This document shows positions 1 through 64,000 of a stretch of 64,000 nucleotides of DNA, in pieces (position 1 is the stretch's first letter; every line of letters begins with the position of its first letter). The translations under genes and the position numbers were made by a program. The notes under the pieces are model-generated. The model ran no database searches. It worked only from the letters and a program-made list of their open reading frames with translations, and was not told the origin of the DNA. This DNA comes from Psammoneis japonica (lineage: Eukaryota): contig QPGO01000289.1 in the NCBI GenBank assembly GCA_008632985.1, positions 1-64,000 of the forward strand, in the 5' to 3' direction.

Positions 1-1
1 T

Positions 2-575
2 TCTTATGCTGCGCGAATTCTAGAGTGCCTGCCTCTTGAGGAGGGTTCAATAAACGACGTCAACGACAACAGTATTGCTAGCTACCGGGGCGAATTCAAG
101 GGTCAGTGGAGCAACTCATTGTTGGGGAAGGCGCTTTTGGACAAGATTGACACATCCGGACCGAAATGGTTGAGGTCGGCGGCACGAGAGCTCCGGCTCG
201 CATACGAGGCCATGGGGGCTGACTTTTTTCGCGCCCACCCAAAAGGACACGGTTCGGTAGTACTTCGACACGACGGAATTCCAACAAACACCCTAGTCAC
301 TTTCTACCGAGGGGAAGTCTACCCGCCGTGGCGATGGACAGAAAAGATGGATGCTATTGAAATGACCCAGACAGCGCTTGGACGGACACCGGTCCTTCTT
401 GATTTCTACAATATGGTACTAGAGCGACCTCAGGCTGACCATGGATCGCCATTGTCGCATAGCTGTGAACCCACCTGCGAGGTTAGAGCGTCAGCCGTAA
501 ATGGGCAGCTTTGCTTGGCAATGACGACGCTCCGAGAGGTAGAGCAAGGCGAGGAGTTGGCGTTCGACTATTATA
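2..575 (+). pseudogene. SET-domain histone methyltransferase fragment, ATXR3/SDG2-like; open off the left edge, internally deleted and lacking the post-SET region
   Basis: GEVYPPWRWTEK, DFYNMVLERP, LSHSCEPTCE and EELAFDY match the ATXR3-type SET. The usual linker between ERP and SHSC is missing and there are no post-SET cysteines after FDY. Confidence 0.7.
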
Positions 576-1583
576 TTGGTTACGTTTGGGTACATCGATG
601 GCACGGAAGCCTCCTCGCTCGACATCTTCCTTGGAATCTTGATTTAAAGGTAAGAAATGTGACAAAGTTAACTTGCTCCACGTTGATCCTCTACCAAGTC
701 TGAATGTCCATTGCATCGGAACACGGGGAAGCAGTGCGATTTGGAAATAGAGGCACAATGATCTTTCTCCTTTTTCTTGGAGTGTCCTCAGCTTCAATGC
801 AACGCTTCAAGGACGCTTGCCCCTTGATAGAGGGGGATTAGTTGACGTACGACCTCAGGCTTCCAGTTTGGCCGTTGGGGGCGAGAAGCCTGTTGCACGC
901 GGCGAGAATGTCTTCCATTTTCATTGCGATCTTCGAAACATTCTTTGAAGCACGTTTTTTGGCCGGAGTCTTATTTGCTAACTCGACAGCAAGAAACGTC
1001 CGCTGGAGGTTCAAACGTGAGGAGAAAAAGAGTACAACTTAGTGACGAGAAGTGTAATTCAAAACCACCGTAATTCAAAACCATCATCGGAATCATTAGG
1101 TAGCGATGACGAGGATGCTAGTTGCGGCACATACGTCGAGGCGCAACAAGACATAGCCTTATAGCCATTGTGTTGGATAGGAGAACACGGAAGAACGTCT
1201 GATTTTCCTCTTGTACATCTCCGCCAGCAGAATATCCTTTACAACATTAGTGCTTGATTCTTCATGCCAGTCAATTTTAGACTCGGGTGGTCGATTGCAA
1301 ATAGAAGTACCTCGCACGCGAACTTTGCAAAACAAAATATCACCTTAATGAAATACCGCTACACGGATAAACCCCGGTCCTAATAATTATTACTAGCTAG
1401 ACGCCACGGAATGCGTAACAACACTGGAACGCAAGAGAGCCCACTTCGCATCACAACAAGGATATGGAACCGCCACTCTACGCAACAAAAACTATCCACA
1501 ATGAAAGTTGGAATAGATTACAACACACACTCTAGAGAGAACTAATATTATTTATCCGGTTGCCGCCGCTTCTTGTTCTTTTC

Positions 1584-2072
1584 CTAATCCTCTTGGTCAT
1601 CGGTTTCAGTGAGATCAATAATCTCGTTGTCGGCTTCGGTGAGATCAATAACTTCGTTGACGGTTCCCGTGAGATCAATAACTTCGGGGTCGGCTGTGGG
1701 GACATCGTCGGGACCACTTACTGTAACCTCGTCGTGCGAAGTTCGAGGAATCATGCACTCTGGCACAGGGGACCGCGGATTCATGTGATGAAGCATCAAT
1801 TCGACTGCCAACCGATTGAGTTCTTCCTCTTGATTCCCTCTTCGTAGTATTTCGACGCGTCGTCTCAGTCGGTCATATTCCGGACCTCTGATTGACGCAA
1901 TGCGCCTCGACTCCTCGAAGTAGGTCACGAATTCCTTTCCACTGCGTAGGCTTCTCGTTACCACATTTTCCGTTTGCAAGAACTCTTGTCGGGCTTGCTG
2001 AACAAATTCCCTGTCTTGCAGATACCGTTGAACATTGGCTTCATGCTCCTCCCAAAACGAATCCGTCGTCAT
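1584..2072 (-). CDS. Hypothetical ~162 aa protein ending in three tandem SUMO-interacting-like motifs
   Basis: ATG at 2072; C-terminus EVIDLT-x4-EVIDLT-x4-EIIDLT in acidic context, encoded by a 30 bp repeat at ~1605-1690. Confidence 0.4.
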   Translation of the reverse strand: MTTDSFWEEHEANVQRYLQDREFVQQARQEFLQTENVVTRSLRSGKEFVTYFEESRRIASIRGPEYDRLRRRVEILRRGNQEEELNRLAVELMLHHMNPRSPVPECMIPRTSHDEVTVSGPDDVPTADPEVIDLTGTVNEVIDLTEADNEIIDLTETDDQED

Positions 2073-4779
2073 GCTCTCTGGCGTTCTATCGTCTTTTGTC
2101 AACTGCACTGTTGGGCGGTTGTACAGTACAAGCAACAACTGAGGTGTAAGAGATGGATATGAAAAGCTGATAATGGAACAAAGATATAACAAGCAACACT
2201 TACAAGCACGATCAACGACGACACGGCAACTTTTTCATGAAAATGAAGGAGTTGTGAGGTTTTGGTTGTGTCCCGAGTGAATTTCCAACGAACTTCGTGC
2301 GTACGTCACATCACTTAACGACGTGACGTAAAATGAACGAATAGGAGTTCAATCCCCGACTCGAGCTACTTAATGTACTGTGTTACAGTATGTACTACAG
2401 TACCGTATGGTTGGTGCGACTATTTTAGACCTATGTCTTGTCTACGCTAAATGAACGACGAAATGATTACTATCATAGACAAGACATTCAGGGATGAGAT
2501 CAATCTTTCAATCGCTGGTCAGCTTGACTCTAGCTAGTCGTCATCAAATTGTCTTGTCGTGAACAACATGTCGTGTTCTCTAAGTGCAGACTTTTACTTA
2601 TTGAACGCACTAACTTTTTAGATTATGTATTGCCCCGTTTGCTGCCGTCTGCTCGCGTTAACATGCCCCCCCCTCACAGCAGGATTCCAGATTCCAGTTG
2701 ACGGAATTTGCGCACCGTACACACACCATCACCATGAGAATCATCTTTCGTTTCTAGAGCAGACAGTTTTGACTTCAAATGAGCAACATGCCAAACAAAG
2801 AACTGCAGTCCATCATTGTCACTTCAGCCAAGAACAATGACTGGTGCTTTGGAAACCCTCACTCAGAGAGCATCGTTTGTTGTGTCCTTTTTGTGCTTCC
2901 AAAAAGAAGAAAGTCTTGACGGACAGTTCCCAGGATGCTCGCCAAGTTCTGGTGACTCGGACCGTGACTGCAACGGGAGCCATGTTTGCCATCTTTCCAT
3001 GCCTTTCAAAACACCAAAGAAGACATCAATTCGGCGGCCTCCAGGATTGAACGAATCTTGACAACGACATTTTCCACGGATGTCGTAGTCAGCTTCAATC
3101 TCGCCTTGGGTCGATTTGACTGGAGTCTTTCCTTTTGAGTCCTGTGCACTGCTTTCATTGGGATTGCAACAACAAAATGCAGTGCTTGTCGCTGATGCGC
3201 TTGCTCCGCTTTGCACGGTTGCATCGCGTGAAGAAGCTGTCCGACGTGCTGTGGTGAGGACCACGCACGAATGTCATCTCGTTGCTTTGTTTTACATTGA
3301 TTTGAAAGAAATTGCTGTGCTGACTGTTGTGCGCTTGTCAGCATGTTCCATTGCTGGATGTTTGAGAGCGGGATCAGACCGGGCCCTTGCAGGGAAAGAG
3401 CTCTCTGGGGTTGAACTGGATGAGGTGCATGCGCTCAGTCACAAGCTCCAACACTGGAAGAGCAGGATCAGACCGGGCCCTTTTGGAGGGCAAGAGCTCC
3501 ACCATTCTGGACATTCAGAAGCAGAGTTGCCAATTGTGGACATTGGCAACCACAAACTCAACCCTGTCTTTGATGTCACCCTGCCCAAGGCAGGCACTGG
3601 AGAGCACAGCGACCACTGTCTCAACACAGGACAGTTGGGATGGCACGATCTCGGCCAAATCTTGGCATGCAATGGCGTTTGCATGCAAGTGTTCCACAGG
3701 CTCTGCCTCCACTCTGTGACAATGGCCAATGGTCTGTTGCGCCTCTTTGTTGAACCCTTGACAGCGCGATTTCATTGACGCCCAATTGCTCTGGTGAGAA
3801 GTTTCAGTGTGGACAAATGCTTTCTGTGATTGGTGTTGTTTCGCTGTGTTGCGCCACCTTTTTTTGGCTGTTGCAGCTTGCATCATGGTGGTCGATTGGG
3901 GTGTTGTTCCGACCGGTGCACACATTGCATGACTTTGTGTTCAGCCTTTGCTTGATGCTGTTGTCTGCTCCAATGCTGGCACAAATGTCCATGGCGTCCT
4001 TGGCGGCATGCTGTGCAATTTCTGTCCCCATTGTGCTCTGCATGTTGGATTGCTGGTTGTGGCAGAGACTGTCTCAGGTGATGCAAACTGCCTCTGCTTC
4101 CAATGCCTTGCATGCAATGTCTTTGTGGGGATTCCATTCTTAGACTCATGCTCTTCGACAATGAAGAGAGACAAGGCTCTCCGACTTGTGGAAAAACAGC
4201 AGCAGCGACCCAACAACCGGAAAGCAGGTGGGCCAAGAGCAGACTCCAGAGAGGAACTTCTCATGGCCAGGGACTGCCTCAGGTGTCATGCATGCAGTGT
4301 CTTTGTGGGAACTCCGCTCTAAGACGTTTGCCCTTCAACGATGAAGAGAGACAAGTGACAAGGCAGCAGCACCAACCCAACGGCCGGAAAGCAGCTTGAG
4401 GCAACACACTTGTGCAATGATCTCTCTGCAGAGCAGACTGGAGGGGAATTTCTCGTGGCTGGAGAGACTGCCTCAGGTGACGGAAACCACCTCCACTTCC
4501 ACTGCCTTGTGTGCAACATCTTTGTGTGGAGTCCACAATGTTCTTAGACTGTTGCACTTCGACTGGCAGCAAAACTGCTGCAACGCTCTCCAGAGAGCAT
4601 GCTCTGTCACAGAGAGGGGAATTTCTTCGTCCTCGTCCATGATGGCATCTGCCCAAACTCTCCAGTGGTGGGTGGTGGCATTGTTCATGCAGGCCTGTGC
4701 AATGTGTGAGATCACACATCTCTGTTTTTGTGCATTTCCTTGGCAGCACCAAACTCGCACATGTCTGGTTTGTTTGTCA

Positions 4780-5550
4780 AGAAAACAAGAATGATGCACT
4801 TGGATTGTTGCTTGAGTTTTCCAAAACATTGGGCCACAATGCCAATGGCGTGTCATCCTGGCAGAGCAGATGGTGTCCGGCCCTGTCCCAAGCTGTGCAG
4901 CAAATCATTTCAGGTTGCATGGCATCAAACAGAGCAGCGACATCCATTGGAGAATGTGAGGCCTCTCCAATTTCCTGTGATGTTGTTGTTGGGCTCCTGC
5001 AACCCTCCACAGAGAGCTCTCTCAAGTTTGTCAGTGCCTGCAGCATGGCTGCTGGGATCTCCATTGGTTGGGTGCATTCATCAAGAACCAGCCTTTTCAA
5101 GCTCGCAAGTGACTCCAGCTCCCTTGGCAGCTCTGCAACGCCAGAGCAGCTGCTCAGTCTCGACTCTTCAAGATTGACAAGATTCCCAACAGGAGCTCCT
5201 GGCAATGCTTCAAGATGCTTGCACAGCAAGATGCACTCAACCGCATCAAATTGGTCAACAGGCCAATTTCACTCGGAAGAAAAGTCAACCTGGAACAACC
5301 AAACAGAAAAAGGAAAAGCAACCCGTGGACATTCCCAATTTCTCTGTGCAGCTGTGCAAGGGACTCGCAACCACAAAAGTTCAAGTGTTCCAGTTCATGC
5401 AATTGTCCAATTTCCACAGGCAGTTGCTCAAGACTCATGCAACAAGAAAGATCCAGCACACAAAGTTGCTGCAATTGGCCAATTTCTGGAGGCAAACGGG
5501 CGAGATTCTTGCAGTGCAATGCTTGCAAAAAAACAAGCTGAGTCAACATT
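4780..5550 (-). pseudogene. Leucine-rich repeat gene remnant (plant-NLR-like LRR units)
   Basis: LARLPPEIGQLQQLCVLDLSCCMSLEQLPVEIGQLHELEHLNFCGCESL, and LEALPGAPVGNLVNLEESRLSSC in a shifted frame. Confidence 0.8.
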
Positions 5551-6784
5551 GGTGCAGTGTGATGCTTCTCACCGCAGTGAAACTTTTGTGGCCACTTTCG
5601 ATTTCAGCATTGCGCCTCACATGCTCTTGCATTCGCCCAGCTGCCTGTGAGAAAGAGCTTGGAGAGCTCAATCAGAAGAATCCATCTCATTGCCACAGAG
5701 ATGTTCCTTGTTCCCACACTCTTCTCCAATGTTTGAAAGCACTTGAGACAGAGTTTTGAAGGCTGGATTTTCCCATCAGCATGGTCGTCATGCAGAACTT
5801 GGTCTCTGGGGACATGCAGAATGAAAAAACCTTTCACAATGCCGCAGTGCCACTGACATTCATCCACATGATCTTTGGCCCAACTGGCGGCATGTCCTCC
5901 CTTTTGTCATTTTTAGACAAGTCAATGCTGTGTGGCTGGAAGGTTCATCTTACAAACACTTCCACATTTGTGCATCTGTTGCATGTCCAGCCTGTTGCCC
6001 CCCTGTCTGTTGGCCCCAAACATGCTGAGAATAGCCTCCATCATTGCAGTGATCTCATCCTTGCTGTTCTCCCATTGAGTTTTGGTGGCCTCTCCAATGG
6101 CAACAGCAATGCCATCTTTGAACGGGTTGACATCATGCCAGTCATCGAGGGTGATGGGCTCGACGCATCATTCCTGCAAAACTTGTCAAGCAGCAACAAG
6201 CCCTGTGGATCATTGACTTTGTCAGGTTGTGTGAATTGATCATGTGCTGTTGTCAATGGATCCTTGAGCTCCTTGAGACACAGATCAGGATCATCTTTTT
6301 CGACAACGTGCCACCGCTGTGTCACCCCCTGTCACACAGCCATTGACGTTAACTGCCGTCATGGCGGAAATGGCTGCAATGAATGCATTTTTGTGTTTTT
6401 GAAGAGAAGTCATGGGTTTGCTTGGATCTGTGGCTGATGCTTTGCACAGAGTGTTGACAGAGAGTGCAAGGTTGATGGCTCTGTTGATTTGATGTGCTTG
6501 CTGGCTTGCGCTTCATCTCTTGTGCTGGCTGTGGTTGATCTTCTGCACACGTCTGAACGCAACCATCCAATTGATGTCAGATTGATGGAATCTGGTGCTG
6601 GAATCTTGCCAGGGACATGTTGTGGAGAGAGCATGTGACTGACCAAATAAAAAGAAAACCATGGAAAACAGACAGACATGATGGCCACTTTTGAGAAAAA
6701 AGCAAAAAACCATCACGTGCACAGCAAACCACGGCAGCACCATGGAGACACCACTGTGTTCATAAAAAGTGACCGTCGCTGGGA

Positions 6785-7245
6785 ACTGGGACAATGTCAC
6801 ACAGTCAAAAGCACTGACATGAGGCGACACAAATCTGCCAAGCATGCTGGTGGTGTTTGTTTTTTGGCATCACAATCTAAAACTCTTCTTGTTGCAACAC
6901 TCTGTTTAGATGGGCAGCATGTTTTTGTGGTTTCTCTGTGACTGGGCTGTGTTCACAAAGCAACCCTCACTGGGACAATGTCACATGGTGCAGAGCATGG
7001 ACACAAGGCAACACGAATGTGTTGAGCGTGATGGCTGTGTTTGTTTTTTGATGTTGTCTAAAATTCTTGTTGCTGCACTCTGTTTGGATGATTTTGTGTT
7101 GTTTCCATGTGACTTGGCTGCACTGTGCACTCATGAAGCCACCATCACTGGGTCAATGTCATGTGGTTGGCATCATGGATGCAAGGCCATGTGGGTGCAT
7201 CAAGCATGATGGTTGTGTTTCTTTCTGGTGTCATCCAAAAGGTTG
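6785..7245. repeat. Degenerate tandem repeat, ~180 bp unit, about 2.5 copies
   Basis: ctggg(a/t)caatgtca recurs at ~6787, ~6970 and ~7148 with similar downstream sequence. Confidence 0.7.
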
Positions 7246-7339
7246 CTGGGCTGTGCGGTGTGGTTGAGTGGCAGGAACAGCTGGGGGTTGAGTGGATGCA
7301 GCAGTGGCAGCAGCAGCAGCGGGAGATTGTCTTGATCTC

Positions 7340-8520
7340 AAATCATTGTTTGTGGTGGCATTGGGCAAATCTCATCCTGGTGCTTCACTGGAGCATGCTT
7401 CCTCCATTTTGTCCCGAGCTCCATTTGTTTGATGTTGGGGATTCCAGGAAATGGGATGACCTGGGGTGCCACCTGCAAGAGCTCCATTCTGTTGCTGTTG
7501 GTCCCGGGCTTTTTGAGTTCTCTTGTGGCGGTCGCACCTTGATCCTCCTCCCAGCAAGACACCTGAATTTTCATGTCAGTTGGCAAAGCTTTTGTTGCAG
7601 AAAAGATGTGGCTCTTGTGGACCATGCTGGGGGGTGAAGTGTCGACACAATGAATCAAGTTTCTTGTTCCAGTCTTGGAAGTCTTCCTCATCCATGCACA
7701 GTGGCAGTGGCAGCATTCTCGTTTTCATTCAACAACTCCATCATTTGCTTGAAGGCACAGACATTGGAGTTTCTGCATGGCTTTTTCAAGATGTCGCACA
7801 TCCGGTCACAAGGGTTCTTTGTGTGCCCAACTGCAAGAAACACAAACTGCACCATTTGACAGAATCTCTGCTCAACCAAGCAGAGGGCCAGCCAAAGAAC
7901 CATTCTGTTCTTGTTCTGACTCCAGCAGTTGTCCATGACAACAGCAAGCTTTGCTCGAATTTGCTTTGCTGTTCCCATCATCATTGACCTCCAAACACCC
8001 TTTGTCCTTTGGATGCTTCACAATGAGTGTGATGCGACATTGTTGCCTCCTTTTTTGCCTTGGCCCTCATGGCACACACATGCCAGGAGCAAGTTGTCTT
8101 TCATGTTGACAAGTCCAAAACAATTTGCGTTCAAAGGAGAAAAGTGGTGAGCATCGCCAGATTGCTCATTGCCAAGGTGTGGAAAGTCCATGTTTTCAGA
8201 GTGGTCACCAACAAGCACATCAACAAGTTCCTGTTCAAGGCATTTGGCAGTGAGAGAATTGAGCAGTTCTCTCTGAGCAACAGCCTGTTGGACACAGATT
8301 TTGGCTTTTGCCGCTGCCTCCTCTCTCCTCAGACATCCATTCACTGGAGTGTTGCTGCTGTTCAAAGGACAAGGTGACACCAAGAAATGACAAAAAGCGC
8401 GCGACAACACAAAGCAGTCAGAACAAATGTCCTCCCTGGCTTTGGGACAAACCAGCTTTGGGCAGCTTCTCTTCCAGAAAGAACGGAAAGTTTCAAAAAC
8501 AACTGTCTTTTGTGGCTTCA
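7340..8520 (-). mobile_element. Degraded DDE transposase, Sola-like (DNC-QNKN / GHT family); probably extends up to ~9300
   Basis: EDICSDC, DHSENMDFPHLGNEQSGDAHHFSPLN, ACVCHEGQGKKGGNNVAS, VMDNCWSQNKN and FLAVGHTKNPCDR; stops and frameshifts present. Confidence 0.75.
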
Positions 8521-10728
8521 TGTCTTTCTGTGGCTTGCGTCAATTCAGTCGCCCCTTTGTCATTCTTGAGCTTGGCTTTCCATCCTTGTTTGCCAACCCA
8601 TTTGTCCAGCAGCTCCTCATCGTCATCCCCAGCCCCTGCTCTGACTTCCAGTTGAAAAACCTTGTGGCTCAAGGAGAAGCAAGTTCCATCATGTCTTTGA
8701 AAAAATGTGCAACAACGTTTCCACGTCTGCCTTCATTTTTGCATTTGATGACTCACCCTGTGCTGTGCCAGATTTGCCACACCAACTTGAGGTTTTGTGG
8801 GCTTCCTTGGAGCAGACAGCGCACTTGAAAAGACCATCTTGGAAGCACATGTTTGTCCATTTGAGAAAGTGCCCTCCAACAGTGGCATCTGCCTTGCTTG
8901 TTGAGTGCAGTGCACAAAAAGAGGTGTTTGAACAGCCACAGGCTCTGGACAAATCAACAGCTTGTCTGATTTCCTCGCACTTCCTTGTCTGAGGAAACTC
9001 AGAGCCGAGCAAGGAATTCCCTGTGATCAAAAACCCCAAATGATGCAGTGATTGGCACATTGCCAATGACTCTGTTTGTGGTGTTGCTGTCAAATTTGTG
9101 CTGGAAAACTGTGCACAGTTCCAGCACCTGTCGTCATGGAAATGGAGCTCCGTCGTTGTGGGATTCCACACAAGAAGCTCCAGCACATTTCCTGCACAGT
9201 TCATGAAGAGCTGCTTGCATGGCTGGACAATTGCCTGATTTTTGAAAAAAAAAAAACCATGTGACCTGCCTTTGTCAATTCTTTGGTCCTGCCAGGTGCA
9301 AAGAAGCCCAAGGCCACTTCTTGGAGGCAAGTGATGGTCAATGAGGGGGTGTTTGCAATTGTTGTGTAAAAACTGCTGTTTGTTTTGGCAAGAGCCGTTG
9401 TTGTTAAATAAAGGGGCACACAAAATCCAATGCAAAATGTCTGACTGGCACAACAGGTGCGTTCATGCCAGCAGCTGGTCGTCAGCCTCATGCCGGCAGC
9501 TGCAAACGTTAGACTGCCTGCGATTTTGGGGGGGTCAGTGACTCCAAGAGAGGGGGAGAGGGGAGAGGAGAAAGAAGGAGGAAGAGGAGAAAAAGGAAGG
9601 AGAGAGGAAGGGGTTGCGAGGGCAGCGAGCTTGATCTAAAAGGCAGAAGTGGTTTGAAGAGCCATCATCAATTCTTTCTCCCGTTTCACCACCCGATGTG
9701 TCAGATCTCCGGGTGCTCCACTGCACGCGAAAGTTCCAGTAAATCTCCTCCTGTTTCTGGATTTTCTGCGCGCACTTCGTTGCGCGCGACTTTGGATGCG
9801 GCATGGCGCGTTCTCTGGAGGAATTACTGGAGAAACAGGGTTTTGCTGGACACATTACTGGAATTTTCACCTTTTCCTGGGTCAATTGCTGGGTCGTCCT
9901 TCTCGGAGATTGCTGGTTTTCATTCCTGGACGCCAAATTACTGTCATGCATTTCTGGGTTTGAAGGTTCCTCCAATCTTCTGGGGGACGGCCCATTTCTG
10001 GAACACCAGGAATCGGTGCTCTCTATTCCTGGACTATGTTTCTGGTAGAGCATTATTCTCAACTATGGTGCAACGCATTTAAATGCTACGGTACTGACAA
10101 CTATGACATCAACAGAGAATCAATTAAAAGATACAATTAAACAAACTAGCACTCCACCACGCACTTTCTCGCGATTCTCAATGCAGAAAACAAACTTTTA
10201 ATCGTCAAGTCTCCTCGGTTTTCTTGCCCTACTAGGCCTATTAGAGGTGCGTCTCCGTCTTGTAGTACGCGCCATCATCCTGAGACTTGTTCGCAAAGGA
10301 TTCATTATGGTTCTGGCTGCAAGAATGGTGGTCGCATACATTGTTCTTTTGTACCTCATCGGATGCTCTGTGGCAGTGTATGTAAGAGGGAAGAACAATT
10401 GGTGTGAGTCGCCAGAAAAGGAAAAGAGAACTATTCTTAGGACGACTTACCGAATGTTCCCGTTTGCGGTCGATTGCGTCGTCTCCTCTCGGCTCCGCTG
10501 AAACGCAAAAGGCAGAACTATTGAGGATACTTGGAAAAGGATATACATACCAAGAAAAACCAAGCCAGTACGTACGTGATGTTGCTCACCTTGTTGTCTG
10601 CTTCTTTTAGTTGATATGTTGAGTTGTAGCCATCTCGTCTTTTTCGCCCTTCCTTTCGTCAACATTGTTCTCTTCGTCCACTTCACCCCGACATCCATTC
10701 ACTGCCCCTGCCATGAAGGGCTCTACCA

Positions 10729-11110
10729 CTTCTTGGGTTCAAGTATTCCTACTAGCCTACTAGTAGTAACGTTGTTGGCGTCGGGGTACACTATGCCAAG
10801 TGACAAAGAAGCCTCTTGGCTATTGTCGCTCGCTCCTCCTTGATCTGCATAATTGAAAAGCACGCAAAAACGAAATGATTAGATTCAATAGCTGGAATAG
10901 CAATAACAACACCAAACTATGCTTACCCCTTCTTCCATTTCTTGGGTTCCCGTATTCCTATTAGTAGCAACGTTATTGACAGCGAGGTTCGCTACGCCAC
11001 GCGAAAAAGAAGCCTCTTGACCGTCGCGTGCTCTCTCCTTTGCTCTGCATAAATGAAAGGCACACCATAAAGAATTAGATTCAATAGCTGCAACAGCAAT
11101 AACAATAATG
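10729..11110. repeat. Diverged direct duplication, ~200-210 bp unit, resembling a duplicated exon-intron unit on the minus strand
   Basis: ttcttgggttc-gtattccta...aaagaagcctcttg...ctgcata...attagattcaatagctg occurs twice (from ~10729 and ~10938). Minus-strand gtaag donor at ~10926 and ctaat...tgcag acceptors. Confidence 0.7.
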
Positions 11111-14039
11111 CAATGAACTTGCTGAAGCAAATCAAACAGTGCTTTCCTGGATCTGCGGCCAAACAACGGATCCCGAGGCCATGGTATCGCTGCTTCTTGG
11201 ATTATGATGGTCTTGTGCTTTTTGGATGATGGTTTTTCGTTTTTCTTGGGTCAAAATTACAGCATTTATTTTCAAGGACATATAAATTTATATTCAAAAT
11301 TTTGGTAATTTGAAATTATGTTTATCTGTATTAATGTGCGTATACCCAATTACATGGATATTCAAAATGCGGAATGTATTGATACCTCTCAAAAATCGAG
11401 GGTGACGAGCGTTTGAATAAGTTGTGTATTCAACCAGGATTTTAATTTATCTTCCCTCAACGGTTGCAAGGAACGTGCAGGCAAGACAGAGTGCTGCTCG
11501 TCCGTCCCAGACCCCCTCTGCTCAAGACATCCCGTCTCAGCACAGCATGTGTGAACGGTGATGACAACCCATTTTGGCACTGTCCAGAGCTCTTGACTTG
11601 CTGCCACAAGGTGATCTGTGGTGGGTTTGCTCAAAGGGATGACAGGGTGCATGTTGTGGGTGACCACAGAAAATGTGCAGCTGGCGCAAACAGGAGGGAG
11701 TTGTCAAAAATGCGAAGTTCAGCCTGGCACCCCTGCATTGTTTGTGCGAGGCGAACACAAACCACATTGTGGCCACAGCCCAGCTGGCTGGACACAGACA
11801 AAGGCACCAGAACCAGAGGGCATGCCCAGGCTCTGCAGATGGGGGAACCCTCCTCCACCGAGCCAGCACTGCCCCCATGGGCAACAGCCAGATGAGAAAC
11901 AAAATTAGAGAGACGGGGCACACACTGCTGCCAACTTTCTTTGTTTGGTTGAGGAAGATGAGGGACCTGTGGATCCTCCCTTGGAGTGCCAGAGAGGGGG
12001 TGGGGGTTCTTGACTCACCCACCAGACTCCTCAAACTGTGAAAGGGATGCCAGCAGAACATTTTTCCAGAAAGAGCACCAGCAAACAAAATCTTGGCATC
12101 AGCCACTGTGTTTCATGATGGCACACAGGCTGGGAGAGTGGCACTTCAGACAAGGATGCCCAACTGCACCCGCACCTGCAGCAGGTGGCTCAGCTTGATG
12201 CAAGTCTTCCAGATCAAAAGTGGAGCCAGATGGCAAATGTCTTTGGACGGGTCGCTGAACAGAAGAGACACCTGGCTTGGCAAAAAGGCAGAGAAGTCAG
12301 GTTTGCTGAAATTGAGAAGTTGAAGGCAAGGATCAAAGAGCCAGGGCCTGGAAAGAAAGCAGGCAAGAGCAGATCACTGGCAGGAACAACAAAAGCCAGA
12401 AAAGCAAGTTGGCATGTCTTCACATGATTCCCAGCCAATGGGCACAAGAGCTGCGATGGCTTTTGGGGGGACATTGCCCCCATCTTCACCACCACAATTG
12501 CAGTGCCAACAACTCTTGGGCAAATCAGATCACCAAGGACAGGCAACTAAAATGGCCTCATCTTGGAGAACATTCTCCACCCAAAAGTTCACAAAGAGCA
12601 TCAGAGTTGACGATGTTGTTGCTGACTTTCTAACTTCTGGAGGGGAGCTCACGTTGCCTCTTCTCCAATCTCAATGAACCCATCTGACACAGGTGCTGTT
12701 GGCTTGCATGTGTTTTACACAGAAAGAAATGGTCAAGAGCTGCACAAAGAAGCTGTTGAAACATTTGAAGTTGATGGGATCACTTGTCTTTTTGTGTGCT
12801 TGATGTTTGGAGGAGTGGCATCATGTGTGGTGCATGCTCGCTCCAATTGGCAAGTTGTTGGTGGTTGATGGAAATTCCCTGAAAGAAGAAAAATCAAGCA
12901 AAGCTCACCTTGGGATCATTTTGTGACTAAACTGAATGAAAGAATCCAGGTTGAAGCAAGGTGCCTCAGAGCACGAGTGCAAAGATGATGACTCTCAAGC
13001 AACACCTGTCTTCCCAGCCTTTCTGAGGGCCAACCTGTGGTTGTCTGTCTCCAAAGCTCAGCATTGAGTTGATGCAATGTGGTGTCCCATCTCTGCCATT
13101 GTTTCAGAACATTGCAAGTGTGGTTGAATTTCTCCATTTTTCCAAAAACTGCGTGTCCTTTTTGGTTGGAAAGAACAAGGCAAACACAGTTGCTGCATGT
13201 CAGCAAACTTCATTGCCTCTTGAGGTGTTCAACACTTGAAAGGGGGAATGTTCTGTTGCATCTGCTGCTGGGCTGGGGCATCTTATGGCCAAAACACCAC
13301 CACAGGACAAACCAAGGCAGTTGCAATGAATGATCTTAAAGCCCATCACCCCTGGGTCACAGCAAATTGGCAAATTGGCTGGGAACCCTCAGGGATGCAG
13401 CAATCTGGACAGACCCCTCAGCTGACAAAAGTTTGGTTTCTTTGTCCTCACACTTGGGGTGCCCATCTGTTGTCCAGGTGGAAAATCATCTGCTTGCAAC
13501 CTGGGGCAATGCCAGGCCAAAAAAAAAACAACTCCAGATGAGCCAAGGCAACTGCAATGAATTCTCTCAAGGGGCAGACTTTGAAAGCATGCTTCTGGGT
13601 CACACAGTGAGTCAGCCAGAACTCTCAGCTGACGACCATTTGATTTGTTTGTTGCTCTTGGTCTGGGGCAATGTTGGGCCAAAAAAATGCCAGAGGATGA
13701 GCCAAGCCAACCACAACAAATGCTCTTAAATTCTGCCCCTGGGTCACAGTGAGTTGGTCCTCAGAATTCCCAGCTGATGACTTGTTGGGGTGTCCGCCAT
13801 TGTCCAGATGGAAAGATCAAGTCTGCCTCTGCTGTCAGGCTGGGGTGATGTCAAGCCAAAACAACACAAGACAACCCAAGCCAACTGCCACTCCACAATT
13901 GTGGCTGAAACCAACCCAACCAAGCTGTGATCAGCAGCTCAAGAAGTTTGTGCCTGTGGGCAAGTGGAGGAAACTGAGAGTGCAGACAATTTGTCAGAGG
14001 GAGCTTTTTCTGCTGCTGGCCAACACTTGTTCTTCAATG

Positions 14040-14880
14040 CTTTGGGATTGTGTCTGGGGACAGGAAGAGTGTGCTCAGAAGCTTGGGGTGCAAACCATTT
14101 TTTTGCATCAGTTGGAAGCAACTTTTTCCACTGGCTGACACCTGGCCATCACACAAGAACTCTGCACACACAGAGGCTGCCCTGCCACCACAACCTCAGT
14201 CAAGAAAAAACCAGCCCAATCTGTGCTCAGCCCTTTGAGACCATTCCTTGGGACATGGACAGTGAGCTCAGAAGACAAGACTGCAAAAACTTTGGCAGAA
14301 GTGACTTTTTCTGCTGGCTGACAGAGCCACTTCACCACCAGGGTTCTCTGCACACCCAGAGGCTGCTCTGCCAGCACAACCACATCCAACAAGAAACCCG
14401 CCCAAACTGTGCCCAAGCCTTTGAGATTGTGCACTGAGATGTGAAGATTGTGCTCAGAAGGTGAGAGTGCAAAAGGTTTGGCAAAAGTGACTTTTTCTGG
14501 TGGCCAAAACCTTGGTGCCACCAGGTTTCTCCACAGGCTTCCCAGACTTTGCTCTGGTGCCAACACAGCTGCAGAGTCAAGCAAACCACCCAAACTGTGC
14601 TCAACACATTGAGGTTGTGTCTTTGGACATGAAGAGTGTGCTCAAAAGAAAAAGCTGCAAACACTTTGTCACAAGTGACTTTTCTGCTGGCTGACACCTG
14701 GCCAACATGCAGCTCTGCACTCACAGAGCTGCTCTGCCACCACAACCAGGCAAATTGCTTTGCACACTTCCCAGAGGAGGCTGCTTTGCCACCACAACTG
14801 CAGTTGAGCAAGCCACCTGAACTGTGCTCAGCCCTTTGAGATGTTGGTCCTTTGGACACAAACAGTGTTCTTGAGTGAGG
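14040..14880. repeat. Degenerate tandem repeat family A, ~185 bp unit, 4-5 copies
   Basis: Recurrent ctgtgctcagccctttgaga / gtgtgctcagaag / aagtgactttttctgctggctgaca. Confidence 0.7.
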
Positions 14881-14904
14881 AAGAGGAGGAGGCACCTGCA
14901 CCAG

Positions 14905-15860
14905 ATCCCAGACTGGGGTGATGTTTGGCCAAAACAACAACACAAGATGAGCCAAGCCAAGTGCCACTTTTGAAGTCAACTCCTGGGTCACATTGAGTTG
15001 GCTGGAGCACTTTGCTGGCAACTGTTTGGTGTGTTTGTCATGCTTGAGGTGACCATTCATTGTCCAGACACAGAAAACAAGTCTGTCTGCAGACTGCTGG
15101 GGGGTGATGTTTTGGCCAAAACCACAAGACAAGATGAGCCAAGCCAACTGCAACTCTTGAAGTCCACCAATGGGTCACATTGAGTTTTCTGGAGCCCTCT
15201 GCAAGCAACTGACTGCTGTCCAGTTTGTTTGCCATGCTTGAGGCATCTGTCCATTGTCCAGACAGGAAATGAGTCTGTCTGAAGACTGCTGGGGTGATGT
15301 TGGGCCAACACTGCAACACAAGATGAGCCAAGCCAACCACCTTTCTAGAAGTCCACCCCTGGCTCACATTGAGTTGTCTGGAGACCTTTGCAGGCAACTG
15401 CTGTTTGGTTCATTTGCCATGCTTGAGGCATCTGTCCATTGTCCAGACAGAAAATGAGTCTGTCTGCAGACTGCTGGGGTCTGGGGTGATGTTGGGCCAA
15501 CACAAGATGAGCCAAGCCAGCTGCCACTCTTGAAGTCCACCCCTGTGTCACACTGAGTTGTCTGAAGCCCTCCACAAGCAACTGACTGCTGTTTGGTTTG
15601 TTTGCCATGCTTGAGGCATCTGTCCATTGTCCAGACAGAAAATGAGTCTGTCTGCAGACTGCTGGGGTCTGGGGTGATGTTGGGCCAACACTGCAACACA
15701 AGATGAGCCAAGCCAACTGCCACTCTTGAAGTCCACCCCTGGGTCACATTGAGTTGTCTGGAGCCCTCTACAAGCAACTGCTGTTTGGTTCATTTGCCAT
15801 GCTTGAGGCACCCATCCATTGTCCAGCAGACAAAAAATGAGTCTGTCTGCTGCCAGCTTT
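14905..15860. repeat. Tandem repeat family B, ~187 bp unit, 5 copies, with weaker relatives at ~13490-13900 and ~15860-16170
   Basis: ggggtgatgttgggccaaca...caagatgagccaagccaa...gaagtccacccctgggtcacattgagtt...catgcttgaggcatctgtccattgtccagacag; units start at ~14912, 15098, 15288, 15481 and 15669. Confidence 0.9.
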
Positions 15861-16184
15861 GGGCAAGATTTTGACCCAAACAACGACAGATGAACCTTTC
15901 TGGCCACAATGAATGCTCTTAAAAACCACCTCAGGGACACAGTGAGCAGGCCAGAATCCTTGGTTGACAACTGCACAGTCAGTTTGTTGCACTGAGGCAT
16001 CCATCCATTGTCCAAATGAAGTGATCAAGTCTGTCTTGTGCTGGTCTTGGGCAATGTTGGGCCAAAACAACACCAGATGAACCAAGCCAACCACATTGAA
16101 AGCTCTTAAAATCCACCCAAGGAGCACAGCAAAATGGCCAGAGCTCTCAGCTGACAACTTTTTTGTGACACAATTGGGGTGCTC

Positions 16185-16925
16185 ATCCAGTCTCACCCTT
16201 GGAGTGGTGTGGAGTAACATGGGGGCAACAACTGCACCAGAACAGCCTTGCAAAACTCAGCCACAGTTCTCAAAGTGTTGCACGGGGGTCTGCCAAAGAC
16301 CCCCATGCCCTCTGGCTGCAGTTGTTGGGTTCTTGGTTGGTGCATTCATGGCATCCTTCCACTGCAGAGTTGGGGTTTCAAGTCTCACCCTTGGCATGGT
16401 GTGAAGTGACATGGCTGGGGTCACAGCTGAGCCAGGGTGCTGGCCTTGCAACTCTCAAAATCACAGCTCTCAAAGCATCCCCTGGGGTCCACCAAAGACC
16501 CTCAATGCCCTCTGACTGCAGTTGTTGGATTGTTTGGTGCACTCATGGTGTCCTTTCACTGTGGACTTGGGATTTCAGGTCTCGCCCTTGGTGTGGTGTG
16601 GGCTGAAGCAACATGGGGCCACAGCTGAGCCAGGGTGGCCTTGCAACTCTCAACCACAGTTCTCAAAGCATTGCCTGGGGTCCACCAAAGGCACCCAGTG
16701 CCCTCTGGCTGCAGTTGTTGGGTTGGTTGGTGCATTCATCGCATTCTTTCACTGTGGAGTTGGGATTTCAAGTCTCACCCCCGTTGTGGTGTAAAGTGAC
16801 TGGGGCAACAACTGTGCCAGAGTGGCCTTGAAAGCATCAACCACAGTTCTTAAAGCCTGCTTGGGGTCCACCAAAGACCCCCAATGTGCTCTGGCTGCAG
16901 TTGTTGGGTTGGTTGGTGCCATCAA
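16185..16925. repeat. Tandem repeat family C, ~190-198 bp unit, 4 copies
   Basis: agtctcacccttgg...ccacagttctcaaag...ggggtccaccaaagacc...ctctggctgcagttgttggg; units at ~16189, 16381, 16579 and 16771. Confidence 0.85.
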
Positions 16926-17206
16926 TCTATGTGGAGTGACAGCCGCAGCGGCCATGACTTTCTCCGCCCACTCTCATCAACAGACACACTTCACAGCAAA
17001 TTCCGCAGCAAATGGCGGCTCCTCTCTGTGGCAGCAAACAATGGAAACCATTCTGTGGCAGTCATCTAGAGCAAATGCACAGAACTTTGTCAGTCATTTA
17101 GATTTAATGATTTGACACATTTGATGCACTGGCACTCCTGGAAAACTCAACACGACCCCCACAACAAAACAACCCCGATCCGCACCCTTCTCTGTGACCC
17201 TCTGCA

Positions 17207-17473
17207 TTGTCATTCAAGCATGACACAGCCTTGATGTTTCCTGCACTCTGTCAAATTTGCATTCTGGGGTGTCTGAAAGAGAGTGTCTGGACCAACTCTC
17301 AACAACAAAAACTGAATCTAGACGAGAACACTCACCTGCGTCAGAGTGGGAATGACGCGAGACACCCTCCCAGCAAGTGATGTGTTGTCATTCAAGCATG
17401 ACACACCCTTGATGTTTCCTTCACTCGCTGTCAAATTCGCTTTCTAGGGTGTAAAAAAGAGAGTGTCAGAGCT
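17207..17473. repeat. Direct repeat of ~85 bp, two copies ~180 bp apart, resembling an intron 3' end plus exon start
   Basis: tgtcattcaagcatgacaca-ccttgatgtttcct...tgtcaaatt...ttct(g/a)gggtgt...aaagagagtgtc at ~17207 and ~17386. Confidence 0.8.
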
Positions 17474-18014
17474 GACCAAGATGGAGGAAGAGGGAGGCGA
17501 GGGCGAAGGCGAAACAGAACAAGTTGAGGTCGAGTTTGATGAAGATGAAGCAGACGATTGCAACGGCAGTGACGACAATGGTTCAGACACTTGCAAAGAA
17601 AGAATCCGCCACAAGCCCTGTCACCTGTCCAAGGATGAGGATGAAGCTCGAGCTTCTCTTCGGAAACACAAGCCGCTGTCTGTTTCATGTCTTCGTAACG
17701 GCAAGCATGGGATTCCTGTAAAAGGAGAAAGGCACATTGAGATTGAACATGTGCAAGATGAGGGAGAGGAAATTTTCGGGGCAACGTGCTTTGGGTGGAC
17801 GGAGTGCACTGCGGCGGTGGTCCATGACAATGCATGCGGCGACTTCACGGCAGAAGACATTCTCCACGAGTGCCTCTTCTTGCCGCGGCTAAAAAAGCGC
17901 ATCACAAGTCCAGATGATGAATCACCAAGAGATTGCTGTGTTGCAACCTCGGAGTGGAGGGAGATGGACTGCACAGGGGAAATTGTAAAGCCAAAAGCAC
18001 ACGACGCGTGTTAG
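17447..18014 (+). pseudogene. Mutated coding remnant, possibly the C-terminus of a Plavaka/CACTA-type transposase
   Basis: Acidic tract followed by GATCFGW, HECLFLPRL and DCCVATSEWREM, which reads as YY..TSEW.E once Tyr is restored. Assignment is from memory of diatom transposon proteins. Confidence 0.35.
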
Positions 18015-20531
18015 AAAACACATGAGAACTGGCAAAACAAATGACGTGCAACAGTTTGGCACGCACCGTGCACATTTTGCGTCCCAGAGGAACCGAGTTC
18101 ATCGTCGACAACTGAAAGGGATCCAACGAGCAAAGGGCAATGGTGCAGGCACGTCACTGGGTGTGCTGTTGATGAGGAAAAAGACGGTGCCACACTAGAT
18201 TCGCCGGTTGGATGTTGGCTTGGCACGCATCAGAGGGATGGCACTAGAAGGTTCGTCAGCGGGGCCTCCGTGCAGAGCTTCGCTCGGTGCACCGCCCAAA
18301 TCAGATGACGGACAAATGCTGTGGGACAAGCTGACGAAGGCACAGCAGTCCTCTGGGCGACAGACCAAAAGTTGGGAGAGCCAGAAGGTGAGGTAGACAC
18401 ATGGCATCAATCGTCACGTTGCGCGACACTGCTGCCGCGGATGGGGACAAGGACGGAGCGACACTGCACTCGCATCGGCTGACGCAAATCATTGGACCGA
18501 TGGACCGATGTAGCTCCCACTGATGAAAAAAAGAATGGCATGACCACGGTCTTTCTTGGATGCATTGGTGGTGGGGAGACACCAGTCACTGTGTCCGCCG
18601 CACACATGACAGAACGCAGAAGCACGGAGCCCCGCGGGTGTGTGCACCATTGCAGATCCTTGCCATGAGAGAAGGGGACCACCACAATGCGCAAAAAACA
18701 AAAGCTCAGGAGATGGCTTTCTTGGGAACTTGGGTGGAACAGGGCCAACAAACACCACAATGCTTGCCTCGCTGCGGAATGAAGCATGTGGGCGCGCTGT
18801 GTGAAGACATGGAGAGAACACGACGGGGCTGGCAAGTGCACAAAATGTGAGAGCAGAGCACGATCCGCCTCAAAACATTCACTCACCATCCACAAAGAAG
18901 ACGACAAAAACAGGTGTTCTATGCTCTATCATTGAAGGCTAGGGAGTCGGCCACATCCATGCCGCTGTGCATGTTCTCGCCATCGCTGCGCACGGCATGA
19001 TGGTGCACAACAACTCGCCCTCATCGAAGATGCATTGACGGCCAAAGAAATAAAAAATGCTTGCAGAGCCAACGCTTTGTCATTCTATCATTGTTTGTAT
19101 CAAACGGAACACAGCAACGAAAGAGATAAAGAATGAGGCTGCGGCTTTTATCATCATGGTGCAAGCATGGGTGCGCAATAATTAATTAATGACCGTTGAT
19201 GAAAACGGACGATGCAAGGCATCCAGAAATAATTCCGGTAAAAAAGGTCGTTTTCTGGAATATCCCAGTAATTAGGTCATTATTTTACCCAAAATGCCTC
19301 ATCCAGTAATTAATCCGTTAAAAAATTCCAATCCAGTATATTGTTCCAGAAAAAACGCAAATTACTGGGAAAAATAAACGGATTACTGGATTTCTCGCGT
19401 GCATGTTGAAGTAATTTGGTGTGGTGACACAGATGAGACATTGTAGTAGTGTTGAAGTATCTCTAGTATGAATATTACGTAGAAATCTACGCAATTCAGG
19501 AGTTTCCCTCCGACACCACACAAAAAATCGACCATGAGAGCTGCAAGAGCCGGTAGTCGAAATTGTCGCCGTCACTTGTGATACTGCTGTGACAACAAAG
19601 CACGCATTAAAACTCTCTCTGATGAATGAATATACGAAAAGAGATGTATGAAAAACGTGAAAAATGGATAAGAAATGCTTGGTACTTTTTCCATTTTTTG
19701 AACTCGTCTCTCACCGCTCTTGCGTTGCAATTTCTGTTCGTTCTTGACAGATTGAAGAGCCCTCCTTTAAGCATTGATCATTCATGGCGTCTCTCATGCT
19801 GATGCTTTGTATTGTTGCCTTTTTGGCTTCAGCCGAGTGTTCACCCTTCGTTGACGAGGCTTTAGAAGTTGTTGGAGTGGTGGCTTTTCAGGGTTCATTG
19901 GAATTGCTGAGTGCGGCGGTACCACAAGCGCTGTTGACCGGGATATGATGGAATGGATGTCAGATGTTGGTTGTGGGTGTGGTTTGTTTTGGCTGGTAAT
20001 CTACAATCTACCACTTTTGGAAAAGTCCGTGTATAAGCGGCAGACGAGGTTGCCCTCGTCTTTAAATAACACGGGCCACTGCCGAGGCTGCCGACTGCAG
20101 CTGCGCCTCGGTAATTTTTTTCTGCAATAATGTTCATGTGGCCTGGGATGCCGGTGCCCCCCACCTCTGAATATTGAGACGGCCAACGAGAGCCAAGGGG
20201 TTGCTCCCCGGTGAGGCGTTGACTGGCACTTCCAAGGACGGGAGTGCCTTCAACCGCCGCAGACCCGAATCTCCGTTGCGATAGGGTTCACCTGCCCTCG
20301 AAAGGTGGTGGTTTGGTGTGTCATTGTGACAAAGTATGTGGAGGATACAACAGCCAATAGTAATAGAAGTGTGGTAGGAAATAAATAAAATAGTGAATTC
20401 AAAACTCATGAAAACTCAAGCTCTATTTCGAAATCACTGCTATGCATCGCGAGTCTAGATCGCTTCTAGCTATCTCACGAGAATGTCAACAAAAGTAGTA
20501 ATACATAAAATATACCTAGTAATGATAATAT

Positions 20532-23500
20532 CTACCTTGTTGACTGCTGTCTCTTTGGGCAATCCTTAGAATGCGCTGGTCGACCTCTTGGTCGGCACCC
20601 CGTCACACTGTAGCTTTGCTGCAGCTTGTATTGTAAGAAGACAGGACAACAGTAATGATCAATGTCCTGCTTCCTTTGATCCCGTATCGGATCATTAAGA
20701 ATTGAAAGAGCCGGTTGCACTTGATATGGAACAGATGGGAGGGCTGCACTCATGCTCGATGCAAAAGCAAGCTGCTGTGCTAGGGTGCTTCTCATGGCTT
20801 GCAGCATGTTGAACTGCTTCTCGACTTGAACATGAGCCGCATTTAGCAATGGAGTGTCATCCATACACACAGGTTCAACCGTCACCTCGGGAGCCATCGC
20901 AATTTCCACAACACCACTTGTAGGTTCAACGGTTGGCGCCGCTGCAGTTTCCTCGTCTTCACGGTTTCCAGCTTCTGATCTTGTTTTTCGCTTGTATGGA
21001 TTTACGACCGGTTTTGTCCCACAGAGATTGCACATACATCGATCTGTCTCGGGGTGTGGAGCAATTGTTTCATTTCTGGCATTCTGCTCCCGCAGGTACT
21101 TGGACAGAAAACGCTCGCCGGTGTCCGCCTCGAGTTCCCTTACATCTGGACAGGGCGCTTTCTTCCCCATCTTTGTTGCTAGCTTGTTGATTTCGATTAG
21201 ATTGAGCACGTTCCGATGAGTAACCACACCCCGAAAATCGTATGGAATCTTTGCTCGAGTCTCTGGATTCATTCGTTCAACGCGTTCCTTTTCTTCAATT
21301 GTAGCGTTGTAGAGAACCAAACCTTCCAGATTGATCAAATCCATCAATGAATCTCGCATCCCACAGTTTCCATAATGAGCCAGCGAATCATGAGCCTTTT
21401 CCAACTTTGACTCCGGCCCGAGTAATGTCCGCCACTTCACCAGCTTTGCTCTTGAACGGAGCGATGGAGCCACTGGCCAGTACTGCTCTGACTTTGGCAC
21501 TGGAACGTCCAATCCCTTGGATGTTTCTCTTCCATTTGCCACGGCATCCTTTGTATCACTTGTAAAGAGTGTCAAACCACTGTTTGGATCAAGACGTCCC
21601 CCAGCAGGTCGCGATCCATCAGAAGCCGTACACTTATATCGGGCGTGCCAATCGTCAAGCAAGCTGATTCTCTTTTCCAGCGGATGCCTCCAAATGCGCA
21701 TGTATTCTGAGTAGTGCTTCCACCTGGAAGAATGGATGATCTCATCTATTTCTGCATCCGTGTGCTTTTTGCCATTGAGAGTTCCATCCTTGAGGGCTTG
21801 TATTACTGCTTGGCGGTCCGACCACTCGGTGTATGAAACTGTAGCTCGAAGGTCCCGAACTGCTTGATGATAGTCGACGTGGTCTTTTCGAAGTGTCTGT
21901 ACAATACGGTGCATCCAGTGAAAGAGACCCAAACGGCATACTATGTAACCTCCAAATAACACCTTCCATAACGATGACTTATTCGGCCAAGTGTCGCTGT
22001 AATGGATTTTTGGACGCACGTTCTTTCGCCTCGCGAACTGCTCGGCTGCGTGAGCAAAATCTTTTGCTTCCAACGTCGGTGTCAGACAAGCAACTCCAAC
22101 CTGTCCCTTTTCGTTGCACATAGTAAATAGTCCTGCCGCCGCTCCACCACCTTTCTTTGTATAATTCTTGAGAATTTGAAAAGTGTGGTCAGAAGCCACG
22201 CTCATTGACGCTCCCACCATCTGGATCAATCTTGTACATCTGGAGTATGATGACGTATCAAGAGCTGTCAATTCCGATGCGCCAGATTCATCATAAAGAT
22301 CAAGAATCGCAGAACCTGATGGACTGTAGCTGCCAATCCACTGGTAGAAAGATATCCAGTCACCTGATTCATCGTTGGCTCGTTGATAATACTCTTTCTG
22401 GAGATCCTCGAAATAGGCAGCTCGCATCTGGTGTAGCGTGTGAGAAAACTTATCGCCGTTTGCGTACGTGACAAGAAAGGATTCAAATAGCCTTGTGGTT
22501 TCCCTTGTAAGGTGCCATTTGTTGGTTGCGCTGGCATACTTTGGCTCGGTTGGATACGATGATTGAAGGCTTTTTGGTAACTTGTGTAGCAGTCGACCGT
22601 CGTTGCCCTTGCATCGCGTCTTGCATTTGTTGCACTCATACCACATTGACACTGCCACATGAGCCTTACCGCTGATGCAATATATTGGCGTCGCCCCACC
22701 GTATCGAGTAAAGTCCATGCGGTCATGAATCATCTCCCCGTCACACTCGAAATGTAGATGTTAGGACAATTCAGCTCCCAACAAACGATGTATATTATCA
22801 CACCCTGCAGCTGGTGGTAGTAATAATCAGGCGGTGAAGTGCAGTCATCCTTGGGAACTTGAAACGATGTTGTACCAGGCGGAAAGGTACCATCCTTGAC
22901 CTCCAGAATCTCTTTGAGCTCAGTGCTTTTTGCTGTAGCAACAGGATACGTGTTGCTGCCCTGATCAAATCTGGGCTTGACAGAATCCAACAGATAACTG
23001 ATAAGAGCACTCACTGCAGCCGGGCACTTTGTCTTCTCCTCCGAGTTCTCATACTTTTTCACTCGTGCTCGAATCTCTTTTTTCAACGTCTCAACCGAGA
23101 ATTTTGTATTCCTTGCGGCATCAAAAAGATTCGGGTTGCTTGCGACGGTAGAACTGGACGCTCCCAGATTCACGGGCTTGCAAAAGTTTGAATCACATGG
23201 AGGAGGCAATGGAGTTCGACTGTTTGATTCTTTAATTTCAAAATGGTCTTCCATGGTAGAAACTCCTTTCTGTGGGGCGGCTGGGATCGTATTGTTCTTT
23301 TCATGGAGCTCTTTTTCCCGTCGCTCTGCATCTTTCGTAGCCGCGGTGACATTGACTTGCATGTATCGTTTCGAAAACTTGCACGTGGGATCGTGACCAT
23401 GATGGCATGCAGGCCCATTCTCACACCTCTTGCATTTCTTTGTTCCGTCGTCTACTCTTGGCACCTTGCGCCCACTTAAATCGCTCTGTTGCGTGCGCTT

Positions 23501-23713
23501 CTTACGTGTCTGCGCTTGACTTTTGCTCGTTTTAATGGAGCCTTTGCGCTTCTGGGATTGAATGCCCATGTTGATAAAGAAAGGATGCAGCTGCTGCTGT
23601 GTAGCCACTTTTGGTGGAGCTGATTCTTCTTCAACGTCGGTCATCATCGAAGCACCAGTAGAGATTGTACTTTTCTCTCTCGTGGGTTTTTTTTGTGAGA
23701 GAATTTTTCTCAT
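20532..23713 (-). mobile_element. Transposase-like gene (DUF6729 / Mutator-KDZ-like), split by one frameshift near 22750; normal TpA content
   Basis: ORFs of 327 and 733 aa abut in different frames. Motifs YECNKCK..C, SDHTF, HYSDTWP, RLGLFHWMHRI and SKLEKAH; Cys/His clusters at both ends. Confidence 0.7.
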
Positions 23714-24618
23714 CGCGACAGAAGTCTGTGTTGTTGTGTTTTTCCGTGGCGCGAAAAGAAGATGATTTCGGTCTCCGCATCATTTTGATTCTTGTGTCTG
23801 ATTTTGGAGAGTTGTCTCAGCCTCCTCGTCTATAAATGATTGCGTCAGATTTTCCGAAAATATGTTAATTAATTAGTCGGAAAGTCCTCGACTTTCCGAG
23901 GGCCCCCTTTAAGTAGAAATCCCGGAAGCATGACGTTGGGCCCCATGGCAGCTTGGAAACTGGCCAACACCGACGACGACTCGAGCTCCGATGACGACTT
24001 GTTTCAGATTTTGCGTCCGGCTCGCGCGGGTTTTTCGTTTTTCGACGTTTATTCAAATGTTATATCTTGATTATTTTATATACAGCATTCCTTTTTGAAA
24101 ATGTCCATAATATTGTACCGTTTCATGCCACTACAGGTTTGTACGTACCATAGCACACGTAGAGCAGATCGCTTCACCGAGCTCGATTTGAACGAAATCC
24201 CGTTTAATCAACTGGATCGCGTAATTTTGAATGCAACAGTAATTTTATTACGATCTGTATAAACATATGCTTTTAGCTGATTTTCACGTTGTGCAGCCAC
24301 AATGGCATGCGAACGAATCATCGTTCCCGCTGTGCTGCTTCGTCGTTGCCAGTTCCATTAGAACACATAGCGCCGCATAGATAAAGCTTGAACGGAAGCG
24401 TGGTCGTATCAGTCCGCAGCTCTATTGAGAGTTCTGAATGCCAGGCGAAGAGGCGAACCCAAACCTTTTTGATTTGTTCGTTGGGTGCCGGCAGGTTGAT
24501 TGATCGATTGATTGGTACGTTTGCGAAGTGCTTGTCCCCGTATTGTAGTGTCTTGTATGCCTGCTTTATCTTCTTGTTCTTTCTAACCATGCTCTTATTC
24601 TCTAGTCGTAGATACAGA

Positions 24619-27600
24619 ATGAAGGATCCTACTTCACACGCATCGTCAGGGAGGACAGGAGCACTTTCTGTAGGCGTCTCTATGATCGATGATGATATGG
24701 CTAGCGAGAACATCGCGGCAATCGCAGCACGTACTAACAAGCTAGAAGCAATAACCACAAGACGAATCGCTGAACCGCTCCAGTCACAAGAAAATCGGGA
24801 AGTGCAAACCACACCCAGCGCTTCTCGCCGTGCAACGAGACCAGCTCCAAGGCCTCGACTGAATTTGTTTGGTAGGCGGGTCGATATCCCGACACTCGAG
24901 GCGGCAAGGGCTGGATTGTCAAAGGCAATGTCTAGAGTATCGAAAATATCAAACATCAACTATCTGACACAAGACAGAGTAGTACAAGAAGGAAGAACTG
25001 CTGGTCTTGATGACACTGCTCGTGAAGCAGCGCAAGGGCTTGTACGACTCGCCGCAATCAATACCGAGACCGGTCAGCCACCAAGAGACAAGTCCCGTAC
25101 CCCAGATGTTCAACAAGCGGCTACAGACACTTCTATCCTCCAAGCTACAGGCTCTAAGCGAACTCACGAAGCCAGCATCCATCAGGGAGTGAAGCTAGCG
25201 GATACGAGCAATGCAATCGTCCAAAGCACAGGCTCGGAGCGACGAAATGCAGCCCGCTTCTATCAAGGAGCTCAGCAAGCGACTACGAACAGTGCCACCG
25301 TCCGAGCCACCGGCTCCGAGCGAAATGAATCACGCCCTGCTTTGGAGGCGAATGGCAAATCCACTGCCGATACCGTCGATGAAACAGCACTAGTTGATAA
25401 TCCCAGCGAGCACGTGCTGGGCATGACTCCTGCTCGTCATCGCCGCTCCTCTAGAACACGCACGTCAGAGCAAGGTGACTATTCATCCCGTGTGGCTTCT
25501 GGCTCTTTGCAAGATCCCAACCAAGGAGCAACGTCAGTTGAAGACGATGGAACAGCGCAAAGGCTTGTACGACTCGCCGCAATCAATACCGAGACCGGTC
25601 AGCCACCAAGAGACAAGTCCCGTACCCCAGATGTTCAACGAGCGGCTACAGACACTACTATCCTCCAAGCTACATGCTCTAAGCGAACTCACGAAGCCAG
25701 TATCCATCAGGGAGTGAAGCTAGCGAATACGAGCAATGCAATCGTCCAAAGCACAGGCTCGGAGCGACGAAATGCAGCCCGCTTTTATCAAGGAGCTCAG
25801 CAAGCGACTACGAACAGTGCCACCGTCCGAGCCACCGGCTCCGAGCGAAATGAATCACGACCTGCTTTGGAGGCGAATGGCAAATCCACTGCCGATGCCG
25901 TCGATGAAACAGCACTAGTTGATAATCCCAGCGAGCACGTGCTGGGCATGACTCCTGCTCGTCATCGCCGCTCCTCTAGAACACGCACGTCAGAGCAAGG
26001 TGACTATTCATCCCGTGTGGCTTCTGGCTCTTTGCAAGATCCCAACCAAGGAGCAACGTCAGTTGAAGACGATGGAACAACGAAAGTGCCGAATGGAATC
26101 ACTCTGCAATACAACGGCAAATGTCAAGTGAGATTTCCTCACGACAGCAGGATCTGCTATATTGGTACATTTGACTCACTCTCACTCGCCGTTGTTGCTC
26201 AGAACACGGGCCGTACGAAGATGAAAGAGTTTCATGATTCCAAGGGGAATGAAAAGCCGCTAACTTCAGCCGATCACAAGCATGGCGTGAAATTTGTCAA
26301 GGAAGCTTGCCGTACAGCAGTCCAACAGTACCTACAAGATCACCCAGAAGAACTCGATAAGGTATCGGAACGGTCACGGACAAGAGCGCAAGAAGGCAAA
26401 GACAGGTACGCTTCGGATTCGAACGAAGATCATATTGGGAAGAAGCGCACTTGGAAAATGGAATCAAAAACAGATACAGAGAATCTCAGACGCAGCTCGC
26501 GCGCCAAAAAAGCACGAACAGTTTCGGACTTCCCAACCAAGCAGCGCGATACTTCATCACGCACCTTATCAATAGGGAAACGTGCGTCCTCGGCTAGTTC
26601 GGAGGGTCTTCCTTCAGACGTATCACATTTGCGTGCTGGAGCAGAGCAATTGAGCACTCACTATCTAGGTGGCTTCACCATTGGCCTTCCTGCGCCTTCA
26701 AAAGGGGAGCCGTACGCTGAAGAAAGCGCATGGCGTTTGCATAATCCAACGATGCCTCCTGACCAGAGCAAATTCGGCAAGTTGCCGCTGCAATCGCTCC
26801 CACCACCTCCAAGCCTACCACAGTTTCCACACACTGGCCTTTGTGAATGGACGTGGGATGAAGAATCTCGAGTTCTCCTTGGCAATTTCAGAAAGAATAA
26901 AAGCAGTAAGGTGGAAGTCAGTAAGGAGGATGAAGAGTTCCTGTTGCGCATGATGGAACGCAACGATATTTCAGTTATTAGCGAAGGACTGGCCGATGAT
27001 CTCGATGGTGCGATCTGGACCCCGCAGTATATCGCAGACGTAGCGGGGGACAAGTATTACCACAAGTTTCGCAGATTCGAGCGAATGAAGGGCTGCATTT
27101 CCTTGCAGTACGATGAAGTGGACGAGTGTGTTTCTATGAAAATTTCAGATTTCGTTCGTTATTTGGATGCACGTCAGACAGCCCTGAGCAACCAACATGT
27201 CGATATGATTTCTTCCGGCACGCGCTTTTCGTTTGTTGACGACGAAGGCAAGGAGATTGTTATTGACGTGATTGACACCGTTTTGTACATGATTGATCTC
27301 GATATTATCAAGCTGCTGCCATCTATTCACGAAAACTTTGTTGACAGCTTCAAGCTGCCTGGCATTTTGCCCGGTGGAAAGCATTGCTTGCTGAACGCGG
27401 TAAGTCCATCAGTTTCAGAAGTTGTTTCCTAGTGTCCCAATGACTTCTTACGTGTCGTGCATATGGATTGTGCCCAGGTCAACCAAAATGGACGCCCCTT
27501 CATGGGACCGAACCTATACGTCACCCCTCCAGCTTCCTTTACCCATTTCCATCAAGATGGCCATGGTACTGTTGATAGTGGGCACCAATGCCTCGCGGGC

Positions 27601-29028
27601 TACAACGAAGTCGTAATGTTGCGACGACTACCAGAAAGTCACAAAAAGTACGCTCTGTACCTTCTGAACGGCTCGGGAAAGAACGGCACAAGCCAGTATG
27701 ACGCTTTATATGGTTTTCCTCACGGGGATGGAGTGGTACGTGCACATGTCGATTGGCTTCACCGTATGTGTCTTGACGTTTCAACTGTATCGCTAAATCT
27801 AATTTCAAATGGGCTGTAATGGAAGGGAGCCAAACCAGTTTGGCCAGAACGCGACTCTATAGATAAGTGCAAAGAAATGGGGTAAGCAGCTACCGGTATT
27901 CATAGTACGTCATTCTCCTGCTCGTCGCATCTCTCACATTCTGTTATCATTGCTATGGCAAAGGTATTGTCCTTCGGTTTTCATTCTGAAACCAGGTCAG
28001 CTTGTCCATATCAACAAGGGCAGGCTACATGCTTTTAGGAAGATGGCGCCGGTCCAGCTCCCTGAGAACGACTGTCACGCGACACTCCGTGGTGAGATTC
28101 TTCGTGAACTAGATGGTGCAAACACGGAAGACATTTGCGTCTCTGTTGCCTGGGATTGGATGTATCGAGGTTTTTCAAGTGAAGGCATCAATCGGGAAGT
28201 CGTGTCAATGCTCGAATGTGCAGCTCTTAATCGCAAGAATCTGTCCAAAGAAACGCTTGCTATTCCAGAGCATTCCATCATACAGACGGCACGGAATGCC
28301 GCCGCCGAGCCAGACAGGTCAGGGCCAGTGCCGAAGAGCTCTTGGATACAGCCCGCGGAAACCCAAATGGTTCAGAAACGCGTGTGTTCCCTTCCAGTGA
28401 GACTGTGATGAAGGGTATCCTTCCTTCTCTTCGATACGTGGTGGAGAAGCATGCCGAGGCCAAGAGCAATGCGGAGAAGAATCAAGCGAATCACACCTCT
28501 ACGAAGGCCAGTGTTACAATTGTAAACAAGCCAAACTCATGGGAGAACCCAAACTCCTTTCCGATTGATCCATATGGGAACACTGACTTCTTTTGCCGTT
28601 TGTGCCAGAAGGAGTTGTCGAATGTTTACATGCATTGCGATGGGTGCGAGATCCTCGTAAACAAGGATTACAATATTTGCGTTGACTGTCACAAGGAGAA
28701 AAAGTATGAGAAATTCGAGCAGATGCATCCGCTGGATAACGTGAGGAACAGCAGCATCAATCACACAGGTGATTTTTCAGAAGACAGGAAAAAGCGACGC
28801 TGCCCCTGCAAGAACGCCCCCCTTTGCGTCAGATGCAGGCACTGTTCAGGGTGCTCTTGCAGGTGTCACAAGTGTTTTACGTTGCACTACAGACACGCAA
28901 CTATCGAGGAAGAAACGGAGTTGCTCCAGAGGGTGGAAGCTAGAGTAGGCGAGAATCCTGCTCAGCAGGAAACCATGGATAGACTCAGATGGATTGGGTC
29001 ATTGAATGGCGGTAGGTCAGCCCTCTAG
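24619..29028 (+). CDS. Multi-exon JmjC-domain protein with an AP2-like domain and a C-terminal Cys-rich zinc finger (putative histone demethylase); one frameshift near 28350; a 5' exon may lie upstream
   Basis: AP2-like GITLQYNGKCQVRF..YIGTFDS (~26090-26220). JmjC FTHFHQDGHG and HINKGRLHAFRK. Zinc finger CRLC..HCDGC..ICVDCH. GT-AG introns at 27400-27477, 27736-27825 and 27882-27963 restore the frame. Confidence 0.85.
25028..26079 (+). repeat. In-frame tandem duplication, 525 bp (175 aa) x2, about 98% identical
   Basis: cagcgcaa(g/a)ggcttgtacgactcgcc at 25028 and 25553; about 9 mismatches counted by eye. Confidence 0.95.
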
Positions 29029-29934
29029 ACTCTCCGGGTCCGATGGACGAGCCCGAAGACAGTGCTGACCCCTCCAGTGTCCTCGAAATGGAGGGCATGT
29101 ACGCTGGTACCGGACTGGAAAAGACACAAAGCTGAGGCGCACTCCAAGAGACACGGCGCATGTCAGTGACGAGAGAAAACTACCCATACGATGTTGCAGG
29201 TATCCCGCCTTTCTATGGTGCAGCAATCTTCTCCCGAATAAGTAGGAGTAGTCTCTATTTTATGCAATGTTTTGTTCTATTTTGCCGCATGGAGTTGACG
29301 AGTCTTTCCTCCAACCTTGTGATTGCTATATTGCTAAAATAACGCTGCTCCAAAAAGCAATGTCCTACAGCTGTCTTTTGCGAGACGCCTAACAGCAGTG
29401 CGGTAGCCCAACCCGTGGGAGTCTTGTGCAGGAGCAATGAGGTTTCGACACACTAAAGAGTGTTCTCCATAAGGCGGTCCACTGCTCGAGTCTGTAATAG
29501 AGTGCAAAAGTGCAGCAGTTAGAATGGCAACATTGTGCACAAATCACAACACGCACAAAAACAATATTTCAAGTCTACACCCCACCAATCGTTAATTGTT
29601 CGTCTTGAGAAATTCCATGTCGGTCTATTTGACACCCGAATAGGATTTTTGCAATAACACCATGCGCTGCTCCGTTTCACGCAATTGCTTCTTGGCAAAG
29701 GCTTGCGCTTCGGCATTCGAATGATAGCGCTTGTAGTATAATGCCGATACCCATCCAACTCTCGATTGATCGTGGGCATTGCCTCCGGCACCAAACTTGT
29801 CGCACTTGTAGTATGATACCCGCAAGCAAGAGTTGGCACCGTGGTCCAATCACCAGAACAGATCCAACTAGGTCTAACTTCGTGTCGACATATCTAATCG
29901 AAGTCAGTACGAGGTGGTGAGTTAAAATGGCGCT

Positions 29935-30129
29935 CCTCACGTTCCGTACAGAAGCTCCAAGCTTACCTACCTTCTCCAGGACTGTCTGAGTGGTGACGGA
30001 AACGCGTTAATGTTTGTAAATTTGAGTCCAACAACAGCGAGTGGCAATGGAAGTCTCTGTTTCTTGCGATTCATTGAGCTTGGAAAGGCGATCAAGCACA
30101 TTGAATACTCCAAGTTGAGAAAGAATTAG
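29935..30129 (+). pseudogene. Kinesin-14 motor C-terminal fragment
   Basis: [32 protein letters not shown]...[16 protein letters not shown]. About six residues after LRF are deleted and the rest of the motor is absent. Confidence 0.85.
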
Positions 30130-32860
30130 TTCCGTTTGGAGAGAGGTAGGGGGGTTATAAGGGAAACCGTTATTCTAAGAGCACGTACCGGTAATATGCA
30201 ACACAGTTTTTTGTATCGTTTTCTTTGAAGTTCCGGCCTATCTCGTTTTTGATTTGTTTCTCTACAGAGAATGCGCCAGAACTTACGATCGAAGGTGATG
30301 ATTCATAATGGAAATTGGATACCGTGGAATGCTATAGTACACTCGAGCCCAATCAGTGACGCGACCGATGACGACCGAGCTACCACGCCACAGGACGCTA
30401 ATGAGCCACAACTCGACAACCAACGCATGTGGAGAGGGGAGGTGCTTTGATGCAGTGGCAATGAAGGCATCTACGCACCCAGCGCCACCGTATGTGCTTG
30501 ACTTGTGAAGAACGCCACTCTGTAGATTCGAGCCGACGTCCACTCTGATGGTTCTTCTTCCGCATCTCTTCTCGTCGTTGCTTTCGCTACTGTAGACAAA
30601 AAATACTGACGTCTTGATTCAGTACATGCTCACAAGGTTGCTGAGTAAAGTGCCTTTCGGGGGAAAGGCTGGGACTTGTGTCAGCTGAAAACAACGCGTC
30701 GTTGAATGCCCGCAAATGCTTGACAAGTTGAAGCTCCCTGTCGTCAATTGCATAGCTAGTGCGGCAGTACTGTCTGATGGTGCAGCACTCTCAGATGATG
30801 AATGGATACTCTCACCTGCATTGGTTCCCCAGATTCGAGCCCCCCCCCCAATAAGCATACGAATACAAATGACACCATTCGAGTCGCATTGTCCAGAAGC
30901 GTCAAATTTCCCATCCACGGTTCCAATAAGCCAATATCAACACGTACATCCGTTCCCAAATACTCATGACTTTGTATTCCGGTTCGTGATATCGTTTTGC
31001 ATTAATAATAATGACATGGATTCTGAGCGCATAAAGGAATCGAGTACAAGAGACGGAAACTCAGCATCATTCAAAGGTCTTCCCAGCTTGCCACCCTTCT
31101 CAATCACAACAAGACATCCTTGCGCAATTAGACCAACAGTTGCCTCAAAAGCAATTGACTATGTTTCATAGCCAGCCTTGAACTCTGCTAACTCATTAGC
31201 AGCAGCAATGGGTGCAGGGACAATGCGTAGCCGCGTTCTTGGCCAAGAGCTTGAAGCTGTCCGGCTCACACGTCCAATCATTTGACTTCAGACAGGATCA
31301 GCAAATCATCACGAGCGCCCAATCTGCCTCGTCGACGCCTGTCGTAGTACTTTGCAATTGGCAATGATATATTTCACACCTGGCTTCTTGTAGCACATGT
31401 TCCCGTTGTAATGCAGACATTTCGGGACTGCCACATCAAGAAAAGTGGAAGCGTCGTCCTTCAACACCGTTCCAGTCGAGTCCGCGAACCACGTACTGAA
31501 GAATTGTCGTGTGGAATGACACGGCACCGCTTACATTTTATTTAGGGAAAGGCGCTTGGATTGCAAAAGGTAGCAAGGTATCCTAGATCCACAACACATA
31601 TAGTCCCCGCTTCTCCCAGCGCCCGTCTCTCGATGCACGGTCCAAACCACGTTTCATCGACAACGCTCCAAACGCCCGCGAGACAACGAAATACTTGTCA
31701 AGCCTTGGATCAAAAGACGGTGATTTGTTTCGGAGACTGATTGTGTCGACGAGGAGTTGCTGTTGCTGCTAGAAGAGTCGGCAGTCGACTGAAAGAAACG
31801 AATGACAGAGATCTTACCATATAACATGCATTGGTTAGGGAAACAACATCCAAAAAATAGACTAATCCCCTCTCGCTTTAAATCATCAGACCTTATGATA
31901 ATCCACTTGAGCAAAAAAACACCACATCAATTCGAGGAAGGCTTCTTTTTCTTTTTTCGCTTCTTCTTGAAACATTGTTGGATCCAATGACCAGATATTC
32001 CGCACAAATCACAGACATAGCCGTCCGGTGGAGTAGATACCTTGCGTTTGCTGTTGCTTGCGGTCGCGTCTGCTTCGCTCATGCTCTCATGGTGTCGCTA
32101 TCGAGTCTCGAGTCTCGAGTTGCGGTGATGAGCACGTGTGCTGTAGAGTTGCGAGGTCTGAGGTCTTCTGAAAAAACCGTTGGACCTCGCGAAAGAACCG
32201 TTGGACCTCGCTGAAAAGGCATGCAGACCTCGCGCGGATCGCTCATTCGTTCGTATCCATACCCTGGCGCCCAGCGCACACCAGACACCATGACGAGCAC
32301 CATCGGACGCAACGCGTCCTCTCAGGATGGCACAGCATCGGTCTCCACTACTTGTCCATTTCAAGGAGATATGACTCACAATGTGATGAATCATCAGTGG
32401 TTAAAAATGGGCTGGTGGAGATCGTAAGCTAAGAAAAAACAAGACCGAAACTGCGAGGCATCTTTTTTGTCGTGATTTGTAATCCTGCGTCAACATTGAA
32501 CATTGGTCGTACAAGTATTGGTGCCGTATGATCATCTTTGTCAATACTAGTTCGAAAGATGATGGATATCTTGTTGGTTAATGCCGTGGAGGTGGTCCGG
32601 AGCGTGAAGGCAAAAAAATCAGTAAGAGGCGCTACCATCGCTTATCATCGCATCATCTGGAGTAGAGAGCCCTATCTTACCGTGAACATTGAACACTCGA
32701 GTTCCTACTACTACTTTCTACTACTACTGTGTTTATTCACGGCGGCGCAAGTGGGGACTTGTTCGCAAGGAGTGTTGACACGGTGCTTTCCAACAAGTCG
32801 CTGATAGACGTCCTTGGAAGATTTTTCCGTGGACACAGCAGGTAGAGGTTTGCGCGGTTG

Positions 32861-33270
32861 CAAAACGCGTGGAAGACTTCTTGATCGGAATATTGGTTCT
32901 ACACTGATCAAAGCGCCCGAGACTACATCGTGAAGCGTCCGAAGCGATTTGTTGATGCTTTCGATGCTTTGGTTCCAGGAGCATACAAGGTATGCACGCT
33001 CGTTTGTACCGCTTCTTCCCCCAAAAATCCCTCGTCGAACATGCTGATGCACGTACGGTTCTCTCAATTATGCAGGCTGACTTTTTCCGATATCTAGTAG
33101 GAGTGCTCCGAATAGATGGAGTAATTGTCTACGCCGACGTTGACGTGAAACTGGATGCAAATCTTGATACATTCATTACACCGGACATATCGTTCTTTGC
33201 GCCTCTTGACGTAGTCGCGGAATATGCAGACGCAAAGTTTTGCTTGTGGAGCGGGTTTATGGGTTCGATG
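32861..33270 (+). pseudogene. Glycosyltransferase (GT32, DXD motif) fragment with a retained intron
   Basis: QNAWK..*..FYTD, FDALVPGAYK, intron 32990-33075, then ADFFRY and YADVDV...CLWSGFMG. In-frame stop and truncation. Confidence 0.75.
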
Positions 33271-33275
33271 CAAGG

Positions 33276-33550
33276 ACGCTTCGATTCGAACGACGATCGT
33301 ATTAAGAACAAGCGCACTTGGCAAAAGGAATCAGAAACATCAGAAAATGTCAGACGCAGCTCCCGAGTCAAAAAAGCACGAAGAGTATTGGAACTCTCAA
33401 CCGGCACAGCGATACTTCATCAAGGAACTCATCAAAAGGAAAAGGTTTATCCTCAGCTCGCTCAGAAGGTCATCTCTCAGACGTATCACATTTGTGTGCT
33501 GGATCGCTTCACCAATGGCCTTCCTCCTCCTTCAAAAGGTGAGCCGTACG
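33276..33550 (+). pseudogene. Diverged partial copy of the JmjC gene segment 26408-26716
   Basis: DSNDDRIKNKRTWQKES..ENVRRSSRVKKAR and GLPPPSKGEPY versus DSNEDHIGKKRTWKMES..ENLRRSSRAKKAR and GLPAPSKGEPY. Confidence 0.85.
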
Positions 33551-33640
33551 GCGATGCGCCGCAGGGTTTGTGGAAAGCTCGTGTTGTTATTGCTCATGTA
33601 CCTTTTAGTTCTTTCTCCCTTTCCCTTGTGTCCATTGTTG

Positions 33641-35334
33641 ATGACCCAAAAGGGAGAGGCGCGTCCTCTTTCTATTGACATTATGAGAGAATACAATAGC
33701 GCTACGGGTGAATTATCCCCAAGCAGACGAACCAGCGTGACTTCTGCAGAGAATGATGAAGACGAGCTTCACCAAACCACGTGCACCGAGACCTTTCTTC
33801 ACTTGCTCAAGGGCTACCTCGGTCCGGGGTGTCTTATTCTTCCATGGGCTGTTGGTCAGTTGGGAATACCGGGAGGGTTCATTGCAATATTTGCCATGTC
33901 GTATTGGACGTCGTACAACTGCTGGACGGTCGTCAAGATTAAGCGATACATTGAACAAACCCAAGCGGACGACAACCCGGAACAAAACGAAGGAGAAGAA
34001 GAGGGCACTGCAACATCCATATCTACCAATATCACGTATCCTGATGTCGGACATTGGGCGGATGGAACAAAATTTCAGGCTTACATTAGAGCTTGTATCT
34101 GCGTCACGCAGCTGGCAGTTTGTACCGTGTTTTTATCCTTTGTCGGAGAAAACTTGCTTGCTGTTCTGACGCGCCTCGAGGTGAACAACATTGGTCATGG
34201 TTTTGTCATAACCATGGTTCTTCCGGCAGTCATGATGCTGAGCTGTCTTCCTCATCTCAAAGCATTGGCACCAGTTGTTGCTGTTGCAACCCTATTGCTC
34301 TTTCTCGGCTTTGGCTGCTTGGGTGTTGTGGTTGGAGAGAAATGGAGTGACAGACCGGAGGAGACTCCTACTATCAACCTTTCCTCTGCTCCTTTGGCAA
34401 TCTGTGCAATTCTCTATTCCTATGAAGGCATTTGCCTAATTTTACCGGTGGAGTCTGCCATGAAAGAACCGCAACACTTCCAAAAGGTGTTTGTTTCGGC
34501 CATGACGTTTGTCGCTTTTGTTCTGGCCGCTGTCTCGTGCACTTGTGTTTGGGTATTTGGAAAGGTGACCAATGGAAGTGTAACTGCCTTTCGTGTTGAA
34601 ACATACCGAGACGATCCTTCAATTGCGGGGTGGCTCATGGTGGCAAATACGGCCGTGAGCTTGTCTGTGCTCTTGACCTATCCACTTCAACTCTTTCCCG
34701 CATTGGAACTCATTGGTCCGTGGCTATCAAGAAAGCTACTCCACTATTTCAATCGACCTGACGGGACTACAGATGAGGACAATGATCTATCGGCGTTTGA
34801 GCCGCTACCGCCGCTTGAAGAGCATAGACCAGTATCGCCCTCAGAGATGACCCCAGCATCGGAACACCACTATGGACAGTTGAATGGTGACGCTGAAAGC
34901 GACGAGATTGACTCAAGTGCAAACTCACCTACCTCATCTTTGAATGTCTTTTCAATAGCCACACAGCTTCCAAAACTGACCATGCCGGGAGACTCCCCAC
35001 TCTTGCGAGCAATGCTGGTCATGTTGACTTATTTGGTTGCAGTCATTGTACCAAATGTACAAGCCCTCATCTCGCTAGCAGGTGCCCTGGCTGGATCGTC
35101 AACGGCTCTACTGATTCCCCCCTTTTGGAGCTCGCCTGGATTAAACGGTTGGACTATGGAAACGACGATTTGGTCGAGTCGCAATGGATTTGTATTCCTG
35201 CACCGAATTCTTGGAAGTTACACTGGCCGCAATTGATCAAGTGCTACCTTTTGTTCTTGGCTGGACTTGTGTTTCTCGTCATTGGTACCTATGCCTCTAT
35301 CGCGGATATCATCAGAGTATACATTGGAAACTAG
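33641..35334 (+). CDS. Amino-acid transporter (AAAP / SLC36-like); 5' end uncertain; single-base frameshift at the C run near 35120
   Basis: ETFLHLLKGYLGPGCLILPWA, YSYEGICLILPVESAMKEP, LLTYPLQLFPA and many hydrophobic helices; the last helices lie in a shifted frame. Confidence 0.85.
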
Positions 35335-35680
35335 TCAAGAGCACGAAGCTTGAAAAGGAACCCCGTCACTTGTTTGCAGGAGTACCTTTGTAGGAGAGCT
35401 GTACGGTAGTATCACATATCGGTGCAGAAACGAGTTTTCGACGAATCGTACCGACCAATGACGATCCACTCTTTTTCTTGTGGCGCCGTTGATTACCACT
35501 TTCTATGGCGCAGCAGGCGAATGCAAAGATCAGATATCCTGTCGCACTACTCCTGAAGGTTCTATTAGGCAGATTTTTGGCTGCTAACTTATTAAAGTTC
35601 TAGTCATCCCTCGCTAGCCCCTACATTCCTTTTGCTTCCAACTCCAAACCCCGCATCATGTACACCTTCTCATAGACTAC

Positions 35681-38095
35681 CTATGACACGCGTTGTCTCT
35701 TATTTGGGCGCTGACTGTCGCCATCCTCGCTAATCGAACGCTTCTTCCTCCAGAAAACCGTGTGCCGCGTCTTGAAAAACCACGCGACCAAACGACTATG
35801 AATACCCTTACCGAACCTTGCTTCGGCCGCCTCTTGTGCAGCAACGCGTTTCAAGTGCTCGTCCAATGTGATTATCGTTTGGCCAGAAAAGCGAGCACGA
35901 AGCGCCCCCAAAATGGCCTGCGCATTGCGACGTAGTGCCATCCTACTCTCTCCTGCTTCACCTTCATCTGTCTTGGCAGCAACCATAAATGTAGTGTAAT
36001 CAACCCAAACGAGCTCGTAGTCTCCAATGCCAGACAAACAACCAGTAATGTCTCGTGTGCAGACTGTCGTATCAATGCCGCAAACACGATAGGTGAACTC
36101 TTTTGACATGCCCAATTTCAACGGATCCATTGCGGGTTCTTTTCAAGATCCATTGTGTACAGGCCATTGAAGAAGAATATCTAGATTTGGCGAGAAAGGA
36201 TACGCAAGGGATAAGCTAAAGACGGGTGACGTTTTCGTAAAGCGATTGAGAACACACAAGTAATGCTGTACCGACCTTGTTGCGTCCGAAATAGCGTCTA
36301 ACGTCTTGATCATGCGTCGGGGCCAGAAGATGGACCAAGCTACCAAAGCCGCGTTTGGAAGAATCGCCTTGTACAAAAGAAACGCCCGACTCGTTCGGTG
36401 CGTCTGAATTGTCGTCATCGTCATCCTTAGCATTTGCTTGCGACTCTTCCGATGCATCTGAATCAACATGATAATTGGCTCTAAAACGTTCACCCTTCAT
36501 ATCAAGGATATTCTTGCACAAGGTCGCGAAAATGGCACCCGTCATGAAAGCATCATACTCGGCCTCATGCTCTTGTGTCGAAAGCAGGGGAGCTTCGCCA
36601 TTTCCTTGATTGTCAAAAACAACGATTGGATTCGAATTCAACATGTCTTGAACAATCAGCGTTTCGTGCAGTTTTAGCAATGTTGTACTATCGCTCCGAA
36701 CCCTAAAATCCAAGCAGTACTCACTCGAAAGGACTTTGGTATCCTACACGACGGGAAAGTACTCGTGAACAAGTCTCTTGGTTTCCTCGTACGAGTCGGG
36801 TAGCTTTTGGCAATGAAAGTGCGTAAACATAAACATCAAATCCATCCATCCGTTATGAACCACAATTGTAACCTGGCGTCCCGTCCTTGTTACGGATACG
36901 TCCCGTTCCAAATCAATCTCGCTTGCTTCCGAAACGAGCGCGACAGAATTCTCCTCGTGCAGGCCTCGACAGGCATTCGAGAGCGCGTAAAAGACACGCC
37001 AAAAGCCAACTTGTTCCAGCATTAAGTTTTCCCACTTTTCCTTGGCGAGTCGGATACGAGGTTGTTCTTGCTGCTCCGGGTTTAACCGCCAAACCCGAAT
37101 TTGATTCGGAGCGTCCGTTCCACCTCGTTCCAAAATCAAGGCGGGGTATTCGGCTTGAATCGACTCGTAGAGGGCACGACGAAGAAACGGGTTGCACTGG
37201 GGCAACAAAAACGACATGGACGGGTCCAGAGCAGCAGCAGCATCGCCTTGTCGTTGTGCTGCTCTTGCGGCGGCTCGGTTGGAGGAATCGATCCATTCAC
37301 GGAGATTGGCCATGGCCCGTACATGAAAACTGATATCATCAAGTCGTGTCAGTACCACCTTGCGACGATTCTTGCCATTGGACATGGGTGACTCTTGTCC
37401 CTTGGCCTCTTGTTGCAACTGAATCAATTCCTCTTTATGCTTGGCCATTAACGTCTCGGCTCGCCCCGTCTCCACATAGGGTATGCCTTCCTTGGTCCAA
37501 CGATCAAAGCTCATGTTGTTCTTGTGAGAAAGGCAACTGTCGATGGATTCATGGTTACCTCTCGACCACTTCGATTATTGATGGACGGTGGAAAGACGTA
37601 AAAGTTGTAGCGTCTCACAAGAAACTCCGCAGAGTTGGAATTCAATGGATCATATGCTGGGTGCTCGTGGAAGAGCGCAATTCCAACCTAAGTTTACACA
37701 GAAGAACGTTTTGTGAGCGACAACTCACGTCATTGCCATATGGCTTTGGGAAATAAAAACATAAGAAACTCGCCTGAATAATTGAGTATCGCTCTGGGGC
37801 TCCTCTGGTGGATTCAAATCGCTTGGAGGGAGTATCATCCTTACTGGGACGTTTCGACCACGGCAAACTGATTCCCGTCATTTCCTCATCCAGAGCGACA
37901 AAGGCAGCCGTCGGTAAATGCTTGATCAAGTCATTGGATTGCTATAACATACGATAGGAACGGTACGTTTGGATGTGAGGGCAAATAAGGCATGACATCT
38001 CACGAGCACTTTTTAGAAATTTCATGTGAAAAAGCAAGCAGATTGTATTTTTTCTTTTGCACCTCGATAAAGTTGGATTTCGTCACGTTCACCAT
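35681..38095 (-). CDS. PARN: Poly(A)-specific ribonuclease (CAF1/PARN family), multi-exon; one-base frameshift near 37527
   Basis: MVNVTKSNF start, ALDEEMTG, YNFYVFP, VHNGWMDLMF and HEAEYDAFMTG (DEDD residues). Confidence 0.85.
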
Positions 38096-38479
38096 CCTTA
38101 CGGCGTAATCAAGGGCCTTTTTTAACTCTTAACTCAAGCCAGCAAACGAATAGCGCCGCAATCACCGTTCAAAACAAACACGCACCGCAACAAACAGCGC
38201 AATAACAAAGGTATTGCAACACTCACACGAGTCTTGTTAGTGTTGTATTTTGATAATACTTTTGGTGGTGAAAGATCGATCGTACCGGTAAGTTAGGGAC
38301 CGCGCAAAAATCGCGCAAATGTCGTTTTTGTGCACGATTTGGTTCACGTGCGGCTGGAACACGTCCCACAGCTAAATGTCGAGAATGTCGTGAGAGAAAC
38401 AACATCGAGATCTTGTAGCAAGGCGCAACAGCTGACCCAAAGAGCAAAACGAAGCCAATCGCTCGCGCTCTTGCGTTGA

Positions 38480-39200
38480 ATCACAACTGCAATCAAGTCA
38501 CAGTGGCTGACATTGACAACGGCATTCACAAAGAGGACAGAGGACATTGTGGTGATGATGGCGATGCAATGTCTTTGTTGCTTGCAACTTCAAAGAAATT
38601 GTGACAGCTGGAATCGATGCCTTTCGAAAGGCACTTGGACAGTCGTCAGTGCAAAGACATGTAGAATGTATGAGGAATCCCAGCAAAAAGAAAGTCTTGG
38701 CACCGTTTCACCACGCGGCACACTGACATTGGGCCAGACACATGTGTTGGCCGAAACCGACCTCTGACACAATGGTCACTGCCGGCAAACATGTTCCAAC
38801 ATCATGGTGGTGTTGCAATCAATTCGGTTGCTTTTTGATGCTTTGATGGATGTTTTTGGGTCAGGAATGAAGTCCAACATTTGCTGTTGTGTCTTTTCAT
38901 CTCCCGTGTGTCTTCCATTTGTTTGCTCCAAGCAGAGGCAATGGTGTGACAATGTCTGTTTCGCAGGATGAGCTTTTCATTTGGGGGACTCTTTCTTCAT
39001 GCACACTGCACTGGCCATGACCATGCGCGCCGGATTCCAACAGATGTCCTTGGCACTTGCCTGTGGCCAGCAGTGAAGACGCGTTCCAGACGCATTGACA
39101 GCCGTTGAAAGATCTTTTTTCGATCTTTTGTCGATTTTTTTAGCTCGGAAAACAGCCTGCGGCACTGATGAGCGAAAGCGAAAGCTCACATCATCGAGCT
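38480..39200. other. Small TpA-depleted island between PARN and the OB-fold gene
   Basis: Only about 3 TpA in ~700 bp; CpG is retained. Confidence 0.6.
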
Positions 39201-39434
39201 TTGCACGCTAGGCAACTCTCTAATACATGGGATTGCTGTTATGCTAAAGGTTGTCTGTACATTAGATAACCCCGACACAAATGACGTGACGGAAGCGATG
39301 CTATCTAGCGCCTCCGGAATCAGGAATTTTGGTAGAGAGTAGACCTACCACCGGTACTCGTACCTACCTCTCGAGACGTGTGAAGCAAAGAAGGAAGAAG
39401 TACTCTAGTGAAACAACGCCATTCTTATTACAGC

Positions 39435-40919
39435 ATGAGCTCACTCCTTGCTGGCCCCAATCGTCTAACGGAATGGATCGAGAACTCTGCCTTTGACGCC
39501 ATTGTCAAAGGACCAGAATCGGTTGAATACCGTCCAAAACTCGTTCAAGTGCTTTCGCGAGGTGGGCGCGGTTGGTCCGCAAGCAACACAGCCGCTGACT
39601 CTTGCTGTCCTCCATATTTGATTATACATGACGGAAGGATATCTACAGCTGCTTTTCTGTCCCATAAGGCCCAACAAGAGCTCGGTATGCCTGAGGATCG
39701 TGCTGCAAACAAAGCTACAAAGGGCTGTATCGTTCGTATTTCTGGGTGGACAATCTCAACAGTGAAGGCGTGTGCTGAAACTGAAGACCATTTTTCGCGT
39801 TTGACCCGGCCACCACCCAACACTACTCGATTCTCGTGTTTAAATCGGTTGATATCAGCTCCACTTTGTCTTGTGGTTGAAGGCGTGGAGACGTTAGGAG
39901 GGCAAGGGATGGGAATAGTTGGCAACGCTGTAGACGTCAATGAATCAGTTGAGGTCAGGCGAGCCTTGCAGTTCATTCAACATGACTACAACACTCTTTG
40001 CAAGAGATTAAAGCTCCAGGATACTGTAAGGTTAGAAGATATACCCGTGGGGGATGTGACGAAACTAGGTACATCGGACTTTGATCTCGTGCTTCAGCAA
40101 ATTGACGATCCGCAAAAAGAACAAGAAGCCGTGCCCGTCGGAAACGTTCAAGAACTTTTCAATGCAGCAAACCGGAACGATTCAGTACAAGACAATCCAT
40201 TGGATGAATTATTTGGTCTGGCAGAACAGCAATCTGCGACGCATGGCCAAGCATCGGTTGCCCGTACAGCCGACTCTCATCAAACGCAAGATGGAAATAT
40301 CGGCAGCGTTTCTCAGTTACTTGAGCACGATCACCAAGCTGTCGGGAACAAGTTCGATGCCATTCTAGCATTAGCAGAACAGCAACGGCAAGCAGAAGCA
40401 TCTGCAAATAATGAGACGCAGCAGCCGGACTTGGAAGAAAACACCCAAGACGAGACGCGTGATGACGGGGATTCGAGTACATCAAAAGGCTTCCTTGGAC
40501 GATTGAGTGATATATTTGCAACTGCCGCTAGAAAAATGTCGCCGTCGCAGATCAAAAGAACCGAGGCTACACAAGAGCGCAATACCACAGAGGCAATGGA
40601 GATGAGTGGCCAAGAGTCTGAAAGTGAAGAAATTGTTGGAATAAGTGAAATGCTTGCTTCACAACCAGATCAAATTCAGCAAGACGAAAACGACGCGCCA
40701 ATGGAAGCTGAGAAAGAAAAAGCTGTAGAAAAGAAATTAAAGAGGTGGGTGGTAGATGATAGGAGGCCATTGAAAAAGCACAAAGCCAGCAGTGAATTCT
40801 TCGCAGAGCTCAGGAGACTTGGACGAGAAGAAGGTGACATGACCTTTTCTCCTGGTACTGTCACCGACACAGTTACAGGGGACATTCGCAGCTGGCTGGA
40901 TTGCCATGTAAAGGCATGA
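39435..40919 (+). CDS. 494 aa protein with an N-terminal TPP1/Est3-like OB fold and an acidic disordered C-terminus
   Basis: Intact ORF. LTEWIE..., LVQVL, LIIHDGRISTAAFLSHKA and KGCIVRI resemble the TPP1/Est3 OB pattern (L.PWI, QLLEV, LLVSDG.HS, .GRLLLL). Confidence 0.6.
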   Translation: MSSLLAGPNRLTEWIENSAFDAIVKGPESVEYRPKLVQVLSRGGRGWSASNTAADSCCPPYLIIHDGRISTAAFLSHKAQQELGMPEDRAANKATKGCIVRISGWTISTVKACAETEDHFSRLTRPPPNTTRFSCLNRLISAPLCLVVEGVETLGGQGMGIVGNAVDVNESVEVRRALQFIQHDYNTLCKRLKLQDTVRLEDIPVGDVTKLGTSDFDLVLQQIDDPQKEQEAVPVGNVQELFNAANRNDSVQDNPLDELFGLAEQQSATHGQASVARTADSHQTQDGNIGSVSQLLEHDHQAVGNKFDAILALAEQQRQAEASANNETQQPDLEENTQDETRDDGDSSTSKGFLGRLSDIFATAARKMSPSQIKRTEATQERNTTEAMEMSGQESESEEIVGISEMLASQPDQIQQDENDAPMEAEKEKAVEKKLKRWVVDDRRPLKKHKASSEFFAELRRLGREEGDMTFSPGTVTDTVTGDIRSWLDCHVKA

Positions 40920-41345
40920 GTATGCAACATGGGATAGAGCGTAATTGTAGTTACTCTGCGTTGCTTTCAGTAGTCTTGAACCAACTGCATCTATGAAAAA
41001 GGCCAAGACGTGCGTATACTCATGCTGAGCAAAATTCCTCTACCGTCGGTTGCTTACAGGGGTCGTAATCGAAATCACTGGCGATAGAATGAGAATCTCT
41101 AGAGTAGTGGCTACGAATTTTGCCACCATCTCTCATCGATCTACGTTACCGCGGGAATCTCTATGACGCCCGCCGAAGATCGGTGCCAAATCAATTCCGA
41201 GCAGGCGAATTCACTTAGAAAGATGCGGCGAGAGCAGCTAGCGTTTCATAAATCAAACAAGTTACAAGTTTATCCGCACCTTTATTCATTCTCTTGCACC
41301 AACAGAAATAGACAAGTCGTCAGAAGGTACGGTAGACGAAGACTC

Positions 41346-42480
41346 TCATTCTTCCTTTTTGTCCAGGTCGACTAATTCATCAATGGCAGCGAATTGCCGC
41401 GTCCACCTTGGATACAAAAACTGACGCAAGTCAAATCGATTGTCATCGGGGGAGTAGGCCTCAGCATGGTACGCAGGTGTAATGGTGCACATTTTGTGGC
41501 GGTTTATGGAGTAATAAAAGAAGAACCGCTTAACCTTGTCAGCCACCTCTTTTGCTGACAAATGGCTCCAAGTGACGCGCAACTTTCGAAACTTAAGGCA
41601 AAAACGAACATATATACGTAAAAGTGAGAACGCAGTATACAGCGTCTTAACGCAGCAGATCACAATGGCAATGGAGGTGACACGTACATGCTGACGGGCC
41701 CACAGCGAGATATCTTTCTTAGCCTGCCGTAGTAGCTTAATTCCTCATAGGACATTCCCATTTCTTCTTCGTCCAACTGCGAATGCTCGGCACTTTCATC
41801 TCCTTCATCTGCAATAGGTCGCAACTCTGCCGTTGGCGGTGCTCCGGCAACTTCTGCCAAGACACCATAACCGCTGTACTCTTTCGCGGCCCACAAGAGC
41901 ATATTCTTCAAATCCATTTTTGAGATTGCCCCGATGGTATTCAAGTCCGCCGAAGAGCAGTCGTACTTGGTCATGTATCCGCGGAGTCCTTCGTCAACAT
42001 TGGCGCTGCCCAACACCAACAAAAACCCAGAAGAGCCGCGGACCCATGGCAACAACTGAGCAAAGAGATAAGCTGTTACCATTCGAAGTCTTGCTTGAAT
42101 ATTTTGAAGTGCAAGTCCTCAGACATGGTTCCTCCCTGGGATGTAAAACGAGGCGTCTTACCAGTAACGAGACAAAACACTTTTAGGACAGCTTGCACCA
42201 TGAGGTCCATGGTGATGGCGAGATGATAACATCCAATGGCCTCTGCGAGACGTTCCGCACGAGATTTTGTCACGTTGGAAGAATTCTCAGTCCCCATGTA
42301 CATTGTATGCAATACTTGATTTGCTACATCTTGAGAGCAAGTAGGAATCCAGCCAGTATCTTTGTGGCAGACGCGACGGCAGTCTTCGGCAACCTTTGGA
42401 TCTGTCAAGGCGGCTTCGGCAACCATGTGGCACATGGCACCGACAATGGCAGCTACAGATGACGAATCGGCTCCACCTGC
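41346..42480 (-). pseudogene. NADSYN1: Glutamine-dependent NAD+ synthetase, C-terminal synthetase half only
   Basis: GGADSS, ([10 protein letters not shown])[28 protein letters not shown] and YSINRHK...[11 protein letters not shown]. The glutaminase domain is absent; frameshift at ~42112. Confidence 0.9.
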
Positions 42481-42547
42481 GGTAAAACCCATGGAAAGGC
42501 GAAGGCGCATAGGAAGTCAGTATTACAAAGATCAACAAACGCAAGCG

Positions 42548-42942
42548 GACGCAGCAGCAACGTCAAAAGGAACATCTTGAGGCTTTACCGCTGTCATTTC
42601 TCGGGCAATCACAATGTACTCGGAGAAGGATCCCTGTATCTGATTCGGATCGTACTCTAAGAATCCAAAGACTTCGTCTCCCTCCTTCAAGTCTGTTACT
42701 TCTGAACCGAGAGCATCAACAGTACCCGCATAGTGCCATCCAATAACAAGAGGTTTATATTTCATATCGTGAATATACGTTCCGCTTGGGTCGTTGGCCA
42801 ACACGGCATCTGAACCGGTATCAATGGCAGCACAAACAACCTTGACTCTTATCTCGTTCGGTCTCGTTTCGGGAATTGGTATTTCGACCAGCTGCGCCGG
42901 ACTTGTTTCGTCCGTAAACACTTCCATAGCTTTCATCGACAT
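42548..42942 (-). pseudogene. MDR-family (quinone oxidoreductase / alcohol dehydrogenase-like) N-terminal fragment
   Basis: IPIPETRPNEIRVKV, GWHYAGTVDALGSEVTDLKEGDEVFG, GSFSEY and KPQDVPFDVAAA, then an abrupt end before the Rossmann fold. Confidence 0.8.
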
Positions 42943-43239
42943 GGTTGATTACTTAGTGTATTGTTTAAAATCAAGACGACTATAAGTATGGTAAGAGGTG
43001 GCGTTAGATACAAAATGCGGTAGAGAGTCGTTCTGGGCGGCTAAACTAGTACCGTCGCCATTGCCGCGGCGGTGCTTCTCGTGCAGAACGTAGCTGCTGA
43101 CACACAGACTGTATCGAATCATTCGACCTACCTACCGCTCCTCGCCCACCACGGTGCATGGCCGCCATCGATCCAAATGCTGCTCTGGCAGAGGTTCCTG
43201 CCGCATTCTTCAACAGCTGTTTTTTAAGCCATTTATTCA

Positions 43240-45590
43240 CACTCCTGAACACGAAGAAGCTGGTGTGTGAGGATGCACCACTGCTGTGATGATTAGACAA
43301 CATGGCAGAAAAGCGTCCTTTGAAGGATGAGAGAGCATGTCTCGACCAGAAACAAACAAGGGAGCCCTCAACCTCATGTCAGTGCTGAAAATCATGGTTG
43401 GGAATGATGTGATTGAATCAAAAGATCTGGTGGTGATTGGCCTTGCCTCAATGGCAATGCACTTGCTTTCCCTCAAGGATGATCTGTGCTGGTCTTTTGT
43501 CTTTCCAAGCGAGACTCTTTTGTTCTTGTTTCCTCCGGTCTCTCGCCAACTCTGAGCAAGAAGCAATCGTCAAGAGACCAGGACACCAGCCCCTGTTTTA
43601 GAAACTGCACACTTTGTAAAAATCTGGGGAAGAAATTGTTGACAAAAGTTGTGACTTGGAAAAACCATTGCAGCCCCCGTTGCTGACACACGCAATGACA
43701 CGTCCCTCCTGCTGCTGATCTGTGTTGATTGTGTGATGGAAAACTTGTTGCTGAAAAGTCAATTGAGGGAGCAGCTCTTACAGAGCTGCTTCAATCCAGT
43801 CTTCAGTCACTGGATTTGGAAGAAAAGCCAGAATTGGGTGATTTTGTTTCCCGTGGCCACATCGGCAGTGATGATGGATGATGGTGATGGTCGCCACTTG
43901 CTTGGAATGCCTTGACATGTGCTGCCACTCGCACCAAAGTTTGGATGCCTTTCATGGAGTGCAAGTGGCATTCAAAGTTGAGTGGGGCTTTGCAGCTGCA
44001 GTTGACACCTTTGACTTTTCTGATGAAGGGAAAGGGAGCGTGACTCCACCACAATGCAGGAATGAACGTTCCGTTGGCCTGCTGTGTGAAGTGACAACCC
44101 GAGCAGCATCCATGTTCATTTTCCAGGCATGGCCCTTCCTTGTCTTTCATTTCATGTGAGCCTTTTGCCAAGGCAAGCATGCCCAGTTGTCAAACTCACT
44201 GATGGCACAGCCCACTCAAGTGCCACAATGTGGATTTTGAGAGCTGCAATCTTTTTGCACCCTGGCCTTCCACCAGATTGCCACCTCCAAGTGACAAGAG
44301 ACACAACTCAAAAGAAGCATCAAAGAAACAAGGTGTTGCTGTGCTTCACCTTGTCAAACGTGTTGGTTGGTCAGCAGAAAAAAATGAGTTGCACTTTTTG
44401 TGCTCATCTGCACATCAACTCTCCACTTGCCAGAAAGCAGCTGTTTGCTGGCTTTAAAGAAGAGAGCAACTCCAGAGGAAATCCCAGGTGTGGTTGGTCC
44501 CTGTTGCCTTTTGCTGGTGCCACAAACATGTTTCTTGCACCAACGATGTGTGCCAACCTCTGCAGAGGTCAGCAAGGCTGTGTGTTCTGCTTAAAAAGAA
44601 GTGTTGCCTGTCAAAAGCAACCCGACAGAGGACTGCTCACAAACCATTCAGAAATTGTGCAATCTCCACACAATGGAAACACATGTGGGATGTCACTGCC
44701 TTTTTCCCTCTCTGTTGCAATGCATTGGTTGCGTGTGTCAAGCACTTTGCATTTGCCCACTGTGAAGAATGTGCAGCATGTGCTTTCCACCAATGAAAAG
44801 TGCCATTTCTGACATCCTGTCACATTGTGTTGATGTGATCATCCTGGCTAAACTTGTCAAGAGTGCAGAGTGCAGATTTGATCACACACATGCAAGAACT
44901 TGCACAGCAAACCCATCTCAAACAAGACATGATGTCATGCCCCAAACTGCTTTCCTCTGACTGTGCTTGAACTTGGTCCAGTTGCCAACTCTTTCACTGG
45001 CTTGCACCCACCTGTGAGCCGGGTTTGCACTCTTGTCAAAAAGGGCAAACATCCCTCACAGAGTTGCTGCATTTGGTGTTCTTGAGAATGGTGCCAATGC
45101 CTGCTAGAGAACATTTGGTGTGAGTCACTCTGCTCAAAAGGCCAGCTGGGCAGCCAGACAAGCTGTGCTGCAAACCACTGTCTGAAACAAATGGTGGGCA
45201 TGTGTGGCTCTCCCATCCTCAGTGACTTTCTGCTTTGCAAATTTTTCTCAGATTGCTCAACAAAGTCTCAGCCCACAGCAAGAGGGATGTGGGGGTTCCA
45301 GCTGCATTTCCTGCCCACAGAGCAAACAGGCATGTGTCTCTGTGAACACATGGCCTTTGTTCAGTCATGTGCTGCATGTTGCAAGCGTGCATTTCTGCTT
45401 GTGACTTTGGCAGCATTTTGTGGTTCAATTTTTGGGCCATCCACTCAGCAACTTTTTGACTTTTTTGCAGCACCACTCTCAAATGTCTTGGGAGCAGTGC
45501 TGGGCAGGTGGATTTTTGAACATGTTGAGTGTTGGGAGGCACAATTGCACCACAAACTTGGTTGTCCAGCTGAATTCTGCTAAGAAGGCA
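43240..45590. other. TpA-depleted island 3
   Basis: About 9 TpA in 2.3 kb; CpG is also scarce. Confidence 0.9.
44200..45535 (+). mobile_element. Highly degraded relative of the Harbinger-like element at 52970-55135
   Basis: Same motif order: RHNSKE (44299), HMWDVT (44680), ASWAARQAVLQ (~45145) and MWGFQLHF (45287). Segment 45360-45535 is the reverse-complement homologue of 52970-53160. Confidence 0.55.
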
Positions 45591-45738
45591 TGACGACACA
45601 ACCCTAACCTACAGTGCCATGATACAACACACAATACACATGCCTAAAGGTGCTTTAAGCGATGATTACACAACAGACTAGCCCAAGAGTCTACGAGCAT
45701 GGGATAAGGTCGTTACAGACCCGGAACTGAGGACAGAG

Positions 45739-47374
45739 CTACTCTTCCACCCTTTTCTCATCCTTGTAATGATACGACGGCGTTCGCATCGTTACTAGTT
45801 CTTCAGCTGATGTCGGATGGATTCCAATCGTATTGTCAAAGTCTGCTTTGGTCGCTCCCATCTTGACAGCTACCGCAACGCCTTGCATTACTTCTCCGGC
45901 TGAATCTGTGGCCAAATGAACTCCAACAACCTTGTCTGTCCCTGTCTCAACGATGATTTTGAACATGGTGTACGTTTCTGACTTTGGAAAGGAGTGCATC
46001 ATTGGTCGATATTTAGTCTTGTAGATGGTAATGTCTTTGAACTTCTCCGCCGCATACTCTTCTGTATACCCGATGGTTGCAATTTCTGGATTGGTAAACA
46101 CTGTAGATGCAACATACTTGTGGACAACAGGTCGATCTTGACCTCCGAAAAGCGTATCGGCAAGTCGGTGACCCTCCATCAAGGCGACAGGCGTGAGAGC
46201 AATGCGGTCCGTTACGTCACCAACCGCGTAGATACCATCAACATTTGTTTTCGAGTACTCGTCAACAGGAATAAAGCTACCCTTTGTTTCAACTCCGGCT
46301 GACTCTAGATTGAGTTTTTCAATCTTCCCGTTGCGCCCCGTTGCCATCAGCACACAATCGCATTCAACACGAGTGCCGCTTTCCGTCACAACTGTCAAGC
46401 TACCATCTTCATTCTTGATAATTTCAGCGGGATTTGTGTTGAATTGCAGATCAATATTGGAATTCTCTTGCATTTCGTCTCGCAGTAGCTCCCGCATGTC
46501 TTGATCAAAGCCTCGCAAGAACAAATTTCCGCGATACATGAGGGTCACGTCACTACCAAGGCCGTCCATTATCTGAGCAAACTCGAGAGCTATGAAACCA
46601 CCTCCTACAGTGACGATACGCTTTGGCTGTTCCTTGAGGTAAAATATTTCATTTGAAGTAATAGCATGTTCGATGCCCGGAATGTTGGGCTTGTTGGGCC
46701 AGCCTCCGACCGCGATAACAACATTCTTTGTCTTCAAAAGTCTGCGACACGGTATGACCATAGTCAGTCGACACATCGACTGCATTTGGCCCGTTCAAAC
46801 TGCCAAAGCCTTCAATAACTTCAACCCCAGCGTTCTTTAGGACAAAGTTTTGGTAGACGGTGTTGAGCCGAGTGATCTCTGTATCCTTGGCTTCCATGAA
46901 GGAGTCCCAATTGAAGCTTCCTGGTCCCGCACCTTCCCAGCCGTATTCAGAGCTTTCGCTTATGGCACCTGGATAGCGACTTGCAAAAACCATTAGTTTT
47001 TTCGGTACACAACCTACGTTGACGCACTATGACAAAGAGAAGTGTATGTACTTATGAGCAAGTGGCAAGCCTCCAAACAACTCTTCCAGGCGAACAATAT
47101 TCACTGTCCCACCGATGGCAGAATAATTCGGCGCACCATGCTGCAGTTGAGGCTCCAGAAGGGCGACCTTTTTACCGTAGCACGCCGCGATACGACTAGC
47201 CCGAACTCCTCCAGATCCACCGCCAATAACCACCAAGTCGTATTCGTCATCCCCCGCACTGGAACGGAGGCTACTCAGAGATCGCAAGGATGGTGCGCCA
47301 GTCCCGCGTGGTGCAAATGCGGATACCTGTGCCAACGACGATACGAGGGCGAAAGATGCAACAAGAAGATTCAT
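45739..47374 (-). CDS. GSR: Glutathione reductase, predicted plastid-targeted; one intron; one-base frameshift near 46737
   Basis: Signal peptide plus VSA-FAP; GGGSGG; GGT|CVNVGCVPKK across intron 47027-47104; GGGFIALE; GIHPTSAEE. Confidence 0.95.
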
Positions 47375-48119
47375 TACCCAAAAACAATGAATTACAGGAT
47401 GCAAAAGGCACTGATAGAGAGTTGGTAGTCGTATTGTATTTGAGACACAACAGATGCAACGTCGGCTTCGACCCCACCAGCTGTCCCTGCGAAGATAAGA
47501 AAGATGATTCAAGATGCCATCAGAAAAATGTGAGCATCGGGTTATGAGATGGCATGAGGTACGTACTAGCGACTGAAAATGTGCGGGATTCAACTTTTGA
47601 ATGAGGAACGAACCAAAATAAACGCTTTCAGTTTCTCGAAATCGGTCAAGTGGGGGACTGCGGTACTCAAATAGCGTAGAATTCTACGTGTCGTACTTCG
47701 CCGTGTTGTAAATCGAAATCACGTGGTGAAAGCACGGTGAAACTGACAAGTGGCGGAGAACGTCCAAATGACAATTGGAAGGAAAGTGACGCTGTCGAGC
47801 TTGTCCTAGACACATGTTGTCCGATGTAAATAGAAACTTTCGTTCAGAAACTTGTCACAACAAATGTTTTGGACAATTCCCAAGTTCACCACGGCGAAGC
47901 ACGGGAAATCACTCGCCAAATTGCCGCGCAAATCACTGGCAATCATCCAGCGACACTTTGTAGAGCTGTGATCAACGAATGACTTCCATTCCGACATCGA
48001 ACTAGCACAACCTGTTGTAAGATGTGTCACAACAAAACTGTCATTCAGCAGAGTGTTCCTCCAATTGTCAAACGTTGTCAGAAGCAGTTGTGGCTTTCCA
48101 CCGTGCTTTCGTCGTGTTG

Positions 48120-51100
48120 TCAATTTTGCAACACGGTGAAGTGTGCACGTAAATTCATGCCAGGTTCTACTGCAGTCCCCCATTTGATCAACTGAAAGCG
48201 TTTGGCAGGCCCCCTGTCTAGTCTCCAGTCTGCCTCTCTCTGGAGCAGATTTGAAGTCATGCTTGTTGGAAGAGCGATCGGTTTTTGCAGTCTTCTTCCA
48301 ACACTCAGCCAGCCCTTCAGATTCGGAGAAAAAAGCAACCGTTCTAGTCCATGAACGTTGCCAACCACATTGTGCGCCGTCTCCATTGCTGAGTTGAAAA
48401 TGTGATTGTGCACACTCTCCAAGCTGAAAGACTGCGGTTGACAAGCGCCTGGTCCTTTCCACAGCTCTCTCGACTTGACTGGCTGCAGAGTGTCAATGGA
48501 AGACTCGATTCCGGCATCCCTGCTGAAAAGAGGGACACCCAGTCCTGACAAACCATTTGCCCAGGCTGCAACAGCCAGTCTTTTGACTTCACTGTTGAGG
48601 ATCCTGACATCGAAAGCAGCGTCATGAGCAAGAATGCAAATCTTCCTCCCTTTTCGCACCCTGTTACAAAACGAACAAAAGTCCCGGCAAACTGCATCAA
48701 ACAACAAAGCTCCATCCAAGACTTCGCCACTGGCCAGGTCCGCTCCCCCCTCCCTGAGGAACTTGTCTGCAATTCCTGCAAGATTCTCAATGACAGGGTC
48801 AAGTTGCACCGGAGGACAGCAACATGCAGAAAACTGATCCTCGGCATTTGAAGATCCAAGGACCTTGGTGGCAATCTGAATTGCATGGTCATCTGCAGAC
48901 AAGCCTGCAGTTTCCGCATCCAGCACAAGGAACAGACTGTCATCGCTGCCAGAACCTGGGGCAACATCCTGAGAGCATTTGTCGACATTTGACATTGACT
49001 TGACCTTGGCTTTCTTGCGTGTTGTCTGGTTGGGTGCTGCTGAAGCCAAAGATGGCGGTTCACAAGCCTTGACATCCGATGTTGAAATGTCGCCAACAAC
49101 ATTGTCAGACGCTGAAACGAAACGACTTCCGTTGGCTTCGAAGACCATGACGGTGTCTGACACCCAAGGCTTGATTTCCAGCTTTCGTGATTCGATTTCT
49201 GGAGCGGAGGATTGAACAGGCTTTAGCCCCGAAATGTCTGGAGATCTGAGACTTTTTGACAAAGACTGAAACAAAACTTCGACTTGGTCATCACAGTCCC
49301 CATGATTGGCCTGCAAAAACGAGACATCGCGCAACGTCCTTGCTGCGGACGCAGCGTTGTTCTCTTCTGATTCTGCACTCCAGTTGCCAAATGGAGCCAG
49401 ACCCATGCAGAGACGCAGTCCATTGGCACTGCACGCAGAAGCTTTTCACATTGGTTGAATGTTTTCCACTGCGACCAGCTCGCACATTGATGTGCTTGGT
49501 GAGCTCGGTGCAGGCATCATTGCTGGCATCTTGCATGCTTTGTTCTTGACAAAGGATCAACCAAGCAAGGCAGCTGGGAACACCAACTCGAAATGATGAG
49601 AAAGGTTGACCACCAAGCCATTGGTCAAACCAGCCGGCCGCAACCCAACCATCTGGCCTGGACCACACAACTCAAAGTCTGCCATTGCTGCTGGAACGCC
49701 ATTGTCTGTTTCGCAAAGCACATTCAAACGTTTCATTGAATGTGATGTGGGTGCTCTTGTCAGGAGAGTGCAGCAACAACTTGAGTTTCTTGTCTTGTCA
49801 CTCTTGTCAATGCCACCGCGCTTCTTCACAGACTGACCAATGCGACCACGAAGCTGGTGCAACTGGCTTGGGCCAAACCCATCTGCATCTTCGACCCCCA
49901 AAATTGCAGCGGAAGGGATGTCAGCTCCAACTTCTAGAATGGTGGCACCCACTGGGACATCAACATTCAATTCAGGATCTGCAAATGCGCGCAGCTGAGC
50001 TTCTCGATCAGAAACTGCCATGTGCCCATGAACCATTCCAACACAGTTGGGCCCGAGGGCTTTGGCAAGATGACTGCAGCAGTCCACAATGCCAGCCACA
50101 GTGTTGTTTTCAGTCTCAAGTCCAATTTCTCCCAGATTGCCATCATTGTTGTCAAAGCATTGACCCTCTCCTGTTCTTGGAAGAATCCAAAATACTTTTG
50201 CTCCCACAGAAACGTGTTTCATGACACCATCTGCGACTTTTTTGAGCTTCTGCCCGTTGACAATGTGTGTCTGCACGGGTTTGATTCCTTGGGGCTTCAA
50301 ACAAAGAAGAGAAACATCCACGGATCCTGTTTGCACAGCAAAAGGCACCACGTTGTTGCAGCCTCCGAGTGCAAGCATTCTTGGCATGGGGGTTGCTGTC
50401 ATGCAGAGGGTGTGAGCCACACAGCATGACAGCACTTCCCACTGTGCCACGCCAAACCGTTGTTCTTTGTCAACAACAGCCAGAGACAAGCCAGTGTTGT
50501 CGTCTCTTGGTCGAGTGGTTGGTGACAAGCTGGCAAGCCCATCTGCAACATCCTCTGTGAGAAGTGCATGAGTTCCAACCAAGAAGAAAGCCTTGTCTTT
50601 AGAGCATGCCTGTGCCAGTCCCAACAGCCTCTCTCGCTCTGCGCCCGTCACACTCCCAGTGAGTGATTCAACGTGAAGCTTTCACAGAGGATGAGCCGAG
50701 GATGCCAGAAAATGTCTGTTTGGTGCAGATGCAAAATCAGCAAGAGACCTGGCATGCTGGTCAATCAAAATGGTGGTGGGCGCAAGAATGGCAGCGACCC
50801 TTCCTCCTGTTTCAAGACAGCCCAAAGCCAAAAGATGTGCAACCACAGTTTTCCCTGAAGAAACGTCTCCCTGCAACAGTTGTTGTCATCTGATGCCGCA
50901 TCTCTCCATGCCTCATCCAAGCACCTCTTCTGAGCATCAGTGAGTTTGAAGGGAAGCAATGAGATGGCAGCTGTGACCAAAGGGCTTTTTGTCCATGATG
51001 AAGACAAGAGCGCACTCTTCTCGTCCTCCATTTGTTTCATGCTGCTTCAAAAGGGAGCTTTGTGTCGCCATCAAGTGAGGGCTGAGTGGGCTTGTTGCGT

Positions 51101-52140
51101 GCACAATTCTTCAAACACCAAACACATTCTTGGCAGACCAGCCGGCCCTCCCTTGTGGTCAGCAACTTGTTGCGGACAGCGCGCCAATCAAAGCGCATCA
51201 GCAAGTGAACAGGGCCAACCCATGGCCTGCAACGTGGTGGACGACAAAACTTCAGGAACGCAATCGGAAACTTCTTTTCCCAATTCCAAGGCCTTGTCCA
51301 TGGTGTTTTTCATTTGAGATTGTGTCAATTGGTCTGTCAAACAACATTTTGGCTCAATCTGCAACGCCTCTTTCATTTCATCAAGCAGCTTGACCCAGTC
51401 TGGTTGAACAATTTCAAAACCATGTTTGGTCTCTTTGAGAACGCCAGACACAAGGCGTCTGCTTCCGGGACTTCCAAACAATCGTTGGCAACCCGCTGCC
51501 ACCCCATTCGATTTCCCGCAAAAATGTGCAATTGTCAGAGGCCCTTGGCTTTTGTTGTGATGTTGCACTTTGAAAATGCCAAGTTTGTTTGACACGTCAC
51601 CACTGCAACACATGGTTTCAACAGCAACTTGCAAAGCAACTGCTTGACCAGGTGTGGCATCCAATGCAACATTTCGAAAAAGCTTGGTGCGATCAACAAA
51701 TGACGTTGGAAAATGCCAAAGCAGAGACCGGATTGTGTGCAAATTCAAACGAGCAAATGCCTCGGCTGTCTTGGGGCCAACACCGCGCAAGGTTAAAATG
51801 GGCTTCTCCAATTTGTGTGGTTTGGAGACAAACTGTTCTGCAAGGTCAACACTGGCAGCAGCGTTGTGTTGCGGCATCTCAAGAGATTTTCGACGTCTTG
51901 CAGCGGTCTCTGCAGGTTTTGTTTTTTTGCTGTTTCTGTGGCTTGCAGGGCGTGTGTGTTTTCCTCTTGCAGGAGTGTGATCATGAAGAGCCGTCTGACT
52001 TTCTTTCTGTTCTTTCTCTTTCAAGTTCCTGCCAAGTCAACAAGACAATGCAGGCAGTGAGATGAAATGCTCCGCAAATGCCAATGAAGATTTCTGAAAC
52101 GAGCATGCGAGTGCCAGCACATGCCTCACTGTGGCCATGA
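48120..52140 (-). pseudogene. recG: RecG helicase with an in-frame C-terminal DEDDh 3'-5' exonuclease domain, hypermutated
   Basis: LRGVGPKTA, LPFKLTDAQ, LQGDVSSGKT, APTTILIDQH, VGTHAL, VVDKEQRFGV, MTATPMPR, SQLHQLRGRIG and ELCGPG; then LDAETAGL, AHDAAFD, IDTL and AHNVVGNV. Confidence 0.9.
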
Positions 52141-53820
52141 CATGTGGACTGGGATGAGCAATTGCTCCCTTGCCAGCAGAAGCTCTCATGTTCTTTTGTG
52201 CAACACATTCCGTGATTGCTTGTTTCACAAGAGGACATGGAAAGGACTTTGATTTTTGAGTCCATTTTTTGCCAAATTCATCTTGTTCAAAAAAAGATCC
52301 ATCATCACCGGGTGAGGCTGCCACTCCCACATTGTCTTTGCTCAAATGAATCAATGTTGATTGATGTGATTGCAAGCTTTCTCCATCTCAGTTTCATCAT
52401 CATGGTGCTTCAGCATGTGGCCGGATTTGGATCTTTTTGTGATGATGTGATTTTGGTCGATCGAAGGAAATGATGCAATGCCGCGAGGTCCAATGCTTTT
52501 TTCGCGAGGTCCAATGCTTTTTTTGCCAAGTCAAATTAAGTTGATGGCCTGCTTCTCCTGTGTGTTGTGGCACGAGACAATGTGCGTGGCCCATTGTGTT
52601 TGTTGTTGATTGTTCAAGTTTTGTGTTGCGTGAAAACACAAAGCACTTCAACTCATTTTGCTCTTGCCTCCACAATCATCAACAAGGAGATTCAGAAGCA
52701 CAGGAAGGCAAGAGCAAAGCAAGTGGGCAAAATGAAAAATGAAAAAAGGGCAATCCAACATGTGACACACAGCCACAAAAAGAAAAATGCACACCTTGCC
52801 CTGCAACACAACAAAGCTGGCAGCAAGCAGAGCAGCCACTGCAGACACATGTGCTCCAGCTCCATGTGTTGCATCGTGTGATGCTGGCCCAATGCAGAGC
52901 TCTGCCCAAAAGCTTTGAAGTTGTCACTCCTCCAACCAACAGCTGTTTTCATCTTTGCACCTCTTCACAGTCAAAGCATTTGAAAATCCACCTGCCCTGC
53001 ACCACTCTGCAGCCATTTGAAAAGTGGCTTTGTGAAAAAAATGCCAAAGCTGTTGAATGGATCGCCCAACAATTGCACTGCAAAATGGCGCAAAATTCCG
53101 CCAAAGTCACACAGAAATGCGTGTGTGCAACATGCGGCACACACAGCAAAAAACACCAGCATCACAGCTCAGGAGTGCAAGGCCCCAGCTGCAGCTGGCT
53201 GAAACAAATTTGTCAGCAAGAAGGGCCATGATGTGGTCAAAAAGGAGGCACGATGACCAGCTCTTTCATTTTTCAAAGAAGATGTTGTTTGAGTTGATTG
53301 TCGCAATTGTGGGCAAATTGAGAGTGAACAGATTCAGCATCGTCAGACTGCCACGTGCACCAGAACAAAAAAAACACAAAGTTCAAGGAGCCACCGGCCC
53401 TTGCCAGTGTCTTCTTCCACACAGCTGGTGTGCTCTTGCTTGGCGGGCCTGGCAGGTTTGGTCAACTTGTCCCAGCGGGGGCAGACATTTTCAAACATGT
53501 CAGAGCCAGTGTTGGGGCGACGAATCTTCCAAATGCAAGAGGCTGGCCAATCGATCATGAGGGTCATGGTGAAATTGCACATTCTTTGTTGATTGATGCT
53601 CTTGTCAGTTGGGGGGAACTGCCCAGCATGTGTGTGTGAGGATGTCATGTGCAATGGAAAATGGGGATTTGGAAAAATTGGTTGTGCTCTCTGTCCGTCA
53701 CCAGGCATCGGAGGTCAAAATCTGCCGCAATGCTCTGTTCGCACTGGTGCAAAGAACCGTCATTAAAAGAATGGAAAGAGACATGCAAGAGATGACATTC
53801 TGTTGCACCCACTTCAATGT

Positions 53821-55135
53821 TCAAAGCACTGGTTTGAACACAAAGTTGCACTGAACCCCCCAAGCAATCCACAAGTCATCAGTCATTTCAAGATCCTGCC
53901 GCTGGTGGATGCCACTGCTCATCATGCCACATGCCTTCATGCACTTCATGGCTCACTCATTTGCCGACCAATCACTGGCTGCAGCTGCTGAGACAAGAAC
54001 CTCTTTGCTGGTAAATTTTTTGTCACTTTTTCAAGAAAAGGTTGGAGAAGCAGCTGCCCTCCAGCATGCCAAGCAGCTGAAATGCTCCTGCACCCCTTGT
54101 CCAGAGCATTCGTGAAGGGCAAATTGGCTGAAGCACCATGCTCCTGAAAATCTTTCTGTGCTTCTGACACTCCACTTTCTTTAAAGTGTTGAGTGTCAGA
54201 CACTGCACTGGTTCACAAATCCCACCCACCCAGCCAGCCACACAGCTGAAAAAAAAACCCACCCTTCTCTGCACTGTTTCCACAGTCAAGTGAAAAGGTG
54301 AGTCTGTGCAGGTTGGCATCCAATGGCTTGCCCATGAAGTCAACATTTGCACTGTCCCACATTTGCACCCTTTTGTCTGGGTGGTGATCTCTCCACTTGT
54401 CCAAGTGCAACACCATGTCCTCTGCATGTGTGTGAAATCTGGGCCAACTGCACAGCATGGTGACAACTTGCGCAAGCTTGCGATGGAACACATCCCCAAG
54501 TGTTGTTCTGCTCACACCGTGGGCACTCTTTGCATCATCCTGTTGCAGTTGGGATGTTCGCTGCACCATTTCAAAGTGCAGGGGCCACTCTTCAAACCAA
54601 CTCATGAGAGTTGTCTCAGTGTCCATCATCTTTTCAGCACTTCCATTGCACATGGGACTGACTGCCACTTGCAACAGCAGTGGTTGCATGTCTGCAAAAC
54701 CCATTCATTGCATGTCACTGTTGGCTCTCTGTGCTTGCATGCATTCTCATCATCTGGTGTGACCCATGGACTTGCTGATTGACAAGATCTTTGCTTTTGA
54801 CCAGATTGCCTTGGTGATGCTCCCATCATGCCACATGCCACAAGCAATTGCAGCCTTCTTTGAGTGGTGCCGCCCAGACGAATCCACAACAAAGTGGACA
54901 TGATGCCCTTCTGCAACAAGAGCTTTGAGAAAACCACAGAGCTTGTTCTTGGCATCATGCACAGATGTTGAACTCCAAAGCTTGAAACACAACCAAGAAA
55001 AATCCACGCCAACAGCTGGTTTTCCCTGACAGTCAGCAGCGGTGGCTTGCTTCTGGCATGTGCTTTTTTGTGCACTCAACTGCCTGGCAGTTTCTCAGTC
55101 ATGTGCAGAAATTGCAACAAACCATCCTTTCCCAT
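53821..55135 (-). mobile_element. Degraded PIF/Harbinger-like (DDE_Tnp_4-type) transposase preceded by an XPG/FEN1 N-terminal-like segment
   Basis: MGKDGLLQFL, VGVDFSW and HFVVDSSGRHHSK; then FEEW, MWDSAN, KGGFFFQLCGW, VSDTQH, LDKGC, NE*AMK and WGVQCNFVFKP. Confidence 0.75.
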
Positions 55136-55269
55136 TGCTGCCAATCAAAGCATCTGTGCAATTGTGGCGGTGTTGACAACAGACTGCCCCAGTGCTGTGA
55201 GTGATTGAGACAAAGCATGATCTGCTGCTTCCATTCTGACTGCACTCGCGTTGTCATCATCATCAGTGG

Positions 55270-56870
55270 CGTGTCATTCCCACAGTTGGTGTGGCATCTG
55301 GCATGAATTTTTTGTTGTTTGAATCAATGAACTGATGGAAGGACAGGCCAAGTGCAACAATTTTTTCAGAGTGTCCATGTCACCCAGTGGTGCAGTGTGA
55401 AGTGCAGATGGCGCAGTGGGATGAAACGGCGTCATGTGGGTGGGGGGAACAGGTGGGATCTGATGGTTGGATTGGCAAGTTGTGAGATTGAAGTTTGGTG
55501 GAGCGGCAAAGAAGTTGGTCAGCAAGGGATTTGGTGGCCACAAGACTGAGACTTTGAAAGGCCTGTTGGCTTTGGGTGGTGGTGTGGTGTGTGAGACTAA
55601 ACCTGGTCAAGGTGATGGTGTTCCAGGCAGTTGTGGCAGTGGGAAAAAGGCCGGTGGGGAGAGCTGGGCATTGGCGCAGCAGGTGGTGCAAGCAGATGGG
55701 TGGTGAAAGGAGGATTCCAAGTTCCAGAGTGGGAGAGGTGGGGGGGGGGAGTGGATGTTTTTGGGTGTCACCAAAAAGGAGGCGATGAGCGAAGCATCCA
55801 GGTGAGCCAATGTGATCAATGGTGAATGGAACAAGGCAGATGCCAGCAACATTTGAGGGAGTGATGACTGCAGTGCTGCCCTGAGTTTTGTGGGTCCCAT
55901 GGAGTTTCCATTTCGTGCTTGTGTGGTGTGCCTTGGTCACAGGGTCTTGAGTGGGGGCAGGCAAGCCAGGTGCTGGAAGTGGCGGGGGTTTGGGGATGGC
56001 GACATTGACAGCAAGGCAGGAGTGGGTGGTGGGTGCTGCAGTGGAGGAGGCAGGAGTGAACTTGACCCCAATGTTGGCAGGGTGCTTGAGTGGCGAATGT
56101 GGGATGAGGTTGGTGGGTTCATGGCGGACGTCTGAGGAAGGCCATCATGCAGGGAGTTGGACAGCGTGGGGCATTGCAGCTGAGAGAGCAGCAGCAAAAG
56201 GCACAATCTCCCATGCCAGAGCAGAATGGGCAAGGGATGGGGGCAAGCCAATCAGAGGAAATGGCAGGTGTGGCTTGCGTTGTGGCGTGAGTCAGAAGAT
56301 GGCAGGGGACAGACATTGGAGTGTTGTGGAGCCGGTGAAAGAGCGCACAATGGAAGACTTGCCATGGGTGAGAGGATGGATGAGAGTGCAGCTGTGACAT
56401 GTGGCAGGACATGGTGGTGGAGGTGGTTGAGTTGGTCAGCACAATGTGGGTGACACATGGTGTGAGAGAGGGTCTTGAGTGGACAAGATTCAACCAGAGC
56501 AGGGAGTGAGGGGGGTGGGGGGGTTCCCCAGCCCCCAGCAACGGAATGCTTTGTGCAGACTGAGGGATTGTCTCAATGTGACCCAAGTTCAGAGAGAGCA
56601 GGCACAGAAGGGAAGCATGAGTCGGGGTTCATCAGTGGAGGAGGTGAGGCCGTGGGCTGCATGGCAGAGGGAGCAGGCCCGATGGGCGGCGAAGAAGCAG
56701 GGGGCGGGTGGTGCTGGCTGTTGTTGATGGACACCCGACACCACCTGCAGATGCAGGGAGGTGGGAGAGTGGCAATGTGTGTGGTGGAAGAGGGCCTGGG
56801 TGGGCGGTGAGGTGTTGAAGGAAGGTGTGGCAGTGGCGTTGGGTGTCTTGTTGGAAATGTGACGTCCATG
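55270..56870 (-). mobile_element. 5'-truncated non-LTR retrotransposon remnant with a restriction-like endonuclease domain
   Basis: HLPASAGGVG (post-RT LP..GGLG), VRHEPTNLIPHSPLKHPANIG..LAVNVAIP (decayed RPAD..DVT) and LVPFTIDHIG. Confidence 0.65.
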
Positions 56871-57073
56871 CGGTGTGTTGTGTGCGTGCTGCCGGCGTGC
56901 GCAGATGGACACCGAGCACAGATGGACACTGAAAAAGGTCATTTTGGGCGTTTGACCTTCGTGCGAGTCATCCGAGAGCTCGCGCCGAAAACAACACACA
57001 AAACGACGCGAAAAAAAAAAAAAAAGAACGATCTCGGATCGACGACAAAGCCCTTACTGCTACAACAAACAAT

Positions 57074-60000
57074 ATGACTAAAACAGATGGCGATGCTACC
57101 GTAAGAAGGTCTACCAAAGACAAATCACTTGAAATTCAGCTTCGTAATGCCGACCTCGTACAAGCCACCCGTCAACAGCAAGTCATTTTGAGAGATACTA
57201 GGCAAATTCTCGATGACAGAAACAGCACTGCACGTGACTTGAAAAAGGCCAGCAACTGTCTGAAAATTGTTAGTGAAACACTCTCTATTGTTGAAAAAGC
57301 TACTGTTGAATCAAATGCAATAGTTTCAAAAGAATCCAAGATACCGGGCGTTCCATATGCGCATCAAAGGCTCGCGGCTTCGGAGAAAGTCGCCCAGTCA
57401 CGTGCTTTGCGCACCGCCAATCTTGAACCAACGTCTCTGCCAAGTCCCAACAGCAGGGAAGATAAAGAAAACGTCCCACCACCAGCAGCTTCCAGAAAGG
57501 CCAATGAACTCATTGAGCTGGAGCGACTTGCCTTGAGTATCAAGACGCCACCTCCTGGTGATCGCAATCTCTCGAAAAAACGAAAAGGGGACACGAAAAA
57601 TTCAAATGAGTCAACTCAAAAGAATTAGTCAAATGCAACAGCATTTACGTACCCGGAACCAAAAGATCGGCTTGAGTACACCAAACAAGAAGTTTATGAC
57701 ATAACTCAAGGAAGGAAGGCGAAAGAGCGAGCGGGAATTATCAATGATATGATACAGAAGAAACGTGTACCATATGCCAGTGACAAGAGTATATACAAGG
57801 TACTGCGAAAAATTCGAGAAGGGAAACCAATCAAAAAGTCGTGGGGAGCAAGGGGTCGCGTTCCAATCATGACTGAGCATGAACTCGTCGAGGCAACTGC
57901 AAACGTGGTTGAGAGCAAAGGACAAACAGTCGGGTTAGAGGACATCAAGAAAATGTTAAACAGGAAGAAGCAGGATGACATGAACCATCAAGGCCTTGCA
58001 GTAGACAATGAGTCTACAGTTCATCGAACAACGGTTAGTCGATACAGGACTCTTGCCGCGGCGACGAATCCCAAAACGTCCATTACCGACAGTGTCATAC
58101 AGAAGACCGAAGCCCGACGCACAGCTGAGCAATCATTGATTGGAGCCATGTCACTGGCTCTCGTCATCGGACAAACTCACTTTGCTGTCGGACACGACAG
58201 ACATTTTCGAAACGCCATATTCCCAAAGCTTGGAGAGGGTTCAAAGCTCTTTCTTCAACTTGTTGAGCAGGCATGGGGAGTTGAGGTGCACCCTGTTAAA
58301 CCCATGTACATTATGGGATTGGATGACACAACGACGTACGTGTTTGCTGGAACAAAAAACAACAAACGTGAGTGGCGTTTGGTCTCTGCGTCTTCGAACT
58401 GTGATGCCGGCACTCATGCAAAATACAAGAGTGAGGAAGACAAGTCAATGCGAGGTATGCGAGCAAAAGACACGTACTGCTTTTCCGCGTGTGGGCAGAT
58501 GGCACCCATAATGGTTAGCTTCTTGAAACTCACAGATCGAGAGCTTCCCAAAGGTCACTCATCAGATAAATACAACAATGCGGATGGCATATATCTGATT
58601 CGGGTCCGAGGTCTGTGTGCTGGTGGAGACATAAACCTTAATGCGGGATGCGGTTACGTCCTATTCATGCGTAACAATGTTACCGACCGAGAGTCCGAAC
58701 GAATGGTTATCTACCGAAGGCGCATTTTCCAACCATTTCTTGAGGCTCAAAGAGAAATCAACAATGAATGGGCACAGGGACAAGCTGTTCCTGAAACTCT
58801 ACGATCTCTTCTGTGGTTCGACGGCGACGCGGGTCAAATGAAGGCGTACACGAATAATCCTGAAATTGAGAATCTCGATTTGCAACAGAAACTTACCAAG
58901 AACAAAAGTAACCCTTCTCGCACTGGATCTGAAGCGGGTTGTGATCTCAGCAAGGTTTTTCCTACAGTTAAGTCACTGCAACCTTTGCTGACGGTAGAGG
59001 CATTCGACCTAACTGTCCACCCCAACAAGGCGGAAATCTTACGGTGTCTCGAAGAAAGCCCAGTCACTCTCGGGCGCGACAAGGGCGATGCCTTGACAGA
59101 CTACATTGCTTGNNNNNNNNNNNNNNNNNNNNNNNNNNNNNNNNNNNNNNNNNNNNNNNNNNNNNNNNNNNNNNNNNNNNNNNNNNNNNNNNNNNNNNNN
59201 NNNNNNNNNNNNNNNNNNNNNNNNNNNNNNNNNNNNNNNNNNNNNNNNNNNNNNNNNNNNNNNNNNNNNNNNNNNNNNNNNNNNNNNNNNNNNNNNNNNN
59301 NNNNNNNNNNNNNNNNNNNNNNNNNNNNNNNNNNNNNNNNNNNNNNNNNNNNNNNNNNNNNNNNNNNNNNNNNNNNNNNNNNNNNNNNNNNNNNNNNNNN
59401 NNNNNNNNNNNNNNNNNNNNNNNNNNNNNNNNNNNNNNNNNNNNNNNNNNNNNNNNNNNNNNNNNNNNNNNNNNNNNNNNNNNNNNNNNNNNNNNNNNNN
59501 NNNNNNNNNNNNNNNNNNNNNNNNNNNNNNNNNNNNNNNNNNNNNGACACTGCGATGGAGTGTGAGCAACAGATTATGTCACGCGTCCGAGGGCGAAACG
59601 GCGAAGGGCTTGCGAATGCGAGTCTTGACGACTTCAATGCCATGACGGCTCCAAGGCTACAGGCATTTGTCCATGTGCGAAAATGGGAGACGGCAAAAAA
59701 GACCTACTCCTTCAAGTTCCCTAACAAGGGGAAGCTCGAAGATGCGAAGACAGGGGAAGAAAACCTGATAAGAGTCGCTTGGTCGTTGCGTGACTGCGAC
59801 GTGATATACAAAAGACAGGAGGTTCCGCTCGAAAGCGAAGATGCGCCAAGTGCTCCAGTCGAAAACTTACCTGAAGCTACACATGTTTTGAACAATGCGA
59901 AATGGCGTGAACTGGTTGCAAATCATGTTACAGCAGCTGAAGACATAGTCATTGCTGATGACAACATGATACAACGGAGCGACCAACTAGTCGCTTTATT

Positions 60001-60709
60001 GTCGTCGCGTCTTGAACGTTACAAGCGCAATCGTTTGAACGATTGCAATGGACATCATCACCACATGGTCTGGCAATGGTTTCACAAGAACTTAGTCCGG
60101 ATGGCTTCCATCATGATCCTATCCAAGCACGTCATCGACGATCTAGACTGTGCTGACGACGACACTACCCTCCTCAACCTGGACACTATGCCTGTTGTAG
60201 ATGACAGTAACAAACATCAGGAGGGTGTGTATGTTCATAAAGACAAGAATCGAGGAAAACGTGCCGTTCGTGCTGGGAAAGTTTCCGGTGTGACGCGAAA
60301 CTTCGGAGTTCGGAACAACGATCACGAGAAGGGTGCGTCACTGCGCACTTTGTCGCACCAGGGGAGCAAGTTCTACTCGTCATACCCTAGCAAGCAAGCA
60401 CCAAAAGAGTTGACAGCAGGGCGCAAAGGGTATTTTGAGAATCTAGAGCAAGTTATTGCATTTGGTTTTGACAGGGAAAAACCAGGAACGGTTGAAGCAC
60501 TTACCAAAGAAGGCGACGATGGCATTTTCATCTGGTCTCCAGAAATCTTGGCACATCTTCAGAATTCCAATGCTTCGGAGTCACTAACTGAGAAAAAGAT
60601 TTCAATGGTTTGCTATCTTGCAGAAGCTGCCAATGATCTCGCAATAGCGGAGAGCGACAATGTGTCAGAAAGTGCCGGTTTCGAGTCGTTTGGACTTCTC
60701 AATGCGTGA
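57074..60709 (+). mobile_element. Large pogo/Tc1-mariner-like DDD transposase with a GIY-YIG-like C-terminal region; one in-frame TAG at 57626-57628; spans an assembly gap
   Basis: ORFs 57074 and 57749 share a frame. Candidate triad GLDDTT / WFDGD / RTGSEAGCDL; C-terminal EGVYVHKD..VRAGK...FGVRNNDH. Continuity across the Ns is not proven. Confidence 0.6.
59113..59545. other. Assembly gap
   Basis: Run of N. Confidence 1.
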
Positions 60710-62214
60710 ATCACAAAACTTACCATTTACGGGAATGTAGCAGTAACTCACACTGTATATTTAGCCAGGTCATTCACCAACAAACTCTTATATCGAAAAT
60801 GCAGGATCTTGCACATTTGAACATTGTTCTTGAATCGCCGAGGCGCTTGTTTAGTACCTGCTGCGTGGCAACCAAGGCGGCACAGAAATTGAGCAATATG
60901 AAAAAGTCATACAAAAATGGTAATCCGGTTGAACATCAACAGAGTGATTCTCAATACTCACCCACGAGTCTGAACAAACGTGTGAAGCCATTTTAATGGC
61001 CATTCAAGCAATTCATCGTTCATACCATCAACTCATCCGACTCAGTCTCACTTTTTGCGCCGCAACGACGTGACAAACTCATGTGTCGGTAGAGCGGCTC
61101 CAAGATAACGGTTATCAACGCAACAAAATCGTAAATTCCTCATTCAATATGCATATGATCGTTATGAGTTGTATCCATGGCCCAAACAATTGTGTTGGAT
61201 GTATACTCAATGCGTTTTTGACCGCCCCCCAACTCTAGATTTCATCCTGACATGTGCAACCCAAAACGGCATACTAAAATTCGAAAATAAAACCTGTTGA
61301 AACAACAACACGTCAAAAGCAACGTGATAGTATAAATAATAGATTAGAAATGTCAAAAGTATGAACGAATGTTGAAGAGAGGCATCGAGTCCACACATCA
61401 ATTCATCTCGCAGAAACATGATCGAGTCACGAGTTCGAGCAGCAAATGTACTCACCTCGCGAAACACCATTTTACACTCTATTTCAACCAAACCAAGATG
61501 TAAGCAAGTCCTTTATAAGACGAGTGATCACGTCAATGCAAGAAATGAGTGGAAATCATCGTAAGACTAGCACAACAGCAGTATCAACAACGATCATCTT
61601 GTTTTGTGGTGTTTTAGTGTCCACATACACACACTTTCCTGGTACTGCTTCCACGTGGATGTACGCGAGTCCCGTCAGTGTCCATATTATTTGTGTTCAA
61701 CACAAAGAGTCCGTCGTATCTGTTCTCAATCAATATCTCCGGAAATTAATTTGGTATGAAAGTCTTCTTTCTTGGCAACGTAGAGGATATAATTTATATC
61801 CTATTCGCCGGATAGCATATAAAATCGAATTTGATTAGTCCGACTGAAAAAAATCTTGATGTACCCCCTTTGGAAAATTTCAGTCCATCTAATCAAATGA
61901 TTTTTATGTGTTTCAAAGGACATTTATATATATTGTATAGAAAGAGCGCGTATGACTTTAAATAATAAAAACACTGCAGTAACGAATGTTATAGATTTGT
62001 CATGATGTGCGAACACACGCCTACAACCGATAAGATGAACGCGATACATAGTCTCTATTCCAGAAGATTGAAGATCTTAAATCACCAATCACAAAGCACA
62101 TAGCATCGCATTGCTTGCTGTTGCTGTCTTTTGAATGCGGTGAGTTTGTTTGTTTCTATATGCTCCTCTATATGCTCCTCAACGATCGCTTTTGCCGTTA
62201 ATGTCATCTCACTG

Positions 62215-62766
62215 ATGCTCTCTATAAGGTTATTGCTCTCGACTCGATTGATTTGGGGTGTTGCGGCAGCATTCACGTCAAGCAACAAAAGCAGATTTTC
62301 ACCCTTTGTGATTGGCACCGAGACAAACACACTGATTTGCCGTAGCATGTCTGGAACCGATGAAGTAGAAGCCGCCAAGGCTGCCGCTGCATCGTACAAG
62401 TCGTCGGATAAGGATGGCGCTGGACCCGCCACGGTCTTTGACAAGATCTTATCCAAAGAGTGGTCGTCTGACGTTGTGTATGAGGACAACGAGTGTTTGG
62501 CCTTTCGAGACATTAACCCACAAGCTCCGACACACATTGTGCTCATTCCCAAGGATCGTGACGGTCTCGTGACCTTGTCGAATGCAAAGCCATCTCATAA
62601 AGCCATTCTCGGGCATTTAATGTATGTTGCGGCGCAAGTAGGAGAAAAGGAATGCCCGAATGGATATCGTCTCGTACTCAACAACGGCTCGGATGGTGCT
62701 CAGTCGGTTTATCACTTGCATTTGCACATTTTTGGAGGACGTCAAATGACTTGGCCGCCGGGATAA
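62215..62766 (+). CDS. HINT1: HIT-family (HINT-like) nucleotide hydrolase with a predicted organelle-targeting presequence
   Basis: TVFDKIL, AFRDINPQAPTH and GAQSVYHLHLHIFGGRQMTWPPG; N-terminal hydrophobic stretch ending AAA-F. Confidence 0.9.
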   Translation: MLSIRLLLSTRLIWGVAAAFTSSNKSRFSPFVIGTETNTLICRSMSGTDEVEAAKAAAASYKSSDKDGAGPATVFDKILSKEWSSDVVYEDNECLAFRDINPQAPTHIVLIPKDRDGLVTLSNAKPSHKAILGHLMYVAAQVGEKECPNGYRLVLNNGSDGAQSVYHLHLHIFGGRQMTWPPG

Positions 62767-63079
62767 GAAGTAATAATAGATACGGAGGAATCGTGAAAAC
62801 AATTCTCAGATCTTTTATTACAAAGTCCGAAATGGAATAGTTCTGTAAATCTGTAAGAATATAGTTGCTAGATCTCCTGTACTATACAAACGATTGTCAT
62901 AAAGTGGTATAAACTAGAAGTTGTATACACGGTGAGGCTGTAAAAGCCGCGCCCCATCTTTGTGTGTATATATATTTCGCTTAAATTTGGATTTGCCTTG
63001 CTCTTCTGGTAAAGCAACTCATCAGTGCTTCTTTGTACCCTATTTGTACCGATAGAACAAAATTGAATCTGTGTCTCTA

Positions 63080-63390
63080 TTCTTAGCCCTACATATAGCT
63101 TGATACTACCTTCACCAAATCCCTTTCGTATAGCTTCTCTAATTTTTTGCGCAACGCTTTCTCCTCCTGTTTGTTTTCCCCTAACAGATCGTTAAAGGCT
63201 ACGACTGCTGAATACGGCTCCGATCAGCGCAATAACTCGAACTTTCCCTTCACAAAAATACCATGTTCCTTTTTTCTGTTCAAATGTTGGTCTCACAGCT
63301 TTTCGACAAGAGAAGACTTGCCTGTTCCAAAATTTTGATGTTATTGTTGCTGTGGATGTGAAATTCTCGTCTGAACAAGTCGGCTCTCCT
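63080..63390 (-). pseudogene. AAA/STAND-type ATPase fragment with in-frame stops
   Basis: FGTGKSSLVEKL*...FVKGKFELLR*SEPYSAVVAFNDL. Confidence 0.6.
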
Positions 63391-64000
63391 TCTTTTGCTT
63401 CATTCTAAAAGTCCAACAATGATGAAACTCGGTTATATTCATCCAATAGAATCGAAAACTCCTCTGATCTCCCGTAGAGCTCGCTTACAGGTTTCAGTTT
63501 GCTGAAGTTGTCCGCCATTTTGCGAAGCTCTGCCTTCCCTCATCACCGCCATTGTGTCTACTTCCGAAACTGGCGACACATGGCATTCGCGGCGACACAT
63601 CGCACCAAAACGGCGAAACAAACACAGACAGACAGGCACGTAGGCAGGCAGATAGTTCAAATAGATCGTGCCACATAAAGGGATCGCAAATATACTACAC
63701 TCAGGAAGAACGGCAGGAAGAAATGGCAGAGTAGTCTGAGTTTCTTCTAACGCAGGCATACCAACAAGTGTGTGATAATGAGCAGACGTACCAGAAACAT
63801 AATTGCATCAACTCTGCTTGTTGGATCCAGAGTGTCCTCTTGCATAGCCCGGATCGGCAACACTTGCTTGCTTGCTTGAATGCCTTGACAAGTTCCGGTG
63901 AAAGTGGTTTGCCCAAAGCCAGCGATTTCAAGTTGGCATTGTAGTGCGAGAGTGAACTTGCCCCCATGACTTTTCCATCATGCTGTGACAATTGAGAGTC

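Follow-up and report, generated by a model that had tools for sequence, protein, structure and literature searches.

Hypermutation restricted to TpA dinucleotides has, in the literature searched, been reported in just one preprint of 2026 and for one chlorarachniophyte, Bigelowiella natans (Mettrop et al., bioRxiv 10.64898/2026.01.13.699255). As described there, 230 of 231 de novo mutations arising in two viral inserts in mutation-accumulation lines were A>G/T>C transitions, all of these at TpA; a transcriptionally silent single-copy insert mutates in place, and the genome contains 124 clusters poor in TpA and rich in CpA and TpG. RIP of ascomycetes likewise destroys non-genic or duplicated DNA by transition hypermutation within sharp blocks and leaves a dinucleotide signature, but it turns CpA into TpA and requires duplicated sequence. 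Base editing against selfish nucleic acids is also performed by APOBEC (C>U) and ADAR (A>I) deaminases, the latter with a preference for 5′ T/U, both acting on cDNA or RNA intermediates. Diatom transposons carry CpG methylation via DNMT5a (PMC9998398), and in dinoflagellates a TET/JBP enzyme makes 5hmU, a mark that is concentrated on repeats, coincides with those carrying 5mC and silences transposons (PMC11572971).

The window analyzed here, a stretch of 64,000 nt from the diatom Psammoneis japonica, contains five islands almost devoid of TpA; its host genes, too, point to a diatom. The process behind the islands is, in our view, of the kind seen at work de novo in B. natans. Transitions at TpA only that yield CpA or TpG and sharply local action are shared features; for B. 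natans, enrichment for transposase and reverse-transcriptase genes and unannotated sequence is listed as well (Mettrop et al.). The two cases differ in the host (a stramenopile here, a rhizarian there), in the extent of erasure (TpA observed/expected ratio, o/e, of 0.03-0.07, near saturation, versus 0.45 in a B. natans viral insert), in the targets (here host-type gene copies, satellite-like arrays and the remnant of a transposase, and nothing recognisable as a viral gene) and in the material, assembled sequence here and de novo events there. CpG is co-depleted in the diatom and unmentioned in the main text of the preprint, and the flank rule described below, RTAY mutating faster than YTAR, was not found in its abstract, Results or Discussion. 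The first-pass annotation of the window knew of no description in diatoms and asked for a literature check. The signature as such is described in the preprint; for diatoms the literature search found no report of TpA hypermutation.

Five TpA-erased islands in the window

All five sharply bounded islands that had been proposed were recovered with nearly the same limits (Table 1). With the outermost TpA, first and last, taken as limits, the islands sum up to 26,324 nt (26.3 kb) and contain 76 TpA versus about 1,120 expected from the background frequency of 4.26%. TpA o/e is 0.05 in the islands versus 0.61 in the background (37,243 nt), and CpA and TpG o/e are both 1.71 versus 1.16 and 1.18, respectively. 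The four large islands (2.3-9.2 kb) share TpA o/e of 0.03-0.07 and CpA and TpG o/e of 1.63-1.85; island 3 spans just 0.7 kb. The longest TpA-free runs within the islands have 2308, 1619, 1457, 1416 and 1369 nt, versus 163 nt outside (N gap 59113-59545 excluded), and normal TpA density is regained within 0-70 bp of every border. The earlier picture understated the depletion of CpG in the same islands (549 sites, o/e 0.34 versus 0.99 in the background, 0.18-0.70 among islands).

The removal of TpA runs opposite to fungal RIP, as had been recognized before. RIP was rejected on account of this opposite shift and of a duplicated sequence left untouched, a 536-nt direct repeat (98% identity, 25022-26082) inside a normal gene. 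The label RIP-like is not supported in the sense of repeat-induced either: leaving aside their tandem arrays, the islands occur once each in the window, where no inter-island repeats were found even in transition-blind purine/pyrimidine (RY) space.

Table 1 Coordinates of the islands and of the features located within them
Feature	Position	Strand	Remarks
Island 1	2756..9367	.	14 TpA, o/e 0.03; CpG o/e 0.33
Second repeat pair, island 1	4094-4455
LRR gene fragments, decayed gene copy, island 1	4780..5603	-	Pfam LRR_14 E 2.3e-12, LRR_RPS2 E 2e-06
Tandem repeat, ~181 nt, island 1	6785..7330	.	copies differ mostly by CA/TG alternation
DUF7869 transposase-family remnant, island 1	7691..8017	-	Pfam E 5.1e-17; 782 homologs
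Island 2	11448..18920	.	32 TpA, o/e 0.07; CpG o/e 0.25
Three tandem arrays, island 2 (within 14034..16925)	14034-14690, 14913-15850, 16245-16925	.	periods 186-193 nt
Island 3, short	38416..39141	.	3 TpA; CpG o/e 0.70; divergent intergenic region
Island 4	43294..45581	.	8 TpA; CpG o/e 0.18; whole space between ADH-like and glutathione reductase genes
Island 5	47831..57055	.	19 TpA, o/e 0.03; CpG o/e 0.42
Hypermutated RecG-like helicase copy with C-terminal RNase_T exonuclease, island 5	48123..52036	-	domain matches
Exonuclease domain of RecG-like copy	about 48579-48929
Helicase_C domain of RecG-like copy	about 49836-50045
DEAD domain of RecG-like copy	about 50385-50879
Wedge domain of RecG-like copy	about 51287-51790
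G-rich strand-skewed right end, island 5	55000..57055	.	G 767 vs C 365; TG 267 vs CA 172

Contents of the islands

The islands had been regarded as transposon remnants, repeats and dead genes; a recognisable transposase remnant (DUF7869) is present in island 1 only. At E <= 1e-3 no protein-domain remnants were found in three islands (2, 3 and 4) or at 52.4-57 kb, and the domain search revealed no viral hallmark genes in any island. Besides one transposase remnant it returned the LRR fragments and the RecG/exonuclease copy, which is of host type. The islands are probably chromosomal diatom DNA, composed of the transposase remnant, satellite-like arrays, copies of genes in decay and inserts of no assigned class.

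The RecG-like copy is interrupted by two TGA stops in frame, and its reading frame shifts between the wedge and DEAD domains. Sequencing run X2 contains a diverged spliced RecG copy, about 91% identical to that of the window. The intron at 52027-52124, skipped in run X2, is kept in the window and both copies adjoin the same neighbour gene; hence the RecG-like copy is not a retro-copy.

Evidence for transitions in place

That the island changes were TpA>CpA and TpA>TpG transitions occurring in place is indicated by indirect but convergent evidence: the mass balance, the CA/TG alternation in repeats, the partners of residual sites and the tyrosine-free RecG-like copy. Relative to the background, the islands changed by -39.7 TA, -34.3 CG, +29.9 CA and +38.4 TG per 1000 dinucleotides. 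Copies of tandem repeats within the islands, those of island 2 being the material for examining decay in place, differ by 100 CA/TG double mismatches, and the control double-transition pairs in the same repeats amount to 6 (AC/GT), 18 (AA/GG), 12 (CC/TT), 10 (AG/GA) and 5 (CT/TC). Where one copy retains TA, the partner copies have CA/TG in 16 of 22 cases, and where one retains CG, in 16 of 26. Snippets of the diverged RecG-like copy in runs X1 and X2 have TA or CG at CA/TG sites of the window.

At the protein level, none of the 853 codons of the RecG-like copy encodes tyrosine (1.4-2.1% in the four closest homologs), and cysteine reaches 3.5% versus 1.2-2.0%. At 27 positions of homolog Tyr the copy has C in 5, H in 2 and Y or F in none; at 124 positions of homolog Arg it has C in 14 and Q in 9. 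The DUF7869 remnant has no Tyr versus 3.6% in aligned homologs, and its conserved columns show Y>C, V>A and R>W. The mass balance, the repeats, the flank rule and these protein losses bear out the earlier view of a destructive, region-restricted process yielding CpA and TpG, not a codon bias; they also speak against native composition. The polarised spectrum, read indirectly from differences at conserved columns, has TA-type changes in 8 of 23 cases in a related transposase on contig L063 (see below), but only in 4 of 89 in the RecG copy compared with distant homologs (of the others, 12 are CG-type, 11 belong to the remaining transitions, 29 are transversions and 33 are multi-step) and in 2 of 9 in the DUF7869 remnant.

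By this evidence the islands were hypermutated in place until nearly no TpA remained. Genes would die by missense (Tyr to His/Cys, Ile to Met, Val to Ala) because TpA transitions never make a stop codon, and the in-frame TGA stops would be the product of CpG decay.

Flank rule for TpA and independent loss of CpG

TpA survival depends strongly on the flanking bases, being 0.005 for RTAY (2 sites), 0.047 for mixed (27) and 0.238 for YTAR (43; chi-square versus background 94.8, p 2.6e-21), and all four large islands show the same direction. With strands pooled, survival is 0.012/0.036 when the T is preceded by A/G versus 0.113/0.135 for C/T. The per-strand event would be about 3.7 times faster with a purine before T (equivalent to a pyrimidine after A), and therefore RTAY would be erased first and YTAR last. 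The rule predicts that YTGY+RCAR should gain 12.0 per kb above YCAY+RTGR, and the observed gains, +24.1 and +11.9, differ by 12.2. Avoidance of TA in coding sequences, used as a control, has the opposite pattern (relative survival of RTAY 0.64 and of YTAR 0.23).

CpG survival, classed in the same flank order, is flat (0.41/0.39/0.32), and CpG loss is uncorrelated with TpA loss (Spearman 0.16, p 0.28; 500-nt windows, n=50). In island 2 CpG o/e is 0.0-0.06 across 13-16.5 kb and near normal at 17.4-18.9 kb. The flank rule for TpA, absent for CpG, is new here and provides a fingerprint for enzyme screening, for the published de novo mutations and for scans of other genomes.

The matching loss of CpG and gain of TpG/CpA is present in islands that are predicted to be silent. 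It covers 34.3 of the 68.3 per 1000 gained by CA+TG, about half, and none of the TpA loss, in agreement with the earlier assertion that deamination of 5mC accounts for CpG loss only. Decay by cytosine methylation, as known for diatom transposons (PMC9998398), would explain one half of the signature, CpG>TpG/CpA, and its location on DNA that is presumably silent, but it is unable to remove TpA and was rejected as the sole cause. We suggest that a second, slower and independent process converts CpG to TpG/CpA on the same domains, in the pattern expected from cytosine methylation of silenced diatom DNA.

The same signature outside the window

A transposase of the same family as the DUF7869 remnant, encoded on the unrelated metagenome contig L063, carries the same TpA signature. 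Its Tyr content is 0.5% versus 3.2-4.5%, and the 11 columns with a Tyr majority have C in 5, H in 5 (C/H in 10 of 11) and M in 1. Besides the 8 TA-type changes, its 23 differences in conserved columns comprise no CG-type, 6 other transitions, 8 transversions and 1 multi-step change, and the residual TpA are distributed as RTAY 0, mixed 10 and YTAR 6. The database proteins P0399 and P0421 bear the signature as well. Among 80 related transposase loci, TpA o/e taken over the whole locus is normal in 77 (0.50-0.85).

Possible mechanisms

The whole is best explained, with a probability of about 0.6, by a domain-restricted hypermutation of TpA in place, starting with RTAY and based on adenine deaminase chemistry, together with an independent loss of CpG. 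Most likely, DNA adenine would be deaminated at T-A-Y by a TadA/ADAT-type deaminase, which may be recruited to silent chromatin. The natural substrate of TadA/ADAT enzymes, U33-A34 followed by C35 in tRNA-Arg, agrees with the T-A-Y motif. The earlier proposal of an adenine-mutating process holds for the transitions at TpA but not for adenine as the base attacked: since TpA is palindromic, A>G after T equals T>C before A and the sequence cannot separate the two targets.

The main rival, to which we give a clearly smaller chance, is an attack on thymine, in which a TET/JBP-type dioxygenase would mark T in R-T-A on silent DNA as 5-hydroxymethyl- or 5-formyl-uracil and occasional pairing with G would lead to T>C. 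5hmU may be mutagenic towards T>C, and T>C before A suits every count equally well. Dinoflagellates, which make 5hmU, belong with diatoms and chlorarachniophytes to the SAR supergroup; their mark lies on repeats and is linked to silencing, its overlap with 5mC has a parallel in the islands, where decay of CpG and of TpA occur together, and older work cited in the same source found T to be replaced preferentially in TA and TC (PMC11572971). 5hmU is, however, an epigenetic mark; no report of it in diatoms was found in the literature consulted, and the preference for TC has no counterpart in the islands, where TC changes by -8.8 per 1000, nothing beyond neighbour effects.

Much less probable than either base-directed reading is RNA-level editing, that is ADAR-like A-to-I hyperediting of element dsRNA fixed via reverse transcription and re-insertion or via RNA-templated repair. 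The required 5′ T is present in the islands, and editing of both RNA strands would yield CA and TG alike. ADARs prefer 3′ G, but the islands favour a 3′ pyrimidine. The islands are chromosomal DNA with a retained intron and the neighbour gene of the diverged RecG copy, copies of the tandem arrays decayed separately and in place, and erasure of about 95% at strict TpA is far above known ADAR editing. ADARs do prefer 5′ U, but the transcriptionally silent single-copy insert of B. natans mutates in place (10.64898/2026.01.13.699255).

We consider it very improbable that the islands are foreign (e.g. viral) DNA that arrived poor in TA and CG, or that TA was selected against. Their borders are sharp as in inserts and most of their content has no recognisable origin, but repeat copies alternate between CA and TG, the host-type RecG gene and the transposase lack tyrosines kept by their families, the related transposase loci are normal in TpA, and the flank pattern is opposite to that of coding sequences.

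Least probable of all is an assembly or sequencing artefact restricted to the islands: in spite of the N gap, contigs from the public sequencing run X1, which may be the assembly's own sample and hence not independent, match six island stretches with 0 differences (43098-43960, 49721-50203, 51285-51782, 52609-53080, 53058-53722 and 53976-54614) and include the diverged copy at a similar depth (62.3 vs 68.2), and L063, P0399 and P0421 bear the same signature. We know of no platform error that turns TA into CA/TG solely within blocks.

Implications

That the saturated end-state is found both in a diatom and on an unrelated metagenome contig suggests a widespread process, not a curiosity of one alga. 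Tentatively, and with less than even confidence, we propose that TpA-directed DNA editing with an R-T-A-Y target is common to distant SAR algae and occurs in diatoms, in chlorarachniophytes and in one or more uncultured organisms. Such editing might permanently disable DNA in silent chromatin, including one host allele while the other stays intact and expressed, and so act as a heritable arm of genome defence that erases sequence, parallel to cytosine methylation and chemically separate from it. Since genetics, methylomes and chromatin maps are established for some diatom species, the mechanism becomes testable in this group.

For genome annotation, such islands hide transposons from similarity-based searches and skew composition-based detection of foreign DNA. 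They also mislead gene prediction by long spurious ORFs, because TGA is the only stop codon left.

Composition and borders of the islands

In 500-nt windows the observed/expected ratio (o/e) of TpA drops to 0.00-0.2 and that of CpA and TpG climbs to 1.4-2.5 in five blocks, designated islands 1 to 5, which together retain 76 TpA in 26,324 nt (o/e 0.05) as compared with approximately 1,120 expected at background frequency; in the remaining 37,243 nt of the window TpA o/e is 0.61. The longest TpA-free runs within the islands extend over 2308, 1619, 1457, 1416 and 1369 nt, whereas the longest one outside is 163 nt (N gap 59113-59545 excluded), and at the island borders TpA density is back to normal in 0-70 bp. 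The five TpA-poor islands proposed by the first-pass annotation are thus confirmed together with their sharp borders. What it understated is the concurrent depletion of CpG, of which the islands retain 549 sites (o/e 0.34 vs 0.99 outside). No terminal inverted repeats, LTRs or target-site duplications were found at the island borders (best local scores 18-25).

Islands and recognisable features within them (island bounds are the first and last TpA)
Feature	Coordinates	Strand	Location and basis
Island 1	2756-9367		first and last TpA
Island 2	11448-18920		first and last TpA
Island 3	38416-39141		first and last TpA
Island 4	43294-45581		first and last TpA
Island 5	47831-57055		first and last TpA
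Leucine-rich-repeat fragments	4780-5603	minus	island 1, Pfam
DUF7869 transposase-family remnant	7691-8017	minus	island 1, Pfam E 5e-17
RecG-like helicase (wedge, DEAD, Helicase_C) with C-terminal RNase_T exonuclease	48123-52036	minus	island 5, Pfam

The right end of island 5 (55000-57055) is G-rich and strand-skewed (G 767, C 365; TG 267 vs CA 172) and has no recognisable content; in its last part, from about 56900 to 57055, TpA is absent and CpG abundant. The scaffold gap of 433 N at 59113-59545 lies within a long ORF (57629-60709).

Contents of the islands and of the surrounding DNA

Pfam scans (E <= 1e-3) covered every ORF of 90 aa or more as well as the islands read through in all six frames; these read-throughs revealed no families beyond those obtained from ORFs. 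At this threshold islands 2, 3 and 4 and the segment 52.4-57 kb gave no match, and scans for Rfam families and tRNAs had no matches either. Parts of islands 1 and 2 are taken up by tandem arrays whose periods range over 180-193 nt (14034-16925; also 4094-4455 and 6785-7330). These periods approximate the nucleosome repeat length, which may be due to chance or may be tied to linker-directed methylation. A transition-blind repeat search in purine/pyrimidine (RY) space detected within the window neither a family common to several islands nor an unmutated counterpart of island sequence. Transposons and repeats, named as the targets in the first-pass annotation, are therefore represented by one transposase remnant, satellite-like arrays and decayed gene copies, but much of the island DNA is unclassified.

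The normal stretches encode eukaryotic genes: SET, amino-acid transporter, CAF1, NAD synthase, ADH, glutathione reductase and HIT. Named relatives of the 673-aa transporter ORF come exclusively from diatoms (Attheya, Seminavis, Nitzschia, Mayamaea, Amphora, Thalassiosira, Cyclotella, Skeletonema and Epithemia; identity up to 58%, no self-hit), which identifies the window as diatom DNA. A 1015-aa ORF at 24385-27429, with no Pfam family, contains a 536-nt direct repeat (25022-26082, 98% identity) of normal TpA and CpG content and unmutated. The 3' part of this ORF (26477-26640) is about 80% identical to the 5' part of the transporter ORF (33341-33503), and the composition of both segments is normal. 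At 38000-38663 the summed word depth in the public sequencing run X1 reaches 7262 vs approximately 100 nearby, and loose ends are numerous at 38196-38365; this high-copy, TpA-normal repeat adjoins island 3, so some repeats of the genome escape TpA erasure.

Nature and direction of the mutations

Per 1000 dinucleotides, islands differ from background by -39.7 for TA, -34.3 for CG, +29.9 for CA and +38.4 for TG, i.e. a combined TA and CG loss of 74.0 is balanced by a combined CA and TG gain of 68.3, of which CpG loss by itself covers half. Shifts in neighbouring dinucleotides (AT -16.7, GC +12.0, GG +12.4) are those expected for T>C and A>G at TpA.

Aligned copies of the tandem repeats inside the islands show 100 CA/TG double mismatches, as compared with 6 AC/GT, 18 AA/GG, 12 CC/TT, 10 AG/GA and 5 CT/TC among control double transitions in the same copies. 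This excess indicates that the repeat copies decayed independently and in place from a palindromic pyrimidine-purine ancestor. Since the partner copies carry CA or TG at 16 of 22 residual TA and also at 16 of 26 residual CG, both ancestral dinucleotides contribute.

The protein-level consequences are visible in P0001, the translated RecG-like copy of island 5 (853 codons, two in-frame TGA). It has no Tyr, as compared with 1.4-2.1% in its four closest homologs, and 3.5% Cys, as compared with 1.2-2.0%. At 27 positions of Tyr in homologs it has Cys five times and His twice, never Tyr or Phe, and at 124 positions of Arg it has Cys 14 times and Gln nine times. A codon-level comparison with distant, mostly bacterial homologs, a weak test, gave 89 differences at 189 conserved columns: four of TA type (TA>CA/TG), 12 of CG type (CG>TG/CA), 11 other transitions, 29 transversions and 33 multi-step changes; a normal host gene in the same test had 28 differences at 232 columns. 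At 39 conserved columns the DUF7869 remnant of the window shows two TA-type changes (Y>C, V>A), one CG-type change (R>W), three other transitions and three transversions. TpA transitions never yield a stop codon and thus inactivate genes through missense changes alone; CGA>TGA would give stops like the two in-frame TGA of the RecG-like copy.

The RecG-like copy has no CA/TG-free stretch of 24 nt or longer. CA and TG are balanced between its strands (443 vs 418, p 0.41), hence transcription-coupled targeting gets no sign here. A metagenome search with the exonuclease ORF returned 96 pattern matches, none of which was confirmed.

Flank rule and separation from CpG decay

Survival of TpA, defined as its island frequency per kb divided by its background frequency per kb, depends strongly on the adjacent bases: it is 0.005 for RTAY (R, purine; Y, pyrimidine; two sites left), 0.047 for the mixed contexts YTAY and RTAR (27 sites left) and 0.238 for YTAR (43 sites left). 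The contexts of residual TpA differ from background with chi-square 94.8 (p 2.6e-21), and the direction RTAY < mixed < YTAR holds in all four large islands. By the base 5' of T, strands pooled, survival is 0.012 for A, 0.036 for G, 0.113 for C and 0.135 for T.

A model with a per-strand rate k where a purine precedes T, and k' otherwise, fits the three classes with two rates (kt approximately 2.6, k't approximately 0.7, k/k' approximately 3.7). It predicts that mixed sites turn mostly into YTGY or RCAR and not into YCAY or RTGR, with an excess gain of 12.0 per kb. The observed gains were +24.1 and +11.9 per kb, respectively, a difference of 12.2, and the ratio of the former products to the latter was 1.47 in islands vs 1.27 in background (p 0.007).

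CpG survival does not follow the flank rule (0.41, 0.39 and 0.32 in the corresponding contexts), TpA and CpG o/e are not correlated (Spearman 0.16, p 0.28; 50 windows within islands), and there are TpA-free stretches with near-normal CpG, e.g. 17448-18447, 38416-38915 and 48831-49330. The TpA and CpG processes are therefore separate, and the TpA process reaches saturation before the CpG one.

Related transposases in metagenomes

In the representative library, 782 homologs of the DUF7869 fragment pass E <= 1e-3. Through a 31-sequence alignment of DUF7869 homologs (A1), 228 public metagenome loci were confirmed, 80 of which were kept. Equally TpA-free family members, named in the first-pass annotation as a refutation, are not the rule here: whole-locus TpA o/e is 0.50-0.85 in 77 of the 80 loci, the lowest values being 0.26 (L003), 0.47 (L042) and 0.48 (L063).

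Contig locus L063 (6,024 nt) shows the phenomenon again. Its segments at about 418-2551 and 4934-6024 have TpA o/e of 0.04-0.15, CA/TG of 1.3-1.9 and mildly reduced CpG (0.39-0.86), with a normal segment between them. Its 643-aa transposase ORF contains 0.5% Tyr vs 3.2-4.5% in six full-length homologs, and at 11 columns with a Tyr majority among 27 full-length homologs it has Cys five times, His five times and Met once. Its 23 differences at columns conserved at 0.7 or more comprise eight TA-type changes, no CG-type changes, six other transitions, eight transversions and one multi-step change. Surviving TpA number 0 in RTAY, 10 in mixed and 6 in YTAR contexts, as compared with 21, 97 and 41 in the normal segment. 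Tyr is at most 0.5% in three of 134 DUF7869 database hits of at least 150 aa: P0399, 99% identical to the L063 ORF; P0421, a distinct protein (66% identity to that ORF; no Tyr, 6.1% His, 5.3% Cys); and P0418. All three share with L063 the Tyr-less, His/Cys-rich signature of TpA erasure.

Forty-five moderately TpA-low windows of other loci were rejected as cases of the TpA process because their flank pattern is opposite (survival 0.64 for RTAY, 0.36 for mixed, 0.23 for YTAR), the pattern expected where coding sequence avoids stop codons. At the starts of loci L039 and L040 (1-1000 in each) CpG o/e is 0.0-0.13, TpG 2.5, CpA 1.3-1.4 and TpA 0.3, a strand-asymmetric pattern of CpG loss unlike that of the window islands.

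Possible mechanism and relation to known systems

The observation is real and striking: a TpA-specific transition process with R-T-A-Y preference has acted in place in restricted domains, and a second, separate CpG decay has affected the same domains. These domains would correspond to silent chromatin and the TpA process would serve defence.

TpA is palindromic, so A>G after T equals T>C before A, and either base could be attacked. The natural substrate of TadA/ADAT-type enzymes, tRNA-Arg, presents U33-A34 followed by C35. We favour adenine deamination at TpA by such a putative enzyme, since this context agrees with both the strictly required 5' T and the preference for a 3' pyrimidine and since an ADAT2-like enzyme acting by DNA adenine deamination has also been proposed by the authors of a preprint on Bigelowiella natans (Mettrop et al., bioRxiv 10.64898/2026.01.13.699255). 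Thymine oxidation at TpA by a TET/JBP-type enzyme is the chief competing explanation: the 5hmU that such an enzyme forms in dinoflagellates is enriched in repeats, where it overlaps 5mC, silences transposons and reportedly favours T in TA and TC (PMC11572971). RNA editing followed by retro-insertion is disfavoured, as the RecG-like copy keeps its intron, its diverged version adjoins the same neighbour gene and the tandem arrays decayed in place. Repeat induction in the manner of fungal RIP, implied by the term "RIP-like" in the first-pass annotation, is not supported: the islands are single-copy within the window, and the 536-nt repeat of 98% identity has stayed intact within a normal gene.

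A process of this kind was first reported in 2026. In mutation-accumulation lines of B. natans, two integrated viral regions received 231 of the 302 nuclear single-nucleotide mutations, and 230 of these 231 were A>G or T>C transitions, every one at TpA; the B. natans genome has 124 clusters of TpA-poor, CpA+TpG-rich windows enriched for transposase, reverse-transcriptase and unannotated genes (10.64898/2026.01.13.699255). The main text of this preprint mentions neither CpG nor diatoms, and its host belongs to a different supergroup-level lineage than diatoms. It was the one paper retrieved by a full-text search for the TpA signature, and literature searches pairing diatoms with such mutation patterns brought up no report from this group. 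Among the mutable contexts reported for Phaeodactylum mutation accumulation are CG, CC and TG, and none at TpA (PMC6604790). CpG methylation of diatom transposons via DNMT5a (PMC9998398) offers a conventional explanation for the CpG part of the signature.

New here are a saturated case from a diatom, an independent second one in metagenome contig L063, the distinction of the TpA process from CpG decay, and a quantitative flank rule, testable on published de novo mutations and usable for enzyme screening.

Read support and a diverged RecG-like copy

Run X1 contains 84% of words sampled from 42000-51900, and its contigs match the islands without a difference at 43098-43960, 49721-50203, 51285-51782, 52609-53080, 53058-53722 and 53976-54614; X1 may be the assembly's own sample, so these exact matches exclude assembly error and not read-level error. 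Independent support for island-type sequence comes from L063 and the Tyr-poor database proteins with a like signature.

A second public run, X2, has spliced joints and is cDNA-like; its depth is zero over 43312-45303 and 52608-57255, from which no inference was drawn. One 3.8-kb contig of X2 aligns to 47304-47487 and 48219-51802 at about 91% identity, the alignment containing 315 differences and 22 gap letters. When the X2 contigs are taken together, C>T occurs 111 times from window to read, G>A 99 times, A>G 81 times and T>C 80 times, alongside 75 transversions, and in a few snippets the diverged RecG-like copy has TA or CG where the window has TG or CA. The diverged contig runs on into the 5' region of the glutathione reductase gene (47304-47487; one difference in 184 nt) and omits 731 nt of the window (47487-48219), with 41 different letters instead; the window haplotype may harbour inserted DNA at the left border of island 5. 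Over 51285-51782 the X1 depth is 68.2 for the island version and 62.3 for the diverged one. A diploid with a hypermutated RecG-like copy on one haplotype and an intact, expressed copy on the other would fit these data; a paralogous segmental duplication is a possible alternative.

In normal host genes X1 contigs show clustered differences from the window at 40136-40223, 40503-40883, 42637-42784 and 45683-45793, and X2 agrees with the window at host-gene positions where X1 contigs diverge. This divergence of X1 suggests strongly diverged haplotypes or paralogues.

Follow-up and report, generated by a model that had tools for sequence, protein, structure and literature searches.

Can the copies of a tandem repeat that carry TA, TG and CA at one and the same site reveal which of these states came first, and what kind of process converted it into the others? 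The question is raised by a repeat cluster in the 64-kb stretch of DNA analysed here (the window), for which an initial annotation had proposed that TA, being one transition away from both other states, was the ancestor and that TG and CA arose by independent hits on either strand after the repeats had amplified. All of the sites quoted for this proposal are present: in repeat family B, ccctcTGcaagc at 15200 (TG), ccctcCAcaagc at 15573 (CA) and ccctcTAcaagc at 15769 (TA); and in family C, agTAac at 16215, agTGac at 16407 and 16797, agCAac at 16609, as well as ttctTAaag at 16851, cf. ttctCAaag in the other three copies. For the copy at 16609 the MAFFT register differed from the one originally read, which needs a 5-nt insertion and is the better of the two by eye.

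The repeats lie within one of five sharply bounded blocks, together 26 kb of the window, in which TpA is close to absent (Table 1). Block sequence contained 70 TA in 25,994 bp and ordinary DNA 1,357 in 34,400 bp; the observed/expected ratios in the two were, respectively, 0.04 and 0.62 for TA, 0.33 and 0.99 for CG, and 1.71 and 1.16 for CA/TG. AA (1.27) and TT (1.23) were unchanged in the blocks, the loss being restricted to the TpA dinucleotide; the lower value for AT (0.78) is probably a by-product of the loss of ATA and TAT. The longest TA-free run was 2,308 bp, and at the background density of TA the probability of a gap of at least 300 bp is 2.5e-6 per TA. Per kb, TA fell from 43 in ordinary DNA to 1–8 in the blocks and CA+TG rose from 145 to 186–225, while the sum of all pyrimidine-purine (YR) steps was kept (243 in ordinary DNA, 229–251 in the blocks). 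Since this total remained constant, the losses of TA and CG are transitions into CA and TG. The gains of CA and TG were about equal in each block, as products from both strands, and G+C was unchanged or slightly higher (0.46–0.54, versus 0.47 in ordinary DNA). Edges could be placed to within 50–100 bp at four boundaries, and the left edge of block 2 was abrupt to within 50 bp.

The two losses differed in extent. Within block 2, CpG was near-absent up to ~17250 and normal from ~17500, and positions 17501–19000 held only 8 TA per kb together with a normal 57 CG per kb; at 47.8–52 kb, TA was down to 9% of its normal level and CG to 62%. Because the stretch from 17501 to 19000 is poor in TA with normal CpG, the loss of TA is separate from that of CG, and it is both faster and more complete. 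Pfam searches of 12 ORFs from the blocks returned no viral or transposon family, only RecG-type matches and one weak K-box match, and Rfam gave 0 matches within the window. Directly beside block 2 lies a Mutator/DUF6729-like ORF that seems intact and has a normal TA content; it is recorded as a lead only.

Table 1. Blocks, repeat units and pseudogene in the window, with the evidence for each.
Feature	Coordinates	Strand	Evidence and remarks
TpA-free block 1	2756..9366	.	TA counts, gaps, per-kb table
TpA-free block 2, holding all tandem repeats	11449..18919	.	TA 0–3 per 250 bp vs ~10 outside
Four degenerate B-like units	13273..13974	+	repeat search (D3, D6, D8); 11-copy MAFFT alignment
Repeat family A, five units of ~186 bp	13975..14912	+	TRF period 186; alignment with 10 CA/TG columns
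Repeat family B, five units of ~188 bp, 373–380 bp higher-order period	14913..15857	+	TRF, repeat search (D1/D2/D4), alignment
Two degenerate B-like units, TTAA at 15920 and 16107	15858..16189	+	repeat search, 11-copy alignment
Repeat family C, ~3.8 units of ~193 bp	16190..16925	+	TRF period 193; alignment; sequence
TpA-free block 3, short	38670..39140	.	TA counts, gaps, edge
TpA-free block 4	43295..45580	.	ends ~160 bp from 3' end of glutathione-reductase ORF
TpA-free block 5	47900..57054	.	CpG kept ~60% in 47.8–52 kb, ~30% in 52–56.75 kb
Dead RecG-type helicase gene with C-terminal exonuclease	48270..51856	-	Pfam, tblastn, codon tables

Tandem arrays were found by TRF with periods of 186 (14160–14504), 188 with a higher order of 373 (14913–15850) and 193 (16245–16919); degenerate relatives span 13273 to 16189, and the repeats are multi-copy in a public sequencing run (620 aligned pieces). 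The first and last units of family A aligned poorly. Families A, B and C have 81 YR-only columns, of which 20 held CA and TG and one held CA, TA and TG, whereas the mirror-image RY control gave 0 AC/GT double columns versus 27 single-step ones (Fisher p=1.1e-9 against CA/TG). Swapping between CA and TG among repeat copies is therefore far above chance. TG and CA are interleaved inside units of 190 bp. Sister units only 8–9% apart still differ by CA/TG, which bears out the proposal in so far as it invoked change from TA to TG or CA on both strands that was still active after the repeats had amplified.

Whether TA in the three-state columns is itself the ancestor, with TG and CA produced by separate hits on opposite strands, is a different matter, and this strict reading appears doubtful to us. 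It fits one further site well. When the four degenerate units at 13273..13974 were used as outgroup copies, column 81 of the 11-copy alignment had TA, in the context TTAA, at 13337, 13727, 15920 and 16107; the B units had TG, and CA stood at 13568. The four copies with TA are diverged and belong to two sub-arrays, and by fewest changes TA is the ancestral state there. The TTAA context also belongs to the class that changes most slowly (see below). At the leading site (15200/15573/15769), by contrast, 8 of 10 aligned copies have G in second position, including four older copies that read cAGc; the ancestor of family B was therefore TG and the TA at 15769 is derived, with the CA at 15573 probably having arisen through TA. 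The family C sites lack an outgroup. Nor were three-state columns more frequent than expected by chance, since 2 of the 4 TA-bearing YR columns were among the 22 of 81 with both CA and TG (hypergeometric p=0.30), and one such column contains CG instead: column 184 reads CA in nine copies, CG at 13633 and TG at 13778. Finally, 18 of the 26 YR columns of the 11-copy set vary and 17 of these carry both CA and TG, a share above the ~40% of YR steps that are TA or CG in ordinary DNA, which points to ongoing flipping through regenerated intermediates.

CpG decay also acts in the blocks and the CA/TG columns are therefore of mixed TA and CG ancestry, in a proportion that 4–11 copies do not settle; the flank classes of 21 CA/TG columns (Y..Y 9, Y..R 5, R..Y 4, R..R 3) gave no signal separating the two ancestries. 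Among the best-supported 40 of 488 contig differences, which are illustrative only in that alleles and paralogues are inseparable and polarity is lacking, two window TA read TG (13285, 15770), four window CA/TG read TA (13961, 15998, 17788, 17938), and three are adjacent CA<->TG doubles.

Evidence of direction came from outside the repeats. The RecG-type gene is host-type and the one identifiable gene of the blocks. It matched Helicase_C and RecG_wedge in Pfam, with a weak match to RNase_T, and has homologues P0121–P0128; the name RecG of Cyclotella atomus is attached to one cluster among them. In the window copy the reading frame is interrupted by 7 TGA codons and changes once near 50.9 kb, and Tyr codons are absent. 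At the 17 Tyr positions of its best homologue it has His 5 times, Cys 4 times and other residues 8 times (p=3e-7), and in the 7 columns with a majority of Tyr it has His 3, Cys 2, Met 1 and Phe 1 (p=2e-5). The excess of Tyr to His/Cys changes had p<0.01 against 6 of 8 homologues and p=0.03 against P0126, and was not significant against P0124. Loss of Tyr to His and Cys relative to outgroup proteins gives the polarity TA to TG/CA. Conserved Arg (n=35) became Cys 5, Gln 3, His 2, stop 2 and Trp 1 times, i.e. at 13 of 21 changed positions, and many replacements fall outside TA and CG as well. The direction first proposed from the repeats is thus upheld by this pseudogene, by the constant YR total and by the TA-poor sub-block with normal CpG, and not by the three-state columns.

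The TA that survive in the blocks are strongly biased in their flanks: YTAR 43, RTAR 17, YTAY 9 and RTAY 1, compared to 199, 367, 326 and 465, respectively, in ordinary DNA (chi-square p=5e-24). Survival was ~0.29 in YTAR and 0.003 in RTAY, with the same pattern in every block. Since the survivors are mostly YTAR, the target is TAY, or RTA on the other strand, and three of the four independent classes of product flanks agreed with TAY->TGY and RTA->RCA, the remaining one being neutral. TpA is its own complement, so that a T->C change in RTA on one strand is an A->G change in TAY on the other, and for this reason deamination of A and modification of T are indistinguishable from sequence. A thymine route, in which the T of RTA is modified or oxidised (a 5hmU/5fU-type base), mispairs with G and becomes C, would therefore leave an identical footprint. 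Dinoflagellate DNA carries 5-hydroxymethyluracil preferentially at TpA, which lends this route some substance. On the other hand, the searches made gave no evidence that diatoms, or this organism, have a base of this kind, and the U-A(-C) context of TadA/ADAT substrates fits TAY directly; we regard the thymine route as improbable.

The data thus show the composition of the blocks, the polarity of change, the flank preference, the abrupt edges and the activity after amplification. We consider it likely that two context-specific transition processes have run near to completion in five silent blocks of a nuclear genome resembling that of a pennate diatom. The first would be a fast conversion of TpA to TpG or CpA on either strand with a strong preference for 5'-TAY-3' (RTA on the other strand), and the second a slower decay of CpG to TpG or CpA. 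With TA and CG both short-lived, YR steps would persist only as CA or TG, and each repeat copy would fix one or the other independently, giving many CA/TG columns. TA would survive mainly in the slow YTAR context, and a TA in a three-state column would be either an unconverted relic (the TTAA at 13337/13727/15920/16107) or a regenerated intermediate (15769). From its footprint, the TpA process is probably an enzymatic, domain-targeted and genome-defence-like hypermutation of the kind described for Bigelowiella natans, and the CpG decay presumably reflects 5mC in the same silenced DNA. As to chemistry, adenine deamination by a TadA/ADAT-type enzyme is our leading candidate, put forward tentatively. 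It is also conceivable, with a shade less confidence, that the blocks record a RIP-like but chemically opposite defence, in which a chromatin- or repeat-targeted DNA adenine deaminase, derived from TadA/ADAT as the TAY preference suggests, erases TpA to saturation beside 5mC decay.

Other accounts of the blocks as a whole fare considerably worse than these two transition processes. Selection, under which TA and CG would be avoided because they are recognised, for example by a nuclease, a chromatin reader or a transposase that targets TA, would suit the abrupt block edges, but selection on single sites with the strength needed to remove ~97% of TA (RTAY and mixed flanks) is hardly to be expected in a dead gene and in degenerate satellites, and the flank dependence is strand-symmetric and graded as an enzyme preference would be; we hold this to be very unlikely. 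Decay of methylated CpG alone, with every CA/TG column derived from CG and the few TA being unrelated later transitions, accounts for the Arg changes of the pseudogene, for the reduced CG of the blocks and for three CG-bearing single-step columns in the family alignments, but neither removes TA nor turns Tyr into His or Cys, leaves 17501–19000 unexplained and would have reduced G+C. It was rejected as the whole cause, as TpA, expected to be unaffected, was removed more fully than CpG, and retained as a part; as a sole cause it is scarcely credible. Methylated motifs can give systematic transition errors in nanopore consensus sequences, but an artefact of this kind, with modified heterochromatin bases miscalled during sequencing or assembly, has just as little to recommend it, given that k-mer contigs of the public run (depth ~100–350; possibly the source of the assembly) reproduce the stretch, with 150 of 620 pieces at least 99% alike, that the stops, frame change and many non-TA/CG replacements of the RecG copy represent real, old divergence, and that strand-majority miscalls would make long one-sided runs rather than interleaved CA and TG.

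If TpA-directed editing is indeed the cause, roughly 40% of the window sequence would be its product. The window offers a saturated substrate from which to read the flank preference of the enzyme (TAY). For genome annotation, blocks without TAA and TAG stops yield many long spurious ORFs, and their CpG and TpA statistics could pass for those of foreign DNA.

Among known systems, fungal RIP is likewise a transition hypermutation that is specific for a dinucleotide, is limited to regions or repeats and destroys genes, as happened here to the RecG copy with its 7 stops. RIP converts CpA/TpG to TpA and makes DNA AT-rich; the direction here is the opposite, from TpA to CpA/TpG, and G+C did not fall. 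RIP itself was rejected on the TpA ratio of 0.04, the CpA/TpG ratio of 1.71 and the G+C of 0.46–0.54. Diatom DNMT4 is described as related to the RIP enzyme RID (PMC9998398), but a cytosine enzyme of this type cannot make A:T->G:C changes. The decay of methyl-CpG in silenced repeats resembles the present case in its CG->TG/CA changes on either strand, its CA/TG columns and its Arg changes (for methylation of diatom transposable elements, see PMC9998398). It accounts for the CpG half only.

TadA/ADAT2 and ADAR convert A to I, which is read as G, and edit an A that follows U or T. The natural substrate of TadA is U33-A34-C35, a context that matches TAY here, although the known roles of these enzymes concern RNA. 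ADAR has a 3' G preference, opposite to the 3' pyrimidine found here, and produces strand-coherent A->G clusters with retro-elements as substrate. Hyperediting of the ADAR type through an RNA intermediate was rejected on the interleaving of TG and CA, the 3' pyrimidine preference and the tandem-repeat and gene-copy substrates.

No report of TpA purging in diatoms was found in the openly accessible literature searched. Six diatom-like contigs with the orthologous glutathione-reductase gene (L017–L022) had no TA-free stretch, the longest gap being 98 bp, and the process is therefore not general among diatoms. As a baseline rather than a set of close relatives, 41 of 73 metagenome loci with the neighbouring glutathione-reductase gene were at least 3 kb long, and none had a TA-free run above 662 bp.

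TpA-specific A:T->G:C hypermutation has been reported once so far, in a 2026 preprint on a chlorarachniophyte. According to its main text, A->G and T->C made up 230 of 231 mutations in two regions of B. natans mutation-accumulation lines, all such GC-biased mutations falling on TpA; integrated viral DNA is the hypermutated target, with a rho of 0.45 in an NCLDV region, and ADAT2 is proposed as a candidate enzyme (Mettrop et al., bioRxiv 10.64898/2026.01.13.699255). The blocks described here share with that case the change of TpA to TpG/CpA, the near-exclusive occurrence of transitions, the involvement of either strand and the limitation to particular regions. They differ in that the host is a diatom-like stramenopile rather than a chlorarachniophyte, in that depletion is near total (0.04 over 26 kb, versus the rho given in the preprint) and in that the targets comprise repeats of satellite type and a RecG pseudogene of host type instead of recognisable viral inserts, which shows that satellites and duplicated genes, too, are open to such a process. 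TpA loss is here accompanied by CpG decay and shows a TAY preference, whereas the main text of the preprint holds no mention of the former and no statement on flanks was found in it; mutation was observed live there and as a footprint here. The same signature in a second, unrelated algal lineage, near complete over 26 kb of 64 kb, suggests that it is not the curiosity of one species, and if the reading with an adenine deaminase as defence is correct, TpA-directed DNA editing would, together with Bigelowiella, count as an immune mechanism that is old, or has arisen repeatedly, in the SAR supergroup.

By counting TA per 250 bp we found five blocks in the window that are nearly without TpA, and the tandem repeats are a minor part of this larger TpA-free feature. 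The blocks hold 70 TA in 25,994 bp, compared to 1,357 in 34,400 bp of ordinary sequence outside them (observed/expected 0.04 vs 0.62). The corresponding ratios were 0.33 vs 0.99 for CG and 1.71 vs 1.16 for CA/TG, and AA and TT did not differ. The longest TA-free run was 2,308 bp, and block edges were placed to 50–100 bp at four boundaries. Pyrimidine-purine (YR) steps occurred at 229–251 per kb in the blocks, cf. 243 in ordinary DNA, and CA+TG at 186–225, cf. 145. Because the purine/pyrimidine pattern was retained, the lost TA and CG became CA/TG by transitions.

Coordinates of features in the window, with strand and basis
Feature	Position	Strand	Remarks
TpA-free block 1	2756-9366		
TpA-free block 2	11449-18919		contains the repeats
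Tandem array, period 186	14160-14504		Tandem Repeats Finder
Tandem array, period 188, higher order 373	14913-15850		Tandem Repeats Finder
Tandem array, period 193	16245-16919		Tandem Repeats Finder
Intact 733-aa ORF	20532-22733	-	ordinary TpA content; next to TpA-free block
TpA-free block 3	38670-39140		
TpA-free block 4	43295-45580		
Glutathione reductase ORF	45739-46785	-	88% identity to protein named from raphid pennate diatom Seminavis robusta
TpA-free block 5	47900-57054		
RecG-type helicase + C-terminal DnaQ-like exonuclease gene, dead	48270-51856	-	in block 5; Pfam, tblastn

TA loss outpaced CpG loss and differed from it in extent along the blocks. The stretch 17501–19000 contained 8 TA per kb and a normal 57 CG per kb, and at 47.8–52 kb 62% of CpG but only 9% of TpA was retained. 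Such stretches indicate that the TA and CG losses are two separate processes. In the right-hand part of block 2 (17251–18919), which showed these TA and CG densities, 17625–18472 was matched at ~90% by a contig from another sequencing run on this sample, the flanks of which were unlike the window. This part looks like a younger multi-copy element from which TA has already been lost and CpG not yet.

The TA that survive in the blocks were mostly YTAR (43, with 17 RTAR, 9 YTAY and 1 RTAY), compared to 199 YTAR, 367 RTAR, 326 YTAY and 465 RTAY in ordinary DNA (chi-square P = 5e-24), and this flank pattern was alike in every block. Survival fell from ~0.29 in YTAR through 0.04–0.06 in the two mixed classes to 0.003 in RTAY, with complementary tetranucleotides alike. 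A single rule acting on both strands fits these counts, whereby the A is hit if T precedes and a pyrimidine follows (TAY to TGY; RTA to RCA). Of four independent flank classes, three had product flanks consistent with this TAY rule and the fourth was neutral. Slow contexts account for most of the TA noticed in the initial annotation (TTAA at 16851, GTAA at 16215).

The direction of change was read from outgroup proteins related to the RecG-type gene. A search of 1.84 billion representatives returned homologues P0121–P0128, diatom proteins sharing the helicase + exonuclease architecture, with one cluster carrying the name RecG from the diatom Cyclotella atomus; alignments of P0122 (1312 aa) and P0125 (1145 aa) extend through the exonuclease part. 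By tblastn these proteins match 51856–48270 in two frames, with one frame change and 7 in-frame TGA, and we therefore consider the copy dead. Tyr codons are absent from it. At 7 majority-Tyr columns the window encodes His (CAT) in 3, Cys (TGT/TGC) in 2, Met in 1, Phe in 1 and Tyr in none (P = 2e-5), and opposite the 17 Tyr of the best homologue it has His 5, Cys 4, others 8 and again no Tyr (P = 3e-7). Tested per homologue, P was < 0.01 in 6 of 8 and 0.03 for P0126, and the test was not significant for P0124, which has only 5 aligned Tyr. Conserved Arg was kept at 14 of 35 positions, and 13 of the 21 changed ones were Cys, Gln, His, Trp or stop. Together, the Tyr and Arg replacements indicate that both TA to CA/TG and CG to TG/CA changes happened.

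Units of the ~190-bp repeat families A (n = 5), B (n = 5) and C (n = 4), whose degenerate relatives span 13273–16189 in a repeat search, were cut and aligned with MAFFT. All copies had a YR step at 81 columns; 20 were CA/TG, 1 was CA/TA/TG and only 6 were single-step (CA/CG 1, CG/TG 2, TA/TG 2, CA/TA 1). The mirror control, purine-pyrimidine columns, gave 0 AC/GT and 27 single-step columns (Fisher P = 1.1e-9). Thus YR steps switch as a unit between CA and TG, with TA and CG as short-lived intermediates.

TA, TG and CA at one site among repeat copies had initially been taken to show a TA ancestor hit on either strand after amplification. Every site quoted was present in the sequence and the alignment; MAFFT shifted the 16609 copy to another register; by eye, the original register, which inserts 5 nt in this unit, fits better. 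By themselves, three-state columns are insufficient evidence of direction: TA was present in 4 YR columns, 2 of them among the columns with both CA and TG (22 of 81; P = 0.30). A second alignment of 11 B-like units, older copies included, added one TA three-state column (TA at 13337, 13727, 15920 and 16107; CA at 13568; TG at 14971, 15158, 15531 and 15727), for which TA is the most parsimonious ancestor, and one CG three-state column (CA in 9 copies, CG at 13633, TG at 13778). At the leading family B site (TG at 15200, CA at 15573, TA at 15769) the four older copies have cAGc and the second position is G in 8 of 10 copies, which makes TG ancestral in B and contradicts a TA ancestor there. TA at 15769 arose via G to A, and CA at 15573 most simply derives from such a TA; what the site probably records is a change from TA to CA rather than an ancestral TA. 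Among the 26 YR columns of the 11-copy set 18 vary, 17 of these with both CA and TG. This exceeds the ~40% that TA+CG contribute to YR steps in ordinary DNA, so ongoing flipping via regenerated intermediates must add to the one-off resolution of TA or CG ancestors. The proposed TA to TG/CA change on either strand after amplification stands for the region but is not proved by three-state columns, and CpG decay also contributed to the CA/TG columns.

We found 0.56 of sampled words from 12500–19500 in one public sequencing run and compared its k-mer contigs (depth about 100–350) with 11000–20000; 150 of 620 contig pieces were at least 99% alike, the others being diverged copies or alleles. Most differences from the window were transitions (A>G 92, C>T 88, G>A 89, T>C 73; each transversion type 11–25), and some were adjacent CA/TG doubles. 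These contigs rule out a long-read base-calling artefact, with the run not fully independent since it may be the assembly's own source.

The window is eukaryotic DNA. The remaining named protein matches of the glutathione reductase ORF were diatoms, and Pfam detected an amino-acid transporter and a CAF1 nuclease in further long ORFs; given these matches, we treated the window as nuclear, pennate-diatom-like DNA. The reductase gene forms a normal-composition island (45581–47900) flanked by two TpA-free blocks, the downstream one stopping ~160 bp from the ORF 3' end with an edge sharp to ≤50 bp. The 733-aa ORF had no Pfam match; its language-model look-alikes were clusters of DUF6729 and of Mutator-like transposases (score 0.93), which is no more than a lead. 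Should this ORF encode a transposase, it is one that is not being hypermutated. Long overlapping ORFs crowd both strands of the blocks (e.g., 4697–5650, 14332–15153 and 55380–56144) because TAA and TAG are absent; they had no Pfam family matches and can mislead gene callers. The long ORF 57749–60709 contains 433 consecutive N (59113–59545). Two short 21-bp tandem motifs (32168–32217 and 52482–52523) have Tandem Repeats Finder consensus units that look reverse-complementary by eye, with CCG in the ordinary-DNA copy where the TpA-free-block copy has GCA/TGC.

The best explanation is domain-restricted TpA to TpG/CpA hypermutation, which would prefer TAY and would run concurrently with methyl-CpG decay; we infer its enzyme, targeting rule and present-day activity. 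Our literature searches gave no report of TpA purging in diatoms. The orthologous reductase gene was also present on six diatom-like metagenome contigs (75–76% identity, 39–40% G+C), and these had no TA-free stretch (longest run ≤98 bp) and a TpA observed/expected of 0.84–0.88 vs 0.62 in the window's ordinary parts. The absence of TA-free stretches there makes the trait lineage-limited. Fungal RIP is the obvious analogy, yet its chemical direction is opposite to the TpA loss seen here. Diatom DNMT4 is described as a relative of the RIP enzyme RID (PMC9998398); as a cytosine enzyme, it cannot make the TpA changes. The closest parallel concerns mutation-accumulation lines of Bigelowiella natans, studied in a 2026 preprint (bioRxiv 10.64898/2026.01.13.699255) whose main text makes no mention of diatoms, CpG or flanking bases. 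According to that preprint, 230 of 231 mutations in integrated giant-virus and virophage regions were A to G or T to C, and all of these GC-biased mutations fell on TpA.
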